Assembly: GCA_007376345.1 (NCBI GenBank)
Contig: VMGA01000001.1
Location: 61,747-125,746, forward strand
Source: Microgenomates group bacterium Gr01-1014_16
GTDB lineage: Bacteria > Patescibacteriota > Microgenomatia > CAZETR01 > Amesbacteraceae
DNA length: 64,000 bases
Reading direction: 5' to 3'
Part shown: piece after piece, positions 1 through 64,000 of the stretch
Position numbering within the stretch: position 1 is the stretch's first letter
Layout: every line of letters begins with the position of its first letter
Position numbers and translations under genes: made by a program
The notes under the pieces: model-generated
Databases searched by the model: none
Told to the model about the DNA's origin: nothing
The model's input: only the letters and a program-made list of their open reading frames with translations

Positions 1-301
1 TAATGTCGTCAAATATTGTGACATAGTCCACGCCTTCGATTCCTGCTACTGTTTCCGCTCGGTCTTTTTCTCCAATGATAGGGCGACTTGGTCCTTTGTA
101 ACTTTTGACTGATTGGTCACTATTTACTAGAATAAAGAGTACGTCTCCTTGTCTTTTCGCCTCTTGGATCGACTTGATATGACCAACGTGAATAATGTCA
201 AAACTGCCGTTACAAGTAACGATCTTTTTCCCTTGGTTTTTAAGTTGTCGTGCCAGGACGATTAATTTTTTCAGTGAAATTACTTTTTGACTTAGATACA
301 T
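1..301 (-). CDS. Partial CDS at the window edge, running off the 5' end of the window. D-beta-D-heptose-1-phosphate adenylyltransferase, i.e. HldE/RfaE domain II (cytidylyltransferase-like).
   Basis: The minus-strand translation from the ATG at 301..299 reads MYLSQKVISLKKLIVLARQLKNQGKKIVTCNGSFDIIHVGHIKSIQEAKRQGDVLFILVNSDQSVKSYKGPSRPIIGEKDRAETVAGIEGVDYVTIFDDI. It carries an HxGH nucleotidyltransferase motif (FDIIHVGH). The ORF track does not list it because it runs off the window. Confidence 0.6.
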   Translation of the reverse strand, partial: MYLSQKVISLKKLIVLARQLKNQGKKIVTCNGSFDIIHVGHIKSIQEAKRQGDVLFILVNSDQSVKSYKGPSRPIIGEKDRAETVAGIEGVDYVTIFDDI

Positions 302-311
302 ATTTGTAGCT

Positions 312-320
312 AATTGTAGC
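312..320 (-). promoter_or_regulatory. Putative extended -10 promoter (TGCTACAAT on the minus strand) driving the leftward adenylyltransferase gene.
   Basis: The reverse complement of attgtagca is tgctacaat (TGnTAnAAT), 10 nt upstream of the ATG at 301. A mirror-image copy at 341..349 drives the divergent rightward gene. Confidence 0.4.
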
Positions 321-340
321 ATTTGGTTTACTATTATTCG

Positions 341-349
341 TGCTACAAT
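341..349 (+). promoter_or_regulatory. Putative extended -10 promoter (TGCTACAAT) for the heptose kinase gene, giving a near-leaderless transcript.
   Basis: tgctacaat at 341..349 sits 8 nt upstream of the ATG at 358. It is an inverted copy of the element at 312..320. Confidence 0.4.
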
Positions 350-357
350 CCCTTCAA

Positions 358-1359
358 ATGAAGTTGTCAATACTTGAAAAAGAGAGGCTGTTTAGAATAA
401 TAGATAAGTTTTCTGATCAAAAAATTGTGGTTTTAGGGGATCTCATGCTGGATCGATATTTATGGTCTAAAGTAGACCGAATTTCTCCAGAGGCTCCAGT
501 TCCTATAGCTAAAATCGAAAATGAAACTCTTGTCCCTGGAGGTGCTGCCAATACTGTTTACAACCTGGCCAGTTTAGACGTTAAAGTTGAAGCAGTTGGT
601 CTTATTGGGAAAGACTTTGCTGGTGAGGAACTTGCACGAATTTTGACAAATAAAAATATTGGACTCTCGGGTTTAATAATTGATGAGAATCGTACCACTA
701 CTCTTAAAACTCGTGTGATGGCAGGTAACCATCAAATGATTAGGTTTGATTATGAAGATACAAGAGAGGTTAGCCCTAAACTTGAAGGTAAGTTGTTGTC
801 TGCTGTTGGTGAGTGTCTAAAAGATGCCACAATACTAATAATCTCTGATTATTCAAAGGGTTTGATTTCGAGTCGTTTTGCACATCGTGTAATTGCATTG
901 GTGAAAAAAAAGAGGATTAAAGTTCTGGTTGACCCAACTCCACAAAGTTTCAACAAATATAAACACTCTTACCTCGTAAAGCCCAATAAAAAGGAGGCTG
1001 AAACAATTGTTGACGAACGTATGGCTTCTGACTATTCTAATCTTGGCAGTATAGGACGAAAGATGATCAATAAACTAAAGACTGAAGTTTCATTCATTAC
1101 GCTGGGTGAGGATGGGATCGCTGTAATAGATTCGTCTAATAACATTTTCCGTATTCCTGCTTCTAGCCGCGATGTCTATGATGTTTCTGGTGCAGGCGAC
1201 ACTACCATGGCGGCGTTGGCAGCAAGCCTATCTGCAGGAGCAAATCTCAAAAGATCTGCAATTCTGGCGAACTTGTGCGCGGGAATAGTGGTGGGCAAAC
1301 TGGGTACGGCTACTTGCTCACGTCAAGAATTAAGAAATGGCGTTCGAGAACAGATATGA
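358..1359 (+). CDS. D-glycero-beta-D-manno-heptose-7-phosphate kinase, i.e. HldE/RfaE domain I (PfkB carbohydrate kinase family).
   Basis: N-terminal stretch: KIVVLGDLMLDRYLWSKVDRISPEAPVPI...GGAANTVYNLA. C-terminal stretch: DVSGAGDTTMAALAASL. This is the RfaE kinase-domain architecture. The track ORF starts at a GTG at 340, but the ATG at 358 behind the TGCTACAAT -10 box is preferred. The stop overlaps the next gene in an ATGA. Confidence 0.7.
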   Translation: MKLSILEKERLFRIIDKFSDQKIVVLGDLMLDRYLWSKVDRISPEAPVPIAKIENETLVPGGAANTVYNLASLDVKVEAVGLIGKDFAGEELARILTNKNIGLSGLIIDENRTTTLKTRVMAGNHQMIRFDYEDTREVSPKLEGKLLSAVGECLKDATILIISDYSKGLISSRFAHRVIALVKKKRIKVLVDPTPQSFNKYKHSYLVKPNKKEAETIVDERMASDYSNLGSIGRKMINKLKTEVSFITLGEDGIAVIDSSNNIFRIPASSRDVYDVSGAGDTTMAALAASLSAGANLKRSAILANLCAGIVVGKLGTATCSRQELRNGVREQI

Positions 1360-2411
1360 AAATTCTTGTTTTGTGTTTACCGGCAATTGGTGACGGATTG
1401 ATGATAACTCCCATGATTAGAGTATTGCGTAAGAGATTTCCTAATGCTGAAATAGACGTGGCTTGCATGATGGGTGGGGTCCAGTATGTATTTAAAAACA
1501 ATCCATACATTAGCCAAGTTCACTTTTTATCTATTTACACAAAAAATTGGGTTCGGGGAATTTTCCAAATATTATCCTTGAGGAAAAGAAAATATGACGT
1601 GTCAATTTTGTCTTTTCCGTCTTATAGAAGGGAATACCATTGGGTTCAGGCTGTAATTGGAGCAAAGAAAAGTATCGCCCACTTGTTCTCTACGGGGTAT
1701 TGGTTGGAGTTCAACTTTCTAAACACTGATTTGGTGGCTGTTGATGAAGCTAGCCATAATGTAATTAATAATCTCAATCTTACCTATGCTTTGGACATCG
1801 ATTGGCGAAAATATTTAGAGGAAAAGAATGTCAGATATGACCTAAAACTTGATACTTTGGATATCGATTTTGGCAAAGACTACGTTAAGAGACTTGGCTG
1901 GTCAAATAAAAAAATCGTGGCTATTCATCCCGGGTCAACCAATTCGCCGGCTGCTTTACTACGACGCTGGCCTTCTGACAGATACGCACAAGTGGCTCGG
2001 TATCTAATTCGAAAAAATTATAAAGTGATAATATTTGCGGGACCTGAAGAGAAAGAAGTCGGAAATGAATTAGAGCGTTTTGTGCACAGTAAGCAGTGCC
2101 ATCTGGTGGACAACGTCAATTTTAACCAGAGTTTGGGCATTTTGAACCAAATGGATCTTTTGGTTTGCAACGATAACGGATTTGGGCATTTGGCAAACGC
2201 GCTAGGAAAGGAGATTGTGACACTGTGGGCTTCGACTAATGATAAGTGGAGTTTGCCAATTAACAAAAAACTGGTCACCCTTGTACGAGCCCCAAAGTTC
2301 ATTCCCTGGTATCGGTATATCTTAAAACGATCTATACCAAAGGGGGTTAGTGGCGGTATGGAGCAAATACAAGTAAAAGAGGTAATCGAAGCTATAGAGA
2401 AGACTCTATAA
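1356..2411 (+). CDS. GT9-family glycosyltransferase (heptosyltransferase-like, RfaF/WaaC fold).
   Basis: MKILVLCLPAIGDGLMITPMIRVLRKRFPNAEIDVAC is a typical GT9 N-terminus, and the C-terminal region contains IHPGS...LVCNDNGFGHLANALGKEIV. The start is taken at the internal ATG at 1356, which overlaps the kinase stop in an ATGA. Confidence 0.7.
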   Translation: MKILVLCLPAIGDGLMITPMIRVLRKRFPNAEIDVACMMGGVQYVFKNNPYISQVHFLSIYTKNWVRGIFQILSLRKRKYDVSILSFPSYRREYHWVQAVIGAKKSIAHLFSTGYWLEFNFLNTDLVAVDEASHNVINNLNLTYALDIDWRKYLEEKNVRYDLKLDTLDIDFGKDYVKRLGWSNKKIVAIHPGSTNSPAALLRRWPSDRYAQVARYLIRKNYKVIIFAGPEEKEVGNELERFVHSKQCHLVDNVNFNQSLGILNQMDLLVCNDNGFGHLANALGKEIVTLWASTNDKWSLPINKKLVTLVRAPKFIPWYRYILKRSIPKGVSGGMEQIQVKEVIEAIEKTL

Positions 2412-2949
2412 GTTCGCAGAGAGTGTGAATGATTACCAGGTGGACTTCCTGGATAAGAGGGGTTTTGTTTGAAGGAATAATTAAATTGATGTTGCAGAGG
2501 TTTTTGAGTTTACCTCCATTACCTGTTAAAGATATGGTTTTAACTTGGAGTGATTTGGCTGCTTTAGCGGCGGCTAAAATATTGGGAGAGTTGCCACTAG
2601 TGCTGATACAGAAGAGCACGTCCCCTTGTTTTGCAACAGCCTCCACCTGGCGAGAGAATACTTTATCGAATCCGTAGTCGTTGGCTATGGCCGTAAGGGC
2701 CGACGTGTCTGTGGTCAGAGCAATCGCGGGCATGGCCTTGCGTTCTTTTTGATACCGGCCGACCAGTTCGGCGGCGAAATGTTGAGACTGGGCGGCACTG
2801 CCGCCGTTGCCGCAAATCAGAAGTTTGCCGCCGGATTTGAATGTTTGAGTTATCAACTTGGCCGCTTGACTGATGGGAATGCGGAGTTTGGGAAGTGATT
2901 GTTTAATCAACTTACTCGAAGCGGTGAAATGATCGTCAATGTTTCGCAT
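2392..2949 (-). CDS. gmhA: Phosphoheptose isomerase GmhA (SIS domain; sedoheptulose-7-phosphate isomerase).
   Basis: KLLICGNGGSAAQSQHFAAELVGRY...VLFCISTSGNSPNILAAAKAAK is the canonical GmhA SIS-domain signature. Length is 185 aa. Confidence 0.8.
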   Translation of the reverse strand: MRNIDDHFTASSKLIKQSLPKLRIPISQAAKLITQTFKSGGKLLICGNGGSAAQSQHFAAELVGRYQKERKAMPAIALTTDTSALTAIANDYGFDKVFSRQVEAVAKQGDVLFCISTSGNSPNILAAAKAAKSLQVKTISLTGNGGKLKNLCNINLIIPSNKTPLIQEVHLVIIHTLCELIESSL

Positions 2950-3682
2950 AAATGCGTAACCAAAATTCGTCTATTTTTAACAATGGCAAAATGACCAGGA
3001 CTATATTAACTCCAAACTGGGGAATTGGCCATTGGCTAATAAAGAACTTGGATTTGAAGTTGTTTCTTTGCAAGATTTTCAAAATAGTCGATAGCTTATT
3101 TTCCGGGTTATAAGGGCTCGCGTGAAATTCTAGGATGATGTTTTTGACGAGCTTTAATTTTGGTTCAATTTCTTGAACGACTTCTGTTTCCGCGCCTTCG
3201 ATATCCAGCTTAAGTAAATCTATGGGAGAGTTTATATATTGGGAAAGCCTTACCGTTGAGACCTGGACTATTTTAGATCTGTCTTTATTGTTAAATTTGT
3301 TTTCTTTTAACGAATCTCCCCTGCCCCAAGGATTCTGTTTAGACTTACTGGTATAGAAATTCATTTTCCCGGATTTCCCTGCCACAGCCGCGTTTACCAA
3401 TTTAATCCGGGTTAGTTTGTTTTGAGATATGTTTTTCTTAAGTAGTGCAAAGCTTCTAGGACTTGGTTCGAAGGCGGTAATTTTAGCTTTGGGAAATTGT
3501 TCTTTAAAATACAAAACCGTTTCGCCTATTAACGCGCCGACGTCGAAGATTACCGGGTCCGGTTTGGAAGTATCAAACTGATAATAATTTTTCTCGTACA
3601 GTTCTTTTAACATTTCGTCCAACTCGGCTTCGTTGACGTAAGAAATTAACCAGTTTTTAAATTTTTTTGTTTTTATTCCCAT
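2936..3682 (-). CDS. FkbM-family SAM-dependent methyltransferase.
   Basis: FDVGALIGETVLYF...AFEPSPRSFALLKKNI...KLDIEGAETEV is the FkbM (Methyltransf_21) pattern. Confidence 0.7.
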   Translation of the reverse strand: MGIKTKKFKNWLISYVNEAELDEMLKELYEKNYYQFDTSKPDPVIFDVGALIGETVLYFKEQFPKAKITAFEPSPRSFALLKKNISQNKLTRIKLVNAAVAGKSGKMNFYTSKSKQNPWGRGDSLKENKFNNKDRSKIVQVSTVRLSQYINSPIDLLKLDIEGAETEVVQEIEPKLKLVKNIILEFHASPYNPENKLSTILKILQRNNFKSKFFISQWPIPQFGVNIVLVILPLLKIDEFWLRIYAKH

Positions 3683-5667
3683 GGCCAGACTTTGAAGGTT
3701 ACGTTAATTTCGTAATTCCCCAATTTGTCAACTTGCCAGCCATTGGCGTAGCCATTAATGGCAAAGTGCTTGTCGATAACGTCGTCGTTCACTTTTGCAA
3801 TCCAAAGATTGTTATAGTTTACTGAAAGGATAAGAATATATGGACTATTGGCATCCTTAATTTGATATCGGTAGTGAACTGGTGAAATCTTGACAATTTT
3901 ATAAGAGGGGAGTTTCGATTGATCTATCTTGGGTATGTCTGCCGATAATGAAAAGGCTGAAAGCAACGGAACAAAATCATCACTGTTTACCACCATATTC
4001 AATCCCTTCTTCAATGTTTCAGTTTCTGTCACGTCATTACTTAGATATCCCCAGTTTACGGGTACGTTCTCAAGTTGATATACATCTAAAGCGTCGAATG
4101 ATTTAGTGAGCCGAACATTCCTCATTTGAGAAGTCATTGATTTTGTTCCTTCATAGTTCTCTTGCACTGTAGGCCCTGGCAACACGTCCTTGTGCACCAC
4201 TAGCGTATCTATGACAAAAAATTGCATAAGACGATATAGATTTGGCGACCGTAAATACTGATATATAAGAAGATATGGATCGTCGGGGAAAAAATACGTT
4301 TTTGATACTGAGGGACGACTAAATGTGTACTCTGAAGGTTCATCTCCAGAATATCCCCAATTGTATTCCAGCCCAGAACCGTGGAGGAAAGGAAGGTGAA
4401 GCAGGCGAAAACCTGATTGACCATTTAAATAACCATCAGCAAGCTGGTAGGATGGAGGCACTTCAATCTGATACCCCGCAAAAACTTGGGCCGTCCACAT
4501 TGGTCTTAATAACACAAAACATACTACAAACAAAATTAGGGTTCTAATATGGCGAGATGGTATCTTAGACAGGCCCAAAGCTACCAGCAAGGAGTAGGGA
4601 AGCAAAAAAACAACCCCAAGTTTTTCATATGGATTTCGTAAAACCATAGTGACTGGTATACTATTAAACAACCAGGAGTAAAAACTTTCTCCCCACGGCG
4701 GATTTGCTCCCTTGACTAAAAACCAGCCCGCAATTAACCATATTAAAAGAACCTTTCCACTTGGAAGTCTCAGTGTGGATACTATTCCGACAACTAACAA
4801 TCCCACCAACAGTTGACTAATAAGGTGTATCGGCCTAGAAGAAAAATACTTTGACCAAATAGCCCGGGAACCAAAATAGTAATTTTGCTTTAGCAGTACA
4901 ATTTCCGAGTTGGGATAATACTTGCTCACGTCTATAAGAGACCTTACATTAGAAGAAACATTAAGATAACGAGTATAGGAATTTTCCTTAGTAGCCAAAG
5001 GATACCACCACCAAGCTGCGGCAAGAAGCCAGACGGTAACTCCAATAATTGCGGGGACAAATTTCCGATACTTTAGCCACACGATTCCCGCTGGTATCCA
5101 CAATGAAAAAATCGATGCTGTTAGGGTGAAAATATTTGAAAAAATGAAAGAAGTTATAACCAGTAATAGTAGGTACCTTACCTTTCTTGAATCCAACCAT
5201 CTAATCCAGATGTAAAGAAATAGAGGGAGATAAGACCATAGAAAAAATAATTCGTATATAAAGCGCTGGAGAACTTGAGAAAGGAAAAACAGATTAAATA
5301 CATAGAGGAGTGCAGCATACAATCTGGTATATTCTCTTGAATTGGGCAACAATAACTTAGTTAGTGGAGGAATTGATATTAGGGGGGTCACAATCAATAA
5401 AAAGAAAATTAACTGTTGAATCCTTAAACTAGGGACCCTTAAAGCGCTTAAGCCAGCTGAGAAGGCGTGTAGAGAAATTCGGGGTAACGAGAAGGGGTTG
5501 GTAAAGCCCAAGCCGGTATCTTGCCACAGATAAGATGACATTTGAAATGTTCTAATTGGGTTATAAAAGGGTAGTCCCTCCTCGGCATGAGCCAACATCT
5601 TCTTCTGACCGAACCAAATTGAGGTTAGAAGAAAAGGGACAATGAAAATTAATATCAATTTCTTCAT
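3673..5667 (-). CDS. Large polytopic membrane protein with a C-terminal soluble domain. Possibly a GT-C-type glycosyltransferase (arabinofuranosyl/mannosyl-transferase-like).
   Basis: 664 aa. The N-terminal two-thirds are hydrophobic (many W/F/L-rich helices). The roughly 200-aa C-terminus is hydrophilic. No diagnostic motif was recognised. Confidence 0.45.
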   Translation of the reverse strand: MKKLILIFIVPFLLTSIWFGQKKMLAHAEEGLPFYNPIRTFQMSSYLWQDTGLGFTNPFSLPRISLHAFSAGLSALRVPSLRIQQLIFFLLIVTPLISIPPLTKLLLPNSREYTRLYAALLYVFNLFFLSQVLQRFIYELFFLWSYLPLFLYIWIRWLDSRKVRYLLLLVITSFIFSNIFTLTASIFSLWIPAGIVWLKYRKFVPAIIGVTVWLLAAAWWWYPLATKENSYTRYLNVSSNVRSLIDVSKYYPNSEIVLLKQNYYFGSRAIWSKYFSSRPIHLISQLLVGLLVVGIVSTLRLPSGKVLLIWLIAGWFLVKGANPPWGESFYSWLFNSIPVTMVLRNPYEKLGVVFLLPYSLLVALGLSKIPSRHIRTLILFVVCFVLLRPMWTAQVFAGYQIEVPPSYQLADGYLNGQSGFRLLHLPFLHGSGLEYNWGYSGDEPSEYTFSRPSVSKTYFFPDDPYLLIYQYLRSPNLYRLMQFFVIDTLVVHKDVLPGPTVQENYEGTKSMTSQMRNVRLTKSFDALDVYQLENVPVNWGYLSNDVTETETLKKGLNMVVNSDDFVPLLSAFSLSADIPKIDQSKLPSYKIVKISPVHYRYQIKDANSPYILILSVNYNNLWIAKVNDDVIDKHFAINGYANGWQVDKLGNYEINVTFKVWPWE

Positions 5668-6692
5668 TATCTAATAAAAGACGCCATTGAATCAGTCAAA
5701 AATTTTCTGCCTGTTTTATTTTTTATAAATGTATACAGAAGTATATCAGTTACGGAAATTGTAACTATCGGTTCCATCAAGAGCGCCCAATCTTTGTGCT
5801 TTAAAAATCGGATAAAACCTCTGATGGCCGCTGGGAGGAAAAGATTGGCATAGATAACAAATAGAATCAATTTGAATACTTCGTATTTGTTGTGAGTGTC
5901 TAATATCGTATAGTGATATTTTCCATATTCGGGAAAGTAATGCATACCCATATTGCGGACACGCTTTTGTAATAAATGCCTGAAGTTTGTAGCATGATAG
6001 TGATAGTATCCGGGTTCGGGGACATAAGCAAAATAAGGATAACCGGATCGTACGCAGTTAATAATAAAATCATGATCAAAATAATCTTTTGTAGTCCAGT
6101 TAGGTGTCTTTTTTAAATACTTAATTCTATAAAACATGCGAGCTGCTGGGGGTATTTTTTTGTCCTCATATTTGCAAACAATGTAATTTTTCTTCGTCTC
6201 TATAAAGGTTTTTTCTACAGGTAAAAAGAGGAACTCCAATAGTGGGTCGCACTGACAATAGTGATAAGAAAGAAACCTGGGAACCCAGTGCATATTTTTA
6301 TGCGGATATTCCTTGGTGAACGTTGCCACCAGTCGGTCATCGTCAAGAAGTGGTTTAATCATGCTTTTAATAAAGTTTCTACCTCTTAAAACAATATCCT
6401 GTTCTAGATAAAAAACGAACTCTCCTTGAACTTTGTGAAGACCTTTCACCCAGTTTGAGTACAACCCTCCTTCCGGATGAAGAAAAACCCTTGCACCAAA
6501 CTTTCTTGCAATATTTACACTTTCGTCAGTGGATCCATTATCAACTACAACCACATCAATAAGGTTAGTTGAATATATCTGACTCTTGACCGATTCCAAA
6601 CAGTTCCGAACACCCTCCCCACCATTTAAGGTGAGTAAAATAAACGACACCTTTGGCCATTTAATCATCATGTCATGTGGCATATTTAACAA
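5667..6692 (-). CDS. GT2-family glycosyltransferase (GT-A fold).
   Basis: VSFILLTLNGGEGVRNCLESV...VVVVDNGSTDES is a typical GT2 N-terminal signature. Confidence 0.7.
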   Translation of the reverse strand: MLNMPHDMMIKWPKVSFILLTLNGGEGVRNCLESVKSQIYSTNLIDVVVVDNGSTDESVNIARKFGARVFLHPEGGLYSNWVKGLHKVQGEFVFYLEQDIVLRGRNFIKSMIKPLLDDDRLVATFTKEYPHKNMHWVPRFLSYHYCQCDPLLEFLFLPVEKTFIETKKNYIVCKYEDKKIPPAARMFYRIKYLKKTPNWTTKDYFDHDFIINCVRSGYPYFAYVPEPGYYHYHATNFRHLLQKRVRNMGMHYFPEYGKYHYTILDTHNKYEVFKLILFVIYANLFLPAAIRGFIRFLKHKDWALLMEPIVTISVTDILLYTFIKNKTGRKFLTDSMASFIR

Positions 6693-7581
6693 AACAATCT
6701 ACTACCCTTTGCCATGATCTAAACTTTTTTCCTAGTCTTTTTTGAGTATCTTGACTCATTAATCCACCATCTTTGGGATATCTGTTTGGATGTGTATTAA
6801 GATATTCGTCGATGCTAGCTTTTTTGACCTTATTCCTATCTGGGCGCACATTCGACATTAAATACTCAGCCAACTCCACTGGAGTAGTAACGTCGTCGCT
6901 TGCTACGTGATATATACCACTCATTCTTGCATCAATTAGTTGTATCAATGAATCTACAAGTTCAGGTATATATGTCAAAGTTATGTTTTGATCACAAAAA
7001 AGCGGATAGGAATTACCGGTGTCGTAAAGCCACTGAATTTTTCCAATATAATCTAACCTCGGATCATAGATAGGTTTAGTCACATTACCTATCCTCACAA
7101 CACAAGCGTTCTTGTTTGAAATGACTGCTTGTTCTGCCTGTCTTTTAGTCCAACCGTACCAAGATAAATCATTTGGATCGTTTTCAGGAATATCGCTTTC
7201 GGAATATGGACCTTTTTTCCCTTCTTTTCCGCTAAAAACCATATCTGAGGATATATGAAGTAAATATATCTCATATGTGCTGCATGCTTCGGTTAAGTTC
7301 TTTGCCCCAACCACATTGGCCAACCAGGCACTTCCATTTTTATCGCCTCTTTGTAATTCGGCGGTATTGGCGTTTCGATGAGCGGCAAAGTTAATAATTG
7401 TATCTGGTTGATATTTCGTTACAGATTGTGCCACTGACTCTTTTTCTGATACATCCATTTGAGACGGTGAAGGACAGGCTAATAAGTAGTCATTTCTTGC
7501 AGCAAGTGCGCGTATGCATGTAGATCCAATAAATCCACTTGATCCCGTAATTAAAATTCGTCTTTCTGATTTAGCGGCCAT
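6673..7581 (-). CDS. RmlD-like NAD(P)-dependent sugar reductase (dTDP-4-dehydrorhamnose reductase family).
   Basis: A Rossmann motif ILITGSSGFIGS occurs near the N-terminus. A YxxxK-containing stretch (WYGWTKRQAE) follows, and the length (302 aa) is RmlD-like. Confidence 0.6.
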   Translation of the reverse strand: MAAKSERRILITGSSGFIGSTCIRALAARNDYLLACPSPSQMDVSEKESVAQSVTKYQPDTIINFAAHRNANTAELQRGDKNGSAWLANVVGAKNLTEACSTYEIYLLHISSDMVFSGKEGKKGPYSESDIPENDPNDLSWYGWTKRQAEQAVISNKNACVVRIGNVTKPIYDPRLDYIGKIQWLYDTGNSYPLFCDQNITLTYIPELVDSLIQLIDARMSGIYHVASDDVTTPVELAEYLMSNVRPDRNKVKKASIDEYLNTHPNRYPKDGGLMSQDTQKRLGKKFRSWQRVVDCFVKYAT

Positions 7582-7614
7582 TTAACCCGATTATACAAAA
7601 TGTCCAGAGTTTTA

Positions 7615-8775
7615 CTAGCCAAGGTCAAACATCTCAGGATAAATTTTTTTGTAGTAGTATTTCTGGCTCAAGCGGTAAGCGTTCCGACTATAGAAGGAGT
7701 AGTTGGATATAATTTTTTGGGTGGCTTTTGCCAGGGCTTGGGGGTCATCGTGCCTAATTATTATTCCCGCTTTGGCTTTTTCCACTTCGTGGGAAAATTC
7801 CAAAACATTGGTTAATATCACCGGTAATCCGAGGCAAATGTATCTTTTAATTTTTCCGGGATCTCCATAATACGACACATTACTTGGATCTGGAATATAT
7901 GTGGCAATGCCTAAGGTACTTTTTTGCAATACCTGGTTAAAAGAATCACCTTCTAAATATCCATAGAATTTTGCTTTTACCCCTGTTTTTTTGGCCATAG
8001 CTTTAAGAATTTCCTCGTCGGGACCAGAGCCAATGACTTCATAACTAAAATTACCTATGCTTTTAAACAAGGTTTGGGAATGATCAAAAATAACTCCTGG
8101 GCCCTGGTTTATTTTGAGCACTCCAATGAAAGCATAAACAACCTTCTTGGGATTATGTTTTTTGTGATAGGGAAAGTAATCTGTGCCAATTGGAACGATT
8201 GTGTGCTTTGCGTCTCGAGCATAAATTCCCAGATCTTTGCGCAAATTTAACAATCGGTTGTTAACGAATGCCACCTTATCTGAGTACGAACTAACCCTAT
8301 CAAACTGCCAATAAATATACCTCATTAACATCACAACCTTACTTGGATGAATTGGCGGATAGTAGTCCCACACCCAAAAAATTGTTTTGCTTACAGCTCC
8401 GAAATATCTTAAGTTAATGCCTATCCAGGCAATAAAAGCATTAACAGTGAAGAAGTAATCAATTTTTCCAAATTTTCTTTTCAGCCACAAAGAGTAAGCT
8501 ACAATCTGGAAAAAATTAATTATAGACCGCACCGGCAACAGAAGAAAGATTAGTGACTTAGGAATCGGTAATTGAAACAGAACTTTTTCGATAATCAGAT
8601 CACCTTTCCTAAATACCAGTAATCTATTGTAATTCTTTTTATTGCGTAAATTGTAAAATCCTATGGAGAAGTGGAATACGTAATTGAAATTCTCTTTCAG
8701 ATATTCCAGGATCTTTCCGGAATTTTCGTATGGCGAGTAATTAGTGTAGACGATCGAATTTTGCGACATTTTCAA
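7615..8775 (-). CDS. GT-B-fold glycosyltransferase (GT4/GT1-like).
   Basis: The C-terminal half (EGDSFNQVLQKSTLGIATY...GDPGKIKRYICLGLPVI) resembles GT4/GT1 donor-binding domains. The N-terminal half is divergent. Confidence 0.5.
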   Translation of the reverse strand: MKMSQNSIVYTNYSPYENSGKILEYLKENFNYVFHFSIGFYNLRNKKNYNRLLVFRKGDLIIEKVLFQLPIPKSLIFLLLPVRSIINFFQIVAYSLWLKRKFGKIDYFFTVNAFIAWIGINLRYFGAVSKTIFWVWDYYPPIHPSKVVMLMRYIYWQFDRVSSYSDKVAFVNNRLLNLRKDLGIYARDAKHTIVPIGTDYFPYHKKHNPKKVVYAFIGVLKINQGPGVIFDHSQTLFKSIGNFSYEVIGSGPDEEILKAMAKKTGVKAKFYGYLEGDSFNQVLQKSTLGIATYIPDPSNVSYYGDPGKIKRYICLGLPVILTNVLEFSHEVEKAKAGIIIRHDDPQALAKATQKIISNYSFYSRNAYRLSQKYYYKKIYPEMFDLG

Positions 8776-9889
8776 TGATGTAGCTAACCTGCGACTCTGT
8801 CAGATCAGAATGCATGGGGAGTAAAATGACGTCTTTGTCCGCTTTGGCTGTGTTTACTAAGTCTCGTCTTATTCCCCCAAACATCGGGTAGATATCATTT
8901 CGACGATTGTTAATATTTAGCATGATACCTTTTTGGTGTAAAGATTTTGCGAACGAAAGCCGGTTTTCGACGTGAACCGGAAATATTTGGTAGTTTGGCT
9001 TTCTGTCAGAGTAATATTTCATGAGTTTTAATCCCTTTAAATCCCCCAGTTCATTTCTATAGCGCTCTCCTATAAATTTCCTTTTGTCCTCCGCTTCATC
9101 AAAGTGATTTACCCCTGCTAAAGCCAAAGTGGCAACGATATCGTTCATATTATATTTAAAACCTAAAACTTCACCACGAAAATTTTTTGGAAATGGGTTG
9201 AGTAAGTTTGTTGTTTTTTCTTCTTTGTCTATACCATACCAAATTATTTTCTTAAGTTTCTTGTAATATCTCTTCTTTGACGTGGAAATTAATCCCCCAT
9301 CCCCGGAATTGATAATTTTTACCACTTGAAAGGAGAAACAAGCAAGATCACCTTTGGCGCCGATATAATTACCCTTATACATGCTCCCAAAAGCATGAGC
9401 TGCGTCTTCTATTATGGGTATTCTATGTTTTCTTCCAATTTTCCATATTTCAGCCATATCGCATGGATTCCCCCCGTAATGAACAACTATAATCGCCTTA
9501 GTTTTTGAAGTTATTTTTTTTTCGATGCTCTTTGGATCAATATTTAAGTCATCGTATTTAATATCTGCAAATACTGGTTTTGCACCCTGTTCAAGGATTG
9601 CCGTATTGGTTGCAATAAATGTAAATGGTGTAGATATAACTTCATCTCCTGGTCCAACTCCAAGCGTGGCCAGAGATGCCCTTAATGCGGCTGTACCATT
9701 ATTTACCGCAACACAGTATGGGAAACCCCACTTTTTGCATGCTGTCGCCCTTAGCTCTTTCTCTTTTTTGCCGGTATTAAGCCATCCTGATCGCAATGTT
9801 TTTGAAACCTCAGTAATGGCTTCTTCCGGAACATATGTAGACCATGTTCGTATTAATTCTCCGCCAAGTTCATAGTCTTTTTTTGCCAT
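8741..9889 (-). CDS. DegT/DnrJ/EryC1/StrS-family PLP-dependent sugar aminotransferase.
   Basis: CVAVNNGTAALRASL...IIEDAAHAFGS...DLACFSFQVVKII. This is the DegT-family architecture. Length is 382 aa. Confidence 0.8.
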   Translation of the reverse strand: MAKKDYELGGELIRTWSTYVPEEAITEVSKTLRSGWLNTGKKEKELRATACKKWGFPYCVAVNNGTAALRASLATLGVGPGDEVISTPFTFIATNTAILEQGAKPVFADIKYDDLNIDPKSIEKKITSKTKAIIVVHYGGNPCDMAEIWKIGRKHRIPIIEDAAHAFGSMYKGNYIGAKGDLACFSFQVVKIINSGDGGLISTSKKRYYKKLKKIIWYGIDKEEKTTNLLNPFPKNFRGEVLGFKYNMNDIVATLALAGVNHFDEAEDKRKFIGERYRNELGDLKGLKLMKYYSDRKPNYQIFPVHVENRLSFAKSLHQKGIMLNINNRRNDIYPMFGGIRRDLVNTAKADKDVILLPMHSDLTESQVSYIIENVAKFDRLH

Positions 9890-9898
9890 AAAAATGTA

Positions 9899-10681
9899 TT
9901 ATATACTACCGTTACTCCTGCTTAATAAATACTCACACAAGTACTCCTCGGAAGTTTTTAATGACGGATATAAACGTCTTAGTTTCTTGGTATCCATTTC
10001 GTATAACTGCCTCTTCGCGTCTGGCATGACCTGTATTTTCTTTTTAAAAATTTTTCTTGCGTTCAAAAAGGAGAAGGCTCCTTCTCCACCGACATTAAAG
10101 ACTTCATTTTTGACGGATTTATTCAGGAGTATTTCGATCACTTCGGCGATTGCAAAAGTGGTTATAAGTTGAAGTTTTGAGTTAAGAGTAATATAAAGCG
10201 GATTATCTTTAATAACATCATAGATTGGTCCTTTTTTTAATTTTTTCCCAAGTAGCATCGAAGATCGTAAAATAAGAAATTTTTCTTTATATTTCTTTAC
10301 AATGAGTTCGGCCAAATGCTTGTGAAATCCGTAAGCCTCTAACTTTTTTGGGTCAATTTGCACGCTTTCGTTGGTGTACTTAGGTCCAGTGTGATTCTCG
10401 TATACGTCGGGAGAGGAAATATAAATATAAACATCGCAAGGAAAATCAAAAATACTTTTGATTACGGAAACCGAGGAGGCGAGAAAATCTTCAACCGGGT
10501 TTTGGTTTGCCCAAAAACGCTTGCTATTCCCATTAGCGTTTATCACAATATCGAAAAACTTTCCAATTTGAGCCTGATAGTTATCTTTATTTATTGGCGT
10601 AACAAGAAATTTAGTTGAAAAATATTGAACTAAATCAGAACCCAACATCCCACTGCCGCCAATAACTGCTAATGTTTTCAT
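9899..10681 (-). CDS. Short NAD-dependent epimerase/dehydratase-family protein (SDR).
   Basis: An N-terminal AVIGGSGMLGSDLV Rossmann motif. The specific substrate cannot be assigned. Confidence 0.55.
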   Translation of the reverse strand: MKTLAVIGGSGMLGSDLVQYFSTKFLVTPINKDNYQAQIGKFFDIVINANGNSKRFWANQNPVEDFLASSVSVIKSIFDFPCDVYIYISSPDVYENHTGPKYTNESVQIDPKKLEAYGFHKHLAELIVKKYKEKFLILRSSMLLGKKLKKGPIYDVIKDNPLYITLNSKLQLITTFAIAEVIEILLNKSVKNEVFNVGGEGAFSFLNARKIFKKKIQVMPDAKRQLYEMDTKKLRRLYPSLKTSEEYLCEYLLSRSNGSI

Positions 10682-10684
10682 GGA

Positions 10685-11650
10685 TTAATATGAAATTGCT
10701 CGCTGATAATTATTATCAAACCATTGAGCTGTTTCTTTGATCCCTTTTTTCAACGGTGTCGGAGGTATCCAATTGAGAATTTTTTTCATTTTTTTAATTC
10801 CGAACAGTTTATGGAGCGCTCCATCCGGCTTACTAGTGTCGTATACCAGCTTGCCTTTGTAGCCTAGTACTTCCTTGATCGTTTCTGCAAGTTCGGATAC
10901 GGAAACGCCGACCCCAGTGGCAATGTTTAATGGATCCACGCTGTTATATATTGAAGCAGCCCTTAAAATAGCCTCTGCTCCGTCTTTCACATATAGCCAA
11001 TCTCTAATGGGTTTTCCTGTCCCCCAAACTTCGACAAAGGGTAACCTTTTTTTCTTAGCCTCATAAATTTTTCTGATAAGACCGGCTAAAGCCTTGCTTT
11101 GCTCGGGATTAAAATGTTCTCCCGGGCCATACATATTTGCCATGATAAGGTGAATAGAATTGAAATCATGCTGCCTTTTAAGGGCAAGTCCATACACCGT
11201 GGAGGCTTTCCTGGCAAACCCGTAGCTAAATATGCTATCATGCACCCACCCATTCCAATAATCCTCCTCATTCATTTCACCGCGCTCGACATACCCAGGA
11301 TAGGAACATCCTGCAACAATGTTGATGAATTTTTTGACGCCTGTTTGTTGGGAGGCATTCATTAAATGCAACCCCATGAGGAGATTATCCATAAGCAAGT
11401 CGGCCTGTTTACCCTCATGATATCCAATTCCACCCTGGTTTGCGGCGCAGTTGATCACTAAATCAGGTTTAGCTATGTTTAGATAGGAAAAACAGTCCTC
11501 ACGTTTTCTGAAATCAATCCCTTCTTTTGTTCTGGGAACAAGAATCTCGCACTTTACTTGTCGTAAGTGATTAACAATATGAGACCCAAAAAAACCGTTT
11601 CCTCCAGCTATAATGATTCTCTTTCCCTTGAAATAATTTAGATACTTCAT
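10685..11650 (-). CDS. GDP-L-fucose synthase-like enzyme (Fcl/GMER family 3,5-epimerase-4-reductase), paralog 1.
   Basis: NMYGPGEHFNPEQSKALAGLIRKIYEAK, VEVWGTGKPIRDWLYVKDGAEA and SKPDGALHKL align with the E. coli Fcl motifs [46 protein letters not shown] and SKPDGTPRKL. Confidence 0.7.
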   Translation of the reverse strand: MKYLNYFKGKRIIIAGGNGFFGSHIVNHLRQVKCEILVPRTKEGIDFRKREDCFSYLNIAKPDLVINCAANQGGIGYHEGKQADLLMDNLLMGLHLMNASQQTGVKKFINIVAGCSYPGYVERGEMNEEDYWNGWVHDSIFSYGFARKASTVYGLALKRQHDFNSIHLIMANMYGPGEHFNPEQSKALAGLIRKIYEAKKKRLPFVEVWGTGKPIRDWLYVKDGAEAILRAASIYNSVDPLNIATGVGVSVSELAETIKEVLGYKGKLVYDTSKPDGALHKLFGIKKMKKILNWIPPTPLKKGIKETAQWFDNNYQRAISY

Positions 11651-12630
11651 AAATTTTTTTTCTTCTTTTTTTTGTCTATTTCGTTTTTTATCCAGTCATA
11701 GTTTTTCTTAATACCGATCTTTAACGGAATCTTTGGTTCCCATTTGAGAAGTTTTCGAACTAATGTGTTATCAGAATTTCTACTTCTTACTCCTTGTGGT
11801 TTGGACAAGTCGTACCGTTTTTTTATGCTTTTTCCCGCAATTTCCGAAACAATATCAATAAATTCGTTTATTGAGACTGGGTGATCAGAGCCAATATTCA
11901 CTGGCTGATGAATTTCTGAGTGTGTAAGTCTGTAAATTCCTTGAAGACAGTCGTCTATATAACAATATGATCGCATTTGTTTACCATCACCCCAAACTTC
12001 AATCTCATCCCCATCCCTGGCTAAAGCGATTTTGCGACAAATTGCGGCGGGTGATTTTTCCCGTCCACCTTCATATGCCCCTAATGGACCATAGATATTG
12101 TGAAACCTGGCTACCCGGGTCTCTAATCCATAATCTTCATAATAATCAGCACAAAGTCTTTCGGCGAATAGTTTTTCCCAACCATACTCGCTGTCAGGAA
12201 GCGCAGGGTAAGCATAGCTTTCTTTAAGTCTTAAATTTTTTTCGGGTTCTTTAAAGTCCGGATAAACCAGAGCCGATGAAGGATAAAAAAATCTGTTCAC
12301 TTTGTTTTGTCGGGATGCTTCAAGCATGCTAGTATCAATTAAAATATTGTCGTTCATAAGCCGGGCCTTTACGCTGTCAATGAAACCAATACCACCCATG
12401 TTGGAGGCCAGATTGTATACTTGATCAACGTTTTTAGTAGCTTTTAAGGCGTTTCTTTTAAAACGAAGGTCTAGCAGTAAAAATTCATCCGCTGCTGTCT
12501 TTTCAAACTCGGGATATTTAATATCAACGCCTCTTACCCAATAATCCTTTTTTTTTAGAAACTTTACGAGATGATGTCCTATAAAACCTCCAGCCCCGGT
12601 AACCACAGCCCGTATCTTTCTTTTTTTCAT
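11647..12630 (-). CDS. GDP-mannose 3,5-epimerase-like SDR (GME family).
   Basis: RFHNIYGPLGAYEGGREKSPAAICRKIA closely matches the GME signature RFHNIYGPFGTWKGGREKAPAAFCRK. The N-terminus has the VTGAGGFIGHHLV Rossmann motif. Confidence 0.6.
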   Translation of the reverse strand: MKKRKIRAVVTGAGGFIGHHLVKFLKKKDYWVRGVDIKYPEFEKTAADEFLLLDLRFKRNALKATKNVDQVYNLASNMGGIGFIDSVKARLMNDNILIDTSMLEASRQNKVNRFFYPSSALVYPDFKEPEKNLRLKESYAYPALPDSEYGWEKLFAERLCADYYEDYGLETRVARFHNIYGPLGAYEGGREKSPAAICRKIALARDGDEIEVWGDGKQMRSYCYIDDCLQGIYRLTHSEIHQPVNIGSDHPVSINEFIDIVSEIAGKSIKKRYDLSKPQGVRSRNSDNTLVRKLLKWEPKIPLKIGIKKNYDWIKNEIDKKKKKKNL

Positions 12631-13721
12631 TGCTTTGGATTATATGCTAAGACTATTTGGTCTGCATTGTGATCGCCATATCTCTTGAGTGCATAAGCCC
12701 GCGCCTTTTTTGACAGCTTTAATAAATCATTTGAAGATTCATAATAATGGTTAATTGTCTTGGCAACGTTTTGGGGAGTAATGGTAATAAGTTTGCCAAT
12801 GGTGTTGTTCATAGCCTCTGGAACTGCTCCACGATTGGCGGCAATTACCGGAGTGCCGCAGGCCAGCGATTCGATAATGACTCTACCGAAGCCTTCATCA
12901 TGGGTGCTGGGGACGATTGTGAGATCGGCGGCAGAATAGTATAGGGGAAGCATGTCTTGAGAAATACGGCCGATATAATATTTTTTTACTTGGGCTTCGA
13001 GGGGACCTGAACCTGCTATTTTGAGACTAATTCCGGGTTTAAATTTTTTGGCCGCCTCAAGTAATTCAGGAATGCCTTTTTCAGGGACCAGCCTGCCCAC
13101 AAATAGAACGATGAACTGGCCCTCCCACCCTAACTTGGCTTTGGCGCGAGGAATGGGTTTAAACTTTTGCAAATTCACCCAATATGTAAACCGTCCAACC
13201 TTTTTTACGCCTAAGCTAACTAACTCTTTTATTGACTGATTGGACAAACATAAGTTGTAGCTGGCTGCACTAAAAATCCACTTTGCTATTGTTCGATAAA
13301 AGCCTTGTTTAGGAAAGTTGTATATTGAGTGGGTAGAAATAACGGTTCGGATACCAAATATCCGGCCCCAAAAGCTGGCCGCGAAACCAGCGCTTAAGCC
13401 GTGGGCATGGATTACGTTTGGCCGGAAGAAAAGTAGTACAAAAGGCAAGGCAATAAATAATCCGGGAACCAGATAAAGAAATTCTCCGGCCGGTATTTGC
13501 GATAATTTGTTAAACCAGCCGGGTAACCAGGGCAACCGTAATGTTTGTAAGCCCGGTCTAGTCTCCCATACTTTCCAGTCGGTTTTTACAGATAACGGCC
13601 TGTAGGTAAGGACGAAGACTTGATGTTTTTTGTGAATCAGCCCCGAGACAAGGTCGTCCAAATGAGTCTCGACACCGCCGAGATTGGGCGAAAAATGGAC
13701 GCTAAGTTGAAGAATTTTCAT
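12627..13721 (-). CDS. GT4-family glycosyltransferase.
   Basis: N-terminal stretch: MKILQLSVHFSPNLGGVETHLDDL. C-terminal stretch: EGFGRVIIESLACGTPVIAANRGAVPE, the GT4 EX7E region. Confidence 0.75.
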   Translation of the reverse strand: MKILQLSVHFSPNLGGVETHLDDLVSGLIHKKHQVFVLTYRPLSVKTDWKVWETRPGLQTLRLPWLPGWFNKLSQIPAGEFLYLVPGLFIALPFVLLFFRPNVIHAHGLSAGFAASFWGRIFGIRTVISTHSIYNFPKQGFYRTIAKWIFSAASYNLCLSNQSIKELVSLGVKKVGRFTYWVNLQKFKPIPRAKAKLGWEGQFIVLFVGRLVPEKGIPELLEAAKKFKPGISLKIAGSGPLEAQVKKYYIGRISQDMLPLYYSAADLTIVPSTHDEGFGRVIIESLACGTPVIAANRGAVPEAMNNTIGKLITITPQNVAKTINHYYESSNDLLKLSKKARAYALKRYGDHNADQIVLAYNPKQ

Positions 13722-14551
13722 GCCTGCTTAATTTTTCCGACTAAGTATCCTAATCCGCCAAAAAGTTGTTCTAATGTTAATACTATAAACATTCCTGCTG
13801 TGAGCGCCGGGCTGCTGACTAATCGTCGCCAGTTTTTGTAAAAAATAGGCCGCAAAAAATAGATAGTCTTGGGGCCAACTATGGGAAGGCGGTGCTTTTT
13901 AAAATAACGGTGCGAAGAAAGGCCGTAATAATATTTTTTTTTGATAAGTTTTGAAAGCGAGGGGATTCTTTCGTAATGGTTTATGCGGGATGAAACGCGG
14001 CCGATTTGATATCCCATTTTAACGATAGTCTCCGGCAGATCCCAGTCTTCCGGACCGGTAATTGTCTCGTCGTATCCACCCGCTTTTTCGAACAGCTTCT
14101 TTGAAAAAAATCTAGCTGCATCGGTATCCGGGTCTCCAAAGTCGCTGTAAAACGATCTTTCGAAGGCTTTGACTTTTTCCCAATAGTTAACAGCTACCGG
14201 CTGTTCCGGAATAGCAATAGCCCCAATCGCAGAATTGGCAGTAATAAGGTTGACGCAGTCCGTTATCGCCGATGGTGTTGCTTGCATGTCCGCGTCTAAA
14301 AACAGCAGGTATTCTCCTTTTGATTTTTTGGCGCCGAAATTGCGCTGAACGCTTCTTTCGGCGTGGGATCGCAAATATACAAATTTTGTGAATTTCCTGG
14401 CTATTTCTGCCGTAGCATCTGTTGAGCCATCGTCTACTACTATAACCTCACAACTAGGATAGGTTTGATTTTTGATAGCCTGGAGATTTTTGGCTATAAC
14501 TTGAGCTTCGTTTCGGGTGGGAATAATGACCGACACTAAAGGAACCGGCAT
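13718..14551 (-). CDS. GT2-family glycosyltransferase.
   Basis: VSVIIPTRNEAQVI...EVIVVDDGSTDAT...LFLDADM carries the DXD signature. Confidence 0.75.
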   Translation of the reverse strand: MPVPLVSVIIPTRNEAQVIAKNLQAIKNQTYPSCEVIVVDDGSTDATAEIARKFTKFVYLRSHAERSVQRNFGAKKSKGEYLLFLDADMQATPSAITDCVNLITANSAIGAIAIPEQPVAVNYWEKVKAFERSFYSDFGDPDTDAARFFSKKLFEKAGGYDETITGPEDWDLPETIVKMGYQIGRVSSRINHYERIPSLSKLIKKKYYYGLSSHRYFKKHRLPIVGPKTIYFLRPIFYKNWRRLVSSPALTAGMFIVLTLEQLFGGLGYLVGKIKQA

Positions 14552-14579
14552 ATTTGGATTATATTATAATCGGAGTTGT

Positions 14580-16340
14580 ATGTTTAAGAAGTGGTTTTGG
14601 GGTGTGGGAATTATTTTAATACTGGGCATTGGATATTTGACTTTGCGTCCAAGTTTCAACCTGGCACTCACCGGAGACGATTATTTGGGACTATGGAGAT
14701 ACAACTATTATCTTAAAGGCCTGGGTAGAGGTCTGGGGGGCGAAAAAATGAATAACGTATCATATTTTTTCACTGATTACGGCCCGATGGATACTCTTAC
14801 TGCCGTAATCTATAACTTCTTTGGGTTCAGACACCAACTCTATTACATAATTTGCTTCATATTGCGAGTAATTGCCTCACTATCTTTTCTGTGGCCGGTA
14901 TATAAACTGACCAGAAATAGGTGGGCGAGTTTGGGAGTCGCGGGATTTTTTCTGATAACCACCACGGGGCTGGAAGCTACTGACTGGTCGTTTAATATGC
15001 CCTCTTACTTGGCAATCGCAATTTTGAATAGTTGGATAGGGTATTTTCTTATCACTAAAACCTCCAATCATTTGTTGTTTTGGAGCTTGGCGGCGGTTTT
15101 GTTTGTAGCCGCAATTATTGTCCAACCCATCCGGATGGTGTTTTTACCTGTTTTCGTAATTGGGTTGGAAATTTATTGGCTGCTCTTTAACTTCAATTTA
15201 AGAAGGTTTGTAAAGGCTTTCCTGCGGATCGGAATGTATATCGCTCTCACAGCAATGATATTTAAATACACACAAATAGGAGGAGCTGTCAGTGGTAGGG
15301 GTTCCGATACAATCATTAAAAACTATGGACAAGTGATCAAATACATCCAGGAAAAAAACTTCAGAATACTGTTAACTCCCGTTAGTCAAGTAGGAATCAT
15401 GGTCTTGCCCAATAATTTTATGTACCAGAGACTGGAGGTGTGGGGATTTCCCAGAACTTTCAGAAGAGTGGTAATCCCCTCTTATTTTGGCCTGGTGCTG
15501 GGACTAATCATATTAAAAATCAATAAATGGGGATTAATTGGCAGTTTGATTTTAGGAGCTGGTTGGGCTGGTTATGTTTGGCGAGAATATATGACGCTGG
15601 GAGGCAATTCTTTGCAACCTTTTGAATTGCTAACTTACCTGATAGGAGGTTACTTTTTAATAGCGATGACGCTGTGGTGGTGGAGACTGAAGGGAGAAAG
15701 CCACTTGCAATTGAGTTTGGTGATTGGCTTAATGCTGATGCTCGGTGGTTTTATGGTGGCATGGCTGAGAAACACTGGTGCCGTGTTTGAGATTACTTCG
15801 CGTTATTTAATCGTGCCAGGAGCCGGTCTGGCTTGGCTTATGGCTGTTCCGTTGGCTGTCCAAAAACGCAAATGGGTGTTTGTTTCGTTGTTTGGACTGT
15901 TGTTTAGCTTGCATGCCAGAACCAGCTATAGTTATTTGTTTCATTTATCTGAAGTAAGGGGGATTGAATTGACTGACAGGTTGAGAAATTCCGTAAAAGG
16001 CTCCAAGGATTTTGGTGATCCCAAAATACCCATTGTTTATTATTTTGAGGGAGATAACCCGGAAATTTTGCATCACGCATTTATCTTTGGCTGGCCGGTG
16101 ATTTCCACATTTCAATTTAATTTTTCCGGCCCATGGTATACAGTCGCACCAACAGATAAATGGGAAGAGGTTGTGTCCGCCTACGTGGATGGCAAATCCT
16201 TAAAGAGGTTTATGCCCGACCCGATGACTACAGTTAAAATGGATAATGTTTTTGCTTACAGACTGGAAAACAGGCAGTTGATCGATGTGACCGAGGAGAA
16301 GCGCGGAATATTGAAGAAACTTAAAAAAGGACTTCGATAA
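14580..16340 (+). CDS. Polytopic integral membrane protein, about 587 aa. Possibly a GT-C-like glycosyltransferase.
   Basis: At least 10 hydrophobic helices. The start is taken at the ATG at 14580 (MFKKWFWGVGIILILG), which is preceded by GGAG. The track ORF begins 63 nt earlier. A TATTATAAT -10-like box lies at about 14560. Confidence 0.5.
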   Translation: MFKKWFWGVGIILILGIGYLTLRPSFNLALTGDDYLGLWRYNYYLKGLGRGLGGEKMNNVSYFFTDYGPMDTLTAVIYNFFGFRHQLYYIICFILRVIASLSFLWPVYKLTRNRWASLGVAGFFLITTTGLEATDWSFNMPSYLAIAILNSWIGYFLITKTSNHLLFWSLAAVLFVAAIIVQPIRMVFLPVFVIGLEIYWLLFNFNLRRFVKAFLRIGMYIALTAMIFKYTQIGGAVSGRGSDTIIKNYGQVIKYIQEKNFRILLTPVSQVGIMVLPNNFMYQRLEVWGFPRTFRRVVIPSYFGLVLGLIILKINKWGLIGSLILGAGWAGYVWREYMTLGGNSLQPFELLTYLIGGYFLIAMTLWWWRLKGESHLQLSLVIGLMLMLGGFMVAWLRNTGAVFEITSRYLIVPGAGLAWLMAVPLAVQKRKWVFVSLFGLLFSLHARTSYSYLFHLSEVRGIELTDRLRNSVKGSKDFGDPKIPIVYYFEGDNPEILHHAFIFGWPVISTFQFNFSGPWYTVAPTDKWEEVVSAYVDGKSLKRFMPDPMTTVKMDNVFAYRLENRQLIDVTEEKRGILKKLKKGLR

Positions 16341-17100
16341 CTTTTTTAGAATCTTTCTTACTCTCTTTTACTAATTGACTAGCTTTTAGCAATTCGTTGT
16401 AGTCATTAATGTTGATGTTATTCCCGTTTATAAGAAAGCCGAAGGCCCTGTTTATCTTCGCCAGATGGTTGATCGTGTAGGTTATTTCTCTCTCTTTACG
16501 GATCGGGTGGATGGGAGTTTTTCTGATGTGATTAAAGATATCCGGATGGAAGAGATAGACTCCACAACCCCTCAACATATACGGAGGGTCTTCTGGTTTC
16601 TCGATGATTTCAATTATCCTGCCGTTTTTGGAAAGTTTGACAGAGCAAGTATGCCGTAAAACACTGATATCGTCTTCTTTGACTACGCCCTCCATAACAA
16701 TGGCATTTGTCTTGAAAAACTCCTGGATCATTCGCTCGAGTGATTGGGTTACGGTGCAGTCGTCCCCATACATAACGACGAAGGGCTGTTTTTTTATATA
16801 TTTTTCGGTTAGAAGCATGGCTTCCCCGGTGCCGTTGAGGGTTTTTTGTTCAACAAAATAAATATTCGCCCGAAGATCCATTTGAATAAACTTGAAATAC
16901 TCTATTATTTTTTCTTTGAAGACGTTAACAATAATATAAATGTCTTCGATGCCTATGCTTTGCATTTGGTCGACCACGTAATGAATTATGGGCCGATCGT
17001 ACAGGGGAAAAAGGGCTTTAGGGAGCAAACTCGACAGATACCCTAGCCTGCTGCCTGAACCGGCAGCGGGAATGACGCCGATCTTAATTTTATTTTGCAT
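16321..17100 (-). CDS. Sugar-1-phosphate nucleotidylyltransferase (RmlA/GlmU-N-like NTP_transferase).
   Basis: IGVIPAAGSGSRL, a G-x-G-t-R-L-like motif at the N-terminus. Length is 259 aa. Confidence 0.7.
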   Translation of the reverse strand: MQNKIKIGVIPAAGSGSRLGYLSSLLPKALFPLYDRPIIHYVVDQMQSIGIEDIYIIVNVFKEKIIEYFKFIQMDLRANIYFVEQKTLNGTGEAMLLTEKYIKKQPFVVMYGDDCTVTQSLERMIQEFFKTNAIVMEGVVKEDDISVLRHTCSVKLSKNGRIIEIIEKPEDPPYMLRGCGVYLFHPDIFNHIRKTPIHPIRKEREITYTINHLAKINRAFGFLINGNNININDYNELLKASQLVKESKKDSKKVIEVLF

Positions 17101-18130
17101 CTCTGATTTCGAAGAGGTTTTTGTTTTTTTTGACCCAATCGACTAGTTCACGCACTCCTTTTTCGGGGGTTACTCTGGCAGACCAACCCAAATTCTTTTT
17201 GGCTTTGTCTGTATTACAAACGAAATACACCAGATCGCCCATGCGGGATGGTTGGTATTTGATCTGGGATTTTTTTCCCAATATTTTTTCGATCAAATGG
17301 ATGCACTCGATTAGCGAAAGAATTGTTTTGGTTCCGCCGCCGATGTTATAACACCCTGGTTTTTGTTTTTTATAAAAGGCGTCGAAGGCTCTGACTAAAT
17401 CTGAAACGTGAAGAATGTCGCGAACTTGCTTTCCGGTACCGAAGATTGTCAACGGATAGCTCATCACAGATCGGATGGCAAAGTTGGCTACCCAACCATG
17501 ATCTTCACCACCAAACTGGCGCGAACCGTAAAGGCCGGTTAGCCTAAATGAGGCCAAGGGAAGCTTGTAGGTATCGACGTATGTTTGAGTGTACAAATCC
17601 AGGGTGTGTTTGGAAGCATGGAGTGGGGTAAGAAGGCCTTCGACCAGTCGGTGCGTTTCGTCTATTTCGGCGGGTTTTCTGATGTAGCGGGTTTTACCTT
17701 CTTTTACTTCTTCATTAATTTTATTTCCGTAAATGTGAATGGTGGAACAAGAAACAGTCGGGATTTTATATTTTCGAGCCATTTCTAAAACGTTAAATGT
17801 GCCAACGACATTGGTCGTAAAGTCTAGTTCCGGATCTTCCCAGGAAATGGTCATGGCTGGCTGGGCGGCGGTGTGAATTATAAAATCAGATTTTTTGGCG
17901 TATGACTCCAGGGCCTCTTTGTCACGGACGTCTTCTTTGACAATATCAACTTTAATTTTTTTTAAGTAATCGACATTATGGAAACGGGCTTTTTCGGTAG
18001 AGTAACCGGTGCGGCGTAATTCAAACTTAGTCAAGTTATCGTAGGCAGTGACTTTGGCACCCTGCTTTTTGTAGTATTCACAAACATGGCTCCCAGCAAA
18101 CCCGCACCCACCCGTTACTAAAACTTTCAT
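17090..18130 (-). CDS. NAD-dependent nucleotide-sugar epimerase/dehydratase (extended SDR; CDP-paratose-2-epimerase/UDP-Glc-4-epimerase-like).
   Basis: MKVLVTGGCGFAGSHV Rossmann motif. A YxxxK stretch (SKHTLDLY). The start is chosen at the internal Met; the track ORF extends a further 22 codons upstream. Confidence 0.7.
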   Translation of the reverse strand: MKVLVTGGCGFAGSHVCEYYKKQGAKVTAYDNLTKFELRRTGYSTEKARFHNVDYLKKIKVDIVKEDVRDKEALESYAKKSDFIIHTAAQPAMTISWEDPELDFTTNVVGTFNVLEMARKYKIPTVSCSTIHIYGNKINEEVKEGKTRYIRKPAEIDETHRLVEGLLTPLHASKHTLDLYTQTYVDTYKLPLASFRLTGLYGSRQFGGEDHGWVANFAIRSVMSYPLTIFGTGKQVRDILHVSDLVRAFDAFYKKQKPGCYNIGGGTKTILSLIECIHLIEKILGKKSQIKYQPSRMGDLVYFVCNTDKAKKNLGWSARVTPEKGVRELVDWVKKNKNLFEIRDAK

Positions 18131-18155
18131 GGCAGATAATTTATAACACTGTTTT

Positions 18156-18560
18156 TTAAGATGTAAAGGGGGTCTGTGATTTTTTAAACACTCCAAATTT
18201 CATACCCAGATAATTCATTGAAGTGGAGGTGCAGATGGCGGTAAACCAAGCGAGGACTTTAATTTGGGTCAAATTTAAAACAACTTGGTTTGCTAAGTTG
18301 TTGGCTATCAAAGAACTAGCATAAAGAATAATGAATGGTAATATTTGGTGTCGGGGATGATGATTTTGTGCTTGAAACACAAAAGACCGGTGGCCCACAA
18401 ATGAAACAGTGGCGCCGCTGATATACGAGATGGCTTTGGATAGGGGAATTGGAATAATGGGTGCAATAAAAAGTAGACCAAAATAAACTACAAAGTCTAC
18501 GCCAACTGCTAACGCTCCCACAAATACAAACCTGATAATTTGGTTTAATGTTTGAACCAC
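18156..18560 (-). CDS. GtrA-family small membrane protein (polysaccharide-synthesis / lipid-linked sugar translocation accessory protein).
   Basis: 134 aa with four predicted TM helices. IRFVFVGALAVGVDFVVYF...NNLANQVV...KFGVFKK matches GtrA-like (PF04138) topology and motifs. Confidence 0.65.
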   Translation of the reverse strand: MVQTLNQIIRFVFVGALAVGVDFVVYFGLLFIAPIIPIPLSKAISYISGATVSFVGHRSFVFQAQNHHPRHQILPFIILYASSLIANNLANQVVLNLTQIKVLAWFTAICTSTSMNYLGMKFGVFKKSQTPFTS

Positions 18561-18584
18561 AGTTAATTATATTATAATTAGAGG

Positions 18585-19430
18585 GTGAATACTTTTGTTT
18601 GGACTGTGGGGCATTTTCTGTATGAGAACAATTTTATAAGGAGAGTTATTTCGCCGGTTGTGAACTTGTTTAAGCCTGATTTTGTAATGGTGGGGAACAA
18701 CAAAATGTTCATAGATAAAAATGACAGAGTGGTGTCGTTGGCTTTAATATTAAATGGAGTATGGGAAGAATTCGAAACAGAGGTGTTTAAAAAAAATCTT
18801 AAAAGGGGAGACGTGGTGCTCGATATTGGAGCAAATATTGGCTATCACACGCTGATCGCAGCAGAAATTGTGGGCAACAATGGGCATGTATATGCGTTTG
18901 AACCCGACTCAAAGAACTTTGGTGTTTTGAAAAGAAACGTAGAGGTGAATGGATATAAAAATGTGATATTGGTAAATAAAGCATTGTCTGATAAAAACGG
19001 AGTTGGAAAGTTGTTTTTAAGCACAGAAGATAACCATGGGGACTTTAGGATTTTTGGTTCTAATGACGATAGAAAATCGGTCGATATTGAGTTGGTTAGG
19101 CTAGATTCTTTTTTTGGCAATCACATTCCAAAAATAAATGTGATTAAAATTGACGTTCAGGGGGCTGAAGCTTTGATTTTTAAGGGAGCTTCTAAGACGC
19201 TTAAGGCCATTAAAAAAATTAAAGTCTTTACGGAGTTCTGGCCTAAAGCGCTTCGCTTAAGCGGCAGTTCAGCCGAAGAATATTCGCATATTTTGATGAA
19301 AAATAGGTTTAAAATATATGAAATTGACTCATCAGAAAAACGAATGGCTGAAGTGTCGTTCCAAAAACTATTTGAAAAATATCCCGAGGATAGTCTTTAT
19401 AACGCGGATTTGTTTTGTGTAAAAAAATGA
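18585..19430 (+). CDS. FkbM-family methyltransferase (second copy).
   Basis: VLDIGANIGYHTL...AFEPDSKNFGVLKRNVEVNG...KIDVQGAEALIF. Confidence 0.7.
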   Translation: MNTFVWTVGHFLYENNFIRRVISPVVNLFKPDFVMVGNNKMFIDKNDRVVSLALILNGVWEEFETEVFKKNLKRGDVVLDIGANIGYHTLIAAEIVGNNGHVYAFEPDSKNFGVLKRNVEVNGYKNVILVNKALSDKNGVGKLFLSTEDNHGDFRIFGSNDDRKSVDIELVRLDSFFGNHIPKINVIKIDVQGAEALIFKGASKTLKAIKKIKVFTEFWPKALRLSGSSAEEYSHILMKNRFKIYEIDSSEKRMAEVSFQKLFEKYPEDSLYNADLFCVKK

Positions 19431-20212
19431 AAAAGGAGTGGCAAGTTCCAGAATATGAAAAAATTGAGTTTAAAAAAAAGACATGCAAGTATTGCCTGGT
19501 TATTCCGGTTATTAATGAAGGAAATAAATTTATAAATCAGCTAAAAAAACTTAAACCGTATGCTAAACTAGCAGACATTATTGTGGCCGACGGCGGAAGC
19601 ACAGATGGATCGACTGACCTTGGGGAGCTTAAGAGACTGGGAGTGACAACTCTTTTAGTTAAGACCGGACCCGGGAGGCTAGGAGCCCAGTACCGAATGG
19701 CGTATGCCTGGGCACTTAAACGAGGATATCAAGGTGTTGTACAAATGGATGGAAATGGTAAGGATTCGCCTGAATCAATTCGAAGATTTATAAATCTTTT
19801 GGATCAGGGTTTTGATTACATACAAGGATCCAGGTATGCAAAGGGAGGTTGGGCAATCAATACACCGCTGGAGCGAGAAATGGCAAACAGATACTTGTTT
19901 ACCCCAATTCTATGTATGGCTGCAGGTAAGATATATACTGATACCAGTAATGGGCACCGGGCATACAGCAGAAAATTGCTACTAGACCCCGGTTTGAAAC
20001 TGTTTAGAGATGTCTTTAGCAATTATGAGATTTTGTTTTATGTGACAGCCAGAGCGAACAGGTTGGGGCTTAGAAGCACAGAGATTCCAGTGACTCGCAG
20101 TTACCCCCCTGCGGGTGAGACACCGACGAAGATAGTAGGGTGGAAAAAGAAATTTGACGTACTGGGGATGGCTATAAAAGCGGCAATTGGTTACTATAAT
20201 CCCAGGGATTGA
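19427..20212 (+). CDS. GT2-family glycosyltransferase (DPM1/polyprenyl-phosphate-sugar-synthase-like, soluble form).
   Basis: CLVIPVINEGNKFINQL...IIVADGGSTDGSTD...GVVQMDGNG. The start is the ATG at 19427, which overlaps the upstream stop in an ATGA. The track ORF begins at a TTG. Confidence 0.6.
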   Translation: MKKEWQVPEYEKIEFKKKTCKYCLVIPVINEGNKFINQLKKLKPYAKLADIIVADGGSTDGSTDLGELKRLGVTTLLVKTGPGRLGAQYRMAYAWALKRGYQGVVQMDGNGKDSPESIRRFINLLDQGFDYIQGSRYAKGGWAINTPLEREMANRYLFTPILCMAAGKIYTDTSNGHRAYSRKLLLDPGLKLFRDVFSNYEILFYVTARANRLGLRSTEIPVTRSYPPAGETPTKIVGWKKKFDVLGMAIKAAIGYYNPRD

Positions 20213-21189
20213 CTCCTCATGTTGTGCAACTCGATGGGCCTGCCATCGATGGTGCCATCTTGACTGGGGGGCATATAGACCACGTCTCTGCCGTCGTTTC
20301 TCAATCGGGAATATAACGCAATTAACCTGTTCGGATCTATAGGATGGGTGGTGGATGAATAAATGGGTCGAAGAGAGATGATGGTGTCATCAGGAGAAAA
20401 GGTACGGTTTAGCTCTTCCGGGTCAATCACTGAACCTGCGTGTAACACAAATGATAAAGACATTTTTCTGCCCGTGATACCATGCAGGTTTTTGGCTGCT
20501 CGGGCAATTTCTTCCAGAGGTAAAAGACGGGTGACTCCGGTATGCTGGACACGAAGTGCGTGGTTTGTACTATGAACAGATACTTGAAAATTGGCTGTGT
20601 GGTTAGGGTTTGCCACATTTGCTTTTACTGCTCCCAATCTAAAAGCTTCTAAAACGTTGTAAAGGGTATCTGCAGCAATAGTAGACCAACGGCAAGAATC
20701 ACAGCCAGGAATTTGGGCGACAGTGGCTATTAATTCTGCTATGTGTGGGCTGTAACTCGGGTCTCCCGCAAGAAGTGCTCCCGCCGAAAATGACTCCTCG
20801 GGAGTCAAAATATCCTGCTCTACTCCGATTTTGTGAGCCTCCTTTAAGGCTGATTGAAGTTCTGGGGGAGTAATTGGCCTGGCTAATGTGAGCTTCCGAT
20901 TAGTTTCTAGTTCATAGAGCTTGGCCATGATTGTCCGACCAAACGGGCAATCAAGACAATCTGCGGGGCAGACTCCATTTAAAGTGACCCCGAACAGGAG
21001 TTTGTGTTCGCCCCGCTTAATTCTTGTCCTGCCATGAACAAAGTCTGAAAAATGCTCTGGGGATGGATTGAAAACGTCGTTTCCGTAGGAATGTTCCCAT
21101 TCTGCTTGAAAGGTACCTCCGTTCAAGGGAAAAAGCATCTCCATATCTCCGTTCGTTTGTCTAACCAGGTTTTCTGCTTCCTTGAGCAT
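20194..21189 (-). CDS. Radical-SAM-like protein of unknown function.
   Basis: Contains a canonical CX3CX2C cluster (VTLNGVCPADCLDCPFGRT). 331 aa. No other recognisable family motif. Confidence 0.5.
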   Translation of the reverse strand: MLKEAENLVRQTNGDMEMLFPLNGGTFQAEWEHSYGNDVFNPSPEHFSDFVHGRTRIKRGEHKLLFGVTLNGVCPADCLDCPFGRTIMAKLYELETNRKLTLARPITPPELQSALKEAHKIGVEQDILTPEESFSAGALLAGDPSYSPHIAELIATVAQIPGCDSCRWSTIAADTLYNVLEAFRLGAVKANVANPNHTANFQVSVHSTNHALRVQHTGVTRLLPLEEIARAAKNLHGITGRKMSLSFVLHAGSVIDPEELNRTFSPDDTIISLRPIYSSTTHPIDPNRLIALYSRLRNDGRDVVYMPPSQDGTIDGRPIELHNMRSQSLGL

Positions 21190-21228
21190 AGATTAACTTA
21201 CTATTCTAACACTAAAAGCAATTCGGCT

Positions 21229-21237
21229 GTAATATAA
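21229..21237 (+). promoter_or_regulatory. Putative -10 box (TAATATAAT) 4 nt upstream of the start codon at 21242; leaderless-type promoter.
   Basis: ctgtaatataatgaaATG. No clear -35. The same tight -10-to-ATG spacing is seen at 341..349 and upstream of 34184. Confidence 0.3.
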
Positions 21238-21241
21238 TGAA

Positions 21242-22783
21242 ATGTCGATGAAGCTGGCAAAGTTATTTTTGGGTGTTGTTTTAGTTTATGGAATCGTCTG
21301 GCGAAGTTTACCCGGGGTGGATAAGCTTTTTTATTGGAGGGATGATTGGGTTTTTTTATGGTCAAACAAAAATAACCCTCCGATTTTATACAATGAAATT
21401 GGGGGCCCGGCGTGGTGGATTAAGAGCGGATTATTTCATCCGGCTTACGCTCGGATGTTTGGGAAAATTCCGGTTGAAACTCTTCAGTTTTCAGGAGTAG
21501 TCATTAAAACCATTAACAGCTTTGTTGTTGGGTTATTGGTTTATTCACTAGTACGTAAGAAATTACCAGCATTTTTGGCTATGCTTTTATTTGCCAGCTA
21601 CGGCGGGGCGGCGGAGGCGTACACATGGCACAGGATAACCGGAGTAGCGATGGGCTTTGCCACGCTGGCATTTGCTTTTCACAACTTTTTCTTGTCCAGT
21701 ACTAAAAAAATCTATTTGGTGGGCGTGCTGGCGGCATCAGTTGTCGCTCTATTTAGTTACTTTGGCAGAGTAGTGGGTATTTTTCCTTTATTTATTTTTT
21801 CCACGTCCTTGACTATGTACGAGAGATTTAAAAAGGAATATCTGGTTTATAGCTTATTTCTGATACTTTTGTTTTTGGGATTATTCGCTTTTACTAGAAC
21901 TAGCATTAATGCCGCTTCTGGGTCCGTCGTGGCCGAGACAATACTTAGTGAAATTAGTGATTATAAAAATATTAAAGTCTACTTCTCAAATTTGGGAAAT
22001 TTAGCTCAAAGTTCATTTGTAAAATTACCAGAATTGGGGGGACTGATCGGCTCAATCTCCCCTCTTAGTTTATTTATTGGATGTGGACTGTTCGCTCTCT
22101 GGATAATCTCTATTTTGGTTTTTGCGATAACCAGATCCAAATTTTTCAAATTAGTTGCTATTTGCTTGGCTTGGTTGTTTTTAACTTATTTTCCCAATTG
22201 GATGTATGCCGGTGGTGGACCGGGCACGATGATAGGTTCAGCGCATAGATATTTTGCAGTGTCCGCTATTTTTTTTCCTCTGATCGCGGGTATTGTTTTC
22301 TCAAGGATTTCCAAAACTTCCCAAATAGTTTTGTTTATTATCCTGCTAGCTTTATCTCTTAACTACTCGAGGTATCTTTTGGACAAAGAAAAATACTTAC
22401 GTGATTCTGGTAAGGTCCTCAAAGTTTATCGGGAAATCGTGAGGGAAACCGAAACCGACCCTCTGCCAAGATTAATAGTAATCGATACCCAGCTGGATTA
22501 CTTGGCTACTGGATGGTTTCCTTACGCTTATGGATACTATAAAGGGATACGAGAGCGAGAAAATTTTCCGCCGGTTTTTGCCAACTTGGACGCGGCGATA
22601 AAGTGGTTATGCGCACCCTCCCTTGAAGACAGAGAGGCGCTGGGGTCGATGTATGGCGTGCCTAGTTATCAAAAAGACAGACCAGTGCTCGCGGAAAACA
22701 TCTACGCGTGGAGGTTTTCTAAAGAAGGAGAGCTTAGCAATTTGACCAGCTCTCTTAGAGACCACTTAAAACAATGCAACTAG
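21242..22783 (+). CDS. Polytopic integral membrane protein, 513 aa. Candidate GT-C-type enzyme or polymerase/ligase-like protein.
   Basis: Highly hydrophobic, with many F/L/I-rich helices. The C-terminal roughly 130 aa are hydrophilic. Confidence 0.45.
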   Translation: MSMKLAKLFLGVVLVYGIVWRSLPGVDKLFYWRDDWVFLWSNKNNPPILYNEIGGPAWWIKSGLFHPAYARMFGKIPVETLQFSGVVIKTINSFVVGLLVYSLVRKKLPAFLAMLLFASYGGAAEAYTWHRITGVAMGFATLAFAFHNFFLSSTKKIYLVGVLAASVVALFSYFGRVVGIFPLFIFSTSLTMYERFKKEYLVYSLFLILLFLGLFAFTRTSINAASGSVVAETILSEISDYKNIKVYFSNLGNLAQSSFVKLPELGGLIGSISPLSLFIGCGLFALWIISILVFAITRSKFFKLVAICLAWLFLTYFPNWMYAGGGPGTMIGSAHRYFAVSAIFFPLIAGIVFSRISKTSQIVLFIILLALSLNYSRYLLDKEKYLRDSGKVLKVYREIVRETETDPLPRLIVIDTQLDYLATGWFPYAYGYYKGIRERENFPPVFANLDAAIKWLCAPSLEDREALGSMYGVPSYQKDRPVLAENIYAWRFSKEGELSNLTSSLRDHLKQCN

Positions 22784-23364
22784 CAGATATAACAACACAA
22801 TATAGAGGAAAACTAATCATTGGCTCCTACAAAAAGTGGTTAAAGCCGGGAGAATCGGTGTTGGATGTTGGATGTGGAAACGGAGTAATTTCGGATATTT
22901 TGCGGTGGCATTTTAACTTAAGCTTAGTTGGGTGTGATATTGCTAGTTACTTAACTCGAAATATCCAATTTGTCAAAATGACTAATGAAACACGTCTCCC
23001 TTTTAAAGCAAAACAATTTGATGTGGTCATGTTTAACGACGCGCTGCATCACACTGAATTTAGTTACCAGGAACAACTTTTGGAGGAGGGGTTGAGGGTG
23101 GGTAGACAAATTTTAATTTTTGAACTGATACCAACCAGGATAACGAAGTTGTTTGACTGGGCAATAAATATGTTTCACTACTGGAAAATGCAGATTCCAT
23201 TCACTTACCGGACCGAAGCACAATGGGAAGAAGTTTTTAAGCGACTTGGGCTTAAATACACCCGAGTTGAAGTGTCTCGACCTTGGTTATATCCTTTCTC
23301 GCACCAAGTTTACTGCTTAAATAAATTTAACTTTTCGAGCGGCAAAAAGAACCATTCGAAGTAA
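22774..23364 (+). CDS. Class I SAM-dependent methyltransferase.
   Basis: VLDVGCGNGVISDIL is motif I, and DVVMFNDALHH is a post-I motif. Confidence 0.65.
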   Translation: MQLADITTQYRGKLIIGSYKKWLKPGESVLDVGCGNGVISDILRWHFNLSLVGCDIASYLTRNIQFVKMTNETRLPFKAKQFDVVMFNDALHHTEFSYQEQLLEEGLRVGRQILIFELIPTRITKLFDWAINMFHYWKMQIPFTYRTEAQWEEVFKRLGLKYTRVEVSRPWLYPFSHQVYCLNKFNFSSGKKNHSK

Positions 23365-24693
23365 TAATAGCCCGTGTTCGAAGCGGCTAATGTTTGTTTT
23401 GCCATACGACCGTTGCCTATATCGAATTGGAATTTCTAAAATCTTAAGGTTAAGTTTAGCAGCGCCAAAAATCAGGTCAAAATCGCCAAAGGGATCAAAG
23501 TCTCCAAAATGCTTTCTATTCGCAATGATTTTTTGATAATTACTTTTAACAATAACCTTGGTACCGCAGAGAGTATCTTTAATACGTTGACCTAAAAGAA
23601 AAGTAAATAGCAGACTAAAAACTTTATTACCTATTACGTTGAGAGTCCTCATTGCTAGTTTTTCCATGGGGTAAATAAGCCTTGAGCCCATGACCAGATC
23701 TCCTTTTCCCGAGGCACAGGTAGAGTAAAACTTGGGTAGTTCCTGCGGAGGTACGGTTAAATCGGCATCTAATATCATAAGCATTTCTCCTCGAGCTTTA
23801 GAAAATCCCAATCTGACCGCGTCTCCTTTTCCATTGCCTTTTTGTTTAAAGACTCTGGCAGACATAGGCCCCTTATATCTTTTTATTTCTTTGAGAATTG
23901 ACTTGTAAGTATCGTCGTTAGAATGGCCTTCTATAAAAATTACTTCCTGCTTTTTTACCAGGCGAGGAATTTTGTCCAGGACCCCGACGATATTACCTGA
24001 CTCGTTTCGGGCGGGGATGACTATTGATACAGAATAATTATTTGAATTTGAAGGAAACGGTCTATAAATGGAGTAGTTTATTAAACCAAGCGAATTGAAA
24101 AACGGTAAGACGGACACAAACTTGTTGAAAAAACCGGAAATATATTTAATTTGATAAGGAAAGATAAACCTTCGACCAGACTTGAGTAATTCGTACGATT
24201 CAAGATGGAATATATTATCGGTATCGTTTGAGTCCAGCCAATTGGGTTGAGAAGTATTTGGCGCCATTAAATTTAACTTCTGGGCTAAATCGAGAAAGGG
24301 TTTCCATAAATAATTGAAATACAACACAATTATCCGAGTGTCTTTGTGAATAAGAGGTTTAAGACCCGAAACAAATTTTTGAACGTCCGTGGTATAGGTG
24401 AGAACATGGGAAATGATAATGTAGTCGAATTTTTGTCTGAGTTTATGCAGTGCCTTATGCTCATTAATAAATTTTATTTTAGGGTAGGTATCCCTAGCAG
24501 CTTTGATAAACGTATCTGAGTACTCAACGCCTGTCTTTTTTTTATTAGGAAGCCTGGATAACGTTTCACCACATTTTGAGCCAAACTCAATTACCGAAGC
24601 ACTTTCCGGAACCAAATGAAGGAGGATTTCTTGAACATAATGATGATAATAGTAATTTAGTTTATAATATTTAAGCCAGTTATTTAATTCCAT
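23317..24693 (-). CDS. Bifunctional protein: an N-terminal class I methyltransferase domain fused to a C-terminal GT2 glycosyltransferase domain.
   Basis: N-terminal stretch: VIEFGSKCGETLSRLP...DYIIISHVLTY. C-terminal stretch: VSIVIPARNESGNIVGVLDKIP...LMILDADLTVPPQEL. The start is taken at the internal Met (MELNNW), which avoids a divergent overlap with the gene at 24709. Confidence 0.6.
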   Translation of the reverse strand: MELNNWLKYYKLNYYYHHYVQEILLHLVPESASVIEFGSKCGETLSRLPNKKKTGVEYSDTFIKAARDTYPKIKFINEHKALHKLRQKFDYIIISHVLTYTTDVQKFVSGLKPLIHKDTRIIVLYFNYLWKPFLDLAQKLNLMAPNTSQPNWLDSNDTDNIFHLESYELLKSGRRFIFPYQIKYISGFFNKFVSVLPFFNSLGLINYSIYRPFPSNSNNYSVSIVIPARNESGNIVGVLDKIPRLVKKQEVIFIEGHSNDDTYKSILKEIKRYKGPMSARVFKQKGNGKGDAVRLGFSKARGEMLMILDADLTVPPQELPKFYSTCASGKGDLVMGSRLIYPMEKLAMRTLNVIGNKVFSLLFTFLLGQRIKDTLCGTKVIVKSNYQKIIANRKHFGDFDPFGDFDLIFGAAKLNLKILEIPIRYRQRSYGKTNISRFEHGLLLLRMVLFAARKVKFI

Positions 24694-24708
24694 AAACGAG
24701 AGGATTAT

Positions 24709-27601
<2,893 letters not shown>

Positions 27602-27618
<17 letters not shown>

Positions 27619-28690
27619 ATATATTTTCTATTAACTTTAGACTAAGGTGAGTTGATTTATCCCAAGTAAATTCCTTAGACCAGGACTTGGCGCTGGTGGA
27701 AATTTGCCGGTATAAAGACTGGTCCCTTATTAATTTGGTAATAGTCTGGGACAGGCAAATTATATCGCCTTTGGGGCAAAGAAAGCCGGTAATTTGGTGT
27801 TTTATGGAGTCGCGGCAGCCGGGGACGTCGTAGGCAACAACCGGGGTACCTACAGAATTGGCTTCGATGTTGACCAAGCCCCAGCCTTCCCTGACGGAGG
27901 GATTAAGCATGACGTGGGCTCTGGCTAACAGTTCAAATTTCTTATGCTCGTCAACAAATCCCCAGAACTTAACGTTTTGGGGAATTTGGAGACTACTTAG
28001 ATATTTATCTTCGCCCTTACCGACCACCCAAAATTGCCATTGGGGACGGATGGCAACTAACGCGTCTTCGATGCCCTTATCTTTGGCAATGGCGCCTAAA
28101 AAAATAACGGTAGGCTTTTTTTCCTTGGGAAAGTTGGCCGGAAGAGAAATTACTCCGTTTGGGATAATATGAATGTGGGAAGGGGGAATTGACCAATCGA
28201 CCAGGTCGTTTTTGGTAGATTGAGAGACGGTGAAGAAGGGGATACGACGATAAAATAACTTGAAAATGAAAGGTTCGAGAAAAAAGCCGATGGCGCCGAA
28301 TAAATAATTGACGGGGAAGCGCAAATGATTTATCCACCAAACTTCTTTGGCCACCTCATGGATAAAAGCCAATTTTTTGGTTCTGACAAAAAGAGGGGTA
28401 AAAAAGGGGATTCCATGGAACTGATCAACGACCAGATCAAACTTGGGATGGGGAGAAAAAAGATACCAGAGAACCGCTTCAAGCTGGACCTGCAGTATTT
28501 GAAATCCTCTTCGAATTATGTGAATTTGGTCAATAATTTCCTCTGGAGGAAGACTTGGAGTGCCTGATGTGAACCAAAAAACCTGGTGGCCGGCATTTGC
28601 CCAGGCTTTGAGATGCTCAAGGGTAACTATTTCGGCCCCGCCGGCGTTGGGATGGCGGGGACCACGCCAGGAAAGCATGAGGATATTCAT
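27602..28690 (-). CDS. GT4-family glycosyltransferase.
   Basis: MNILMLSWRGPRHPNAGGAEIV...REGWGLVNIEANSVGTPVVAYDVPGCRDSI. Confidence 0.75.
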
Positions 28691-29799
28691 AACTTATTAA
28701 TTATGTTTGCGAATTCCCGATAACTTTTGTCCCAGCTAAATGAAAGCGCGCGAATATAGGCAAGTTTGCTAAGTTTGTCGCGAAGAGTAGAATTTTTGAT
28801 TAAACTTGTCATCGCTTCGGCAATTTCTTCAGGGGGCGGGTTGGGAGAGATGACGATACCGGTTTGGTTATTGACTACTGAATCCACAAGGCCGCTGACA
28901 CCGGCCACAATGGCTGGAGTTGCGCAGGCCGCGCATTCGGTGACCGTCATCCCCCAGCCTTCTTTAACCGAGGGAAAAATCAGAGCCCAGGCCTGCTGCA
29001 TAAGTTTGACCTTGGCATCTTTGGGATTTTTGGTGAAAAACCAGGTGTTTTTATCGGCGAAAATAACAGTTGATTGGAGGCGCAAATCATCACGAAGTTT
29101 TTCCAAACGCGGTCTATCGTAACCGGTACCGACTATGACTAGCCTGGCGTCGGGATATGCCCGGTTAACGATGGCCATAGCCTGAATGGCCAAGTCGGTG
29201 CGTTTCATTCTAACCAGCCGGTTAACGCAGATAAAAAGGGGAGTGGAAGATTTTTTACCCGGAAAATAGCGATTATGGTCTACTCCCAGAGAAAATGTTT
29301 GAATATTGGCTGTGGGAACGCCCAGCGAAACAAGATCGTTTTTCGTACTTTTGGCATAACACAAAAAGGGAGTGCGGTGATAGGTGAGATATTGAAGCTT
29401 TTCAAAAAGAATTCCCAGACGGGAAATAAGCATTGGATACTCGTAAAAAAAGACGTCTTGGGCCACCTGATTGAGATAGGCTACCTTTTTTGACCTCAAT
29501 GCCCATATCGGGGTTTGCCAATAAATAGTATTGGAGATATCGATAACTAAATCGGACTGGTGAGACAAAGACCAATAATAATGCACGGCAAAAAAATACA
29601 TGGTGAAGAGATTGCCGCGCCTAATTACGTTGATACCGTCTATTATTTCTGAAGGTAAGCCGTTTTTGAAACTACGGCAAAACCAGGTAACTTGGTGGCC
29701 ATCAGCAACCAGGCGTTTGGCCAACTCGTAGACGATGATCTCCGCCCCGCCGACCTGGGGATGCAAGATGTCTTTCCAGTTGAGAATGAGGATGTTCAT
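28687..29799 (-). CDS. GT4-family glycosyltransferase, a tandem paralog of the preceding gene.
   Basis: MNILILNWKDILHPQVGGAEII...KEGWGMTVTECAACATPAIVAGVSGLVDSV. Confidence 0.75.
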   Translation of the reverse strand: MNILILNWKDILHPQVGGAEIIVYELAKRLVADGHQVTWFCRSFKNGLPSEIIDGINVIRRGNLFTMYFFAVHYYWSLSHQSDLVIDISNTIYWQTPIWALRSKKVAYLNQVAQDVFFYEYPMLISRLGILFEKLQYLTYHRTPFLCYAKSTKNDLVSLGVPTANIQTFSLGVDHNRYFPGKKSSTPLFICVNRLVRMKRTDLAIQAMAIVNRAYPDARLVIVGTGYDRPRLEKLRDDLRLQSTVIFADKNTWFFTKNPKDAKVKLMQQAWALIFPSVKEGWGMTVTECAACATPAIVAGVSGLVDSVVNNQTGIVISPNPPPEEIAEAMTSLIKNSTLRDKLSKLAYIRALSFSWDKSYREFANIINKL

Positions 29800-29801
29800 A
29801 C

Positions 29802-30806
29802 TTATTTGATGTTATTTGTAATGACGGCGTATCCATAACCCAGAAGAAATAACCAGCACGCGATCGGGTGCAGGAACCAGGCAATGTCCCGGATTTTGAT
29901 GTAGCCGGCTAGAGACTCCGACAAGGGCCGCACAATGGTCACGGTATAAACAATAAATTTGATCAGGTTAAACACGTCACTTTCCGATCTGGAGTTGAAA
30001 ACCAGATATCTCCTGTGTTTAGAAAGTTTTTGATGGTGGAGAGACATATATTCCACTCGCTTTTTAATGTTGTTAATAATAGTTGACCCCGTGTCATGAA
30101 CCACTGGGACATCGACGACTGCGTGCAGGTCATGACCGTCGGTCAATGCGTCATATAAAATGTCTGTGTGGAAAAAGGATTCGATGGGAATATTGCGGTA
30201 TTTAATGAATTTTTTTCTAATAATTGCTCCATTGCTCCCAAGCGTGGGAAAATCAGCGGCAGTGAAATGAACAACTGTGTAACCCGGTTGTTGCGATACT
30301 ATTTGCCAGGGTCTGGTCCAATTGTTGTCTGTCCATTTGAGCCTGTCGGTCTTTTTTAAATAGTAAGAGACGGGATCGTGTCCTCCAAATAACGCTACGT
30401 ATCTGTTGAAGGGGGTTTGAGTGGATAAGTATTGATAATGCAACGTGAAGGAGCTTACTATGCTAGGATTTTCCAACAAGGGCTTGACCATGCGAGACAT
30501 CCAATCGGGACTAAGAAGATAGTTGTCTGAATCAAGAACGCAGATAAAGCCAAACTTGGCTCGTTGATAACCAATTATTCGTCTACCTTCCATGTTGTCT
30601 TTAAACCCTGCATGGATGACCCGGAGGTTGAGTTTTTTTAAATAGGATTTGATAATTCGAATGGACTCGTCTGTGCTGCCGCCATCAAGAATCAGCACAT
30701 CTAATCGAGACCGAGGATAATCCTGAAGGACTAATCCGTCCAAACATTTGGCGATAGTCCGTTCGGAGTTGTAAATTGGTATAATTACAGTGATTCCCGG
30801 AGTCAT
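29802..30806 (-). CDS. GT2-family glycosyltransferase.
   Basis: ITVIIPIYNSERTIAKCLDGL...DVLILDGGSTDES...VLDSDN. Confidence 0.7.
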   Translation of the reverse strand: MTPGITVIIPIYNSERTIAKCLDGLVLQDYPRSRLDVLILDGGSTDESIRIIKSYLKKLNLRVIHAGFKDNMEGRRIIGYQRAKFGFICVLDSDNYLLSPDWMSRMVKPLLENPSIVSSFTLHYQYLSTQTPFNRYVALFGGHDPVSYYLKKTDRLKWTDNNWTRPWQIVSQQPGYTVVHFTAADFPTLGSNGAIIRKKFIKYRNIPIESFFHTDILYDALTDGHDLHAVVDVPVVHDTGSTIINNIKKRVEYMSLHHQKLSKHRRYLVFNSRSESDVFNLIKFIVYTVTIVRPLSESLAGYIKIRDIAWFLHPIACWLFLLGYGYAVITNNIK

Positions 30807-30808
30807 AT

Positions 30809-31621
30809 TTAAAAATATTTGGGTTGCCAGAACTCCAAATCCGGATTTCGCCGCCAGTTATCACTATTAGAATCGTCGTAATAGTGTTTAATTTTTAGAC
30901 GATAAAAAACTGCCAGTGTATCCTTGAACGCAAGTAAAATTGCTCTGACGAGCCCTTTCGAAATAACGGCACTGGTTTCTTTTTTGGCACTAAGCTCAAG
31001 TTCGACTGGAGCCTCGTATATTTTTTTGAACCCCAAATAGTGGGCGACTGCCAATAATTCAACATCAAATGCCCAGTCTTTCACAAGGACTCTAGGTAAA
31101 ATCGACTTTATTACATCCCTCTTAAATAGTTTTATTCCAACTTGGGTATCGGTGACATTAATATTGAGGAGCAACTTAATTACTATTTGGCTGATTCTTG
31201 ATAAAACCTTACGGACAATAGGATAAACCACTTTAGAAGCCGGATGTCTTTTGGAACCAACAACTATGTCTGCGCTATACCAAATAAAGTGTTGGTATAA
31301 CATTGGCAGACTGTCTGGGTTTATCCCGTTGGCATCGATAAAACCGATAATATTGCCTTTGGCTCTGGCCATGCCAAACCGCACGGCGTGGCCTTTGCCG
31401 CGATTGATTTGATACGACAAAACATGAATATTGGGGGAGGAAACTTTTTTGGCTTTTTCGTATGTCTTATCCATCACGCCGTCAACGACGCAGATTATTT
31501 CGTAGGAAAGACCCATATTTTTTAGGACTTTGTCTAGTTTAAGCAAAGTACCTGAAATGGTTTTTTCTTCTTTGTAGGCCGGTACTACCAGGGTTAAGTA
31601 TGGAGTTGGGGGCGGAGTCAT
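30809..31621 (-). CDS. GT2-family glycosyltransferase.
   Basis: LTLVVPAYKEEKTISGTLLKL...IICVVDGVMDKT...GFIDANG. Confidence 0.7.
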   Translation of the reverse strand: MTPPPTPYLTLVVPAYKEEKTISGTLLKLDKVLKNMGLSYEIICVVDGVMDKTYEKAKKVSSPNIHVLSYQINRGKGHAVRFGMARAKGNIIGFIDANGINPDSLPMLYQHFIWYSADIVVGSKRHPASKVVYPIVRKVLSRISQIVIKLLLNINVTDTQVGIKLFKRDVIKSILPRVLVKDWAFDVELLAVAHYLGFKKIYEAPVELELSAKKETSAVISKGLVRAILLAFKDTLAVFYRLKIKHYYDDSNSDNWRRNPDLEFWQPKYF

Positions 31622-31649
31622 TTGGATGGAAGTATATCAAATGTAGGTG

Positions 31650-33392
31650 TCAGTTAACTTTCCAAATTTCGACGTTGGCGTTGGAATAGATCTTTTCGAC
31701 CCCCAAGTCTCCCGGTGAAAATGGCAGTGACTCCCGATGATTGTCATATTTAGTTAAGTAAACATATTTGGCGCCTGTTTTTCGCAATTGAGTTTTGGCG
31801 GTTGATCTATCATCGGCCGTGAATATAGATTGATTATAAATTATTGGTTTTTGGGAAAATTCACTGACATATTTTCGCGAATTCGCAAACGCAGCAGGCC
31901 GAAATTCACTAAACCATGGACATTGTAAACATTCTTTATTTACAACCATTACTTTTCCAAAAGGCAGTAACCTCAATTTTTCTAATGCAATAATTTCTTC
32001 CGGAGAAACCCAATAATTTTCTTTTTTAAATTTTTTCCAGTCTAATTTGATTATTGTTTTTATGAGATTTTTTGGAGATTTAAACAAGTGTTTTGTTTCC
32101 AAACTCCAATCACTAAATACCCGTCCATCTTTTAGACCTTCAGTTTTAGTATTTATTTCAACCCGCCAATTATTATTTACTTGTTTAACTTCAACTAATT
32201 TTGACCTGAAGAATCTTTCGGGAGGCTTATTTTTGGACTCGAAATATTCAGTCTCTGTTTTAATGTCTGTATCTGTGATATTCCAAATTTCGGAAGAATC
32301 CTGAACCGCATCAATCAATGAGGGAATATTTATTCTCAAATCAAATTCAGCGTTGGGCCACTGGAAATAAGGCTCCCTAAAATCAGATGGATACACTCTG
32401 AAATCAATAATTTTGTTGTTTGTCTTATCTATTCCCAACCGATAAAATGGCGATTGGTACCACAACATGCCATCAGATTCGACTTGATGCGGAGGAGAAA
32501 GACCGGGGAACTGTTGTTTGTACCAATTGGCAAATTCGGTCATAGTCACTTTAGACGCGGCTTTTTGAGAAACAACCCGCATTTGTTTGGCGAACTCGTT
32601 TCCGTATACATCAGGAGTGAAATCACTTTCTAAGCCAACTGTAACTTGAGAAAATAGTTCGATCAGTTGGGTAAAATAATTAATGTCTAGTTTGGGGGTG
32701 GTAAAGTAGTCCTGGGTGCTGTAGAGACTGCTGTAGTAGCCCCGCCGGGGTTCGCGGGGAGCCCACTGGATGGTGACTATATCAAGTTTGGTTTCGGGAG
32801 TGGAAGCGGGAATGCCGGCATGAATAAGGCTGGGGTAATACGGGGTAGACCAATAGGTACCCCACACCTGATAGTTATCAGTCGAATACTGGTCTGAAAC
32901 TCCCAAATTGGCAGTAATGCTGTATTTGCGTTGCATGAATTCGAGAGAGAAACTGTCCGTCCACCAGGAACCGACTGAAATAGGATGGTAGCCAAAACGG
33001 GATTTGAATTTGGCAAAAACAGTATCGATTAACTTGAGGCGTTCTTCCTGGGTGTATCCGGAGAGGAATACTGAATTGGCAAAATGCCAGGAGGCTGATT
33101 GATGATAAGTAACGCCGGCGGATTGGGCAAGGCCAGGAGTGACTTCCAAAAAGATGCCTTTTTCCTGACGCTGGTCCATCTGGTTGGCGACATTTATTAG
33201 TTTGGGGTCAGATAATGCGTCAAAAGTAAACAACCAGGTAGCCGGAAGGCGATAACGGTTAATGACCGAATACTGGGCGGTAAGGCTCGCAGCCGGGTCA
33301 GGATTATACCTGGAGATTCGGACCGGATTGACTATGGTAATAAAACTGGCGGCTATTGCCAGCGCTTCATTCATCATTCCACATTTTAGCAA
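31650..33392 (-). CDS. Hypothetical protein, 580 aa. Possibly an exported carbohydrate-active enzyme.
   Basis: A hydrophobic N-terminus (MNEALAIAASFITIV) suggests a signal or anchor. The protein is rich in W/Y/T and contains FTFDAL and DxD-like segments. No confident family assignment. The true start may lie a few codons inside the track ORF. Confidence 0.35.
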   Translation of the reverse strand: MLKCGMMNEALAIAASFITIVNPVRISRYNPDPAASLTAQYSVINRYRLPATWLFTFDALSDPKLINVANQMDQRQEKGIFLEVTPGLAQSAGVTYHQSASWHFANSVFLSGYTQEERLKLIDTVFAKFKSRFGYHPISVGSWWTDSFSLEFMQRKYSITANLGVSDQYSTDNYQVWGTYWSTPYYPSLIHAGIPASTPETKLDIVTIQWAPREPRRGYYSSLYSTQDYFTTPKLDINYFTQLIELFSQVTVGLESDFTPDVYGNEFAKQMRVVSQKAASKVTMTEFANWYKQQFPGLSPPHQVESDGMLWYQSPFYRLGIDKTNNKIIDFRVYPSDFREPYFQWPNAEFDLRINIPSLIDAVQDSSEIWNITDTDIKTETEYFESKNKPPERFFRSKLVEVKQVNNNWRVEINTKTEGLKDGRVFSDWSLETKHLFKSPKNLIKTIIKLDWKKFKKENYWVSPEEIIALEKLRLLPFGKVMVVNKECLQCPWFSEFRPAAFANSRKYVSEFSQKPIIYNQSIFTADDRSTAKTQLRKTGAKYVYLTKYDNHRESLPFSPGDLGVEKIYSNANVEIWKVN

Positions 33393-34158
33393 TGATTTGA
33401 GTCTTTTTCTTTTCTACGGCACCATCCCAGGAAAACCAACATACCCCGGCTGAAGGAGATTTGACAGCTTGCGAATATTCTTCTTTTAAAATTGATTCGT
33501 CAATTTTGTCCGGCAAATTATCTGGCATATCTTTGACTGCAATGGCCGGTATTACCGGTTTACTTGCCAGATCAAATAAATATTTAGTGAATTGACTAAT
33601 GTATTGGACGGGTTTATCGAGCATCTGGTGATAAAGCATCGGACTGGAATAATCAAATGCCTTCACGAGTAGAGCGTGATTTTGGCCAAACTGGGGAAAT
33701 TCTTCGTATTTAAGCGGCACAGCGTAATATCCTAACTCCAGTCGCATTGGAATTTCTTCTTTGATCCAAGCAGCAATTTCTGCTAACTTCTCCCCTTTTT
33801 CTACTCCCCGGCAATAATGACAGGGCTTGTGGGCTAATACATACTTTAGCTTCTTCCCCGACTGTTCCCATTTGCCACGAAAACGAAAATGGTCCAAAAT
33901 TATGCTGTTGGGCTGATAGTCAACAGCTTGCTTAAGTAGGTCGCTCAACCGATTTTTTGCACTGGGATCAAAGGGGCAGACCTCGTCTCTAAAAGCGCTA
34001 ATGCAAAGTGATATTTTTACTCCCCAATTTTTGAGCTGCTTTAACCGTTTGTCATTCAATCGTTCCATCCAGGCAACGATTTCATTGGCGCCAGATGAAT
34101 ATAAAGTTTTCGTATCATAATCTCCAAATTTATATTCTAAAAAGATGGCTTTTCGCAT
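33367..34158 (-). CDS. Hypothetical protein, 263 aa. Possibly a TIM-barrel glycosidase-like protein.
   Basis: No recognisable catalytic motif. It is co-oriented and overlapping with the downstream hypothetical gene. Confidence 0.35.
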   Translation of the reverse strand: MRKAIFLEYKFGDYDTKTLYSSGANEIVAWMERLNDKRLKQLKNWGVKISLCISAFRDEVCPFDPSAKNRLSDLLKQAVDYQPNSIILDHFRFRGKWEQSGKKLKYVLAHKPCHYCRGVEKGEKLAEIAAWIKEEIPMRLELGYYAVPLKYEEFPQFGQNHALLVKAFDYSSPMLYHQMLDKPVQYISQFTKYLFDLASKPVIPAIAVKDMPDNLPDKIDESILKEEYSQAVKSPSAGVCWFSWDGAVEKKKTQIIAKMWNDE

Positions 34159-34183
34159 GGATTGATTTTATAATACAGCAGAT

Positions 34184-34933
34184 ATGAAGGTTTTGGGGCA
34201 TGCGTGGGTAGCTGTAAAGGTGTTTCCAACAGGAGAAAGAGAGAAGTTAGTCTGGGGAGCGGTGTTACCAGAGATGATGTTTTATGTTGAAAATAATCCT
34301 TTCAGTTACGAGGAGATTCATGAAGGAGGCGACACTGTTTTCAAGTGGGCAAAAGCCACAGGTCCGGCCTGGATTGATTTGGGTCGAGGTATGATAACTC
34401 ACGGCGTGAAATATGGGGCAGATTTTTTTAACGAACTGGATCGGCTAAAGCAGTTGGGATATGACAAAGAAAGGGATCAGAAATTCGATGAGTGTGTAGC
34501 TCGTGCGCTGGGAATAGATTTAAAAACGGCTAAGGCGAGGGTGCACAACATTTTAGATCTAGCCCTGGAAGTGTATTTGACTCGAGAATATCCAGAAATA
34601 AAAGTTTGGTTAAGCGCAGCGTTTGCACGGGTAACAGTAAGTGAGGTGGCTCAAACAGTGGCTGCAGTGTTTGGAAAAAATGAAAAACAGGCTGGATTGG
34701 CTATCGGGGAGTTAAAAGACAAAATCCGCCCGGAAACTTTAACTGATACGCAAGGAGTTGCTAGAATGTGGTGCCGGTTTTCCCAAAGCTTGCCAGAACA
34801 GAAAGTGGGAGAGAAAAAAGTGGTAGATGTCATAAATCTGGCAATTGAAAAAATACGAGGGAACGAGGAAATATTTATAGATCAAGTTATTGAACGAACG
34901 AAAAACAACGTTAAAGCCTTTTCAGACATTTAA
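34184..34933 (+). CDS. Hypothetical soluble protein, 249 aa.
   Basis: A clean ORF preceded by TTTATAAT about 10 nt upstream of the ATG. No family recognised. Confidence 0.4.
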   Translation: MKVLGHAWVAVKVFPTGEREKLVWGAVLPEMMFYVENNPFSYEEIHEGGDTVFKWAKATGPAWIDLGRGMITHGVKYGADFFNELDRLKQLGYDKERDQKFDECVARALGIDLKTAKARVHNILDLALEVYLTREYPEIKVWLSAAFARVTVSEVAQTVAAVFGKNEKQAGLAIGELKDKIRPETLTDTQGVARMWCRFSQSLPEQKVGEKKVVDVINLAIEKIRGNEEIFIDQVIERTKNNVKAFSDI

Positions 34934-34981
34934 TAGTCGGGTTTTTTGTTTGTGCTCGAGAAAAATTGCTTTGCGCATAGA

Positions 34982-35932
34982 TTAAAATGAATGGCGTATG
35001 ACAATTAATGGATACTCTCGGATGGCCAGACCAGCATAAACAACTGCTGCTCCAACGTGCCCCTTGGCCCAATAAGCAGAGGCAATTCCTATCAAAGCGT
35101 CTGCTTTGCCTTTGGGGTACTCTTCTACTTCCTCACGAATTCTCAAGGCTTCTTCAAAATCTTGCAGCGCAGGCTGGTAATCGCCTTTGGCCATGGCTAT
35201 CCCACCTTTTAGGAGGTGATAGTGCGCCAAAATCCCTCTCTCCTTATCTCTCCATAATACTTTTACTTCCCGCAAATACCGTTCCGCTTCATCGATATTT
35301 CCTTCTAACAACGCTATACGTACCAGCCAGGCAAATTGAAATCCCCGATTATCCGGCGGCAAATTTTTTTGCAGTTCCCGGTCGATGTAACTACGAGCAG
35401 CTAATAAATTTTCAGCCGGTTTTTCCCTATTCATAGCAAGACCAACATGAGCCCGTGCGGAAAAGTGGTCCAGGGTTGAAGCTAATGTTTGCTCATTTTG
35501 CCCCCAATTATCACTGGGAATTTGGGCTAAAAGTTGTCTGGAATTAGCCAAATCTCTTAATGAGTCGGTAAATCTTCCCTCGTAGTCATCGATCCACGCA
35601 CCCTTTTCTAAAACTCTGGCCTGCAGGTACAAACCATCGTCTCCGTTCAGAGAAGCTGCAATTTCATTGCCAATAGCGAGGAACTTCCTGGCTTGGCCGA
35701 ACCTTCCATAATTAACACACATTTGAGCAGCTTCTATATAGCATGAACCACGTTCTTGTAGGTTTTCGGTTTTTGCGGCTAAGGAGCAGAAATGGGAAAG
35801 GGCGTCTTTCCATTTGCCACCTGACTCTAATTGTTTCCCTTGGTCGAAAGAGGGATTTTCTATTTCAACTACACGGATTGGAGGTAAGACATGCTCGAAG
35901 ACCAGTCTGGCTGCTACTTCTTTAAGATTCAT
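34982..35932 (-). CDS. TPR-repeat-like protein.
   Basis: Repeated A/L/Y/G-rich 34-aa-like helical units (for example AAQMCVNYGRFGQARKFLAIG, AMAKGDYQPALQDFEEALRIRE, IASAYWAKGHVGAAVVYAGLAI). Confidence 0.5.
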   Translation of the reverse strand: MNLKEVAARLVFEHVLPPIRVVEIENPSFDQGKQLESGGKWKDALSHFCSLAAKTENLQERGSCYIEAAQMCVNYGRFGQARKFLAIGNEIAASLNGDDGLYLQARVLEKGAWIDDYEGRFTDSLRDLANSRQLLAQIPSDNWGQNEQTLASTLDHFSARAHVGLAMNREKPAENLLAARSYIDRELQKNLPPDNRGFQFAWLVRIALLEGNIDEAERYLREVKVLWRDKERGILAHYHLLKGGIAMAKGDYQPALQDFEEALRIREEVEEYPKGKADALIGIASAYWAKGHVGAAVVYAGLAIREYPLIVIRHSF

Positions 35933-35948
35933 GAGCAGATTATAATAC

Positions 35949-37130
35949 TTGATAATGAATATTACTGCTTATAAGAATAAAAATGTTTTGTTTCTATCCT
36001 TGGGTTCTGGATTGCTTTTTTTTGGCTTTAATGCCGCAGAGCAGCATTTTACAGCCTTTTACCAGACAATCGGTAGACAAAACTTGGCCTACGAATCACT
36101 GGCTATTTTGTACGCAGCAATTATTTTGGGTAATTTTATAGGTCCGGGTATAGTGGGAAAAATTGGAGCTAGGCTGGCTATCATCTGGGGATTTGTCGTC
36201 TATACCCTGCTGGTATTTGGTATCGTCACTAAAGTTACTGTCATAATTTACGGACTGTCATTCCTTTTGGGAATTGGTGCCGGTGTGATGGGAATAGCTC
36301 GGATAGAATTATTACGTTTAATCGCTCCCAAACAAAAGAGGGGTGAATATAGTGGGGCGATTGACTCTGTACGTACTGCCGGAGGTTTTTTGGGTATTTT
36401 GGCTGTTGGCGGCCTATTTCGTTGGCTAAGTATCGACAACACACTAATACTACTGGGGCTCGTCATGGTGACAGGAACTCTATTGCTTCTGAAATTAGAA
36501 AATGTTCACGACGATTCGCAAACGGGGGTTTTATTAAAACAAAATTTTTCTCTAATGCTAAGACTGGTCAAAGAACGGACTTTATTACTGATTGTTCCTT
36601 ACTCGGTAGCAGGAGGATTTTTACTAGGATTGGTACTGGGGGCAATTCCGGCAGCAATTGAGAAAAACTTCGGTATCGTTTGGGTGAGTCTGATCGTCTC
36701 TATTTTCTATCTCACTTCAGCAATGGTTCCGCTTCTGGCTGGATATTTGTCTGATATCAAGGGTCGATTCGGCTTAATTTATGCTTCCATTTTGTCGTCA
36801 ATTCTAGCGGTGATCATGTTTTTGCAAATTTCTGGTTTACCAGCGTTGGCTGTAATTATGATTTTTTTGGGATTGGGCGGATCTCTTGGCAGTGCTGCCT
36901 TTTCAGCTTTGATTCTAGACACTTTTGAGGATAAAGCCAAAGAAGCCACGGCCGTGTTGGGAAACCTGAGCCTAGTTTTGGGGGTCGTGCCCTCTTTTTT
37001 ACTGCCAAGGTGGCTTACTCAAACTCAATTGTTACATTTAGCCCTGGTTCTATCTGCTGGAGGTCTAATTTCTGTATGGCTGTTTACCAGGTTGCGGATT
37101 CAATTTATGAAACCCAATAACCTCGACTAA
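35949..37130 (+). CDS. MFS-type transporter (12-TM major facilitator-like).
   Basis: 393 aa with about 12 hydrophobic segments. G-rich loops (GPGIVGKIGARL, GIGAGVMGIARIELLR) resemble the MFS motif A region. Confidence 0.55.
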   Translation: MIMNITAYKNKNVLFLSLGSGLLFFGFNAAEQHFTAFYQTIGRQNLAYESLAILYAAIILGNFIGPGIVGKIGARLAIIWGFVVYTLLVFGIVTKVTVIIYGLSFLLGIGAGVMGIARIELLRLIAPKQKRGEYSGAIDSVRTAGGFLGILAVGGLFRWLSIDNTLILLGLVMVTGTLLLLKLENVHDDSQTGVLLKQNFSLMLRLVKERTLLLIVPYSVAGGFLLGLVLGAIPAAIEKNFGIVWVSLIVSIFYLTSAMVPLLAGYLSDIKGRFGLIYASILSSILAVIMFLQISGLPALAVIMIFLGLGGSLGSAAFSALILDTFEDKAKEATAVLGNLSLVLGVVPSFLLPRWLTQTQLLHLALVLSAGGLISVWLFTRLRIQFMKPNNLD

Positions 37131-38232
37131 ATAGGGCCAGGAAGAGGATAAAGCCGAGACAGCTGATGGAAAAGTACACCAGCCGGTTTAGTTTAGACGT
37201 CTGATGGAGCCATGTTCCAAGGATAATGAAAGCAGGGAAGCAAACCAGAACATACCTGGGCAGAGATGTAAAAGTGCCGGTTAAAGTGGGGATTATGAAA
37301 GATAAGAGATTAAAAACGGAGTAGGATAAGCGCTGTTTAAATAATGAATAAATGCTAATTATTCCAAACGTGAGGCCGGTAATAAATTCCAATAAAATAG
37401 TCAGAAATAGCGGATCGGCACGATTGACGGTAAAGATCATTTTCAAATAACGCCAGAAGACTTGATAGAGAAGAATTATTTTGTCGCTTCGTCCCTGGCC
37501 AAATAATTTTTGGACATGGATGAAAGCAAGAGAATCGCCAGTAGTGCGTTGCAAAAAAGACATGTATAACAAAAGTCCCAAAGGAATTAATATAAGAGGT
37601 ATGAGAGCTTTAAAACTTTTTTTCTGTAACCACCATTCGGCTATTAGAGCCGGTAGGAAAAAAATTCCGGCTAGTCTGGTGTATGCGGCCAGGAAACCGA
37701 AGATACCCGCGAGCCACCAGCGGGACCGGCGAGCCGAATAAAATGAGCCGATGACAAGGAAAAAAAATAACCCTTCGGTATATACAGATGTAAAGAAAAA
37801 ACTGACAGGGAAAATAAATAAAGCGATCAGTGTCCATTTCCGGACAGGACCGGGGTGGTCTAACGAAATTAATTTAGAGAATAAATAAACCCCAAACAAA
37901 AACGAGATAGAAGAGATAAGAATCCCGGTAACTGTGAAGTTTTTAAAGATTGAGTTTAGGAGACTTAATAATTTCGGATAGAGCGGGAAGAAGGCTTGCT
38001 GACCGTAGCCATAACCCCGACGGGCTATAGAAATATAATGAATGCCGTCAAAATTCGCCCGAGAATAAAGAAGAGGATTTTTTAAAAAAGGTTGGGGATT
38101 TAAGGGTGTGGATTGATCCTCCCCACCCTTGAAAGTCTGACGGAGGGGAAGAATTTGGATTGACAAATAGGTAATAATAATAATGGCGAGTTGCCAAATA
38201 AGAAAATACTTTAATATTTCAGAAAATTTCAT
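37105..38232 (-). CDS. GT-C-fold membrane glycosyltransferase, PIG-V/DUF2029 (GT87/GT76-like mannosyltransferase) family.
   Basis: SRANFDGIHYISIARRGYGYGQQAFFPLYPKLLSLL matches the conserved loop of PIG-V/DUF2029-type mannosyltransferases. About 10 TM helices. The start at 38232 gives an ATGA overlap with the upstream GT4. Confidence 0.5.
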   Translation of the reverse strand: MKFSEILKYFLIWQLAIIIITYLSIQILPLRQTFKGGEDQSTPLNPQPFLKNPLLYSRANFDGIHYISIARRGYGYGQQAFFPLYPKLLSLLNSIFKNFTVTGILISSISFLFGVYLFSKLISLDHPGPVRKWTLIALFIFPVSFFFTSVYTEGLFFFLVIGSFYSARRSRWWLAGIFGFLAAYTRLAGIFFLPALIAEWWLQKKSFKALIPLILIPLGLLLYMSFLQRTTGDSLAFIHVQKLFGQGRSDKIILLYQVFWRYLKMIFTVNRADPLFLTILLEFITGLTFGIISIYSLFKQRLSYSVFNLLSFIIPTLTGTFTSLPRYVLVCFPAFIILGTWLHQTSKLNRLVYFSISCLGFILFLALFSRGYWVS

Positions 38233-39242
38233 AATAATTCTTGATAAACTTGGAGTGTTTGTTCGGCCGTTTTTTTCCAAGAAAAGTTGTTGACAATAAT
38301 GCGTTTTCGTTTCATGGCTGTAGTTATGGCTTGAGCCATGTCATCAATATTATACGGATCAAAGTAAACGGCGGTGTCGCTGGCAATCTCCGGCAGAGAT
38401 CCAGCCCGACTGCAGGCGACGGGAGTGCCGCAGGCCTGGGCTTCCAAAACCGGCAGGCCAAAGCCTTCGGACAGTGACGGTTGGCAATAAACAGAGGCCA
38501 GGTTATATATATCAACTAGATCATCAACGAATCCCAAATGGGTGATTCCGGACCAGTCAATATCCCGCAAGTGACTGAGTTCGGGATGAGATAAATTTAA
38601 TTTTTCAATTTCTTGTGCCTGCTTTCCCACTATGACCAGGGGAAGGTTTAATTTTCTACAAGCCTGAACCAGCAAGGGAATGTTTTTGTTGTAATTTACG
38701 TCGCCGACGTAGAGGGCGAATTTTTTGGGTAAATTATATTTATTTACTGGATGAGGAATTTTTTTGAATATGGGATCGGCGGCCAGATAGACCAGGCGGA
38801 GTTTGTGGGGAGGGACACCCAAATATTTATTTATTTTTTTTAGCGAATAAAAGGAGTCAGTAATAATGCGATCAGTATTAATTAGCGATAATTTTTGCAA
38901 TTGGAGATTAACCCAGCCGCGGATACCTGGAGGATAGTGGTCGGGGAATTCCAAGGGGATAACGTCATGCACTGTGACAATTGTTTTGGTCTTTTTGACG
39001 ATTGGTAAGGTGGGGGAGAAAGGATCAAAATATGGGTAATGAATAATGTCCAATGTCCAATGTCCAATGTCCAATAGATTATTAATTTCGACTAATTGAA
39101 TATTGAATTTTGAACATTGAGTCTTTAAGGCTTGTAATAGCCGACTGGTGTAAAAGCCGACGCCGCGGACGGCGTGGCCGGAGGATAATGGAGAAGTGAT
39201 AAAGCCGACTTTTTTCATGCGGAGTATTTCGTATGTTGCCAA
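38229..39242 (-). CDS. GT4-family glycosyltransferase. Carries an internal heptanucleotide repeat.
   Basis: SEGFGLPVLEAQACGTPVACSRAGSLPEI is the GT4 EX7E region. The protein has no TM segments. Confidence 0.75.
   Translation of the reverse strand: MATYEILRMKKVGFITSPLSSGHAVRGVGFYTSRLLQALKTQCSKFNIQLVEINNLLDIGHWTLDIIHYPYFDPFSPTLPIVKKTKTIVTVHDVIPLEFPDHYPPGIRGWVNLQLQKLSLINTDRIITDSFYSLKKINKYLGVPPHKLRLVYLAADPIFKKIPHPVNKYNLPKKFALYVGDVNYNKNIPLLVQACRKLNLPLVIVGKQAQEIEKLNLSHPELSHLRDIDWSGITHLGFVDDLVDIYNLASVYCQPSLSEGFGLPVLEAQACGTPVACSRAGSLPEIASDTAVYFDPYNIDDMAQAITTAMKRKRIIVNNFSWKKTAEQTLQVYQELL
39045..39075. repeat. Heptanucleotide tandem repeat, (AATGTCC)x4.4, inside the GT4 coding sequence.
   Basis: aatgtcc aatgtcc aatgtcc aatgtcc aatag. 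It encodes LDIGHWTLDIIH on the minus strand. The unit length is not a multiple of 3. Confidence 0.8.
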
Positions 39243-39991
39243 TACTTAATATAAGCCACGGCATGAATAAGGCCGGAGAACAGGGCAAAAATGAACCCGG
39301 GCATGCCGTCGACGTAGCCGCGGTGACGGAAATAGATTTTCAAAAATGTTAGTGGGGGCTTGAGAAAGAGATAGAGAAGGGCATTACTTAAGTTGATGTT
39401 TATTTTTCTGTCCGCAAGTTGCAATGAAACAAATGTGGTGTAGCGGTTGAAGCCCTCCATGTATTTTTCGAAACTAGTGTCCCGGTAGTGGAGCAGGTCA
39501 TTTTTCAGATGCCCTACTTCACTTTCAACTTCTGCTTGCTCATGTACATCGTTGGCTGGAAGACGGCCTTTGCCTTTACGGTAAAGCCGGAGAGTCGGAT
39601 CTGGATATTGGCCGCCTTTAGTCAAAAAGCGGTTTAAGAACCAGTTTTTGCGGTTCATCCAGTAACCGTTATATTTTTTTGAGTTTATTTCTTTTTTAAT
39701 TTCGCTGGATAATTCCGGTGAGACGACTTCGTCGGCGTCGAGCTGTAAGATCCAGTCCCCCGTCGCAGCGTCTATGGCCATGTTTTTGTTGATGTGGAAG
39801 TTGGGTTTGTTGGTGGTGGAAATTATTCTGGCACCGAACTTTTTGGCGATTTCTACAGTTTTGTCCGTAGATTCCCCATCAACAACCACGATTTCATCGA
39901 TAATATCTTGAACCGACTCCAAACACTGACCTAAATTTTCCTCTTCGTTGAAAGTGGCCAGGACGACTGATAATTTTAAGTTTTTCTTCAT
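39215..39991 (-). CDS. GT2-family glycosyltransferase (small WaaE/KdtX-like type).
   Basis: LSVVLATFNEEENLGQCLESV...IVVVDGESTDKTVEIAKKFGARII...LQLDADE. A paralog of the gene at 63186..63938. Confidence 0.7.
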   Translation of the reverse strand: MKKNLKLSVVLATFNEEENLGQCLESVQDIIDEIVVVDGESTDKTVEIAKKFGARIISTTNKPNFHINKNMAIDAATGDWILQLDADEVVSPELSSEIKKEINSKKYNGYWMNRKNWFLNRFLTKGGQYPDPTLRLYRKGKGRLPANDVHEQAEVESEVGHLKNDLLHYRDTSFEKYMEGFNRYTTFVSLQLADRKININLSNALLYLFLKPPLTFLKIYFRHRGYVDGMPGFIFALFSGLIHAVAYIKYWQHTKYSA

Positions 39992-40395
39992 AAGTTCCCA
40001 TTTACAATACTAGGTAGTATTGTAATTAAAAATTCTTTTTCTTCAGGGAAATACATGTGGCCGATGGCAAAATCTATTGGGAACCAATCGTAGGTACTGT
40101 CAGATTTCTGATGATTAAAGTTGTGAGATTTCATTAAATACATATGAATATCTTTGACCACTTCTTCGCCCCAATCTTCTGTGGATTTTCTTGTTAAAAA
40201 GCCTAGTTTCTTGACAATTTCCAGATTTTGCAATCCAGTTTCTTCCTTAACTTCTCTCAATGCCGCTTGTTCCAAAGTTTCTCCAGGTTCAACATGACCC
40301 TTAGGAAAGCGTGTTAGATCGCTTTCTGGATAGGTTAATAAAAGAATTTTGTTGTTGTGGATGATGATGCCACCCGCTGATATTGCTTTCTTCAT
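39988..40395 (-). CDS. NUDIX hydrolase.
   Basis: The Nudix box GHVEPGETLEQAALREVKEETGL (GX5EX7REUXEEXGU). Length is 135 aa. Confidence 0.75.
   Translation of the reverse strand: MKKAISAGGIIIHNNKILLLTYPESDLTRFPKGHVEPGETLEQAALREVKEETGLQNLEIVKKLGFLTRKSTEDWGEEVVKDIHMYLMKSHNFNHQKSDSTYDWFPIDFAIGHMYFPEEKEFLITILPSIVNGNL
40002..40025. promoter_or_regulatory. Palindromic element family, copy 1 (type A), reading ttacaatacta-gg-tagtattgtaa, directly upstream of the GT2 start at 39991.
   Basis: A perfect inverted repeat with 11-nt arms and a 2-nt spacer. On the transcribed (minus) strand it reads TTACAA-17nt-TAAATG, a possible -35/-10 pair. It overlaps the 3' end of the NUDIX gene. Confidence 0.5.
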
Positions 40396-40396
40396 G

Positions 40397-41998
40397 TTAG
40401 TTTGAGACTATTTTAAAGGCTGGGGAGCCGGAAGGGAAATAAATGGTTTTGACGATGTTGACGCCAACGGCTGGGATGTCCTCGGGAGCGGCGACTATGA
40501 GAGTCGAATGGATGTCGCGTACTTTTTCCCAGGGACTGGATTCAAAATGGTATTTGCTGAAATCCCTCACTGTTGAAAAGTTGAATTTATCACGGAATGT
40601 CAGCTGGTGGCGGCCTTGAAACAGTTGGGGAGGATACTTGAGATAGAAGAGAAAGAGAATATAAGGCTGGTCGTATTTGTCGGTAACCCAGATTTTGTCG
40701 TACCGACTTTCATTAGATTGAACGTAAGAAACCAGGTCTTCAAACCCGTATTCCCAGGCGGCCGGGTAGGTTTGGGGGTAGTGGACGTAATACTGATGGA
40801 GATATCTGAATGTCTGCCAGGAATACACAATGACCAATCCGCAAATCCCAATGAGTTTCCAATGTTTCAAGAACCAATACATACCGGCGGATATGACAAT
40901 GGTCATGGGGATAACAATATTTTGGGCGCGGAGGGCGTGGGGGGTTTGGAATGTTAATGCTGAAGCCATTGGAGCGATAAATAACCACAACCAGATAATG
41001 CGAGATTTGAAGAATGAATTATGAATAATGAATAATGCACCGAGGGCGAGAAAGATAAAATCAGTCAAGTAGAATAGTCCGGTTTCGGGGACGCGGTTGC
41101 GTTCGATGAGATCGCCGTTAATGAACAAGAAGTTGCCGTCAAAGTGACTGAGATAGTTTTGTATAAACTGAATGGAGTAAATGACCGGTCGATTGTGGAG
41201 AATTCTCGACAGGGGTGAATTCCAATCGACATGCTGACCGCGAAGTTGTTCAACCCGATGCCAGGGTCCTTCGTCGGCCAGAAAACCGACGCCGGAGAAA
41301 CGGGAAACCGAGTCAGTAGTCAGTAGTGAGTAGGCAATAGGCAATAGTAAGAGAGTTGAGATAGAGATAGAGATTAAAAGCTGTTTTGGATATTTAATAA
41401 AAGTTTTGAAGTAGAGAATAAACAGACCCAGGCCAAGGAGGGGGGCGATGACGCGGGTGGACTGGTAGAAATACATTGATAACGAAAAATTCAAGATACA
41501 AGATACAAGATACAGTGATTTTTTAGATTTCAACCATTTGACGAAAAAGACTACGCCGAGCAGGAGAAGGGTGGTGGAAATGTTGACTTCCCAGGCGCCG
41601 CGGGAAAAATGCAAGTGCCATGGTGACGCTGCGAGCAGCATCGCAGTTATCAGTGCACAGTTTTCAGTTATCAGTTCCCTGACTAAAAGATAAACTAAAT
41701 ATACAGCCAAAACACCAAATAAAGCCGACGGAAGGCGGACGGCGAATTCATTGAGTCCGAAGATTTTTACAACCGGAATCAGTAAATAACTATAGCCGGA
41801 GGGTTTGAAGTCACCGAAGGATTCGAGGTTGACCGGTAAGACGTGTCCGTGTTCGTCCTTGCCGGTTAAAAGTAAAGAATAAGCGTTGTAGCCAAGGGCG
41901 GCTTCATCGGCGTTTAAGCCAGCCGGAAAGGAGGATATTTTATAGAGGCGTAAAACGGCAGCTAACACTAAAATGGCGATGAGCAAGTATTTTTTCAT
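40397..41998 (-). CDS. PMT/ArnT-family (COG1807, GT39/GT83-like) GT-C glycosyltransferase, paralog 1 of 5.
   Basis: The N-terminal stretch MKKYLLIAILVLAAVLRLYKISSFPAGLNADEAALGYNAYSLLLTGKDEHGHVLP carries the conserved first-loop DE motif of PMT/ArnT enzymes. About 11 TM helices, then a C-terminal soluble domain. Several internal heptamer repeats. Confidence 0.7.
   Translation of the reverse strand: MKKYLLIAILVLAAVLRLYKISSFPAGLNADEAALGYNAYSLLLTGKDEHGHVLPVNLESFGDFKPSGYSYLLIPVVKIFGLNEFAVRLPSALFGVLAVYLVYLLVRELITENCALITAMLLAASPWHLHFSRGAWEVNISTTLLLLGVVFFVKWLKSKKSLYLVSCILNFSLSMYFYQSTRVIAPLLGLGLFILYFKTFIKYPKQLLISISISTLLLLPIAYSLLTTDSVSRFSGVGFLADEGPWHRVEQLRGQHVDWNSPLSRILHNRPVIYSIQFIQNYLSHFDGNFLFINGDLIERNRVPETGLFYLTDFIFLALGALFIIHNSFFKSRIIWLWLFIAPMASALTFQTPHALRAQNIVIPMTIVISAGMYWFLKHWKLIGICGLVIVYSWQTFRYLHQYYVHYPQTYPAAWEYGFEDLVSYVQSNESRYDKIWVTDKYDQPYILFLFYLKYPPQLFQGRHQLTFRDKFNFSTVRDFSKYHFESSPWEKVRDIHSTLIVAAPEDIPAVGVNIVKTIYFPSGSPAFKIVSN
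41311..41375. repeat. Degenerate heptamer array (agtcagt agtcagt agtgagt aggcaat aggcaat agtaaga) followed by (gagata)x3, inside the PMT-like paralog 1 coding sequence.
   Basis: Read directly. Six consecutive 7-nt units anchored on AG, then a hexamer run. Confidence 0.7.
41492..41515. repeat. Heptanucleotide tandem repeat, (CAAGATA)x3.4, inside the PMT-like paralog 1 coding sequence.
   Basis: caagata caagata caagata cag. It encodes LYLVSCIL on the minus strand. A further imperfect 7-mer run (agttatc-type) lies at about 41641..41675, and an (atgaata)-type run at about 41013..41037. Confidence 0.75.
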
Positions 41999-43548
41999 TT
42001 CAGTCCCACAATCCGTAACGCCGGTAACCCGTTGGGATATTCGATTTCGCCCAGGCGGACCAAGTTGGGAGGATTCATGTCCTGCTGGGGCAGTTCATAC
42101 TGGTCGCCTACAAAAATCGTGGAGGTGTCCCCTCTCTGGGCCGGCCAGTCAACGCGCATAAATGTGTATTTGTCCAGATTTGTAACCTCGCCGACGTCCC
42201 CGACCGGATTATCAGCACGTTGGGAGCGCGTCCAGAAAAAACCCGGGTCTAACCGGTTGTAAAACAGGATGAAAATATACGGCTGGCCCAGGGTATTGGT
42301 AAAAACAACACGTTTAAAACTGTCGACATTGTTGTTTACCAGCTCAATTACACGCTTGTAAGGAGTTAGCCAATATTGGGAAAAATAAAATGGCGAGTGG
42401 ACAAAGTAGAGATCCGAAAAGTAAACTGTAAACAGTAACAGTAACAGGAAAAATGGATACCGGATAAGTTTAAATTTAAATATTTTACTTAAACCCATTC
42501 CTGAAATAATGACTAAAGGAACGATCATGGGGAGGGAGCGGACACCGGAAATAATGTCGCGGGAAAGTGCGGCGGGAATGGGGGCGAGTAGAAGCCATAC
42601 GAGTAAGATCTTAGATGCTGGATTTTTAGATCTTAGAAGATAATATAGACCGATAAGTAAGGTCAGAATTTCCGGATAGTGGAGATAGCCGTAAAAGGGA
42701 GTAGAATGGCGGGGATTTGACCAGTCTCCATCGATGAACAAAAATCTTGGTGAAAAGTGGTTTAAATATCTTTCGATTATTCCTCGTGTTTGGTCTAGAA
42801 ACTCGGAATGAAACAGTTGATAAATGAGGCGATTGTTCTCGTCCTGACGCAGGATTTTGTTAATTTGTCCAGCAGATCGAACATAACTAAAGACGCTGAA
42901 GACTTTGAGACGGCCGGATTGAGAACCAATGCCAACTATAATGGGTAGTAACAGTAACAACAACAGTAAACCGGGGAAAATAATTTTTTTAATGGCAGGT
43001 CTATAAATTACTAACAAACTGATGAGCAACATTGGGGTGAACATTTTTGCTCCCTGATAGGCCCAGAAAGTAAGACACAAAAAAAGTGCAGAAGTTAAAT
43101 ATTTTTTTTTGATAAATAAAACGACAGCCAAGGTGGTGAGAAGTAAATTTAGGTTTGCCTCCCATGCTCCACGACTAAAATGAATTGCCCAGGGATTAAT
43201 GGCTAAAAGAAAAGGCGCAAAAAGATTTCTTGTTAACAGGTAAACGACCGTTATTAATAACGTCCCAAGTATTGCCGAGGGGAGGCGGGTGGCGAATTCG
43301 TTGAGACCAAGAAGTTTGATTACCGGAACCGCGGAATAGATGTATAGGCCGGGTTTGTAATCACCGAAAGATTTGAAAACAATTGGCAAAACTTGGGCGT
43401 GTTCATCCCGGCCGGTTTTAAGAAGTGAGAAGGCATTATACCCAAGCGCCGCTTCATCCCAGGTAAGTCCCAACGGCCTGACATCCAGTTTATATACACG
43501 CAAAACAAAACCTATCAAAACAATCGCTAATAATAATATCTTTTTCAC
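41995..43548 (-). CDS. PMT/ArnT-family GT-C glycosyltransferase, paralog 2 of 5.
   Basis: MKKILLLAIVLIGFVLRVYKLDVRPLGLTWDEAALGYNAFSLLKTGRDEHAQVLP has the same DE-loop architecture. It overlaps the downstream paralog by 4 nt. Confidence 0.7.
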   Translation of the reverse strand: MKKILLLAIVLIGFVLRVYKLDVRPLGLTWDEAALGYNAFSLLKTGRDEHAQVLPIVFKSFGDYKPGLYIYSAVPVIKLLGLNEFATRLPSAILGTLLITVVYLLTRNLFAPFLLAINPWAIHFSRGAWEANLNLLLTTLAVVLFIKKKYLTSALFLCLTFWAYQGAKMFTPMLLISLLVIYRPAIKKIIFPGLLLLLLLLPIIVGIGSQSGRLKVFSVFSYVRSAGQINKILRQDENNRLIYQLFHSEFLDQTRGIIERYLNHFSPRFLFIDGDWSNPRHSTPFYGYLHYPEILTLLIGLYYLLRSKNPASKILLVWLLLAPIPAALSRDIISGVRSLPMIVPLVIISGMGLSKIFKFKLIRYPFFLLLLLFTVYFSDLYFVHSPFYFSQYWLTPYKRVIELVNNNVDSFKRVVFTNTLGQPYIFILFYNRLDPGFFWTRSQRADNPVGDVGEVTNLDKYTFMRVDWPAQRGDTSTIFVGDQYELPQQDMNPPNLVRLGEIEYPNGLPALRIVGLK

Positions 43549-45065
43549 AGTTCTTTAATATAAAACGCAGGTTTGGAGTCGAGGAAGTTGATTTGGGTAA
43601 GTAATGTCCCGGGTGAGGGATTGTCGGGGCTGGAGATGACTAAGTATTTTTGACCGGGGAGCAATGCGGCGATGACAATAGGCATTTCCCAATCATTAAC
43701 AAACTTTATTTTTTCTAATCGGTTAACCCAGTACCAGTCGGCGTGATAATCCCAGCGTTTTGATTTTTGAAAATCGGCCGGGTCCCAAGGCCAATAAAAG
43801 GCGATGAATTCGTGTGGTTCGGCATAGCGTTTGGTAAAAATAATCTCATCGTATTTCGAGTAGTTGTCCATAACATATTTGACCGTTTCTTTGTAGCCGT
43901 ACTGCCAGGACCAGGAGTAGTTTGTTCGGTAATTAAAAGCGACTGGATTTAGATAATAGTCTAAACTTAATAATAAAAGCAGAATAAATATTATTCTTGT
44001 GTTCTTGAGAACTTGAGAACAGCGGTTCAGACCGTAGGCGGTAATAAGAATGACGGCAGGAAGCATTGTAATTGCGCGAAGGGTGTGGGGAGCGTCACGG
44101 GTTAAGCTACCCGCAATTGGAGCGAGTATCAGCCAAAGAAGAATCACTTTGTGTTTAAATATTTTAAGAAACCCTATGTAGAAAAACGGGAGACAAATAA
44201 GATAAAGAAGGCCGAAGCCGGGGATGTTGAACTGGTATTGGGAACCCCCGTTTATAAATAAAAACCGGGGATTAAAGTGATTGAGATAATTGGTTGTGAA
44301 GCGATAGGCCAAATAGGTGGCTTTGTTGTAGACAAAGCGGCCGCCGGGACGTTGACGCAGTTGGTTGATTTGGGCGATGGCTCCCTCGTCCAATAAGGTT
44401 AACCATTTATATCTGGCTTGGCCGGAAGGCGAGAGAAGCTGTATCAGAACCGGAATAAATAGAATAAAGAATAAAGAATAAAGAATAATGTTGGTTTTTG
44501 TGCGATATATTAAAAAATAAGCCACAATAAATAACGGTGCAAAAATACGGAACGAATTATATGTCCAGGCGGAAAGCAAAACATAAATTATTCCCAGCGA
44601 TAATTTGCGATATAGAAGAAGCGTGACGCCAAGAGTGAACAAAAATATCCCCAGGTTGGCTTCGACAGCGACACGGGACAGAAATAAAGACCAGGGGGAA
44701 ATTGCAGCCAAGAGTGCGGATGTTAGCGGCGGAGCGGAAAGTTTCCGGGAAAGCGCGTAAACTAAAAATATTAGAAGGGTTCCGGCCATAATTGAAGGAA
44801 AGCGGACGGATAACGCGTTTAGGCCGAGGACGGCCACGAAAGGAACGTCGGCATAAATATAGCCCGGGAGCTTGAAGTCGCCGAAGGCGCGAAAAATGGC
44901 CGGAAGCACTGTCCCCCACTCGTCCCGGCCGGTTTTAAGAAGCGAATAGGCGTTGTAGCCCAAAGAGACTTCGTCCCAATTCAGGCTGGGGGGGAAATCG
45001 GTAATAAAAGCCGCTCTTAAGGCAAATCCGAATAATATTATGAGGAACAAATATTTAAGATTCAT
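43545..45065 (-). CDS. PMT/ArnT-family GT-C glycosyltransferase, paralog 3 of 5.
   Basis: MNLKYLFLIILFGFALRAAFITDFPPSLNWDEVSLGYNAYSLLKTGRDEWGTVLP. Contains an internal heptamer repeat. Confidence 0.7.
   Translation of the reverse strand: MNLKYLFLIILFGFALRAAFITDFPPSLNWDEVSLGYNAYSLLKTGRDEWGTVLPAIFRAFGDFKLPGYIYADVPFVAVLGLNALSVRFPSIMAGTLLIFLVYALSRKLSAPPLTSALLAAISPWSLFLSRVAVEANLGIFLFTLGVTLLLYRKLSLGIIYVLLSAWTYNSFRIFAPLFIVAYFLIYRTKTNIILYSLFFILFIPVLIQLLSPSGQARYKWLTLLDEGAIAQINQLRQRPGGRFVYNKATYLAYRFTTNYLNHFNPRFLFINGGSQYQFNIPGFGLLYLICLPFFYIGFLKIFKHKVILLWLILAPIAGSLTRDAPHTLRAITMLPAVILITAYGLNRCSQVLKNTRIIFILLLLLSLDYYLNPVAFNYRTNYSWSWQYGYKETVKYVMDNYSKYDEIIFTKRYAEPHEFIAFYWPWDPADFQKSKRWDYHADWYWVNRLEKIKFVNDWEMPIVIAALLPGQKYLVISSPDNPSPGTLLTQINFLDSKPAFYIKEL
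44453..44489. repeat. Heptanucleotide tandem repeat, (GAATAAA)x5 with one 2-nt interruption, inside the PMT-like paralog 3 coding sequence.
   Basis: gaataaa ta gaataaa gaataaa gaataaa gaataat. It encodes IILYSLFFILF on the minus strand. Confidence 0.75.
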
Positions 45066-46572
45066 AGCGCAGCCTAAATAAGATCCAACTGATAACGCCC
45101 AATAAAGTTATTCCTGACGTGATGTTGCCTAGCGTGCGGACAAAAGTATCTTTGAAAATCAGTTCGATAGTATGCTCACCCGGGGTGGTGTTAAGGGTGA
45201 TTAAACCCAATGGTCCACTGGGAAACACAGCAGTTTCTATGCCATCGACAAGGCTGGTCCAGCCCGGAAAGTAAACAATCGGGTATGTGGTTGAACCGTC
45301 CTCATTGCGAACGGGTTGATTAGGAGCAAAGTCTGCAGGTAACTGGGGGGCAGTTTTGGGCCAGTAGTCAGAGAGGGCGGAGGAACGCTGTTCGTCCCAT
45401 AATTTGCCAGAGAAGTATTGATTGTCGTTGAGATTCAACCAGATATCGGGTTTGAAAAAACCGATATTGATTATGATTAGTAGTAAAACGACTGGGATTT
45501 GAATATTTTTGGTAAAGACGGTAATTGCACCAGCTGATAATGATAAAAATAATGTTGACATGGAGAGGAAGCGCCAGGGGAATTGGACAAAGGGCAAGCC
45601 GAGGATGGTTTTCCAAAAAATCTCGGATTTACCGTGAGTTAAGAATAAAGCAATAAAGCCAAGAGCGATAAAAAAAAGTAAAGGGGTTCTTCGGCTGCGC
45701 CTCAGAATGACAACGACAGCAAGAATAATAGCGACTATCCAATGTAAATGTCCGGCGGAGAAACTCATGGTGTCGTTGGGACCCCAGGTGGAGCCGCCGT
45801 AACCCCAGAAATTTGAAATGAATAATTGCCTAAGAGTTGTCCAGTGAAGACTATAGTTATAATAATCGGCGGTGATCTGGTTGAGAGAAACTAACTTGCT
45901 TTCGAAAATTACGGGTAAGAGATAAAAAGATCCCAAAATGAGAGATAGCAATCCGGCTGGGATAAATTTCCAATCGCGACTACGAACAAACCACCAAAAG
46001 CCCAAAAATGGCATAAACATAAATAAGGATAAGTTGTGGGTGATGAGTAGTGCGGCTAAGAGCAAAGAAAATATGATGTATTTCTTTTTTTCGATAGATA
46101 ATAAAATGAGCGGGAAGAAGATAAAGGCCAGGGCTTCGGGCAGGGCTCCCCTCACCCAGACATCGACTGCCCGGTAAGGCGCGTAAACGTAAAACAGGGC
46201 ACTAACAAACGCGCCTTTTTCTCCCCAAAACTGTTTGGATAAAAAATACATTGAGATCCCGGAGAGGACTAATGAGAGGATGAAGACGGATTTGACGCTG
46301 GTCAGAACTGAAAAACCGGAAAGCCGGAATATTGTTCCAAGCCAGTAGGGAAACTGGCCGTAGAAATTAAATAGCGGTTCGCCATAGCCTATACCGGCGT
46401 CGGGGGCCCAACGGCAAGGTAAAACTTTTGCGGCTACGCATTTATCGAATTCAAATTGGCGAAAGACATGAAAATCGTGCATGGTATATATCCCCGGCCG
46501 GAGCATAAGTGCAAATGCCGGAATGATTAGAAGAATTAAGAGGAGGATTTTTTTGGCCATAGTTTTACCCAA
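45055..46572 (-). CDS. YfhO-like polytopic membrane glycosyltransferase (GT-C; the teichoic-acid/glycolipid sugar transferase family).
   Basis: The N-terminal loop MHDFHVFRQFEF...PDAGIGYGEPLFNFYGQFPYW resembles the YfhO DGFHQYVIF...G motif region. About 12 TM helices plus a C-terminal soluble domain. The assignment is tentative. Confidence 0.45.
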   Translation of the reverse strand: MGKTMAKKILLLILLIIPAFALMLRPGIYTMHDFHVFRQFEFDKCVAAKVLPCRWAPDAGIGYGEPLFNFYGQFPYWLGTIFRLSGFSVLTSVKSVFILSLVLSGISMYFLSKQFWGEKGAFVSALFYVYAPYRAVDVWVRGALPEALAFIFFPLILLSIEKKKYIIFSLLLAALLITHNLSLFMFMPFLGFWWFVRSRDWKFIPAGLLSLILGSFYLLPVIFESKLVSLNQITADYYNYSLHWTTLRQLFISNFWGYGGSTWGPNDTMSFSAGHLHWIVAIILAVVVILRRSRRTPLLFFIALGFIALFLTHGKSEIFWKTILGLPFVQFPWRFLSMSTLFLSLSAGAITVFTKNIQIPVVLLLIIINIGFFKPDIWLNLNDNQYFSGKLWDEQRSSALSDYWPKTAPQLPADFAPNQPVRNEDGSTTYPIVYFPGWTSLVDGIETAVFPSGPLGLITLNTTPGEHTIELIFKDTFVRTLGNITSGITLLGVISWILFRLRYES

Positions 46573-47768
46573 GTAAATAAGTTAATAACGCTTAATGTTT
46601 TGGTGAGCAGCGGAGTGTAGAGGGAAATGAAAAAGAGCATGGTGGGGGCGAACCACATATTGTATTGGTTGGCTAAGAAAGTGAAGGATAGAACCACGTA
46701 CTGGACCCAGATTTTGCGGCCGGTGACAAGTAGCCAAGATAGTAGAGGGAAGAGCGGGTACATGTATCGCTCGTGCATGCGGATGGAAAAAAGAAAAAAG
46801 CCAAAATAAACAATGAGCATTTGGTTGACCAGGTTTTGTTCGGATGGATTTTTCCAAATAGATCGAAGACAAACTATAAATAATAATATGACTAGAATAA
46901 TTGAAACTATATTGGCCGGAATGCCCAAAAATAGCGATGTGTCAGGCACCTGATCGATTGGGAAAAAGATGTGCCAGAAATTGAAAGCGTTGACGGTGAT
47001 AAATGGCGATTCGCCCGGTAAAATCCGCTCAAAATATAATCTGGTCAACCAGATAGGGAGATCTAACCGGGGATGGAACGGGGCAAACCAAAGCAGTGAT
47101 GAAATTCCGACGGAGAGGGGAAAGAGCCAGAAGTTTTTGGGGAATTTGCGAATTGCGTATATTAGAAAAACTATGAGGGCAGGAGACCAGGAAGCCTTAG
47201 TGATTAAAGAGGTTCCAAGTAACACGCCAGAAAGAATGAGCCGTTTTTCGAATAGAAAAATCAGGCTCCAAATGGCTAGCGCAGCCACTATACAATCGTT
47301 TTGACCCCAGAGAGAAGAGTTGTACCATAACGGAGGATTTAGTAAGTAAGCCAAGCCAACGATTTTTGATAATTTGGTGAATTTACCGATTCTCAAGATG
47401 GCAAAAAAGAGAGCCAGATCGCCAATGACTGAAGGCAGTTTGAGACTGACCACGTCGCCCCATCTTTGCCACCACCAAACTACAGATGAGGGAAAAAATG
47501 GGATTTTGAGATTTAGTTGCCAGAAGGCTTTATTGCCAAAGTCGTTGAGAAGATATGAAAAAGTGTAAAGATAGACGCTGCCGGCAGGTTGGTTGGGACG
47601 GCTCTGCGGCCAAAAAACGGATCTGGGTAATTCATAAAAATCCACAATACCGTGTTTGACGGCATTGCCAGCCCAGTTCCAGCCATTGTGTAAGTCACCA
47701 TGTTTGGTGTACGTCGTCACCCATAATCTAAAAATTACTAATAGAACTATTAAAATTTTATATTTCAT
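46536..47768 (-). CDS. Polytopic membrane protein, 410 aa, likely GT-C-like. Unknown family.
   Basis: A hydrophobic multi-helix protein with a W-rich extracytoplasmic loop (VVWWWQRWGD). No diagnostic motif. Confidence 0.4.
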   Translation of the reverse strand: MKYKILIVLLVIFRLWVTTYTKHGDLHNGWNWAGNAVKHGIVDFYELPRSVFWPQSRPNQPAGSVYLYTFSYLLNDFGNKAFWQLNLKIPFFPSSVVWWWQRWGDVVSLKLPSVIGDLALFFAILRIGKFTKLSKIVGLAYLLNPPLWYNSSLWGQNDCIVAALAIWSLIFLFEKRLILSGVLLGTSLITKASWSPALIVFLIYAIRKFPKNFWLFPLSVGISSLLWFAPFHPRLDLPIWLTRLYFERILPGESPFITVNAFNFWHIFFPIDQVPDTSLFLGIPANIVSIILVILLFIVCLRSIWKNPSEQNLVNQMLIVYFGFFLFSIRMHERYMYPLFPLLSWLLVTGRKIWVQYVVLSFTFLANQYNMWFAPTMLFFISLYTPLLTKTLSVINLFTWVKLWPKKSSS

Positions 47769-48696
47769 TAGTATGAGATTTCATAAATATTTCAAGTTCT
47801 TTTCTTGTAGGCGATGAACGGCTACCTTGTTTGGTACAAGCTATAGCTCCGGCAGCAGACGCCTTTCTAATTATCGAATGAATAGGCCGATTCAGAGCGA
47901 CCTCGTGAGCAAAATACCCACAGAACGAGTCTCCGGCTCCCGTTTCATCCACTTCGTCCACTGGGAAAGATGAATATGATTTTGTTCCACTATCTGAAGC
48001 TACAACGCATCCATCCCTGCCCAGTGTTATACAGGCTGTTCTTACTCCTCTTTTTTTGAAATAGTTTGTCAACTCATTAGAAGACATTGATTCTGAACCG
48101 GCAATGAACTGGGCCTCCCACATGTTGAGAACTAGGTAGTCAATTAAACTGTAAATTCTATCTGGTAGTTTTTCGGGTGGAGCTGGGTTGTAGATCGTAA
48201 TGACACTATTTTTTTTAGCCAATTCCAGTGCTTGCTCTATTGTTTCTAGTGACACTTCTGAGTTAATGAGCATGACTTGTGAATTTTTTATCTCATTTTC
48301 TCTTGATTTGATATTGTCAAATGATAGACGGATAGTAGAGTTTTTGATTCCGATAAATCCCGGACTTCCTGTGTGGTTGACAATTATTCCAACTAAATCT
48401 GTTGGTACGTTCTTATATCTGAAGATGCCGTCTGGACTGATGCCCTCGCTTGATATTTCTGAAATAATTCTGTCAGCGAACTCATCGGAACCAACAGAAG
48501 CGATTAAGTGAACGAATGCTCCTGAACGAGAAACTGCCGTTGCTTGATTTAGACCTTTACCACCTGGTGCGAGTTTGTAAGTAGTAGCCTGAACCGCCTC
48601 TCCAACTTTCGGCCACTGTTTCACGAAATAAGTCACGTCCATGGTTAGGCCACCGATGACTGTGATAGTTGGTTGAGCGTTTTGTGATGATGTCAT
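47758..48696 (-). CDS. PfkB-family carbohydrate kinase (ribokinase-like). First gene of the long minus-strand operon.
   Basis: ITVIGGLTMDVTYFV...LAPGGKGLNQATAVSRSG...DETGAGDSFCGYFA, the PfkB signature. Confidence 0.75.
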   Translation of the reverse strand: MTSSQNAQPTITVIGGLTMDVTYFVKQWPKVGEAVQATTYKLAPGGKGLNQATAVSRSGAFVHLIASVGSDEFADRIISEISSEGISPDGIFRYKNVPTDLVGIIVNHTGSPGFIGIKNSTIRLSFDNIKSRENEIKNSQVMLINSEVSLETIEQALELAKKNSVITIYNPAPPEKLPDRIYSLIDYLVLNMWEAQFIAGSESMSSNELTNYFKKRGVRTACITLGRDGCVVASDSGTKSYSSFPVDEVDETGAGDSFCGYFAHEVALNRPIHSIIRKASAAGAIACTKQGSRSSPTRKELEIFMKSHTNEI

Positions 48697-48708
48697 AAAT
48701 TATTATTT

Positions 48709-48760
48709 CTAATACTAGGTAGTATTGTAATAATTACCATACTCTGTAGTATGGTAATTA
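48709..48760. promoter_or_regulatory. Palindromic element family, copies 2 (type A, 48709..48731) and 3 (type B, 48731..48760), abutting each other between the PEP-utilising gene stop and the ribokinase start.
   Basis: Type A is ctaatacta-gg-tagtattgtaat. Type B is taattaccatact-ctgt-agtatggtaatta, with 13-nt perfect arms. On the minus strand type A reads TTACAA-17nt-AATAAT followed 5 nt later by the ATG, which is promoter-like. Confidence 0.5.
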
Positions 48761-49078
48761 CAGAACTTGGATTGTTCCTTTAGTACCATTGACTTCAATT
48801 TTAATCCCTGACTTAAGTAACTTGGTCGCATTTGGAACTCCGACGACGGCGGGAATGCCATACTCTCTGGCTACGATTGCAGCGTGGGACAGTTGGCCGC
48901 CTATTTCGGTTACAATCGCTTTAGCAGCCATAAAAATCGGTGTCCAGGCCGGAGATGTTTGTTTTGTAACGAGAATTTCTCCTGATTTAAACGCTTGGAG
49001 GTGATGTTGGTCGATGATGACTCTAGCTACGCCGGTAATCACTCCCACGGATCCTGGAATTCCTTTTATGATAATCAT
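48758..49078 (-). CDS. Stand-alone PEP-utilising-enzyme mobile (phosphohistidine swivel) domain protein.
   Basis: GGQLSHAAIVAREYGIPAVVGV matches the PEP-utilisers signature (TSHAAI..RE.GIP.VVG). 106 aa. Overlaps the upstream gene in an ATGA. Confidence 0.75.
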   Translation of the reverse strand: MIIIKGIPGSVGVITGVARVIIDQHHLQAFKSGEILVTKQTSPAWTPIFMAAKAIVTEIGGQLSHAAIVAREYGIPAVVGVPNATKLLKSGIKIEVNGTKGTIQVL

Positions 49079-50169
49079 GCTTCGATACTAAATTGGGGCT
49101 CTATTAACAATTGTTTGTAATAAGTTTGTTTTCTTTCATTGATAATTTTTTGTAGTGATTCTTTGGAGAATTTGTTACTAACTACTTCTTCCAGTTCTTT
49201 CATAGTTATGTAGAATATATCGTTTTTGTCTTGTGGGAAGTTTGCTTTTAACTTAATTGAAAATAAAATTTTCCTCATAATGCTGTTCCCCTGATAATAA
49301 AATGGGCGGGAATTTCTGATCTGTGAGTAATTTTGAGCTTGATTTAAGATCCATTCAAATAGTCGGATGCGGAATCTTGCGTTTTGTTTCACAAACTTTT
49401 CTCTGTTTATTCTTTTTTCATTAGTTAGCATTAATTTTAGTTTGGGATTGAGAGTTTCCCGATACAATTTTAAATATGAATTCAACAACTCTGTTTCCTC
49501 TCCAAGAGTGGGGTATATCAAGTCTTTGTCTTGAATTCTATATCCGTATTTTTCGATCCATTTTCCAAGCTGTAATTGTTTTTTCTGTTCGTCACTTATT
49601 TGGGCTACTTCCCATAATTGGGTGTCCATATCTATTCCTTTGTCAGGATATCCCAACAGGAGTTCACGATAGTTATTGTTGTCAGAGTCTTTTACAAATA
49701 GTGGATAACTGTATTTAAAGAGAAGTTCGGTGATGCCGCAAACGACTCCCACGTACAGCGACTCTGAAAAAAACCAGCTTTCTAATTCACCTGTCTTTTT
49801 GAAGAGCTCTAACAGTTTTTTTACCGAAAGTTCATTTAAACTTAGTTTGTTTAACTTATTAATTTCTTTCTGATATTCCGGTAAAACTTTGGTTATCCAT
49901 CGTTTGCTGGAAATATCGATTTCGGTCTTAATTCTTTTGGGTAATTGCAGAGTCCCTAATTGTAAAAAAAGTTTCCAGTATTCGTCGCTGAAATAAAGAT
50001 AGCCGTCGATGATTGACCAATATTTATCCGGCAGTTTTAGTCCGAGCCTTTCTGATATTAAACTGCCTGATTTGTTAATCTGAAGAGGAAGAAGAAATGA
50101 TTCTTCCAGAGGAGAAATAGGCTTATGGAGCCATTCAAACTGATTAAAGAATTTTCTTGTCCATCTCAT
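49075..50169 (-). CDS. Hypothetical protein, 364 aa. Probably the N-terminal (nucleotide/substrate-binding) partner of the downstream PEP-utilising swivel domain, i.e. a split phosphotransferase.
   Basis: Translationally coupled to the swivel-domain gene by a 4-nt overlap. K/E-rich, no TM segments. No motif recognised by eye. Confidence 0.4.
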   Translation of the reverse strand: MRWTRKFFNQFEWLHKPISPLEESFLLPLQINKSGSLISERLGLKLPDKYWSIIDGYLYFSDEYWKLFLQLGTLQLPKRIKTEIDISSKRWITKVLPEYQKEINKLNKLSLNELSVKKLLELFKKTGELESWFFSESLYVGVVCGITELLFKYSYPLFVKDSDNNNYRELLLGYPDKGIDMDTQLWEVAQISDEQKKQLQLGKWIEKYGYRIQDKDLIYPTLGEETELLNSYLKLYRETLNPKLKLMLTNEKRINREKFVKQNARFRIRLFEWILNQAQNYSQIRNSRPFYYQGNSIMRKILFSIKLKANFPQDKNDIFYITMKELEEVVSNKFSKESLQKIINERKQTYYKQLLIEPQFSIEA

Positions 50170-50180
50170 AAATTTTTATT

Positions 50181-50204
50181 TCTCATACTCTGTAGTATGG
50201 TAGT
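50181..50204. promoter_or_regulatory. Palindromic element family, copy 4 (type-B-like), 12-15 nt upstream of the start codon at 50169.
   Basis: ctcatact-ctgt-agtatggtag. The downstream flank (agtatgagaaataaaaatttATG) aligns with the flank at the ribokinase start (agtattagaaataataatttATG). Confidence 0.45.
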
Positions 50205-50608
50205 TAAATTGAATTCCATATTTTTGTTAGTTCTTTTTTGGCAGTATTAAATTTAATGCACCATAAATAATAATAGGAAGAAAGATATTTGGCTCTTTTT
50301 TCGATTTCAAATTTTTCTCCGTGTATTTTTCTAACCTTCATTTCTGCTTTGATTGCTGCCAGTTCTTCATTTAGACGAAAAGTGTTCGAACACCAATAAT
50401 TGAGAGGGTATTTAATATTGCCGTATGAACTGGATCTCTTAATATGGGTTATTTCGTGTTCAAGTAGAGAAATTGTTATGGGTTTAGGATTCGGATTTTG
50501 AAAATCTTGATATATATCTCGGCGGAGATATATTTTTCCTAGAAAGGCGGATCCCCGGAACAAATTAAGAGGGCTCATGTGTACTTGTAATCCTTTGTAT
50601 GAATTCAT
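50204..50608 (-). CDS. Small hypothetical protein with an HExxH motif (possible zinc-metallopeptidase-like fold).
   Basis: LLEHEITHIKR contains HEITH. 134 aa. No TM segments. Confidence 0.35.
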   Translation of the reverse strand: MNSYKGLQVHMSPLNLFRGSAFLGKIYLRRDIYQDFQNPNPKPITISLLEHEITHIKRSSSYGNIKYPLNYWCSNTFRLNEELAAIKAEMKVRKIHGEKFEIEKRAKYLSSYYYLWCIKFNTAKKELTKIWNSI

Positions 50609-50609
50609 A

Positions 50610-52115
50610 TTACTTGGGATTGATTTCGGCGAAGCGGGTGTCGCCTAGGTCAAATAAAATGTGCTGGCTGGAGGGGAAATCGCCGAAACTGCTAATTAGT
50701 AAGGCATTTTGGAGTTTACTTTCGCGTTCCCAGTGAAAATCATGGAATTCGTATTTGCCTAGGTTCCAGCTTTCCAGCTGGTCCACGTATAGTTTGTCCG
50801 CTTTGACATAACGAATCCAATCCTGGGTGTGTTTTTGATAATCTAGGGGGTCCCATTTGGAATAAAACGCGACAAAGATGTGCGGTACGGAAAAGACACG
50901 GGAAAAGTGGATGGTGTCATATTTAGAGTTGATGGCAATCGCCTTGGTAAAAACTTCTTTGTAGTTAACGCGCTGGCTATAAATGGGGTTTTTTGGCAGT
51001 TTGATCAGATATGTTTGAACTAATAATATGAATGAGACGAGAATAACCGGAATGAGTACTTTGTAGTACCGGGAGAGAGCAGCCAGGCCGTAGGCGGAAA
51101 GCAGAACCGTCAAGGGAAAAATGGTAATAGCCCGTTGAGAATTAGAACTTTCGGTCAATGCAGCCGGGATTGGTGCGAGTAGTAACCAGATCAATAAATA
51201 AGAAAACTGCTTGTGACGGATCAAAAGAATCGCACCGATAGCAATAAAAATAATTTCTACTGGGTAGTGCAGCGGAGTCCCGGGAAAATTGAGGTGGGAG
51301 AAATCAGGACGATGACCGGTAAAGTAAAAGCCAGGTGAAAAGTAAGATAGATAATTTGTGAAAAATTGATCAGCATAAAATATATATTTATTATCAAAAA
51401 GAGTCGGAGGAGATTTTCGATTACTAAGATAACTTAAAGTATTGGCGGCAGAAAAGATGCCGACGTCACTGGCACGTTTGAGAACAGATTTATAATTAAT
51501 AACTATCGGCAGCAAAGCCAGGGCAAAAATTAATAAAACAGGCTTGAAAAATTTTTGACGAATGACTAATGCGACAATAAATAAAATGGTGAATATACGC
51601 CACGAGTGATACGAGTAGAGATTAACTCCCCAAGTTAAGAATGCCCAGTTGTAGCGCTTTTTTAAGAATAGATATAGTCCAAGTGGGAAAAGAAGTATGC
51701 CCAAGCCTCCTTCCCATGCATTTCTGGATAATTGCATGTGCCAGGGGGAAATGGTCAGCAAAAACGCAGATATTAGTGCGATTTTTTCGGGAAAAAGTTC
51801 TTTTGCTAGAAGATAAAGAATTAGTATGGATAAAGTCCCGATTATGGCAGTTGGAAGACGAACGGCGAATTCGTTTAGACCGAAGATGGCTATTGTAGGA
51901 ATGGCGGTGTACATATAGAGAGGAGGTTTGAAGTCGCCAAAGCCGCGGGGAAAGAGAGGTAAAAATTGACCCCAACTATCACGGCCAGTTTTGAGAATCG
52001 AGTAGGCATCGTAACCCTGGCCGGCTTCATCGGCAGTAAATCCAGCCGGAAATTTATCCAGCCATACAACGCGCAAAATTAATCCCAAAAAAAGAATTAA
52101 ATATAAGCGTTTCAT
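50610..52115 (-). CDS. PMT/ArnT-family GT-C glycosyltransferase, paralog 4 of 5.
   Basis: MKRLYLILFLGLILRVVWLDKFPAGFTADEAGQGYDAYSILKTGRDSWGQFLP. Confidence 0.7.
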   Translation of the reverse strand: MKRLYLILFLGLILRVVWLDKFPAGFTADEAGQGYDAYSILKTGRDSWGQFLPLFPRGFGDFKPPLYMYTAIPTIAIFGLNEFAVRLPTAIIGTLSILILYLLAKELFPEKIALISAFLLTISPWHMQLSRNAWEGGLGILLFPLGLYLFLKKRYNWAFLTWGVNLYSYHSWRIFTILFIVALVIRQKFFKPVLLIFALALLPIVINYKSVLKRASDVGIFSAANTLSYLSNRKSPPTLFDNKYIFYADQFFTNYLSYFSPGFYFTGHRPDFSHLNFPGTPLHYPVEIIFIAIGAILLIRHKQFSYLLIWLLLAPIPAALTESSNSQRAITIFPLTVLLSAYGLAALSRYYKVLIPVILVSFILLVQTYLIKLPKNPIYSQRVNYKEVFTKAIAINSKYDTIHFSRVFSVPHIFVAFYSKWDPLDYQKHTQDWIRYVKADKLYVDQLESWNLGKYEFHDFHWERESKLQNALLISSFGDFPSSQHILFDLGDTRFAEINPK

Positions 52116-53677
52116 TATTTTGTGAGTATGAAGTAAAGCGGCAATCCGGTAGGAGACGAAATAATTTGATCGATGTTTACACCACCAACTGTACCTGTGC
52201 CGACTTCATCACGGACACTGGCCAAATAGGCCTCTCCAGGCTGAAGTAGATCTCTAAATCCAGTTTCGGCGATTTTGTTTTTCAGAGTGCCGAAATAGTA
52301 TTTGCCAATACTGAATCCGTCGAATCCTGCTGCAGGCGTTGAATCACGAAGTGGATATTGGCTTTGAAAAGTAGCCGGGTCATAGGCATACCAAAACAGA
52401 AATCGGGAAAGTGTAAACTCGTAAGTATTATTGAAATATACCCGGGTGAGAACAGGGTCAAGGGATTTGAGATGAGTCATGGCAGTTTTGTAGCCCGGCT
52501 GCCAGAAACGCCAGCCATCAATAGTCCATTCCGAGTAATACCGGTATAGATAAAAACTGAAGTTGAATACTGCAAACGCGGAAAGTGCAAAAAAAAGAAT
52601 TTTCCGATTCCACAGAGCATTAATACCGGCGGCGGAAAGAAGAATAAGGGGGGGGAGCATGACGATGAGGCGGCCGGCGTGGTTGCCACCATCTTTGGTC
52701 AGGGCAGAGGCTAATGGAGCAATCAGTAGCCATAATATTATTTTTTTGTTTTTGAAGACAAAGAGACCGGTAATTATGGTTATTGCTTCAAAAATATAAA
52801 GCATGCCCATGCTGCCAACGGAGTGACGCAAAACCGGATCGCCGCCAAAAAATAAAAACTCGGTGGAGAAAGATTTAAGATAATTGTTTAAAATTTCCTG
52901 GGGATAGTAAACATATCTGTTACGAAATATCCGAGTAATAAAAGAGGGTTTTTGAATCCGACGAAGAGTTAAATCATCGCGTAATGTAGAGTCTGAAAAC
53001 ACAGAAATTTGGGAAAATCTTTTTGAGGCCACTTGCTGACTAAGGCCATAAATAAACGGTAGTAATAAAATAATTGCTAAAATTGACGGGGTAATTATTT
53101 TTTTGAACGAAGGTCTAAGAACAAGTATTAGTAAAGGAATGAATACTGTAGCTACAGAGTAGGAATAAAAAGAGAGAGCGAAGGCCAGGGCGGAAAAAAC
53201 GTAGCGTTTACGCAAAAAAAGAGTCACACCAACAGTGGACAATAAAACTATAGCCAAATTGTCGTTGGACCAGCGGGAGAACTGGATATGCCAGGGAGAG
53301 ATGGCTGTCAGAATTGCTGCTATTAAACCCAGGCGAGACCCTCCAAATTGATAGCCCAAAACAAAAATGGCTAAGATTGAGAGCAAGGATAGAATGACAA
53401 GAGGAAGACGGACTGTCCACTCATTAAGACCGAAGACGGTAAAGGGGACTGTCAGATAGTGAAGAAGGGGCAAGCGATACTCAGAGAAGGATTGGAGGAA
53501 AACGGGCAGGGGGTGGCCTAGATAGTCACGGCCGGTTTTATAGAGAGAGTGAGCCTGGATGCCGACGTCGATCTCGTCTCCGGTCAGCTCGACCGGAAGG
53601 GAATTGAGACGGTAAAGTCTCAAAATTGAGGCTACGGCCAAAATGACCAGGAGCAAAACCCAGGGTCGCCGAAACAT
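52115..53677 (-). CDS. PMT/ArnT-family GT-C glycosyltransferase, paralog 5 of 5.
   Basis: LLLVILAVASILRLYRLNSLPVELTGDEIDVGIQAHSLYKTGRDYLGHPLP. Shares a 1-nt junction with paralog 4. Confidence 0.7.
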   Translation of the reverse strand: MFRRPWVLLLVILAVASILRLYRLNSLPVELTGDEIDVGIQAHSLYKTGRDYLGHPLPVFLQSFSEYRLPLLHYLTVPFTVFGLNEWTVRLPLVILSLLSILAIFVLGYQFGGSRLGLIAAILTAISPWHIQFSRWSNDNLAIVLLSTVGVTLFLRKRYVFSALAFALSFYSYSVATVFIPLLILVLRPSFKKIITPSILAIILLLPFIYGLSQQVASKRFSQISVFSDSTLRDDLTLRRIQKPSFITRIFRNRYVYYPQEILNNYLKSFSTEFLFFGGDPVLRHSVGSMGMLYIFEAITIITGLFVFKNKKIILWLLIAPLASALTKDGGNHAGRLIVMLPPLILLSAAGINALWNRKILFFALSAFAVFNFSFYLYRYYSEWTIDGWRFWQPGYKTAMTHLKSLDPVLTRVYFNNTYEFTLSRFLFWYAYDPATFQSQYPLRDSTPAAGFDGFSIGKYYFGTLKNKIAETGFRDLLQPGEAYLASVRDEVGTGTVGGVNIDQIISSPTGLPLYFILTK

Positions 53678-53679
53678 GG

Positions 53680-55488
53680 CTATATTCTATCCTGAACCCA
53701 GCGTTCATGCCAGAAGCTGAAGGCAAAGACCATCCAGAGCGTGCGAAGACGCTTTTTGGCGAACAGTGAATCGACAAATTGAGTGGGGAAATAATCCCGA
53801 ATAGCAGATCGGTAAACATAAGATTTGACCAAATTTGAGAGTGGACCGGAAATCCAGTCCGCCAGGGGTAATCCAAAGCCTTTTTTGGGTCGGCGCCGGA
53901 TGTTTTCAGGTAACTTATCTTTTAATAAGTTACGCAAAGGGAGTTTGGTTTCAAATAACGAAGTGAAACTTTCGTGGCGGGTAAAAGCGTAGGAAATAAT
54001 ATCCCGATCCAGATAAGGCACACGGACTTCCAGGCTGTTGAACATAGATGACCGGTCGGATTTCAAGAGCATGGCGTCGCGCATATAGGTTTGAAAATCG
54101 ATTAACTGGGCGGTTTTGACCGAGTCTGCTGGATAATTGGAAAAAAGCAATTCTTTGATGGGAGATGTTTGGAAAAAATGGGGAGGGGCGAGTTGGCCGG
54201 TGGTGAAATAGACCATCCATTGTAATTGGCGGCGGGTGGGAGAAAGACCCAAGCCGGAAATAAAATTTGCTAAAGTGTCGCCAAATTTGTAGCTAGATGA
54301 AAAAAGAGGCAACTTTATCGGTGGTAAATTGTGGGATAGTGAAGAAAGTTCTCTGGGGACAAACGGCAGATAGTTGGCAAAACGATGGCCTAAATAAGTG
54401 GGATAGCCGGCAAAAATTTCATCTCCGCCGTCGCCGGACAGAGCAACTTTGACGTGCTGACTAGCAAGTTGGTCTACGTGGTAGGTGGGAAAAAGGGACG
54501 GATCGGCAAACGGCTGATCCATAAGTTTTTGAATACGTGGAAAATCTGAAAGAAAGTCGGTGGCAGAGTAGGATTTGTCAAAGTGATGAGTGCCTAAGAT
54601 TTTAGAGACTTGGGCGGCGTGATGACCTTCATTGTAATCGGCATTGGCAAAAGAAATAGAAAAACTCTTGACATCGTGGTTTTGGCGCTTTAAATAATAC
54701 GCTAAGATAGATGAATCCAATCCCCCTGAAAGCAGTAAGCCAACAGGAACATCGGCGATGGCTTGACGAGCAACGACGGTGTCCAGTAATTCATCCAGAT
54801 TATCTGTTCCTGCATACGACTGCGAAAATAAGTCGTAATACTGATGGATTTTTAGACCGGCTTTTGAGAAAGTTAACGTATGGCCAGGGGGAAGCTGATA
54901 AATGTCTTTATAAATAGTTTTTGGGGTAGGGACATAGCCTAGATATGAATATAAGAATAAAGAATCAGGATCGATTTGGGGAGTGGGAATAATAGATAGA
55001 ATTGTTTTTATTTCAGAACCGAATATTATTTTTGAACCGGAGTGATAATAAAATAACGGCTTGATTCCGGCGTGGTCGCGGGCTAGCAGCAGTCTTTGAT
55101 TTTTTTCGTCCCAGAGAGCTAGGGCGAACATGCCGTTTAATTTTTTGAGAAAATCTTTGCCTGAATCTTCATAGAGATGAACTATCGTTTCGGTGTCCGA
55201 TGTTGTTTTTAAGGCGTGGCCTTTTTGATATAGTTGTTCCCGGATGTGTTTGTAGTTGTAAATTTCCCCGTTGAAAATGACAGTTAAAGATCCATCTTCG
55301 TTGCTGATAGGCTGGTCGCCGGTGACCAGATCGATAATTTTCAAACGGCGGATGCCCAGACCGACGTAATTTTTAACAAAATGTCCACCTGAGTCCGGCC
55401 CGCGATGAATAATTTGGTGAGTCATTTTCTCAATCTGAGATACTTTTACTCTAGATCCAAAATCGACAATTCCGGCTATTCCGCACAT
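53680..55488 (-). CDS. Asparagine synthase (glutamine-hydrolysing)-family amidotransferase, AsnB-like. In this context probably a sugar or glycan amidotransferase.
   Basis: N-terminal MCGIAGIV is the class-II glutamine amidotransferase nucleophile Cys. LLSGGLDSS is the PP-loop ATP pyrophosphatase motif. Length is 602 aa. Confidence 0.8.
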   Translation of the reverse strand: MCGIAGIVDFGSRVKVSQIEKMTHQIIHRGPDSGGHFVKNYVGLGIRRLKIIDLVTGDQPISNEDGSLTVIFNGEIYNYKHIREQLYQKGHALKTTSDTETIVHLYEDSGKDFLKKLNGMFALALWDEKNQRLLLARDHAGIKPLFYYHSGSKIIFGSEIKTILSIIPTPQIDPDSLFLYSYLGYVPTPKTIYKDIYQLPPGHTLTFSKAGLKIHQYYDLFSQSYAGTDNLDELLDTVVARQAIADVPVGLLLSGGLDSSILAYYLKRQNHDVKSFSISFANADYNEGHHAAQVSKILGTHHFDKSYSATDFLSDFPRIQKLMDQPFADPSLFPTYHVDQLASQHVKVALSGDGGDEIFAGYPTYLGHRFANYLPFVPRELSSLSHNLPPIKLPLFSSSYKFGDTLANFISGLGLSPTRRQLQWMVYFTTGQLAPPHFFQTSPIKELLFSNYPADSVKTAQLIDFQTYMRDAMLLKSDRSSMFNSLEVRVPYLDRDIISYAFTRHESFTSLFETKLPLRNLLKDKLPENIRRRPKKGFGLPLADWISGPLSNLVKSYVYRSAIRDYFPTQFVDSLFAKKRLRTLWMVFAFSFWHERWVQDRI

Positions 55489-55491
55489 GTT

Positions 55492-56433
55492 TTATAAATT
55501 CTTGACTTCTTTAATTTCGTAAATGGGTTTTTGGCGGGATTCGAAGTAGACGCGAACCATGAGCTCGGACATGAGGCCTAAAAGAATAAACGATACGCCG
55601 ATGAAGACCAGAAACATAGCTATAATAAACATGGGGTTGTTGTGGACATAGATGCCAAGCCAAATTTTACGATAGACAACCTGGGCAAAAGCGGGAACAG
55701 AAAGAGCCAGGGAGACGAGGCCGCCGGTACCGAAAATATAGGCCGGCTTAGTGGAGTAGGAATCCAGAAATTTTGTGGTAATAATATCGATAATGGTTTT
55801 AACTGAACGGGAATAACCATATTTGGATTTACCATGGGCGCGGGGACGGTGGTTGACTGCTATTTCTTTATATTTGGCTCCGCGAAGGACAATGAGCAAA
55901 GAAAGAAGACGGTGATTTTCGCCGTAAAGGCGCATGTTAGCCAGCAAATCCCTACGGACAATACGAATGGAACAACCCAGATCTTTAATTGTGACATGAA
56001 AGATGATCCGGATGAGCCAGTTGGCGATTTTGGAGACGACGACGCGGATCAGATCATCATGTCGGTTTTTGCGCCAGCCAAACACGGCGTCGGTATTGGC
56101 GTCAATCAGATTGAACATCGGTAGCAAGTCAGAGGGAGGATTTTGACCGTCGGCATCAAGAAAGGCGACTAAGTCCCCATGGCTATTATCTATTCCTGCT
56201 GATGTGGCCGCAGTTTGGCCGGTATTTCGCCAGAAACGAATAAGTTTGACGGTAATGTTGGGGTGAGAGGAAGTAGAAATAGAAGAGTTGTCCGTGCTGC
56301 CGTCGTCGATATAGATTACCTCTGTCTGGTCTGATATTTTGGAAAGGGTTTCGCAGAGTTCCGCGTGGAGACGGGGAAGACTTTCGGCTTCGTTTTTGAA
56401 GGGAATAATGACTGAAAGTTTGGGATTGGCCAT
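55492..56433 (-). CDS. GtrB/ArnC/DPM1-like polyprenyl-phosphate sugar synthase (GT2 with two C-terminal TM helices).
   Basis: LSVIIPFKNEAESLPRL...VIYIDDGSTDNS...AFLDADGQNP is the GT2 core. The C-terminus has two hydrophobic helices (AYIFGTGGLVSLALSVPAFAQVVY and FIIAMFLVFIGVSFILLGLMSEL), as in GtrB/ArnC. Confidence 0.7.
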   Translation of the reverse strand: MANPKLSVIIPFKNEAESLPRLHAELCETLSKISDQTEVIYIDDGSTDNSSISTSSHPNITVKLIRFWRNTGQTAATSAGIDNSHGDLVAFLDADGQNPPSDLLPMFNLIDANTDAVFGWRKNRHDDLIRVVVSKIANWLIRIIFHVTIKDLGCSIRIVRRDLLANMRLYGENHRLLSLLIVLRGAKYKEIAVNHRPRAHGKSKYGYSRSVKTIIDIITTKFLDSYSTKPAYIFGTGGLVSLALSVPAFAQVVYRKIWLGIYVHNNPMFIIAMFLVFIGVSFILLGLMSELMVRVYFESRQKPIYEIKEVKNL

Positions 56434-56448
56434 GGCTTTTGATATTAT

Positions 56449-57324
56449 ATGCCTGTGCTGTCGGTTATCATAGTCTCCTATAATACACGGGAAATTACGC
56501 TGGAATGCCTGAAGCGAATCAGGGCCGATGAGATCATCGTTGTGGACAATGCCTCGAGTGATGGGTCGGTGGAGGAGATAAAAAAACGATATAAGGATAT
56601 TAGGATATTACAGAATAAAACTAATGTGGGATTTGCGGCGGCAAATAACCAGGGGATGAAAATTGCAAAGGGAGATAAGATTTTATTGTTAAATTCGGAT
56701 TGTTTTGTAAATACGGATACACTCGATAAGATTCAAGATTCAATGTTCAAGATTCAATCTGATGTAATTGGTTGCAGGTTATTAAATAAAGACGGGTCGG
56801 TGCAGCAATCGTGGGGGTATTTCCCAAGTTTACGAAGAATTACTCTCATGATGCTGTTTATTGATAATTTGCCGATAATTAGAAAGTTTATAGATTCGAT
56901 TCATGTCAGGGATGTGGCCAGATACGAAAAAGAACAAGAGGTGGATTGGGTGACGGGGGCGTTTGTGATGTTCAAGCGTGAAGTTTTTGAGAAGGTTGGG
57001 GGAATTGATGAGAAGTATTTTATGTACGGAGAAGAGATGGAGTGGATGTACCGGATAAAACAGGCCGGATTTAAGGTGTGGTATTCTCCCGTTGGGTCGG
57101 CCACGCATTTGCTGGGTGCCAGTTCGTCAAATCGAGCTCCGGCGGTGGTTGGGGAAATGAGAGGCTGGATTTATTGGTTTTCCAAACACAATCCCGTCTG
57201 GCAGCAAAGATTATTGCCTTATGTAATATTATTTGGCTGTTTGTTACGAATTGTACTTAAGCCTAAGTTATCGAGTTTTTACCGCCAAGCAATTTCTGAA
57301 ATTTTTGCCCCGACCAAGAGATGA
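56449..57324 (+). CDS. GT2-family glycosyltransferase (rhamnosyl/WbbL-like soluble type).
   Basis: LSVIIVSYNTREITLECL...IIVVDNASSDGS...LLLNSDC. Confidence 0.75.
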   Translation: MPVLSVIIVSYNTREITLECLKRIRADEIIVVDNASSDGSVEEIKKRYKDIRILQNKTNVGFAAANNQGMKIAKGDKILLLNSDCFVNTDTLDKIQDSMFKIQSDVIGCRLLNKDGSVQQSWGYFPSLRRITLMMLFIDNLPIIRKFIDSIHVRDVARYEKEQEVDWVTGAFVMFKREVFEKVGGIDEKYFMYGEEMEWMYRIKQAGFKVWYSPVGSATHLLGASSSNRAPAVVGEMRGWIYWFSKHNPVWQQRLLPYVILFGCLLRIVLKPKLSSFYRQAISEIFAPTKR

Positions 57325-58042
57325 GCCACATCAGATAGTGCTTTAGCGGGCCGTTGTACCAGATGCTGGATTGCCATAAGTATTTTTGGGCAAGAGGGGA
57401 TTTTTTTGAACTTTGGCCGTGTTCGTGAATAATTGTGATATTTGGATTGAAGTAGACTTTGAGACCGGTGACGCGGATGCGGAGACAATAATCCAGATCT
57501 TCGTAGTACATAAAGACTTTCTCTGTCATCAAACCAATTTTATTTAGTGTTTGTTTGGGAAAAAACATGCAAGCTCCTGATATCGCATTTACTATTGATG
57601 GCGACGAAGGAGAATATTTCTGTGAAGATTTAAATAGAGACGGTTCGGGGAAGACGGAGCCTTGGGGTGTGCCATCTGGGTCAACAAATTTGGGCCCCAT
57701 GACGCCTATGTCCGAATGGGACTTGGTAAATTCCAGGGCTTTGGTAAAGAAATCTTTGGGGATACGGGCGTCTGGGTTTAGCAGCAAAATATAGTCTCCC
57801 CTGCTCTGGCGCAAACCAATATTAATAGCCTTGGGAAAGCCGATGTTATTAAAATTGGCTACGACTTTGACTCCTGCAAATGATTTGGCAATCTTAACTG
57901 AGTCATCCGTGGAGGCATTATCGATAACAAATACTTCCAGATTCGGATATTTGGCGGCAAACACCGACTCCAGACAGCGCTTTAATGACTGCGCCACATT
58001 CCAGCTGACAATGATTACACTTATTTTCGGTTCCTTGCTCAT
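57263..58042 (-). CDS. GT2-family glycosyltransferase.
   Basis: ISVIIVSWNVAQSLKRCLESV...VFVIDNASTDDS...LLLNPDA. Its 3' end overlaps the convergent GT2 gene by 62 nt. Confidence 0.7.
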   Translation of the reverse strand: MSKEPKISVIIVSWNVAQSLKRCLESVFAAKYPNLEVFVIDNASTDDSVKIAKSFAGVKVVANFNNIGFPKAINIGLRQSRGDYILLLNPDARIPKDFFTKALEFTKSHSDIGVMGPKFVDPDGTPQGSVFPEPSLFKSSQKYSPSSPSIVNAISGACMFFPKQTLNKIGLMTEKVFMYYEDLDYCLRIRVTGLKVYFNPNITIIHEHGQSSKKSPLAQKYLWQSSIWYNGPLKHYLMWLISWSGQKFQKLLGGKNSIT

Positions 58043-58054
58043 GTTTTATTTAAC

Positions 58055-58114
58055 TACCATACTACAGAGTATGGTAAATAATAAATTAATTCTAATACTA
58101 GGTAGTATTGTAAT
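58055..58114. promoter_or_regulatory. Palindromic element family, copies 5 (type B, 58055..58076) and 6 (type A, 58092..58114), between the DedA stop and the GT2 start at 58042.
   Basis: Type B is taccatact-acag-agtatggta. Type A is ctaatacta-gg-tagtattgtaat. On the minus strand type A gives TTACAA-17nt-ATTAAT, promoter-like, with the type-B palindrome sitting between that and the ATG. Confidence 0.5.
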
Positions 58115-58740
58115 TATTGTTTATTAGCTTTTATTAACTTTCTGAATAAGATGTACATTAACAAAAATATCGAACTAATTGAGAAAGTAAGAAGTATAAA
58201 CGAGAGGGGATTGGGTGCAAATCTAGATAGGTATGACAAGAGTAATGTACCGGGGATCGCGGCGATTGAAGATGTAATAATGTATGTGGAAAATTTCATT
58301 GAAGTAAATCCGGCGGCGTATGATACAAGATCATGAAAGTGACCCAAAAAGATTCTGAAACTTAGCAGCGAAAGTATTCCGTACTCTTTAGCGTATTCAT
58401 CAATTTTGTTTATTCCGGATTTACCAACAAGTTTTGCCACTAAAGACCGCCCCCAAATCCTGGCGATCCAGAAGTTGGTGAAGAAGCTTATATAAGCTGC
58501 TATTGTGGCATAAATAATGACATTTTGACCGAATAAAACGTGGCCAGCGAATAATGCTGGCATGCCGCTTAGGGGGGCAATTATATAAGAAGTGAGAGAA
58601 AGGAGAATGAATATTACCGGAGCCAGGACTCCAAACTGACTGATGAAAGCGCGGACGGTATCTTGGGAAATCGAAAGACTAACTGCGAAAAATATCAAAA
58701 AAATAAATCCTCCTATTATATAAGGCACGAATTTTTTCAT
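58114..58740 (-). CDS. DedA/TVP38/SNARE-associated family membrane protein.
   Basis: 208 aa, about 6 TM helices. FRIFLGHFHDLVSYAAGFT resembles the DedA re-entrant-loop signature region. Confidence 0.6.
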   Translation of the reverse strand: MKKFVPYIIGGFIFLIFFAVSLSISQDTVRAFISQFGVLAPVIFILLSLTSYIIAPLSGMPALFAGHVLFGQNVIIYATIAAYISFFTNFWIARIWGRSLVAKLVGKSGINKIDEYAKEYGILSLLSFRIFLGHFHDLVSYAAGFTSMKFSTYIITSSIAAIPGTLLLSYLSRFAPNPLSFILLTFSISSIFLLMYILFRKLIKANKQ

Positions 58741-59513
58741 AACATGCGACCGAGAGCCATTAAAGTTGGTATGAGATAGCCTGGGTGGTGAAAGATCCTA
58801 GATATTAGATGAGAGATGTGAGAGGGATAGTATTTTGAGTCGAGATTTTTCCAGTGACATAATAAATAATTACGGTCTTTGATTAATTGAAGTGACTTTT
58901 TAGAGTAAGTTGCATTGAAAGTGGATTCGGGTGCAGCATGGGTGACTTTGGCTTTGGGATCCCAGATGATTTCATATCCTCTGTTGCGTGCCCTCCAGCT
59001 AATGTCCAGGTCTTCATAATAACCCGGTGAAAATTTAGGATCAAAGCCTCCCAAGGCATCCCAGTAGGATTTACGAAATGCTGCACTTCCGCCTGAAGCC
59101 CAAAACGATGAATGGATTTTGTCATCTAATTTACCGTTTGAGAATTCCAAAAAACCGTTTTTGATCTTAGCGTCAGCCCAAGAGCGGCCTTGTTCGTTGA
59201 AGGTGACGGCAAAGACTTTGGGGTCTTTAAAATGAGGCAGGGTGTATTTGAGTAAGTCTTTGTCCGGCTTAACGTCCTGGTTTAACAAGATGACAATATC
59301 GCCGGAAGCGGCGGAGAAGCCGTCATTGACGGACGAGGGAAAGCCCAGGTTTTTGGGGTGACGGATGAGCTTCACACCTACGAGGCGTACAGGCTGGGTT
59401 GAGGCATCGTCGACAATGATTATTTCGTCGGCGCCCAAAGCTTGAACCGAGGGCAAGTTAGCATCCAGAAATTTTTGGCCGTTGAAGGCCGGAATAACGA
59501 CCGAAGTGGTCAT
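58737..59513 (-). CDS. GT2-family glycosyltransferase.
   Basis: TSVVIPAFNGQKFLDANLPSV...IIIVDDAST...ILLNQDV. Confidence 0.7.
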   Translation of the reverse strand: MTTSVVIPAFNGQKFLDANLPSVQALGADEIIIVDDASTQPVRLVGVKLIRHPKNLGFPSSVNDGFSAASGDIVILLNQDVKPDKDLLKYTLPHFKDPKVFAVTFNEQGRSWADAKIKNGFLEFSNGKLDDKIHSSFWASGGSAAFRKSYWDALGGFDPKFSPGYYEDLDISWRARNRGYEIIWDPKAKVTHAAPESTFNATYSKKSLQLIKDRNYLLCHWKNLDSKYYPSHISHLISRIFHHPGYLIPTLMALGRML

Positions 59514-59530
59514 TGATCCATTATACTTTA

Positions 59531-61027
59531 CTAGTTGCGGCGGGTACGATTCTGGACGGTAATTTCACCGAATTGTTTTTGATGGTTGAAAGTGGAGAAA
59601 TACTTTTCTTTGTCCAAAACTTTATCGATTATGTCTGTAGGAATCCCTTGGGGGGGCTCGATAATGACGAATACCTGGCGGGTGGACAAGGAAAGGGAAA
59701 GATTGTTTCCGGGTTGGTCAATTTGATTTTCGCCATGCCAATACGGCAAATAACCGTATTTGGATTTACCGTACCAGTTGAATAAATACGACCAGGTGGT
59801 ATTGATGTAGAGCGGTGAGGTAACGGAGTTAAAAGTAAAAGGCTCTCCTTTGGCTTCGGTGTACATAAAATCAATGGCGTCCAGCTCGTGGCGCAGGGTC
59901 ATGGTTTTTTGGATGGCAAATTCAGTCAGACCTTGGGAATTTTGTTTTTTGATATACGTTAGGTTGGATAAAACTATGAGAAAAATCAGAATAGCTTTTA
60001 GACTCTGTGACTTGACCCGGGAAATAAAATAGACAACAAATATAATTACCAGTAACCCTAATCCGGCATGGATGTAGGGAGTGCTGATGCCCCCGACTAT
60101 TAATGCTGGAGCAAAAGATATTAAACCAAATGAAAAGATTGCCCACCAATCCGCACGTGGTTTGGTAAAGATATAAGCGGCAATGAAGCCTATCATGGCA
60201 ATAGTGGGGTGTGTGGGAAAAGAGTTGAGGCTGATGAGACGTTTGAATTGAAATAAAGCTGAATCAAAAATTGTTAAATAATTTACGTTAAGTCGGGAAT
60301 AAGTTGAATGATTGAATATTAAGTTGGCTGGGCCGTTTCGGCTGGGAAAGCCAAACTTTATTTCTGAAACTAACATCGACGAGGTTGTAACTGTAACTGT
60401 AAACAGTAACAGGAAAAATATTTTTCCGGATAGATTCAGTTTTTTAAGCAAAATTAGAACAAAGATGACGAGGGAGTGATAGATAAAAATAAAATTTGAT
60501 TGGAAACTAAGACCTAAACCAATACCAGCAAGCAGAACACCGTGGGGTTTGCGATTTTGCCATTGCCAAAGGCCGAAATATAAAACCGGGACAAAGAGGA
60601 CGGCTAAGGCTGGATTGGATAAATAGATGGCGTATTGAGTTTGTTCGTAAGAGACGGCAGTTAGGAGCGAGGTTAACGTGGCTAGCGGCTTAGACTTGAA
60701 AAGCCGGAGGCCGATAAAATACGCCAGAAATATGGCGAATGAATTAATAAAAGACAGCCAAACAGCAGCGATTATTGGACTCCCCCGCCCCAGCCAATAA
60801 CCCGGAGCAGAGACATAGTAATATAGAACGCCGTGGAAAAAATCCCGGGTGGAAGTGGGTGGACCCTGGATTTTGATATCGCCGTGGAGAAGCTCTTGAA
60901 TGGTGTATGCGTCGCGAGCCTGATCGTAACTAAACATTAAATTTCCCTGCGGCAAATACCGGATTCTGATAAAAAAACCCAAAATAAAGATGACAAAAAC
61001 CAGCCAATGTTTCCTAAGAACGTTCAT
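59531..61027 (-). CDS. GT-C-fold polytopic membrane glycosyltransferase (distant ArnT/PMT-like).
   Basis: 498 aa, at least 11 TM helices. The first loop NLMFSYDQARDAYTIQELLHG carries an acidic D/E motif in the position of the PMT/ArnT DE loop. Confidence 0.5.
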   Translation of the reverse strand: MNVLRKHWLVFVIFILGFFIRIRYLPQGNLMFSYDQARDAYTIQELLHGDIKIQGPPTSTRDFFHGVLYYYVSAPGYWLGRGSPIIAAVWLSFINSFAIFLAYFIGLRLFKSKPLATLTSLLTAVSYEQTQYAIYLSNPALAVLFVPVLYFGLWQWQNRKPHGVLLAGIGLGLSFQSNFIFIYHSLVIFVLILLKKLNLSGKIFFLLLFTVTVTTSSMLVSEIKFGFPSRNGPANLIFNHSTYSRLNVNYLTIFDSALFQFKRLISLNSFPTHPTIAMIGFIAAYIFTKPRADWWAIFSFGLISFAPALIVGGISTPYIHAGLGLLVIIFVVYFISRVKSQSLKAILIFLIVLSNLTYIKKQNSQGLTEFAIQKTMTLRHELDAIDFMYTEAKGEPFTFNSVTSPLYINTTWSYLFNWYGKSKYGYLPYWHGENQIDQPGNNLSLSLSTRQVFVIIEPPQGIPTDIIDKVLDKEKYFSTFNHQKQFGEITVQNRTRRN

Positions 61028-62168
61028 GGGAAAGAAGCATCATTAACCCTAAACTGGTGCCGGCCAAAGCGGCTCTGACAAGTGAAACGTTGGCATCGGT
61101 TAACCAACCGCGGAGAGATAAATTTAGGCCAAACAGGCCGAAGTTGAGAGATGAGTCGAATGAAAAAATGATGAGTAGGTGACAAAGTAACAGAGTGACA
61201 AGAAGGGGCGGGGATTTGCGGACGTGGATAAAAGTAAGAATTAAAAACGGCGTGATCCAGGTAAACCACTGGGGATGAAAATGGGTAAGAGAATAAAAGA
61301 GCAAAAGAACAGACATGGGCCAAGCCCAATCGGGAAGAAGTTTCGGACGGAAATAATTGAGCCAAAATAGCAGGACGAGGCCGACGAAGAAGAGAGGTAA
61401 GTATTGGGATCCGGAAACGGCGATTTTGGCGTAGGAAATTTTGTCGGTTTGGCTAGCAAGTAACGCGTATTGTCTGAATCCAATTGACGGTAAATAGGGC
61501 AAGATCAATAGTCCGTAAGTAAGTAGACCAGTAGTTATGTTTTTGAGTTTAGAACCGGGAATGAAAGGGAGGAAAAAAATGGGAAAAGGTTTGAACCCGG
61601 CGGCAATTCCTATAAAAACCGGCGCCAGTTGGGGTCGCAGCAAAGCAAGTAGTATAAACAGGGCAATAAAGATGTCGAATTGGGCCAACATATAGGCGCT
61701 GTAGAGAGTAAGGGGGTTAAAAATCCATAGAATTGATCCGAGAAAACGGTGCTTTGGCTCCAAAAGACGATAGATAACTAAAAGGCCAACGAAGTCGGCT
61801 ACTAAATAGGGAAACTTGAGGAGAAACAGGAGCCAGGACAGTTGGGGATGGCCGGCAGTTTGCCCGATGTCGAGAATAAGAGTGTGAAAAAGTTGTTGGG
61901 GATAAACGGGGTAGAGAAAAAAATTAAATATGGCGTGGGTCAAGTAGGCTAAAGGGGGATAGGCAAATATGTCGTCACGGTAAAGCACGACCCAAGGATC
62001 TGTACGGGGCTGTAACCGCAGGTAATCATATAAAGATAAGATTTGACCTTTCTGGGCGATAAGATAAGCGGCCAGGTTGTGGCCGCGGATATCCGGATGG
62101 ACGGTATACATCATCAAACCCAATCTAATTGCTAAACCGATGAGTAGCCAGGGAAGAAGTTTCTTCAT
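61014..62168 (-). CDS. GT-C-fold membrane glycosyltransferase, DUF2029/GT87-like.
   Basis: YPPLAYLTHAIF and IGIAAGFKPFPIFFLPF resemble DUF2029-type mannosyltransferase motifs. About 10 TM helices. Confidence 0.5.
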   Translation of the reverse strand: MKKLLPWLLIGLAIRLGLMMYTVHPDIRGHNLAAYLIAQKGQILSLYDYLRLQPRTDPWVVLYRDDIFAYPPLAYLTHAIFNFFLYPVYPQQLFHTLILDIGQTAGHPQLSWLLFLLKFPYLVADFVGLLVIYRLLEPKHRFLGSILWIFNPLTLYSAYMLAQFDIFIALFILLALLRPQLAPVFIGIAAGFKPFPIFFLPFIPGSKLKNITTGLLTYGLLILPYLPSIGFRQYALLASQTDKISYAKIAVSGSQYLPLFFVGLVLLFWLNYFRPKLLPDWAWPMSVLLLFYSLTHFHPQWFTWITPFLILTFIHVRKSPPLLVTLLLCHLLIIFSFDSSLNFGLFGLNLSLRGWLTDANVSLVRAALAGTSLGLMMLLSHERS

Positions 62169-63211
62169 ATCAGCATTAAGAACCTGCGGTTAAATTCGCT
62201 TATGTCAAATATTTTACTCTTGGTAATGGCCGCACTGGAAATAGTTGTTAGTTGTTGGCCCTGCCTGCCGGCAGGCAGGTTGTCAGTTGTTAGTTCTATT
62301 GTAATTTTTTCTAGTTCTTCCGGAGAATTCCACAAATACCCATTGGTTTTGTCATCTACAATCTCTTTGTGGCCGCCGAGATTAGTGATAATGGGCACTG
62401 CTCCGGCGGACATGGCTTCGACAACAGTAATTCCGAAGTGTTCGGTTTGAATCGCTTTGTCCGCTGAATAACCGCTGGCTGACCAAAATATTTTTCCTAT
62501 GGCGCACAAATTCTGTATTTGGGAAAAAGAGGGATTGATAACAAACTCGATATTTGATCCGTCTGAAAGTTTTTTGAGATGTTGTATATCCTTTTCCGTC
62601 GATCCCACGCCCATGCCCCCGGCTAAAATTAATTTCCAGCCTTTTAATTTAAGTTTTTTGAATGACTTAATTAGTTGGTCGTGCCCTTTCCGCTGAGTGA
62701 GATTAGAAAATCGTCCAATGTAGAAAATCAGGTTTTCTTTTTTTCCTGCCGTAAATTTTGATGTATCAATAGGGGGATAAATTACGGAACTGTTTATATT
62801 GAATTCTTTGTCGACAGTTTTTTTTGTAAATTCTGAATTGGAAACAAATTTATAAAACCTGGATTTAATAAAGTTTAAAGTTGATCTTCCTCCGATGTCT
62901 TTAAATGGCATTTGGAAATGAACTATCGTGTTGCGAGCGAAAGATGTGGGAAGGGAACCGTCGGAAAGCCAAAAGATGAGTTGATAGTTGTGGGTTGTGA
63001 GCTGTGGGACATAATTTGCGAGGGAAATATCAATTCCGAAGCGGTCGAGGATTTGAGAAGAAATGTTTTTGGGCCAAGTGATATCTACCTGCCACCCCTC
63101 ATCAAGCAAAAGCTTAACAAATGAGGCGGTATAGCGCTCCCCTCCTCCCAACGAGTCCCAATATGGATTATGAATTCCTGCCCGCCTACCGGCGGGTAAA
63201 CCCTTTTTCAT
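62165..63211 (-). CDS. GT4-family glycosyltransferase.
   Basis: The N-terminal stretch IHNPYWDSLGGGERY is a GGxER-like motif. The C-terminus contains GITVVEAMSAGAVPIITNLGGHKEIV. Contains two GC-rich palindromes that both encode LPAGR. Confidence 0.7.
   Translation of the reverse strand: MKKGLPAGRRAGIHNPYWDSLGGGERYTASFVKLLLDEGWQVDITWPKNISSQILDRFGIDISLANYVPQLTTHNYQLIFWLSDGSLPTSFARNTIVHFQMPFKDIGGRSTLNFIKSRFYKFVSNSEFTKKTVDKEFNINSSVIYPPIDTSKFTAGKKENLIFYIGRFSNLTQRKGHDQLIKSFKKLKLKGWKLILAGGMGVGSTEKDIQHLKKLSDGSNIEFVINPSFSQIQNLCAIGKIFWSASGYSADKAIQTEHFGITVVEAMSAGAVPIITNLGGHKEIVDDKTNGYLWNSPEELEKITIELTTDNLPAGRQGQQLTTISSAAITKSKIFDISEFNRRFLMLI
62260..62279. repeat. Perfect 20-bp GC-rich palindrome, cctgcctgccggcaggcagg, inside the GT4 coding sequence.
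   Basis: Read directly. The sequence is its own reverse complement, in an otherwise AT-rich gene. A related GC-rich dyad, cccgcc-tacc-ggcggg, sits at about 63181..63196. Confidence 0.8.
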
Positions 63212-63938
63212 GCTGCATTTCCCATAAACGCGCGTAAATAACGAACATGTTGAAGATTTGGAATATACCGTCGATCACACCCCTCGGGCCGTCGCGCCAA
63301 GCTTGAAGTTTGACAAAGCGCAGCCAGAATTCGGTGGCCATGACGCGAAGAAATCTCCACCAAACAATTGGTGGATGATTGACTTCTACTCTTAACTTGG
63401 CTTCGTATTCAATAAAATCCAACGTCTTTTCCAGCATGGATGAGAGATCACGATGAGAATGGTGAATTAGTTCATGGTTCATGGTTCGTAGTTGCCCGTC
63501 AAAAATAGGTTGCTCATGAAGCTCGCCTTGATATTCTTTAAGAAACTTTTTGTAAAAAAGTCTGATAACTTTGTCGTTACCCCAGCCGCCGAAACGCATT
63601 TCCTTGCCTAAATAAATATTTTTTCTAGGAATCTGATAAACGCCGGGCACGGTGGTATTTTTTATTTCTAACCGCAGTTGTGGAGATACACGTTCGTCGG
63701 CATCGACATATAAAATCCAGTCACCTGTGGCGGCTTTGAGGCCCGCATTGCGAAATTCGGAGTAATTTGTGCTTTTAGTTTTGATTATTTTGGCGCCAAA
63801 CGACTTGGCAATTTCATTAGTTTTATCGGTATTACCCGAATCAACCACAATAATTTCATCCGCTAGGTCCTTCACGGAAATTAAACAATCCCCAATCATT
63901 TCTTCTTCATTTTTGGTAATAATAATGACGCTAAGCAT
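63186..63938 (-). CDS. GT2-family glycosyltransferase, a paralog of the gene at 39215..39991.
   Basis: LSVIIITKNEEEMIGDCLISV...IIVVDSGNTDKTNEIAKSFGAKII...LYVDADE. Confidence 0.7.
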   Translation of the reverse strand: MLSVIIITKNEEEMIGDCLISVKDLADEIIVVDSGNTDKTNEIAKSFGAKIIKTKSTNYSEFRNAGLKAATGDWILYVDADERVSPQLRLEIKNTTVPGVYQIPRKNIYLGKEMRFGGWGNDKVIRLFYKKFLKEYQGELHEQPIFDGQLRTMNHELIHHSHRDLSSMLEKTLDFIEYEAKLRVEVNHPPIVWWRFLRVMATEFWLRFVKLQAWRDGPRGVIDGIFQIFNMFVIYARLWEMQHEKGFTRR

Positions 63939-64000
63939 ATGAGCCCTTGCCGAAGTTCATGAGATAAAAGTCCAGGACTCCGCGGCGCTGCCAGGGGCGG

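Follow-up and report, generated by a model that had tools for sequence, protein, structure and literature searches.

Does a 64-kb stretch of DNA crowded with glycosyltransferase genes encode one complex glycan or several, and on which side of the membrane would such a glycan be assembled? A preliminary description had treated the window (the whole 64,000 nucleotides analysed here) as a single glycosylation super-locus. The host is the MAG Microgenomates group bacterium Gr01-1014_16 (Patescibacteria, Candidate Phyla Radiation), nearest to Candidatus Amesbacteria, and the window is ENA contig k139_12380 in reverse complement. Gr01-1014_16 is a groundwater bacterium with a tiny genome.

Gene content and sugar-nucleotide routes

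Gene content was checked using the gene calls of the source contig with their precomputed Pfam hits, our own Pfam and NCBIfam scans and a hydropathy count (Table 1). The 61 genes give a coding density of 99.0%, with a median gene junction of -4 nt and a widest gap of 144 nt. Neighbouring genes overlap at 34 of the 60 junctions, only 13 of these overlaps being exactly 4 nt, so the earlier statement that 4-nt overlaps predominate was overstated. Glycosyltransferases, 19 of them cytoplasmic Leloir enzymes and the other 13 of the GT-C type, account for 32 of the 61 genes, a proportion for which chance is no sensible explanation, and the entire window is devoted to sugar-chain biosynthesis genes. 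The super-locus claim was verified nearly point by point. As had been anticipated for housekeeping genes, no tRNA gene and no Rfam match were found in the window, nor any replication or translation gene among its 61 genes.

HMM annotation, proposed as the test of the glycosyltransferase calls, supported 19 Leloir enzymes instead of about 21. They comprise 1 GT9, 12 GT2 and 6 GT4-type (Glycos_transf_1) proteins, the three families expected, and the 13 polytopic proteins were also recognised as glycosyltransferases. The window further contains 8 SDR sugar-nucleotide enzymes, 1 DegT aminotransferase and 1 nucleotidyltransferase. At least four nucleotide-sugar routes had been announced and were recovered: ADP-heptose, GDP-mannose 3,5-epimerase, a GDP-6-deoxyhexose pair and a nucleotidyltransferase/4,6-dehydratase-like pair. 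Their predicted products would be ADP-heptose, GDP-L-galactose or L-gulose via the epimerase, and a GDP-6-deoxy sugar; the NDP-hexose 4,6-dehydratase and nucleotidyltransferase would form a further branch, with tailoring by the DegT aminotransferase and the RmlD-like reductase.

The ADP-heptose route was confirmed, GmhA, HldA and GmhB exceeding their equivalog-level NCBIfam cut-offs. GmhB is part of an HldC-GmhB fusion straddling position 1 of the window (NF006506, 191.4 for a cut-off of 178; rfaE_dom_II, 154.7 for a cut-off of 181.5). The neighbouring GT9 protein g2 scores 104.8 with the heptosyltransferase II model, under the cut-off of 134.6, and aligns over its full length with WaaF (1psw, E 3e-16). 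Nearly all sugar-nucleotide enzymes of the window fall under the NCBIfam equivalog cut-offs. The GDP-mannose 3,5-epimerase-like SDR was confirmed by comparison of g12 with solved GME structures (337 bits, E 1.5e-99), and the RmlD-like reductase g7, DegT protein g9 and nucleotidyltransferase g16 hold at family level. The proposed GDP-fucose route stands at family level through the Fcl-like g26, which has an 81% identical counterpart in an Amesbacteria locus (L008); the label itself is not established, g26 reaching 298 of the 500 bits required and g27 being nearest to Rmd (2pk3). Against canonical Gmd, g27 scores only about 150 bits, being nearer to the Rmd reductase/dehydratase and to a GDP-heptose 4,6-dehydratase.

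Concerning tailoring genes, the four methyltransferases previously listed were found (g4, g19, g23 and the N-terminal domain of g24), as was the amidotransferase g52, which exceeds the AsnB model cut-off (436.7 for 267.1) and whose counterpart in L008 adjoins the g51 orthologue. The radical-SAM label was not established for g21: it has a CX3CX2C motif at residue 74, and its PF04055 score of 21 bits lies under the threshold of 29.5. The deacetylase-fold protein g32 has 619 homologues, and its predicted structure matches 3lm3 (1e-12), then PgdA and CE4 enzymes.

Table 1. Features of the window with predicted assignments and supporting evidence
Gene	Coordinates	Strand	Assignment	Evidence
HldC-GmhB	1..322	-	fusion, 5' part (342 aa; remainder upstream of window)	L005 7939-8967
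g1	358..1359	+	HldA	TIGR02198 355.7, cut-off 345
g2	1356..2411	+	GT9 heptosyltransferase	Pfam Glyco_transf_9
g3	2392..2949	-	GmhA, sedoheptulose-7-phosphate isomerase	TIGR00441 225.9, cut-off 209.45
g4	2936..3682	-	methyltransferase	Methyltransf_21
g5	3673..5667	-	GT-C, AftD-like, 664 aa, ~10 TM + C-terminal domain	homologues match AftD
g6	5667..6671	-	GT2	
g7	6673..7581	-	RmlD-like SDR reductase	TIGR01214 131 bits, under 224
g8	7615..8769	-	GT4-type	Glycos_transf_1
g9	8741..9889	-	DegT/PseC-like sugar aminotransferase	Pfam DegT; PseC 249.5 bits, under equivalog cut-off
g10	9899..10681	-	short SDR, 260 aa	kept in related locus L087
g11	10685..11650	-	Fcl-like SDR (3,5-epimerase/4-reductase type)	GDPFucSynFcl 226 bits, under 500
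g12	11647..12630	-	GDP-mannose 3,5-epimerase	8sg0 and 2c59, 337/329 bits, full length
g13	12627..13721	-	GT4	
g14	13718..14551	-	GT2	
g15	14580..16340	+	GT-C, 586 aa, family without Pfam model	AF2 pLDDT 90.4
g16	16321..17100	-	sugar-1-phosphate nucleotidylyltransferase	family-level profile match
g17	17090..18130	-	NDP-hexose 4,6-dehydratase-like SDR	TIGR01181 156.8, under 365
g18	18156..18560	-	GtrA-family small membrane protein, candidate lipid-linked sugar flippase	PF04138 64.4 bits
g19	18705..19430	+	methyltransferase	Methyltransf_21
g20	19427..20212	+	GT2, weak	PF00535 24.6, cut-off 23.3
g21	20194..21189	-	radical-SAM-like, candidate	PF04055 21.2, under 29.5
g22	21248..22783	+	GT-C, superfamily branch shared with g15	HHalign to g15 family 100%, E 1e-43
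g23	22774..23364	+	SAM methyltransferase	
g24	23317..24693	-	methyltransferase-GT2 fusion	
g25	24709..25731	+	SDR, predicted, no specific assignment	SDR family match
g26	25691..26629	-	Fcl-like SDR	298.5 bits, under 500
g27	26647..27618	-	Rmd/Gmd-like GDP-sugar 4,6-dehydratase/reductase	2pk3 287 bits; 7us5 239 bits
g28	27602..28678	-	GT4	
g29	28687..29799	-	GT4	
g30	29802..30806	-	GT2	
g31	30809..31621	-	polyprenyl-phosphate glycosyltransferase-like GT2, core	DPMS 5mlz 1e-12
g32	31650..33377	-	CE4-like deacetylase-fold protein + extra C-terminal domains	model pLDDT 92
g33	33367..34158	-	soluble protein	no family matched
g34	34184..34933	+	soluble protein	no family matched
g35	34982..35932	-	TPR protein	
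g36	35955..37130	+	MFS transporter	
g37	37105..38232	-	GT-C, PIG-V/GT87-like, core	PF04188 34.4, cut-off 22.4
g38	38229..39218	-	GT4, core	nearest solved structure MshA 7qsg, 1.5e-14
g39	39215..39991	-	GT2, core	
g40	39988..40395	-	NUDIX hydrolase	
g41	40397..41998	-	GT-C, PMT_2/ArnT-like paralogue 1	D31-E32 invariant
g42	41995..43548	-	GT-C paralogue 2	paralogy, profile links
g43	43545..45065	-	GT-C paralogue 3	paralogy, profile links
g44	45055..46560	-	distant GT-C	PTPS_related weak; HHalign 89-95% to GT-C families
g45	46536..47768	-	GT-C, ALG6/ALG8- and GT87-like	PF03155 26.8, cut-off 25; GT87 21.9
g46	47758..48696	-	ribokinase-like PfkB kinase, inserted module	234.8, under 299.65
g47	48758..49078	-	PEP-utilizers swivel domain protein, inserted module	96.2 bits
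g48	49075..50169	-	inserted module	weakly like 'PEP synthase' NF004881 (positions 594-752), E 4e-7; GC 34%
g49	50204..50578	-	124 aa, inserted module	no family matched; GC 32.5%
g50	50610..52115	-	GT-C paralogue 4 (PMT_2)	
g51	52115..53677	-	GT-C paralogue 5 (PMT_2)	
g52	53680..55488	-	AsnB-type glutamine amidotransferase	TIGR01536 436.7, cut-off 267.1
g53	55492..56433	-	ArnC/GtrB-type polyprenyl-phosphate glycosyltransferase, GT2 with C-terminal TM helices	ArnC 164 bits
g54	56449..57324	+	GT2	
g55	57263..58042	-	GT2	
g56	58114..58740	-	DedA/VTT-domain protein, candidate polyprenyl-phosphate recycler	PF09335 61.3 bits
g57	58737..59513	-	GT2	
g58	59531..61027	-	distant GT-C	HHalign 90-97% to paralogues
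g59	61014..62168	-	distant GT-C, g45-related	HHalign 97.6%, 320 columns
g60	62165..63211	-	GT4-type	
g61	63186..63938	-	GT2	

Polytopic proteins of the GT-C fold

Leaving out the MFS (g36), DedA (g56) and GtrA (g18) proteins, exactly 13 polytopic membrane proteins were counted, where about 13 had been estimated. From sequence and profile comparisons and one AlphaFold model, all 13 were assigned to the GT-C-fold glycosyltransferases, the class that uses lipid-linked sugars. Pfam support came from PMT_2, PMT, Mannosyl_trans2, Alg6_Alg8 and GT87, and the tandem paralogues share 30-37% identity. An acidic pair directly after TM1 is kept in three independent GT-C families. In the g5 family alignment, E29 is invariant and E30 nearly so, and 10 of 18 g5 homologues match PF11847 GT-C_AftD (best E 1e-21). 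In the g15 family, G32 and D33 are invariant; the best 17 PDB matches of the g15 model are all GT-C enzymes (ArnT, STT3, PglB, AglB, DPY19), though with modest Foldseek TM-scores of 0.3-0.45. HHalign linked g22 to the PMT_2 paralogues at 95-98%, and for g58 it covered the N-terminal ~190 residues, with up to 275 columns aligned to g42.

Conserved core and variable modules

The island continues beyond both ends of the window and, with the readable flanks included, spans at least 77 kb and about 40 glycosyltransferases, that is about 7-13% of a genome of lineage-typical size. The closest syntenic loci belong to Amesbacteria (70-71% identity). Comparison with related loci revealed a composite organisation: a colinear core kept across Microgenomates and surrounding modules that vary between strains. 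The core is ordered as tandem PMT_2/ArnT-like GT-C paralogues, GT2, GT4, PIG-V-like GT-C and dolichol-phosphate-mannose-synthase-like GT2, often beside a CE4-like deacetylase-fold protein. Its genes g39, g38, g37 and g31 occur in 65, 58, 43 and 39 of 80 related loci, respectively; of the 45 loci that reach 20 kb or more, 35 have at least 5 tandem paralogues. Amesbacteria share this gene order with Woese-, Collier-, Shapiro-, Gottesman-, Chisholm- and Daviesbacteria, and vertical conservation of the core is clear.

The remaining modules vary and are shuffled among close relatives, each having a GT-C of its own beside a sugar-nucleotide route, methyltransferases and GT2/GT4 enzymes. Within the inserted module g46-g49, g46 is absent from L008. 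The preliminary description had left the choice between one complex glycan and several; since a conserved core coexists with shuffled modules, the locus is not one uniform pathway, and several glycans or decorations are the better of these two options. Its super-locus must accordingly be amended in extent and uniformity, the glycosylation content holding throughout. Altogether, the window is probably the central portion of a composite chromosomal island for glycan assembly outside the membrane from lipid-linked sugars.

Proposed assembly and comparison with known systems

The most probable reading is that lipid-linked sugars serve to build or decorate the glycan on the outer side of the membrane. 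Cytoplasmic enzymes would supply activated sugars and, on the inner side, GT4 and GT2 enzymes would assemble a lipid-linked primer. The GtrB/ArnC/DPM1-type GT2 proteins g53 and g31 would charge polyprenyl phosphate with single sugars: g53 aligns with positions 7-311 of 316 of the ArnC model and has about 2 TM by hydropathy, and the solved structures nearest to g31 after DPMS are GtrB and ArnC. Lipid-linked sugars might be flipped by GtrA-type or other proteins, before GT-C enzymes on the outer face extend and decorate either surface proteins or a glycan anchored to the membrane or the wall. Carrier lipid, once free, would be returned by the DedA protein. The product of the conserved core would be a lineage-wide envelope glycoconjugate, and the variable modules would add strain-specific decorations with heptose, 6-deoxy, amino and O-methyl sugars.

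Wzx, Wzy and an ABC exporter were not found in the window or readable flanks, and no window gene belongs to a priming phosphoglycosyltransferase family; the priming enzyme and exporter that the products of the 19 Leloir enzymes would need to reach the outside may be encoded in another part of the genome. Candidate roles are given to GtrA and DedA purely from family membership. DedA proteins are undecaprenyl-phosphate translocases (PMC9876793), a role not shared by every DedA subfamily (PMC10127716).

Counting against this scheme, only 2 GT2 proteins (g31, g53) resemble lipid-phosphate sugar synthases, for 13-16 GT-C enzymes. In mycobacteria, two lipid donors serve a comparable number of GT-C enzymes. 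Three-component systems formed by a GT2, a GtrA-type protein and a GT-C are described in Gram-positive bacteria (PMC8035078, PMC5836110).

Gene content of the window and extent of the island

The 61 genes of the window (g1 to g61, in order) occupy 99.0% of its length and 50 of them lie on the minus strand. The preliminary description was right about the dense packing but overstated it as mostly 4-nt overlaps: 34 of the 60 gene junctions overlap, and the overlap is exactly 4 nt in 13 of the 60. About 15 strand switches indicate many transcription units. G predominates over C along nearly all of the plus strand (cumulative GC skew of +3.5, with negative skew only at 6-12 kb) despite the minus-strand bias of the genes, which may reflect the codon content of membrane proteins or genes running against the direction of replication.

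Gene calls and Pfam confirmed 19 Leloir glycosyltransferases (cytoplasmic GT2, GT4 and GT9 enzymes), comprising 1 GT9, 12 GT2 and 6 GT4/Glycos_transf_1 proteins. The 13 polytopic proteins, which had been counted apart as membrane proteins, are GT-C glycosyltransferases, i.e. membrane enzymes using lipid-linked sugars; the total is therefore 32 glycosyltransferases among the 61 genes. The window also encodes 8 SDR enzymes. The DegT aminotransferase (g9), the sugar-1-phosphate nucleotidylyltransferase (g16), the four methyltransferase domains (g4, g19, g23 and the N-terminus of g24) and the amidotransferase (g52, AsnB-type, 436.7 for a cut-off of 267.1) were all recovered as previously described. 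The radical-SAM assignment is tentative, g21 carrying a CX3CX2C motif at residue 74 but scoring 21.2 against PF04055, below the Pfam gathering score of 29.5. The g24 product is a single polypeptide in which a SAM-methyltransferase domain (residues ~16-155) is fused to a GT2 domain (223-369), and a 46% identical homologue exists in an Amesbacteria locus (L008), near the homologues of the conserved genes analysed below.

The NUDIX hydrolase, the MFS transporter and the TPR protein, as well as g33, g34 and the four genes of the insert g46-g49, have no obvious role in glycan synthesis. At E ≤0.1, Pfam returned no match for g5, g15, g22, g32, g33, g34, g43, g48, g49, g58 and g59. The absence of housekeeping genes was verified: tRNA and Rfam scans of the window were empty, and no replication, transcription or translation gene interrupts it. 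We hold the gene content of the window, as annotated, with high confidence.

The ADP-heptose route proposed from the sequence was confirmed. GmhA isomerase (g3, TIGR00441, 225.9 for a cut-off of 209.45), the HldA/HldE-domain-I heptose-7-phosphate kinase (g1, TIGR02198, 355.7 for 345) and the GmhB part of an HldC-GmhB fusion (191.4 for 178) all exceed their model cut-offs, the adenylyltransferase domain of the fusion falling slightly under its own (154.7 for 181.5). The GT9 protein g2 aligns end to end with WaaF, with scores under the heptosyltransferase model cut-offs. No SDR of the window reaches the heptose_epim model of the HldD 6-epimerase (best score 72.6, cut-off 274.6), so the product may be D,D-heptose. 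The GDP-mannose-3,5-epimerase-like SDR was likewise retrieved as g12, which is similar over its full length to the solved plant GME (337 bits, E of 1.5e-99, residues 4-323 against 8sg0), the next family scoring 110 bits. The GDP-fucose route is less certain. The Fcl-like g26 (298.5 for a cut-off of 500) and g27 (168 against the gmd model, cut-off 415) likely form a pair yielding a GDP-6-deoxy sugar, but, both being below the equivalog cut-offs, fucose specifically was not upheld. The nearest solved relatives of g27 are the bifunctional Rmd 2pk3 and GDP-heptose 4,6-dehydratase, ahead of canonical Gmd. As all the SDRs score under equivalog cut-offs, NCBIfam gives no substrate specificity for them.

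Up to 10 kb were covered beyond the window on each side. The glycosylation island runs past both window ends over ~77 kb at least, its right edge lying beyond the point where the ENA contig stops, and encodes 24 Leloir and 16 GT-C glycosyltransferases (~40). Since the complete or single-scaffold genomes of its relatives measure 0.6-1.09 Mb, it would represent roughly 7-13% of the genome. The 201-aa open reading frame of the downstream flank matches solely residues ~200-360 of the GT-C paralogues (HHalign 96%) and is probably the remnant of a decayed paralogue. The outermost upstream gene encodes a membrane protein that starts with one TM helix, a 160-aa outer domain and then further TM helices. 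Nothing in this start matched a known family or the GT-C profiles; the protein could mark the island edge, or be a substrate or partner.

Location of the main features of the island (positions refer to the window unless a flank or another locus is named)
Feature	Location	Remark
Island	at least -7799 to +69439
1052-aa membrane protein, family unassigned	upstream flank (L005) 1-859, ~8 kb upstream of position 1	outermost
741-aa g5 homologue	upstream flank	4th in outward order; HHalign 99%; GGDD after TM1
Three GT4-type genes	upstream flank	3rd in outward order
Two methyltransferases	upstream flank	2nd in outward order
HldC-GmhB fusion	upstream of position 1	1st in outward order; straddles position 1, first 322 nt of the gene inside the window
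GT9		g2
GT2		g6, g14, g20, g24, g30, g31, g39, g53, g54, g55, g57, g61
GT4/Glycos_transf_1		g8, g13, g28, g29, g38, g60
g15 (GT-C)	14580-16340
g22 (GT-C)	21248-22783
g32 (deacetylase fold)	31650-33377
g46-g49 (insert)	47758-50578
Two GT2 genes	downstream of position 64000
Two close GT-C paralogues	downstream of position 64000	496 and 524 aa
201-aa GT-C fragment	downstream flank (L006) 974-1579, ~5 kb past window end
Heptose module of a close relative (L088)	1-4571 (GCA_038055335.1, JBBUIM010000010.1)	compared with window 1-5667

Polytopic membrane proteins and lipid-linked sugars

All 13 polytopic proteins (g5, g15, g22, g37, g41-g45, g50, g51, g58 and g59) could be assigned with high confidence to the GT-C glycosyltransferases. 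The GT-C fold is characterised by a polytopic N-terminal domain of 8-13 TM helices, usually followed by a soluble C-terminal domain, and by a conserved acidic motif (DxD, DD, DE or EE) in the first extracytoplasmic loop. The 13 proteins conform to this membrane organisation: hydropathy analysis gave 4-10 TM helices at a strict threshold, and at a laxer one g5, g15 and g22 reach 9-10, each then followed by a soluble tail of 130-270 aa. Acidic motifs were checked in the g5 and g15 families and in the five PMT_2/ArnT-like paralogues (g41, g42, g43, g50 and g51), which are mutually 30-37% identical. In the latter, D31-E32 is invariant just after the first TM helix. In the g15 family, G32-D33 is invariant and D34 more than 90% conserved, and in the g5 family an invariant E29 and an E30 conserved at more than 90% follow TM1. 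Outside this check, g37, g44, g45, g58 and g59 were tied to the paralogue or other GT-C families at 89-98% probability by profile-profile comparison, using alignments from related loci. HHalign probabilities to GT-C families ranged from 89 to 100% for g42-44, g58, g59 and g22. At the Pfam level, g41, g50 and g51 match PMT_2/PMT, g37 matches PIG-V (PF04188) and g45 matches both ALG6/ALG8 (PF03155) and GT87. The g5 protein, with no Pfam match of its own, has 18 database homologues of which 10 match PF11847, the GT-C domain of mycobacterial AftD.

Sequence searches of the PDB returned no match for g5, g15 and g22, even at E ≤10, and the profile of the five paralogues retrieved marginal matches to AglB and ArnT as its sole hits. 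Fold prediction and profile-profile comparison were therefore needed. When the AlphaFold model of g15 (pLDDT 90.4, pTM 0.91) was compared with solved structures, the first 17 matches were to ArnT, STT3 (yeast and human), PglB, AglB and DPY19, all of them GT-C enzymes; unrelated transporters appear only after these 17. The g15 family comprises 37 members without any Pfam match, and every organism-named member belongs to Patescibacteria (Amesbacteria, Microgenomates). Searching with g22 gave 89 representatives at E ≤1e-3. When aligned with its 60 best representatives, g22 matched the g15 family with a probability of 100% (E of 1e-43) and the PMT_2 paralogues with 95-98%. We conclude that g15 and g22 are two members of a GT-C branch lacking a Pfam model. 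A reading of g5, g15 and g22 as Wzy polymerases was rejected on the GT-C evidence.

A set of proteins probably acting on lipid-linked sugars was detected beside the GT-Cs. The GT2 protein g53 bears C-terminal TM helices and aligns with ArnC over its full length (164 bits), and the nearest solved relatives of g31 are dolichol-phosphate-mannose synthase, GtrB and ArnC. The g18 protein belongs to the GtrA family (PF04138, 64.4 bits) and g56 is a DedA protein. The window thus encodes a GtrABC-type trio, composed of GtrA (g18), the GT2s g53 and g31, and the GT-Cs g15 and g22 adjoining g18, and the g15/g22-g18 neighbourhood recurs in two close-relative loci (L087 and L088). Such an association of a GT2, a GtrA-type protein and a GT-C is the established three-component system for the extracytoplasmic decoration of O-antigen and teichoic acids (PMC8035078, PMC5836110, PMC7389260). 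Some DedA proteins are undecaprenyl-phosphate translocases (PMC9876793), an activity not shared by all DedA subfamilies (PMC10127716). Judging indirectly, from the co-located ArnC/DPMS-like GT2s, GtrA and DedA, the GT-Cs would probably use a polyprenyl-phosphate-linked sugar donor.

From g53, g31, g18 and g56, and from what has been published on three-component systems and DedA proteins, we infer a mechanism in which polyprenyl phosphate would be loaded with single sugars and then flipped, the GT-Cs would pass the lipid-linked sugars to an acceptor on the outer face, and the cytoplasmic GT4 and GT2 enzymes would either assemble a lipid-linked primer or use other acceptors. That the GT-Cs work in this way, outside the membrane, is probable. 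Candidates for this acceptor are a lipoglycan, a wall polymer and surface proteins.

Every polytopic protein of the window is accounted for as GT-C, MFS, DedA or GtrA. The polymerase, flippase and ligase genes envisaged in the preliminary description were not recovered: Pfam detected no Wzx, Wzy, Wzz, ABC-exporter, O-antigen-ligase or phosphoglycosyltransferase domain among the 61 genes or in the flanks read. Nor did Pfam point to a protein substrate: neither pilin nor S-layer families turned up in the window or in the flanks read.

Conserved core and variable modules

Relatives were searched in one genome per GTDB species with an alignment of the five window paralogues as query, which yielded at least 595 related stretches. 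The best matches came from two Candidatus Amesbacteria MAGs (70-71% identity), followed by Woese-, Collier-, Shapiro-, Gottesman-, Levy-, Chisholm- and Daviesbacteria. Exact protein matches locate the window on ENA contig ERZ27284378:k139_12380 (139,123 bp), as the reverse complement of positions 5440-69439, and the self-matches of three window proteins bear the name "Microgenomates group bacterium Gr01-1014_16" (locus tags G01um101416_69, _79 and _96), a species of the Patescibacteria group. The placement of the island in Patescibacteria/Microgenomates is held with high confidence. Several syntenic MAGs (L009, L010, L011, L014 and others) are titled "uncultured Gammaproteobacteria" or "Pseudomonadales", one of them being a 615-kb "chromosome" (OZ246397.1). 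Given their synteny, identity and size, these titles look wrong and the MAGs look like Patescibacteria.

We compared all 61 proteins by tblastn with 80 related loci, each extending 10 kb either side of the g41 homologue. A core could be delineated with the ordering: tandem GT-C paralogues, g39 (GT2), g38 (GT4), g37 (PIG-V-like), g31 (GT2); g32 and GT4s often come next. The arrangement is shared by Amesbacteria and by Woese-, Collier-, Shapiro-, Gottesman-, Chisholm- and Daviesbacteria, and g39, g38, g37 and g31 were found in 65, 58, 43 and 39 of the 80 loci, respectively. At least five tandem paralogues are present in 35 of the 45 loci of at least 20 kb. In many genomes the best matches to g43, g42 and g41 occur in that same order, so the duplications that gave rise to the paralogues must be old.

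Two core proteins were characterised further. The nearest solved relative of g38 is MshA. The g32 protein, without a Pfam match, belongs to a family of 619 database homologues, mostly from Patescibacteria, with identities of 43-80% among the 120 best listed; a few of the homologues match DUF3863. An earlier profile search of PDB and Pfam from a 5-sequence alignment was uninformative, and the fold was taken from the AlphaFold model (pLDDT 92), which displays a CE4-type deacetylase barrel with extra C-terminal domains. The homologues are ~15-20 residues longer at the N-terminus, and the start codon or N-terminal anchor of g32 may be mis-called.

Outside the core, the tblastn search of the 80 loci gave no counterparts, near the core of other MAGs, for g1-g25, g33-36, g40, g46-49 and the majority of g52-g60. 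Recognisable yet rearranged versions of the variable modules were found in the close-relative loci L087 and L088. The island therefore combines a conserved core of ancient origin with variable modules that have been shuffled. In L088, the trio formed by GmhA, Methyltransf_21 and the AftD-like GT-C is kept and adjoins a GHMP-kinase/NTP-transferase fusion, at the place where the window has HldA and HldC-GmhB. We take this fusion to be a marker of the GDP-heptose route, known from Gram-positive S-layer glycans. At this one position, an exchange of the heptose activation chemistry seems to have taken place, between the GDP-heptose type in L088 and the ADP-heptose type in the window.

The GT-C array is itself split by the insert g46-g49, which encodes a ribokinase-like PfkB kinase, a free-standing PEP-utilizers swivel domain, a 364-aa protein with a weak match to positions 594-752 of the "PEP synthase" model NF004881 and a 124-aa protein of no known family. 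In the Amesbacteria locus L008 the insert is missing and the orthologues of g45 and g50 are direct neighbours. The four genes may form a module for phosphorylating sugars or glycans, or may have been inserted recently.

The observation in the preliminary description is confirmed; its interpretation is supported, and is sharpened here as to the extent of the island, its host, its composite make-up and its GT-C basis.

Possible products and comparison with known systems

Our confidence in the identity of the glycan product is low. We tentatively propose that the core may direct the synthesis of an envelope lipoglycan or wall glycopolymer not described before, which would define the cell surface of Microgenomates, a major CPR lineage, the hypervariable flanking modules forming a serotype-like layer. 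Its assembly outside the membrane may parallel mycobacterial LM/LAM or GPI-core synthesis, and the heptose, L-galactose, 6-deoxy, amino and O-methyl modules may govern host and phage recognition. An unlikely alternative to such a polymer is that the tandem PMT_2-like GT-Cs are not polysaccharide or lipoglycan builders but protein O-glycosyltransferases acting on secreted proteins (S-layer, pilins, host-contact proteins), with sugars supplied by the Leloir and sugar-nucleotide genes. PMT/PMT_2 in Pfam is the protein-O-mannosyltransferase family, one paralogue just past the window end matches PF02366 (PMT, 7e-12), and PMTs carry the D-E pair in loop 1 that is invariant in the five paralogues. 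CPR genomes are moreover rich in surface proteins and pili (PMC6744442). Yet PF13231 also includes ArnT-type modifiers of lipids and glycans, the marginal PDB matches of the family profile are to AglB and ArnT, and no substrate gene was recognised in the window or the flanks read. Furthermore, the array is fixed beside PIG-V/GT87-like and AftD-like GT-Cs, a GT4 and a deacetylase-fold protein, an arrangement resembling glycolipid and lipoglycan pathways.

The remaining explanations concern the island as a whole. If "one super-locus" were taken literally, all the genes would cooperate on one very complex heteropolymer repeat unit. Their contiguity and density, and the location of 50 of the 61 on one strand, are consistent with this, but the strand switches split them into many transcription units, conservation across Microgenomates lineages is limited to one part, the other genes being missing from the cores of other MAGs, and the variable modules of close relatives differ in order and content, down to a GDP-heptose-type in place of an ADP-heptose-type module. 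As the window also has no repeat-unit polymerase or flippase, we consider a single repeat unit improbable. Recent horizontal acquisition, or membership of a mobile element rather than of the native chromosome, is more improbable still. Composition differs between the core genes (43.4% GC, GC3 of 46.9%) and the other window genes (40.8% GC, GC3 of 40.7%), with the lowest GC in g48 (34%) and g49 (32.5%), followed by g10, g6 and g40 (~35-36%). These differences are however small, the core is colinear in dozens of Microgenomates MAGs, complete chromosomes included, and no integrase, transposase, tRNA or repeat boundary was seen in the window; the mobile-element reading was rejected on these grounds. 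Hardly credible, finally, is an LPS-like core on an outer membrane, made by the heptose route and GT9, with an O-antigen cluster as the rest of the island. The ADP-heptose enzymes above equivalog cut-offs and the full-length alignment of g2 with WaaF are what such a core would call for, but g2 is below the heptosyltransferase cut-offs, a close relative has the GHMP-kinase/NTP-transferase fusion instead, and no lipid A, Kdo, O-antigen-ligase, Wzx, Wzy or Wzm/Wzt genes occur in the window or the flanks read, which led us to reject it. CPR bacteria are, by current understanding, without an outer membrane or Gram-negative envelope (PMC6744442).

Every component family of the island is already known, as are large glycan clusters. 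What is unusual is the CPR host with its reduced genome, the dominance of GT-Cs, a tandem array kept across Microgenomates, the presence of an ADP-heptose route and GT9, and the absence of canonical export and polymerisation genes from the window and readable flanks. Microgenomates-enriched families have been described as mostly hypothetical and often membrane proteins, and were not identified as GT-C (PMC6744442). A full-text search found no literature on Patescibacteria or Microgenomates with GT-C arrays, mannosyltransferases or ADP-heptose; its coverage of subscription journals being incomplete, novelty is not thereby proven. A large part of bacterial diversity belongs to CPR/Patescibacteria, whose genomes do not exceed ~1 Mb and whose cells live in attachment to others, and almost nothing is known of their surface chemistry. 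At least 77 kb and ~40 glycosyltransferases devoted to surface glycans would amount to about 10% of a typical genome of this lineage. This size and gene number, together with the GT-C array order kept across Microgenomates, suggest an envelope glycoconjugate that the lineage needs and that varies from strain to strain. The analysis supplies testable candidates, namely a polyprenyl-phosphate sugar synthase, GT-C families without a Pfam model and the 619-member deacetylase-fold family, and places an ADP-heptose route and GT9 in a bacterium not expected to make lipopolysaccharide.

All component types of GtrA/GtrB/GtrC (enterobacterial O-antigen), of CsbB/GtcA/YfhO (teichoic acids of Bacillus and Listeria) and of ArnC/ArnT are also present in the window: lipid-loading GT2s (ArnC-like g53, DPMS/GtrB-like g31), g18 and GT-Cs with acidic motifs in their first outer loop. 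The module g13-g20 has the exact GtrABC-type make-up, with its own sugar-nucleotide enzymes. However, known systems of this type involve one decoration and one GT-C, whereas 13 GT-Cs are found together here (16 in the island), five to seven of those in the island being ancient tandem paralogues, and no genes making the decorated polymer are recognisable. With large O-antigen and capsule clusters the island shares its size, density, many GT2s and GT4s, SDRs, aminotransferase, methyltransferases and strain variability. The rfb loci of Leptospira, for instance, extend over tens of kb up to ~100 kb. Unlike these clusters, the window has no Wzx, Wzy, Wzz, ABC exporter, priming phosphoglycosyltransferase or O-antigen ligase, GT-Cs dominate, and the host is presumed to be single-membrane.

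The machinery of mycobacterial and corynebacterial LM/LAM and arabinogalactan (PimA/B, Ppm1, PimE (GT87), MptA-C, EmbA-C, AftA-D) has in common with the island many GT-Cs, few polyprenyl-phosphate sugars and an outside glycan on a primer made by cytoplasmic GT4s. The shared families, at superfamily level only, are the AftD-like proteins (g5 and the 741-aa flank protein), the GT87/PIG-V-like ones (g37, g45, g59), GT4 (g38) and the polyprenyl-phosphate sugar synthase (g31). The number of GT-Cs in the island is comparable to the complement of a whole mycobacterial genome. In contrast to mycobacteria, the host belongs to another phylum, its genome is about four to five times smaller and all these GT-Cs lie in one island; this island showed neither Emb-type nor decaprenyl-phosphoarabinose (DPA) genes, while heptose and GDP-L-galactose routes are present in the island and not in the mycobacterial system. 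Finally, the core can be compared with the eukaryotic GPI-anchor core pathway (GT4 PIG-A, deacetylase PIG-L, DPM1, GT-Cs PIG-M/V/B) and with MshA/MshB of mycothiol synthesis, as it contains an MshA-like GT4, a deacetylase fold, a DPM1-like GT2 and a GT-C of the PIG-V family (PF04188). These similarities are weak, the deacetylase fold is CE4-like and not LmbE/PIG-L, and, unlike the GPI pathway, no inositol-lipid genes were seen. The core would thus recall the logic of GPI-core or mycobacterial PIM/LM assembly, as an analogy and not as a pathway homology.

Follow-up and report, generated by a model that had tools for sequence, protein, structure and literature searches.

A probable nucleotide-heptose supply module with an HldC-GmhB fusion gene in a glycan island of a Microgenomates bacterium

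Known heptose systems and the setting of the locus

The enzymes of the Gram-negative route to ADP-L-glycero-beta-D-manno-heptose act in the order GmhA-HldA-GmhB-HldC-HldD, and Neisseria is an established case of hldA and hldC as two separate genes (PMC5387315). For the heptose nucleotidyltransferases (HENases) of Tang et al. 2024, the commentaries on that work describe monodomain, kinase/NT and isomerase/kinase/NT architectures (PMC11573728, PMC11461863). Heptose nucleotides also serve outside the LPS core, in autotransporter heptosylation (AAH/TibC), septacidin-type products, S-layers and capsules (PMC11573728, PMC11461863, PMC5387315).

The DNA analysed here, termed the window, is a 64-kb stretch from Microgenomates group bacterium Gr01-1014_16, which is assigned to the Patescibacteria, Microgenomates group. 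The contig measures 139 kb, of which about 72.6 kb was searched, made up of the window and 8.6 kb upstream. The source organism is of a tiny, uncultured, groundwater type in which an outer membrane is not expected. A preprint places the CPR in a monoderm clade (10.1101/2021.05.31.446380).

The window contains only glycosyltransferases, methyltransferases, sugar-nucleotide enzymes and GT-C/PMT_2 proteins. Profile-family searches of the 64 kb plus flanks detect no lpx, kds/kdo or waaA genes, and neither an initiating phosphoglycosyltransferase nor a Wzx flippase is recognised in the window. An earlier sequence-only reading had likewise noted the lack of lipid A, Kdo and core genes, which is confirmed for the 64 kb, and its suggestion of a GT9 enzyme handling heptose outside an LPS context agrees with the setting, a non-LPS glycan island of a Patescibacterium. 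We regard it as likely that the heptose locus represents a nucleotide-heptose supply module and its transferase embedded in a very large surface-glycan island of a Microgenomates (CPR/Patescibacteria) genome.

Genes of the locus and the HldC-GmhB fusion

The four heptose genes (hldA, the GT9 gene, gmhA and hldC-gmhB) are already annotated in GenBank; their coordinates and those of neighbouring features are collected in Table 1.

Table 1. Features of the heptose locus, in window coordinates
Feature	Position	Strand	Basis or remark
hldC-gmhB, 5' 100 codons	1..301	-	remainder beyond window edge
Partial third copy GCTACAA	304..310	-	sequence match
TGCTACAAT, extended -10-like box for hldC-gmhB	313..321	-	TACAAT ends 11 nt before ATG 301
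TGCTACAAT, extended -10-like box for hldA-GT9	341..349	+	hexamer ends 8 nt before ATG 358
hldA, PfkB-type kinase, 333 aa	358..1359	+	TIGR02198 rfaE_dom_I, PfkB; GenBank TSC88397.1
GT9, putative ADP-heptose-dependent heptosyltransferase	1356..2411	+	PF01075
gmhA, sedoheptulose-7-phosphate isomerase	2392..2949	-	TIGR00441, SIS_2; GenBank TSC88399.1
FkbM-family methyltransferase	2936..3682	-	TIGR01444 100.3 bits; overlaps gmhA
664-aa protein without family match	3673..5667	-	adjoins FkbM gene and gmhA, order conserved in relatives
GT2 glycosyltransferase	5667-6692	-	family profiles; same minus-strand unit as gmhA
RmlD-like SDR	6673-7581	-	family profiles; same minus-strand unit as gmhA

The hldA ORF matches TIGR02198 with 355.7 bits (cut-off 345), the alignment spanning 2-312 of 315 profile positions, and PfkB with 150.5 bits. 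Its product contains no nucleotidyltransferase domain and ends at the stop codon at 1357-1359. A bifunctional HldE is ruled out, the nucleotidyltransferase domain being encoded by a separate gene on the opposite strand. The overall arrangement had been read correctly from the sequence: kinase and nucleotidyltransferase lie in divergently transcribed ORFs (358-1359, plus; 301-1, minus) separated by a 56-nt spacer (302-357); GT9 is translationally coupled to the kinase, its ATG (1356-1358) and the TGA of the kinase (1357-1359) forming ATGA; and gmhA (2949-2392, minus strand) is convergent. As the final gene, gmhA closes a long minus-strand unit and shares 20 nt with the 3' end of GT9. The gmhA product scores 225.9 bits on TIGR00441 (cut-off 209.45) and 109.6 bits on SIS_2.

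The FkbM gene also adjoins gmhA in three related loci (L003, L004 and L087). The 664-aa protein has no match in Pfam, NCBIfam or PDB; its L087 homologue carries a weak precomputed match to PF11847 GT-C_AftD, which is a hint only.

The minus-strand fragment inside the window (301-2) matches CTP_transf_like (54.9 bits) and rfaE_dom_II (E 3.6e-29) and carries an HVGH motif, in keeping with the nucleotidyltransferase fold assumed for it earlier. On the source contig, the full gene is a single ORF of 335 aa from ATG 301 (L001 8946-7942). In the complete protein, rfaE_dom_II (TIGR02199) extends over residues 16-155 (E 1.3e-45, profile positions 2-142 of 144); because its 154.8 bits fall below the curated cut-off of 181.5, the adenylyl specificity of the HldC domain is unproven, although the gene context strongly favours it. 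Residues 164-307 form a GmhB domain scoring above the cut-offs of both NF006506 (191.4 against 178 bits) and TIGR00213 (168.7 against 149.6 bits), with the HAD motifs DxDGT, TNQSG, RKP and GDxxxD and a Cys/His zinc loop. Across an alignment of 20 fusion homologues, the GmhB and HldC motif positions, including HxGH, are invariant, among them D170, D172, T174, C252, H254, C260, C262 and K264. The PDB matches of the fusion are E. coli GmhB (2gmw, 126 bits) and 5x9q, deposited as a putative cytidylyltransferase (78.7 bits).

The impression that GmhB is not evident was consequently an artefact of the window edge, the GmhB domain being the C-terminal half of the minus-strand gene on the contig. Because the supposedly missing phosphatase is part of a gene cut by that edge, little in the locus is out of the ordinary beyond the HldC-GmhB fusion and the non-LPS setting. 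The fusion itself is common in Patescibacteria, occurring in 26 GTDB species loci, each time as one ORF, and in more than 120 protein clusters; among the matches listed, all 120 clusters (57-100% identity) contain both Pfam domains.

In these fusion loci the usual layout is a co-directional gmhA-hldA-hldC/gmhB(-hldD) operon, with hldA adjoining the fusion in virtually every related locus and gmhA, GT9 and hldD as frequent neighbours. The divergent layout of the window is a lineage-specific local inversion of the co-directional hldA-hldC/gmhB cassette, common to the closest relatives.

The divergent spacer and its -10-like boxes

The spacer holds both of the only two TGCTACAAT matches in the 64 kb, and in each copy TGn lies directly upstream of a TAnnnT hexamer, the hallmark of an extended -10 element. 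A consensus scan lists no -35/-10 promoter at either box, a -35 element being optional for the extended -10 class. The sequence-only reading had placed the inverted copies at 312..320 and 341..349, 8-10 nt from the start codons; the second position stands and the first is one base off (actually 313-321), and likewise the spacing applies on the plus side (8 nt) and not on the minus side (11 nt). Of the compact divergent promoter pair it proposed, two plausible extended -10 boxes remain. Their mirrored occurrence does not set the locus apart.

Specifically, a box with no more than one mismatch to TATAAT ends 5-12 nt upstream of 13 of the 21 operon-first starts counted in the window, compared with 5 of 38 internal starts and 2.9% of random positions (p ~2e-15). 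Shine-Dalgarno-like motifs precede one operon-first start (1/21) and one internal start (1/38), against 7.9% of random positions. Both boxes fit this genome-wide leaderless, Shine-Dalgarno-free promoter habit. A -10 box close to the start codon of leaderless mRNAs is familiar from Actinobacteria and Deinococcus. The pattern seen here resembles those cases in the TAnnnT box ending 5-12 nt before the start, the TG extensions, the lack of Shine-Dalgarno motifs and the genome-wide occurrence, and differs in belonging to a Microgenomates genome and in being drawn from sequence alone. A limited literature search on leaderless transcripts in Patescibacteria led to a paper in which leaderless mRNA comes up solely in a different context.

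The hldA-GT9 and hldC/gmhB units would be transcribed from a back-to-back pair of extended -10 promoters that lack -35 boxes. The start sites set by these promoters would yield mRNAs with no leader or almost none, in line with most other transcription units of the genome. A leaderless hldA-GT9 mRNA is predicted because the hexamer ends so close (8 nt) to ATG 358. On the fusion side, a strictly leaderless start would call for a gap shorter than 11 nt.

We also weighed whether the inverted repeat and the third half-copy act mainly as an operator for a dimeric regulator co-controlling both divergent units, a role that could coexist with that of -10 boxes and that we consider unlikely, though the least so of the alternatives. 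The two arms match perfectly over 9 nt across a 19-nt gap, such a repeat arising in 0.32% of spacer shuffles; the partial GCTACAA at 304-310 lies one helical turn away and creates a tandem 10-nt direct repeat (TATTTGTAGC then TAATTGTAGC); and the window holds an excess of GCTACAA, with 15 copies where 5.7 are expected. However, the remaining 12 GCTACAA copies all lie inside genes, no gene for a DNA-binding regulator is seen in the 64-kb window, and the identity of the arms is largely expected, two TGnTAnAAT boxes sharing 7 of 9 positions by definition. Moreover, conservation follows the hexamers rather than the repeat: in L003, L004, L087 and L088, -10-like boxes are kept at the distances seen in the window and the exact 9-mer is not, and the third copy is not conserved in L003, L004 or L088. 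In the closest relative (L087), the fusion side reads TATAAT, again 11 nt from the start, and the hldA side has TTCGTGCTAAAAT in place of the window's TTCGTGCTACAAT.

A coding role for the repeat is less probable still. An alternative ATG for the fusion gene lies upstream at 322 and is the start chosen by the public gene call (342 aa), and an A or G preceding both 9-mers creates in-frame ATG/GTG-CTA-CAA, so that starts at ATG 322 (fusion) and GTG 340 (kinase) would encode Met-Leu-Gln at both N-termini and leave a spacer of 17 nt. Against this, homologues have 19-27 residues before IVT.NG, which fits ATG 301 (26 residues) and not ATG 322 (33), the public call for the kinase is ATG 358, alignments to the profiles start at residue 15-16 in the short protein versions, and the M-L-Q extension is absent from relatives. 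In addition, the spacing of the -10 box to the start fits the genome-wide pattern, and we retain ATG 301 and ATG 358, with the repeat read as two -10 boxes.

Heptose donor, transferase and comparison with known systems

As predicted from its gene families, the heptose-nucleotide pathway is complete at the locus, with all four enzymes for activated heptose and a putative heptose-adding enzyme; GmhB is not missing because it is encoded, fused to HldC, by the nucleotidyltransferase gene. GmhA would isomerise sedoheptulose-7-P, the stand-alone PfkB kinase HldA would generate beta-D-heptose-1,7-bisphosphate, and the GmhB domain at the C-terminus of the fusion would remove the 7-phosphate; since phosphatase and nucleotidyltransferase reside in one protein, steps 3 and 4 would be joined.

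No HldD is detected by profile search and tblastn within the 72.6 kb (64 kb plus 8.6 kb upstream). The best SDR in the window scores 72.2 bits on TIGR02197 and the RmlD-like SDR 27.8 bits, against a cut-off of 274.6, and tblastn with a true CPR HldD yields a best match of 58.9 bits and 24% identity in the window and L001. A true HldD follows the fusion gene in a related locus, L005 (310.2 against 274.6 bits), and 25 loci contain HldD-like matches scoring 137 bits or more. The earlier remark that HldD is not evident stands for the 64 kb and the adjoining 8.6 kb upstream and does not extend to the whole genome. Given that no HldD lies within 72.6 kb, the donor is likely a D,D-heptose nucleotide that is used directly.

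It is improbable that the nucleotidyltransferase domain instead makes CDP- or UDP-heptose, alone or besides ADP-heptose, and that GT9 uses that donor. Some heptose nucleotidyltransferases are promiscuous according to the commentaries on Tang et al. 2024 (PMC11573728, PMC11461863), and the HldC domain scores under the adenylyltransferase equivalog cut-off; nevertheless, in the reported hallmark of promiscuity position 5 of (F/L)XXGRSTT is Arg, the fusion reads LGWEKGFSTS, and relatives carry an aromatic or aliphatic residue where the hallmark has Arg. One commentary adds that this Arg is not strictly required for promiscuity (PMC11461863). ADP-heptose is kept as the putative donor of GT9, with indirect support from gene adjacency in many loci and from a protein of another genome (P0136) that unites HldC (53% identity to that of the window) with a GT9 orthologue (56% identity).

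The transferase matches PF01075 (Glyco_transf_9) with 84.3 bits (gathering score 22). Its N-terminal GD and C-terminal HPG...RRWP and NDNG.GHLA motifs resemble what we take to be the ADP-heptose-binding residues of WaaC/WaaF. It scores below all LPS heptosyltransferase equivalog cut-offs, with 104.8 bits for HepII (134.6), 79.6 for HepIII (170.2) and 66.9 for HepI (185.3), its homologues are almost all from CPR, and it belongs to a CPR-centred clade rather than to the WaaC/F/Q equivalogs. An ordinary LPS inner-core module, with lipid A-Kdo made elsewhere in the genome and GT9 as a WaaC/WaaF-type core heptosyltransferase, is highly improbable: the top NCBIfam and PDB matches of GT9 are LPS heptosyltransferase II and E. 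coli WaaF (1psw, 62.9 bits over a full-length alignment), its GenBank name is heptosyltransferase II, and the genome was inspected in part, but the sub-cut-off scores, the CPR relatives, the monoderm description of the lineage and the lack of lpx, kds and waaA genes in the 64 kb plus flanks all speak against it.

In the favoured non-LPS setting, the translationally coupled GT9 would add heptose from the D,D-heptose nucleotide to a cytoplasmic, probably lipid-linked, glycan intermediate, which neighbouring GT2, GT4 and GT-C enzymes and methyltransferases would then extend and methylate, the product being a presumed non-LPS surface glycan or glycoprotein. Of this picture, the analysis establishes the protein families, the fusion, the gene order and where the motifs lie, with their statistics; catalytic activity, nucleotide specificity, acceptor, transcription start sites and the lack of LPS are inferred.

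Compared with the Gram-negative ADP-L-glycero-beta-D-manno-heptose pathway, the locus shares the four enzyme families, the chemical order and the PfkB-kinase beta-anomer route, and it differs in the absence of HldD from the 72.6 kb, in its Patescibacterium host and in having no LPS genes in view. Whereas E. coli HldE joins kinase and nucleotidyltransferase (steps 2 and 4), the fusion described here joins the consecutive steps 3 and 4. With the HENases of Tang et al. 2024, as the commentaries present them, it shares a homologous NT domain, HxGH and a C-terminal STS/STT motif; its NT-phosphatase architecture is not among the three given in those commentaries (PMC11573728, PMC11461863), and the original may mention it.

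Like WaaC, WaaF and WaaQ (CAZy GT9), the transferase, some 350 aa long, is classed by Pfam as GT9 and aligns along the full length of WaaF; unlike them, it falls in an essentially CPR-specific clade under every equivalog cut-off, and its lineage is not expected to supply a lipid A-Kdo acceptor. The locus resembles the AAH/TibC, septacidin and S-layer/capsule systems in directing activated heptose outside the LPS core. The Aneurinibacillus S-layer route proceeds through GDP-alpha-heptose and a GHMP kinase; as the precedent offered earlier, S-layer heptose is apt for the non-LPS use and not for the route, which at this locus is the PfkB-kinase beta route. Unlike those systems, the locus places a canonical-size GT9 among GT2, GT4 and GT-C enzymes and methyltransferases, and neither autotransporter nor natural-product genes are present.

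Heptose genes and the HldC-GmhB fusion

The minus-strand nucleotidyltransferase gene at the window edge runs for a further 235 codons on the 139-kb source contig (positions 8946-7942 of L001, the contig piece that reaches past window position 1), giving a full protein of 335 aa from ATG 301. In profile searches, its 100 visible codons match CTP_transf_like and rfaE domain II and contain HVGH. Within the full protein, residues 16-155 match rfaE domain II (E 1.3e-45), while residues 164-307 match GmhB (NF006506, 191.4 bits against a cut-off of 178; TIGR00213, 168.7 bits against 149.6). Aligning 20 homologues shows no variation in the HAD catalytic motifs or the Cys/His zinc loop, and the best PDB match of the fusion protein is E. 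coli GmhB (2gmw). Because this GmhB half is found on the source contig, the statement in the sequence-only reading that GmhB was not evident is an artefact of the window edge. The remaining layout proposed there, with divergent hldC and hldA across a 56-nt spacer, hldA-GT9 coupling and convergent gmhA, agrees with the open reading frames, and profile searches bear out the names hldA, gmhA, GT9 and nucleotidyltransferase fragment. Specifically, the GT9 start codon overlaps the hldA stop as ATGA, and the 3′ ends of GT9 and gmhA overlap by 20 nt, with no intrinsic terminator found between these convergent genes.

Coordinates and assignments of the heptose genes, their spacer and three unassigned proteins
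Feature	Position	Strand	Evidence
hldC-gmhB, 5′ part	ATG 301 to window edge	minus	ORF reading
Spacer hldC-gmhB/hldA	302-357		56 nt
hldA kinase	ATG 358 to TGA 1359	plus	TIGR02198 (rfaE domain I), 355.7 bits, cut-off 345
GT9 gene	ATG 1356-1358 to 2411	plus	Pfam GT9 member, 84.3 bits
gmhA	2949-2392	minus, convergent	TIGR00441, 225.9 bits, cut-off 209.45
664-aa protein	3673-5667	minus	no Pfam, NCBIfam or PDB sequence match
741-aa protein	L001 846-3071	minus	no Pfam, NCBIfam or PDB sequence match
1052-aa protein	L001 1-859	minus	no Pfam, NCBIfam or PDB sequence match

The pathway follows the order GmhA-HldA-GmhB-HldC-HldD, and separate hldA and hldC genes are known (PMC5387315). The split HldE is ordinary, and all families here are already known. 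The content of the heptose genes is likewise already in GenBank as TSC88396.1 to TSC88399.1, under names that obscure it: TSC88397.1 is misleadingly called "rfae bifunctional protein", the protein being a kinase only, and TSC88396.1 is named just heptose bisphosphate phosphatase, leaving the HldC part of the fusion unnamed. The public start of TSC88396.1, ATG 322, probably lies 7 codons too far upstream. The lesson is that the apparent pathway gap came from the window edge and that the fusion was hidden by public product names.

Both domains are present in all 120 protein clusters among the matches listed (57-100% identity). A frame check identified the single-ORF fusion in 26 of 80 loci from a scan of GTDB species genomes, nearly all labelled Patescibacteria (CPR; Parcu-, Kerfeld-, Nealson-, Levyi-, Doudna-, Gracilibacteria and others), with one CPR-type fusion locus labelled Woesearchaeota (L033). 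The HldC-GmhB fusion is a CPR-typical architecture. DPANN loci that had been counted as fusions were rejected, the frame check revealing that in most of them gmhB and hldC are neighbouring but unfused genes, arranged the other way round. Woesearchaeota/Nanoarchaeia loci (L038-L042, L047, L052, L043) carry the heptose cassette of CPR, with gmhA, hldD and hldA; judging by distribution, this suggests that CPR and DPANN exchanged the cassette.

Where the two domains are fused, hldA sits upstream in the same direction, directly abutting the fusion in most loci, and gmhA often precedes hldA. Inversion of hldA-GT9 relative to the fusion is confined to the window and its closest relatives (L003, L004, L087 and L088), whose proteins are 67-77% identical to those of the window; the divergent arrangement therefore comes from an inversion, specific to this lineage, of a cassette that is otherwise conserved.

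The divergent spacer and its promoter-like boxes

The 9-mer TGCTACAAT occurs exactly twice in 64 kb, at 313-321 (minus) and 341-349 (plus), both within the spacer. The mirrored 9-mers reported earlier thus exist, the first having been placed one base off, at 312-320. The boxes take the form TGn-TACAAT, ending 8 nt before ATG 358 and 11 nt before ATG 301, and a perfect 9-nt inverted repeat arises in 0.32% of spacer shuffles. Neither box is accompanied by a Shine-Dalgarno motif or, in a consensus scan, by a -35 hexamer; the classical -35/-10 scan returned nothing at the boxes, and its overall count was not above that of shuffles.

The best reading is that the spacer holds two back-to-back extended -10 promoters, which would give rise to leaderless or near-leaderless mRNAs. 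In the related loci, -10-like boxes recur with unchanged spacing, but the 9-mer itself is not kept. L087 carries TTCGTGCTAAAAT in place of the window's TTCGTGCTACAAT, with TATAAT 11 nt from the ATG on the other side; the L088 spacer holds TTGTAAAAT and TTGTATAAT; and that of L003 holds TGATATCAT and TGATAAAAT, both 6 nt from a start codon. A shared operator would account for the perfectly identical arms of the repeat and for a partial third copy, GCTACAA at 304-310, but is less likely; as a conserved operator, TGCTACAAT was rejected, the exact motif being missing from the four related divergent loci. Also less likely is translation from the in-frame upstream starts ATG 322 and GTG 340, with the repeat encoding Met-Leu-Gln, as the N-termini of homologues disagree with it.

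Across the window, intergenic spacers measure 15-70 nt (for example 18561-18584, 34159-34183, 35933-35948, 56434-56448, 7582-7614 and 59514-59530). A TATAAT-like box ends 5-12 nt upstream of 13 of 21 operon-first starts, compared with 5 of 38 internal starts and 2.9% of random positions (operon-first versus random, p about 2e-15). Shine-Dalgarno-like motifs precede 1 of 21 operon-first and 1 of 38 internal starts, against 7.9% of random positions. From these sequence patterns, the Microgenomates genome looks like one with a genome-wide leaderless, Shine-Dalgarno-free organisation. Since boxes near starts and the near-absence of Shine-Dalgarno motifs are window-wide, the compact divergent promoter pair proposed earlier, plausible as two extended -10 promoters, is not special to this locus and matters mainly as a clear example of that habit. 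The extended -10 pattern TGNTANAAT shows no enrichment in the window and is, if anything, depleted: 8 copies against an expected 14, a count that 95 of 100 shuffles equalled or exceeded. Of these copies, at 313-321, 341-349, 21203-21211, 33383-33391 and four other sites, half sit directly upstream of gene starts; this rarity and placement would be consistent with stray promoters within genes being selected against.

Two families of short perfect palindromes were also observed, each present three times against a chance expectation of none: CATACT-N4-AGTATG at 48738-48753, 50184-50199 and 58058-58073, and AATACTAGGTAGTATT at 40006-40021, 48711-48726 and 58094-58109. Every copy closely precedes a minus-strand gene start (39991, 48696, 50169 or 58042), and the two families may mark a small regulon in the glycan island, acting as operators or forming RNA hairpins. 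An Rfam scan of the whole window returned no match. Regarding start codons, two divergent pairs of longest ORFs share sequence at their 5′ ends (35 nt at 14517-14551 and 48 nt at 24709-24756), so at least one start of each pair lies further downstream. The longest ORFs at 21242-22783 and 59531-61027 have no exact public-protein match, and the public calls therefore probably use other start codons.

GT9 clade, glycan island and donor sugar

The GT9 protein falls under every cut-off of the HepI, HepII and HepIII equivalogs, and its end-to-end alignment with E. coli WaaF scores just 62.9 bits. Its 99 detectable homologues come almost entirely from CPR genomes. Among them, P0136 (L086 6001-7554, GCA_040961635.1) is a single 517-aa protein combining an N-terminal HldC with a C-terminal GT9, 53% and 56% identical to their window counterparts, respectively. 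As Rosetta-stone evidence, this fusion suggests that the GT9 clade works with a heptose nucleotidyltransferase. The P0136 gene is flanked by a Wzx-type flippase, GT2, GT4, FkbM and three methyltransferases, echoing the window, where FkbM, the 664-aa membrane protein, GT2 and an SDR are found, with methyltransferases and GT4s upstream. A CPR-specific GT9 clade is linked to the HldC-GmhB fusion in a lineage from which LPS is expected to be absent. A search of the accessible literature on CPR heptosyltransferases found nothing.

The whole 64 kb forms a glycan island of GT2, GT4, GT-C/PMT_2, methyltransferases, deoxy- and amino-sugar nucleotide enzymes and unknown membrane proteins. Neither lpx nor kds nor waaA was found within it, in line with the earlier observation that lipid A, Kdo and core genes are absent from the window. 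The 664-aa and 741-aa proteins are kept beside the heptose genes in relatives, and the L087 homologue of the former has a weak precomputed GT-C_AftD match; together with the 1052-aa protein, they could be extracytoplasmic transferases or polymerases of the heptose glycan. Embedded among the GT-C/PMT_2 genes, on the minus strand, are a ribokinase-like PfkB (47758-48696; TIGR02152, 234.8 bits, under its cut-off), a small PEP-utilizers-domain protein (48758-49078) and an asparagine-synthase-like amidotransferase (53680-55488), all three of which may play an accessory, sugar-modifying part in the island.

Many relatives carry a genuine HldD after the fusion (L005, 310.2 bits against the TIGR02197 cut-off of 274.6), and tblastn gives HldD matches of 137 bits or more at 25 loci. 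In the window, the SDRs at 6673-7581, 9899-10681, 10685-11650, 11647-12630, 17090-18196, 24709-25731, 25691-26629 and 26647-27618 all fall far under that cut-off. With a genuine CPR HldD as tblastn query, the best match across the window and 8.6 kb upstream was a generic SDR (58.9 bits), and the examined stretches of L003 and L004 gave no match. The earlier remark that hldD was not evident holds across that range, and because HldD is missing from these stretches, the donor is likely an un-epimerised D,D-heptose nucleotide.

An outer-membrane tethering preprint assigns CPR to a clade of monoderms (10.1101/2021.05.31.446380), and a metabolic reconstruction mentions ADP-L,D-heptose in Paceibacteria (PMC9166423), the only mention that a search of the accessible literature gave for heptose biosynthesis in CPR/DPANN. 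On balance, we lean towards the view that many CPR, monoderm and without LPS, build a heptose-containing, probably O-methylated surface glycan or glycoprotein using a lineage-typical kit, namely the HldC-GmhB fusion as a fourth heptose-nucleotidyltransferase architecture and a GT9 clade specific to CPR and in some cases HldC-fused, with un-epimerised ADP-D,D-heptose as donor in this Microgenomates lineage.

Implications and relation to known architectures

The CPR cell surface is thought to mediate host-cell attachment, and to our knowledge its chemistry has hardly been characterised; if the inference holds, heptose glycans belong to it. ADP-heptose, a known innate-immune agonist, would then belong to the routine metabolism of ultra-small episymbionts. 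The GT9 family is treated as LPS-specific; its enzymes would gain a non-lipid-A acceptor, the CPR clade widening the acceptor range of the family. As a single protein joining two consecutive steps, the fusion would additionally be handy for enzymatic ADP-heptose synthesis.

Whereas HldE joins steps 2 and 4 (HldA and HldC), the fusion described here combines the consecutive steps 3 and 4 (GmhB and HldC). Three heptose-nucleotidyltransferase architectures are described in two commentaries on Tang et al. 2024 (PMC11573728, PMC11461863), neither of which lists the nucleotidyltransferase-phosphatase fusion of the window. The Arg of "STTR5", given there as the hallmark of NTP promiscuity, is also absent from the window protein, in which the motif reads LGWEKGFSTS.

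Follow-up and report, generated by a model that had tools for sequence, protein, structure and literature searches.

Putative operators of a TrpR-family regulator at gene junctions in a Microgenomates genome and across the CPR

The window analyzed here, 64 kb of DNA from Microgenomates group bacterium Gr01-1014_16, carries six copies of the palindrome TAC[A/C]ATACT-N4-AGTAT[T/G]GTA at four gene junctions and none elsewhere. These palindromes are probably operators of a homodimeric TrpR-family (YerC/YecD-like) helix-turn-helix (HTH) regulator, here G01um101416_688. The best reading of our data is that the putative operators overlap promoters, weak and leaderless, from which four units of a glycosylation/sugar-kinase cluster are transcribed.

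The six copies fall into two types, A and B, which differ at 4 of 18 core positions:
40002..40025 (22-mer 40003-40024): site 1, type A, full palindrome TTACAATACT-AGGT-AGTATTGTAA
48708..48731 (22-mer 48708-48729): site 2A, type A, gene-proximal outer arm degenerate
48731..48760 (22-mer 48735-48756): site 2B, type B, perfect 13-nt arms TAATTACCATACT-CTGT-AGTATGGTAATTA
50181..50204 (22-mer 50181-50202): site 3, type B, gene-proximal outer arm degenerate
58055..58076: site 4B, type B, full 9-nt arms
58091..58114 (22-mer 58091-58112): site 4A, type A, one degenerate arm

By chance, 0.02 to 0.11 copies are expected in the 64-kb window. The core ATACT-N4-AGTAT has 6 matches in the window (0.02 expected), the 22-mer TACMATACTNNNNAGTATKGTA, when as many as 3 mismatches are allowed, recovers the same 6 copies (0.11 expected), and all 9 matches of the half-site TACMATACT (0.72 expected) lie within them. 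The elements are real and nonrandom, and the earlier note, which had described six copies of two types at four sites, was right about both the places and the difference between the types. The dyad measures 22 bp, or 26 bp with its conserved AC/GT flanks. Three of the six copies (sites 1, 2B, and 4B) are full palindromes; the other three have a two-base deviation in common in the outer gene-proximal arm (TCT instead of TAC on the plus strand), with one arm complete and the other of 5 to 6 nt. Site 2A reads TTACAATACT-ACCT-AGTATTAGAA on the sense strand, and the loop of site 4B is inverted relative to sites 2 and 3. The near-identical 3' flanks previously reported at two sites are those of sites 2 and 3, which both contain AGTAT[T/G]AGAAATAA[T/A]AATTTATG. 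None of the elements was found in the 6.5 kb past the right end of the window. Across the whole window, Rfam families gave 0 matches at the gathering threshold and a tRNA scan found nothing.

The copies precede four putative targets:
39215..39991, minus strand: putative target 1, a GT2 glycosyltransferase gene, followed by GT4 and Mannosyl_trans2 genes
39988..48696, minus strand: putative target 2, a tightly overlapping gene run
48758..50169, minus strand: putative target 3, encoding a 364-aa protein and a 106-aa PEP-utilizers mobile-domain protein
57263..58042, minus strand: putative target 4, a GT2 glycosyltransferase gene

The run of target 2 encodes a PfkB kinase (47758-48696), an Alg6/8-like protein, four membrane proteins of ~500 aa, one with a PMT_2 match, and a NUDIX protein; the 364-aa protein of target 3 has no Pfam family. 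The copy nearest to each gene ends 11 nt from the ATGs of the GT2 gene at 39991 (site 1, from the 22-mer), the PfkB-kinase gene at 48696 (site 2A), and the gene at 50169 (site 3), and 12 nt from that of the GT2 gene at 58042 (site 4B). The copies were thus correctly described as lying just 5' of minus-strand starts, but site 1 is not intergenic: it falls in the final codons of the NUDIX ORF (39988-40395), and this ORF and the GT2 start share the overlap ATGA. By longest-ORF tiling, only ~0.7% of the window is intergenic, and sites 2, 3, and 4 occupy three of the five largest gaps. Sites 2B, 3, and 4A begin at stop codons or directly after them. The TAA stop of the PEP-utilizers gene lies within the outer arm of site 2B, site 3 starts 1 nt past the stop of an upstream 124-aa gene, and site 4A adjoins the TAA stop of a VTT/DedA-domain gene (58114-58740).

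The genome of Gr01-1014_16 contains almost no Shine-Dalgarno sequences, and its norm is a TATAAT -10 box 3 to 10 nt before the ATG of a leaderless mRNA. Site ends at 11 to 12 nt from the ATG are compatible with this TATAAT-N3-10-ATG geometry, and the following weak hexamers are candidates:
48702..48707, minus strand: candidate -10 hexamer AATAAT, 5 nt before the ATG (prediction)
50175-50180: candidate -10 equivalent AATAAA (prediction)
58048-58053: candidate -10 equivalent TTAAAT (prediction)

There is no convincing -35 at the four window sites, and site 1, within a coding region, may have no promoter at all. The promoter proposed in the earlier note, with TTACAA in the left arm as -35 and a -10 hexamer past the right arm after 17 nt, agrees in spacing with sites 2 and 4 and in its leaderless geometry with sites 2 to 4; at site 1 it was miscounted, the spacer to TAAATG being 15 nt. 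A generic promoter and terminator scan returned counts at or below shuffle expectation and did not call the palindromes terminators.

We scanned a genome collection with the pattern TACNATACTNNNNAGTATNGTA, in which 16 positions were fixed in advance, so that their variability was not sampled, and obtained at least 125 matches. Among the 125 matches listed, the two N of the pattern are complementary in 88 (25% expected), the palindrome is extended by at least 2 bp in 70 (6% expected), and 58 have both features. Of these 58 among the matches listed, 39 belong to MAGs that bear the names of CPR lineages, drawn from many classes, and 50 are intergenic. The same pattern had 35 matches in viral contigs, all in coding sequences and none of the CPR kind. 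Many genomes of the CPR/Patescibacteria carry the palindrome, again with complementary bases at its variable positions, and the family is conserved across the CPR. Its commonest variant there has TATACT/TATAGT in the arms, and the outward extensions are variable yet complementary, with arms of up to 31 nt at one locus (L163).

What do these genomes have in common next to the palindrome? Wherever two copies lie ~500 nt apart, the intervening gene encodes a Pfam Trp_repressor/NCBIfam YerC-YecD protein. This gene, bracketed by copies ~490 to 600 bp apart, encodes a TrpR-family (YerC/YecD-type) HTH protein of 135 to 190 aa, and it is syntenic across CPR classes, next to gyrA/gyrB. At least 19 loci selected by the motif have a Trp_repressor-type gene beside the palindrome. 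Reciprocally, we fetched 67 nonredundant metagenomic loci by protein. The exact ATACT-N4-AGTAT core lies within 100 nt upstream of the regulator ATG at 44 of the 67 loci, and a core with up to 2 mismatches at 55; past the regulator stop codon, the exact core is present at 23 of 63 loci. Control windows gave 0 of 506 for the exact core and 28 of 506 with up to 2 mismatches. At regulator loci, a -10-like TATKGT/TAGTAT/TATGAT lies in the right arm 7 to 8 nt ahead of the ATG, and TTGAC occurs 13 to 20 nt upstream of the core at 11 of 29 ATG-proximal sites, compared with 3.6% of random 32-mers. Type A upstream goes with the recognition helix KVS[YF]GTIARV (3 of 3) and type B with VG[FY]STIARVATWL (3 of 3), and other clades have variants of their own. 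The association of the elements with the regulator gene is tight and holds in both directions, and it is one of co-occurrence.

A link of this kind would also be seen if a different factor bound the palindromes and the TrpR-like gene were merely its best-conserved target, the factor being another regulator or RNA polymerase/sigma reading NATACT/AGTATN as a -10 on both strands. The commonest CPR variant does place -10-like hexamers in the arms, and at least one CPR genome (L212) has two TrpR-like paralogs, which makes the identity of the binder less certain. We nevertheless regard a different factor as quite unlikely: the ordinary promoters of the genome are plain TATAAT boxes without dyad symmetry, a dyad of 22 to 26 bp suits a dimeric HTH protein, autoregulation is the rule in the TrpR/HisR family, and the operator variants follow the recognition helix of the TrpR-like protein.

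The window itself has no TrpR-like gene by tblastn. The regulator of the organism, G01um101416_688 (TSC86342.1; 186 aa), belongs to the same MAG as the window protein P0121, and its gene lies on contig k139_349099 of ERZ27284378, the assembly of the window contig. Its record carries a match to Pfam PF01371 (Trp_repressor). At this locus (L256), a type B copy ends 7 nt before the ATG and a type A copy lies at +462, within the 3' coding end, so that the regulator gene and both element types are present in one MAG. The idea of a shared cis-regulatory module, or operator of a dimeric regulator, gains strong support from a TrpR-family gene that carries both types, and the co-occurring HTH regulator that the earlier note had suggested looking for is found here and in dozens of other CPR genomes. 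A PDB profile search retrieved the YerC-type structures 3frw, 3kor, and 3g1c (E 1e-18 to 1e-20). An AF2 model of a close homolog aligns with 3frw at a TM of 0.83 to 0.87 and with the E. coli TrpR-operator complexes 1tro/1trr at a TM of ~0.7; on these models, the regulator has a TrpR fold. Three of four proteins score above the TIGR02531 cut-off of 42.2 bits (56.5, 43.8, and 61.8 bits), and the L089 protein is below it, at 24.0 bits. The C terminus adds a helical region of ~80 aa with the motif KRRYPxYFWPxLLLE, for which there was no PDB match.

A small gene between two short palindromes at gene junctions also resembles a REPtron. The elements could be selfish repeats (REP/BIME-like or MITE-like), spread by a transposase and present at gene junctions incidentally; they are short, intergenic, and present in several copies, the regulator gene has a Y1_Tnp gene 2.3 kb away, and the near-identical 45-nt module that sites 2 and 3 have in common with L215 could reflect copying. 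REP elements flank a Y1 (RAYT) transposase gene, number tens to hundreds of copies, and are species specific. The CPR element, in contrast, flanks a regulator gene without any transposase domain, has a density of 4 per 284 kb away from the regulator, and keeps its core across the whole superphylum together with a syntenic regulator, which indicates vertical inheritance. The palindrome that flanks the Y1_Tnp gene is a different one, TTCCACCTT(T)AAAGGTGGAA, and does not occur in the window. A MITE is an element of 50 to 500 bp with terminal inverted repeats and a target-site duplication; the elements here are 22 to 30 bp long and wholly palindromic and have neither direct-repeat flanks nor target-site duplications, and we reject this identity. 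The REP/MITE-like repeat, raised earlier as an alternative, is very improbable on this evidence. A DNA-uptake sequence was dropped because of the low copy number and the linkage to the regulator, and a LexA/SOS box and an NrdR box were dropped for mismatches in sequence and gene context.

E. coli TrpR has the same fold and Pfam family (PF01371) as the CPR regulator. It is a dimeric HTH protein that represses from palindromic operators (trpEDCBA, aroH, trpR) in which TAC/ACT...AGT/GTA is abundant; these operators lie over the core promoter, and TrpR autoregulates its own gene. Dimeric repression, promoter overlap, and autoregulation are putative in the CPR system. The systems differ in half-site spacing, which is 8 bp between GNACT half-sites in E. 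coli (TGTACTNGTNNACNAGTACA) and 4 bp between ATACT and AGTAT in the window, with outer TAC/GTA. Unlike E. coli TrpR, which targets trp genes, the CPR regulator has the extra C-terminal region, is encoded between two putative operators, and has glycosyltransferase and sugar-kinase genes as putative targets in the window. The closest sequence family is HisR (YerC/YecD family; Firmicutes and other phyla), with palindromic operators of ~20 bp, a lineage-specific consensus, and an operator ahead of the regulator gene in about half of the genomes (PMC9413887). Published TrpR and HisR(YerC) regulators bind 20-bp palindromes and are often autoregulated (PMC9413887). The HisR motif is cacTTTA-N6-TAAAgtg (PMC9413887), compared with ATACT-N4-AGTAT in the window, and its regulon comprises histidine biosynthesis and transport, whereas no his genes lie at the window sites. 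HisR lacks both the C-terminal extension and a further operator within or past the 3' end of its gene; the CPR regulator has the former and, putatively, the latter.

We infer binding, repression (rather than activation), promoter positions, and an effector. Because the operators lie 11 to 12 nt upstream of the start codons and a leaderless -10 lies at 3 to 10 nt, a bound dimer would cover the core promoter and start site of the four transcription units. These units of the cell envelope glycosylation/sugar-kinase cluster would be repressed together, probably in response to a small-molecule corepressor. Types A and B would be two accepted variants of one operator, and the regulator would control its own gene through the same sites, type B before the ATG and type A in the 3' coding end.

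Could the palindromes act as RNA instead? As hairpins on the minus-strand transcripts (terminators, 3'-end stabilizers, processing sites, or 5' leaders), they would separate or tune units of one long polycistronic message, and the link to the TrpR-like protein would be secondary. Folding energies of the full copies are -11 to -19 kcal/mol (z of about -3), three sites lie at or just past stop codons, and in other CPR genomes the palindrome is often lengthened by variable complementary flanks. Among the matches listed, convergent gene pairs have the longest extensions (mean, 6.8 bp; divergent genes, 3.8 bp), and an A- or T-run sits where the stem begins in 13 of 50. The lengthened palindromes that some CPR lineages have between convergent genes, with A/T-run flanks, resemble bidirectional intrinsic terminators, from which the elements differ in the sequence conservation of the inner 22 to 26 bp and in an AT-rich stem. 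Three of the six window copies are only 6-bp stems that barely fold, the site 3 region reaches just -5.2 kcal/mol (z, -0.15), no window copy is followed by a U-tract, and none of the six was called terminator-like; an intrinsic terminator, with its G+C-rich stem and a U-tract behind it, was rejected as an identity, and terminator-like sites in the region are below shuffle expectation. In 84 regulator-linked elements, the raw counts of sense-strand mismatches (G.T plus T.G, 43; A.C plus C.A, 32; T.T, 40) give no clear wobble excess, and the leader hairpin suggested earlier is weak. The central 4 nt are palindromic in 33 of 70 extended copies among the matches listed (1/16 expected) and, because of this, have the character of a DNA dyad. 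Loop orientation relative to the gene is not fixed, and hairpins leave the link to the HTH protein and the covariation with its recognition helix unexplained. We therefore consider an RNA role of this kind unlikely.

Some observations do count against a simple operator. Among the matches listed, 13 of the 58 with both features have convergent genes on either side, a setting in which one would not expect a promoter, and conservation of the target genes does not extend to more distant relatives. In ortholog footprinting, site 2 (B+A) is kept in one close relative, ahead of a different gene, and site 3 is absent from this relative; distant orthologs have no sites. In favor of the operators, both the B+A tandem and the AGAAATAAGAATTTATG flank are retained in a relative whose 364-aa protein is 76% identical. 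Beside the sites, no gene family other than the regulator recurs strongly; a few GT4, PfkB, nucleotidyl-transferase, and large membrane proteins occur occasionally. In addition, a dimeric protein requires neither a complementary variable position (A..T versus C..G) within one genome nor the variable but complementary extensions found elsewhere in the CPR, and both features hint at additional selection for a hairpin. The complementary position, the arms of 12 to 31 nt, the convergent-gene copies, and the bracketing of the regulator gene prompted us to consider a two-level gene-boundary element specific to the CPR, with one core that the TrpR-like protein would read on DNA and that would also be selected as a hairpin, in RNA or in a single strand. 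Instead of a simple promoter-occluding repressor, protein and palindrome would together be an insulator or terminator of transcription units in genomes nearly devoid of intergenic DNA, a role to which we assign a small but appreciable chance.

The operator of a TrpR-like protein, which we prefer, belongs to a known kind of repressor-operator system (TrpR/HisR type), of which the CPR variant is apparently undescribed; a full-text literature search found no paper linking TrpR/YerC to CPR lineages or describing the palindrome. Much of bacterial diversity belongs to the CPR/Patescibacteria, almost all of which are uncultured. To our knowledge, very few of their regulators are known. The palindrome and its probable regulator, a small protein encoded by an uncultured groundwater bacterium and by most of its CPR relatives, offer a first handle on gene switching in these bacteria, and with a conserved regulator and a recognizable operator of 22 to 26 bp, regulons would be predictable directly from thousands of MAGs. 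The sites also illustrate how regulation is packed into a genome with <1% intergenic DNA, where putative operators abut stop codons, lie 11 nt from leaderless starts, and even occur within coding 3' ends. If the operator reading is true, a metabolite signal in Gr01-1014_16 would be tied to cell surface glycosylation and sugar-kinase genes, which are plausible players in an episymbiotic lifestyle.

All six palindromes that an earlier note had placed at four gene starts in the window (sites 1 to 4) are present. The core ATACT-N4-AGTAT matches six times in the 64-kb window against 0.02 expected, and the 22-mer TAC[A/C]ATACT-N4-AGTAT[T/G]GTA, searched at a tolerance of 3 mismatches, retrieves only the same six copies (0.11 expected). 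The exact half-site TAC[A/C]ATACT occurs nine times in 64 kb (0.72 expected), in all nine cases within the six copies, which rank among the longest perfect hairpins of the window. The copies fall into two sub-types, A and B, that differ at 4 of 18 core positions, and three of them are complete.

Complete palindrome copies in the window
40003-40024, type A
48735-48756, type B, arms reaching 13 nt
58055-58076, type B

The remaining three share a deviation, TCT for TAC in the outer gene-proximal arm (+ strand). The genes around all sites lie on the minus strand and are packed with almost no gaps. Of the five largest gaps between genes in the window, three hold sites 2, 3, and 4, and the elements make up nearly the whole of each of these, in the order stop codon, element(s), 11 to 12 nt, and ATG. 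Site 1 falls in the final codons of a NUDIX ORF, the end of which overlaps the ATG of the next gene; the palindrome can be coding, as ITILPSIV is encoded at this NUDIX C terminus (39988-40025).

Genes behind the four sites, all on the minus strand
GT2 glycosyltransferase
PfkB-family kinase, first of a run of PMT_2-type and other membrane proteins of ~500 aa
364-aa protein and PEP-utilizers mobile-domain protein
second GT2 glycosyltransferase

The entire right part of the window (37105-63938) is a single minus-strand cell envelope glycosylation cluster. It encodes at least seven membrane proteins of ~500 aa, four of which match PMT_2/PMT, at least five GT2 proteins, a GT4, an Alg6/8-like protein, Mannosyl_trans2, an asparagine synthase, and a DedA/VTT protein. 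The pair at 48758-50169, a 364-aa protein with no Pfam match and a 106-aa PEP-utilizers mobile domain, is conserved (fetched loci L215-L219), adjoins a PPDK_N protein and G6PD/6PGD genes in distant relatives, and looks like a split PEP-utilising enzyme. In a relative with a 76%-identical 364-aa protein, the tandem of B and A is retained together with the flank downstream of it, followed by a different gene, and no palindrome sites were found at more distant orthologs. At its left end, the window has a second PfkB-family sugar kinase ORF (340-1359; 339 aa and, by eye, RfaE-like), with no palindrome ahead of it.

The palindrome is not confined to this organism. Scanning one genome per species with the pattern TACNATACTNNNNAGTATNGTA, in which 16 bases are fixed, gave at least 118 stretches with 125 matches listed. 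Among these listed matches, the two free positions are complementary in 88 (25% expected), 70 have the palindrome extended outward by 2 bp or more (6% expected), and 58 satisfy both criteria. Fifty of these 58 listed matches are intergenic; 39 come from MAGs named, in their source records, as lineages of the candidate phyla radiation (CPR, Patescibacteria) of many classes, including Parcubacteria and Microgenomates groups, Saccharibacteria, Gracilibacteria, Berkelbacteria, and Doudnabacteria, and several others come with CPR-type genes. The same pattern matched 35 times in 2.9 million viral contigs, never with both extension and complementarity. Outside the window, a conserved AC...GT at two further positions per side makes the family a 26-bp dyad, and the central four bases are palindromic in 33 of the 70 extended copies listed. 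CPR-type palindromes also occur in MAGs labelled Gammaproteobacteria or Micavibrio (L006, L045, L073, L074, and L087), two of which (L006 and L073) have a CPR-type TrpR-like gene 48 to 60% identical to Woesebacteria/Amesbacteria proteins, which suggests mislabelled or chimeric bins.

Many of these palindromes are linked to one kind of gene. In six loci, paired copies lie ~500 to 600 nt apart, and the enclosed gene matches Pfam Trp_repressor in all six (E 1e-9 to 1e-20); NCBIfam YerC/YecD matches all four of the encoded proteins checked, three of them above the cut-off. By tblastn, a TrpR-like gene stands directly beside the palindrome in 19 motif-selected loci. In the reciprocal test, six TrpR-like proteins used as queries returned 80 metagenomic loci, 67 of them non-redundant, in which genes were called as longest ORFs. 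The exact core lies at most 100 nt upstream of the regulator ATG in 44 of 67 loci, and in 55 of 67 with up to 2 mismatches, compared with 0/506 and 28/506 control windows from the same loci; an exact copy follows just past the stop codon in 23 of 63. In many lineages the palindrome is placed between a TTGACA-like -35 and the regulator ATG: TTGAC occurs 13 to 20 nt upstream of the core at 11 of 29 ATG-proximal sites, versus 3.6% of random 32-mers, and a -10-like hexamer lies within the right arm, 7 to 8 nt ahead of the ATG. The idea that the palindromes are the operator of a dimeric regulator thus gains support from their position around a TrpR-like gene, and we consider it probable that they are operators of this regulator. 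As the link is one of co-occurrence, they might instead be recognized by some other binder or serve as a sigma-specific promoter element; we disfavor this because the operator variant tracks the recognition helix (type A accompanies KVS[YF]GTIARV, type B accompanies VG[FY]STIARVATWL) and because promoters elsewhere in the genome are plain TATAAT. Other clades of the TrpR-like protein have operator variants of their own.

A co-occurring helix-turn-helix regulator, which the earlier note had proposed to look for, is encoded in the same MAG. The 364-aa protein of the window is, in NCBI, G01um101416_112 of 'Microgenomates group bacterium Gr01-1014_16', which also encodes the 186-aa TrpR-like protein TSC86342.1 (G01um101416_688); the gene of the latter is on contig k139_349099 of assembly ERZ27284378, which comes from groundwater and also contains the window contig, k139_12380; run SRR8863434 yielded an assembly of the locus as well. 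Upstream of it, a type B copy, CTACCATACT-CTGT-AGTATGATAG, ends 7 nt ahead of the ATG and has TATGAT, a good -10, in its right arm; the 3' coding part contains a type A copy, TTACAATACT-AGGT-AGTATTGAAA, at +462. A related Amesbacteria genome has the swapped order (A upstream, B internal), and in other close relatives both copies are of one type, A/A or B/B; the positions are invariably -25 and +462. In the Amesbacteria-like clade, the two copies that bracket the regulator gene are a constant 487 bp apart. Because A and B occupy these positions in varying combinations, both sub-types are linked to one regulator gene, and they seem interchangeable. The internal copy, always at nucleotide +462 in the Amesbacteria-like clade, encodes I(T/I)TIL(Q/G)S(M/I) near the C terminus (L083:6133-6154 and, in the MAG's own regulator locus, L256:10401-10424).

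The Microgenomates-type neighborhood of the regulator gene is kept as gyrB, H+-pyrophosphatase, trpR-like, (NUDIX), and gyrA (L121-L124, L128, L142, L160, L201-L210, L212, and L256). Because gyrA often begins just beyond the putative operator downstream of the regulator gene, it may be a conserved target. In one CPR genome (GCA_964366085.1, locus L212), a pair of TrpR-like paralogs 6 kb from each other surrounds gyrA (6001-6564 and 12120-12564); the second is of the short, 149-aa type and has another, different palindrome, the perfect ACTTAAATGATATATATCATTTAAGT, behind it. In the window's assembly, an IS200/RAYT-type Y1_Tnp gene (L256:6880-7690) is 2.3 kb away from that of the regulator and carries on both flanks the palindrome TTCCACCTT(T)AAAGGTGGAA, of which the window has no copy. 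We rejected a REP/RAYT or MITE origin of the elements, since the bracketed gene is a regulator that is syntenic with gyrA/gyrB across lineages, element density is low, and the palindrome flanking the MAG's Y1 transposase gene is a different one, absent from the window.

The family profile matches the YerC-type TrpR-like structures 3frw, 3kor, and 3g1c (E 1e-18 to 1e-20) and, weakly, E. coli TrpR. An AlphaFold model (pLDDT 79) matches 3frw over ~95 residues (TM 0.83 to 0.87) and TrpR, including the operator complexes 1tro/1trr, at a TM of about 0.7. The ~80 extra C-terminal residues are helical, of lower confidence and without a PDB match, and contain a conserved KRRYPxYFWPxLLLE; at E <= 1e-30 the full-length family comprises 107 representatives (50%-identity clusters). 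According to published work, the palindromes bound by TrpR and by HisR (B. subtilis YerC) measure 20 bp and have a consensus specific to the lineage, and autoregulation is frequent (PMC9413887). The motif described here differs from both the TrpR and the HisR motifs, and a search of open-access full text gave neither a description of it nor a link between CPR lineages and TrpR/YerC proteins.

How would the regulator act? Only 4 of 61 genes of this genome have a Shine-Dalgarno-like sequence, and at the head of operons about fifteen genes show a consensus TATAAT 3 to 10 nt ahead of the start codon with no recognizable -35; leaderless mRNAs are thus apparently the rule.

Example regions with TATAAT promoters and Shine-Dalgarno-free starts
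7582-7600
9890-9910
12631-12650
14552-14570
34159-34183
56434-56448
59514-59530

Instead of TATAAT, the four genes behind palindromes have weaker hexamers, either AATAAT, AATAAA, or TTAAAT 5 nt ahead of the ATG or TATKRK in the right arm, 12 to 13 nt ahead of it. Whichever hexamer is used, a dimer bound there would occupy both the -10 and the predicted start region, and for this reason we infer joint repression of the four units of the glycosylation/sugar-kinase cluster by a regulator that would bind at these sites and respond to a ligand; it would presumably repress its own gene as well.

It is improbable that the palindromes work as an RNA hairpin or terminator. Complete copies fold well, but three copies have stems of only 6 bp, the site 3 region has a z of -0.15, and all six lack a U-tract; 84 regulator-linked elements show no clear sense-strand wobble excess (43 versus 32, raw counts), with many T.T. 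Other CPR lineages have longer versions of the palindrome (arms of up to 31 nt in L163), which reach their greatest length between convergent genes and sometimes have A/T runs; it may have a second, hairpin-level role in some CPR genomes. Very long perfect palindromes centered on this core (arms to ~31 nt) occur in L163 (both sides of 5001-5507), L005, L110, L070, and L120, where the 'variable' flanks are common to the copies upstream and downstream of the regulator gene.

In 284 kb of related loci, 4 copies of the strict element lie away from the regulator gene. Because the window has six copies in 18 kb, the glycosylation/sugar-kinase cluster is the predicted main target of the regulator. 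As judged from sequence, the palindromes and the TrpR-like protein constitute a predicted regulator-operator system of the TrpR/HisR repressor-operator kind that is conserved across CPR bacteria, with the putative operators bracketing the regulator gene.
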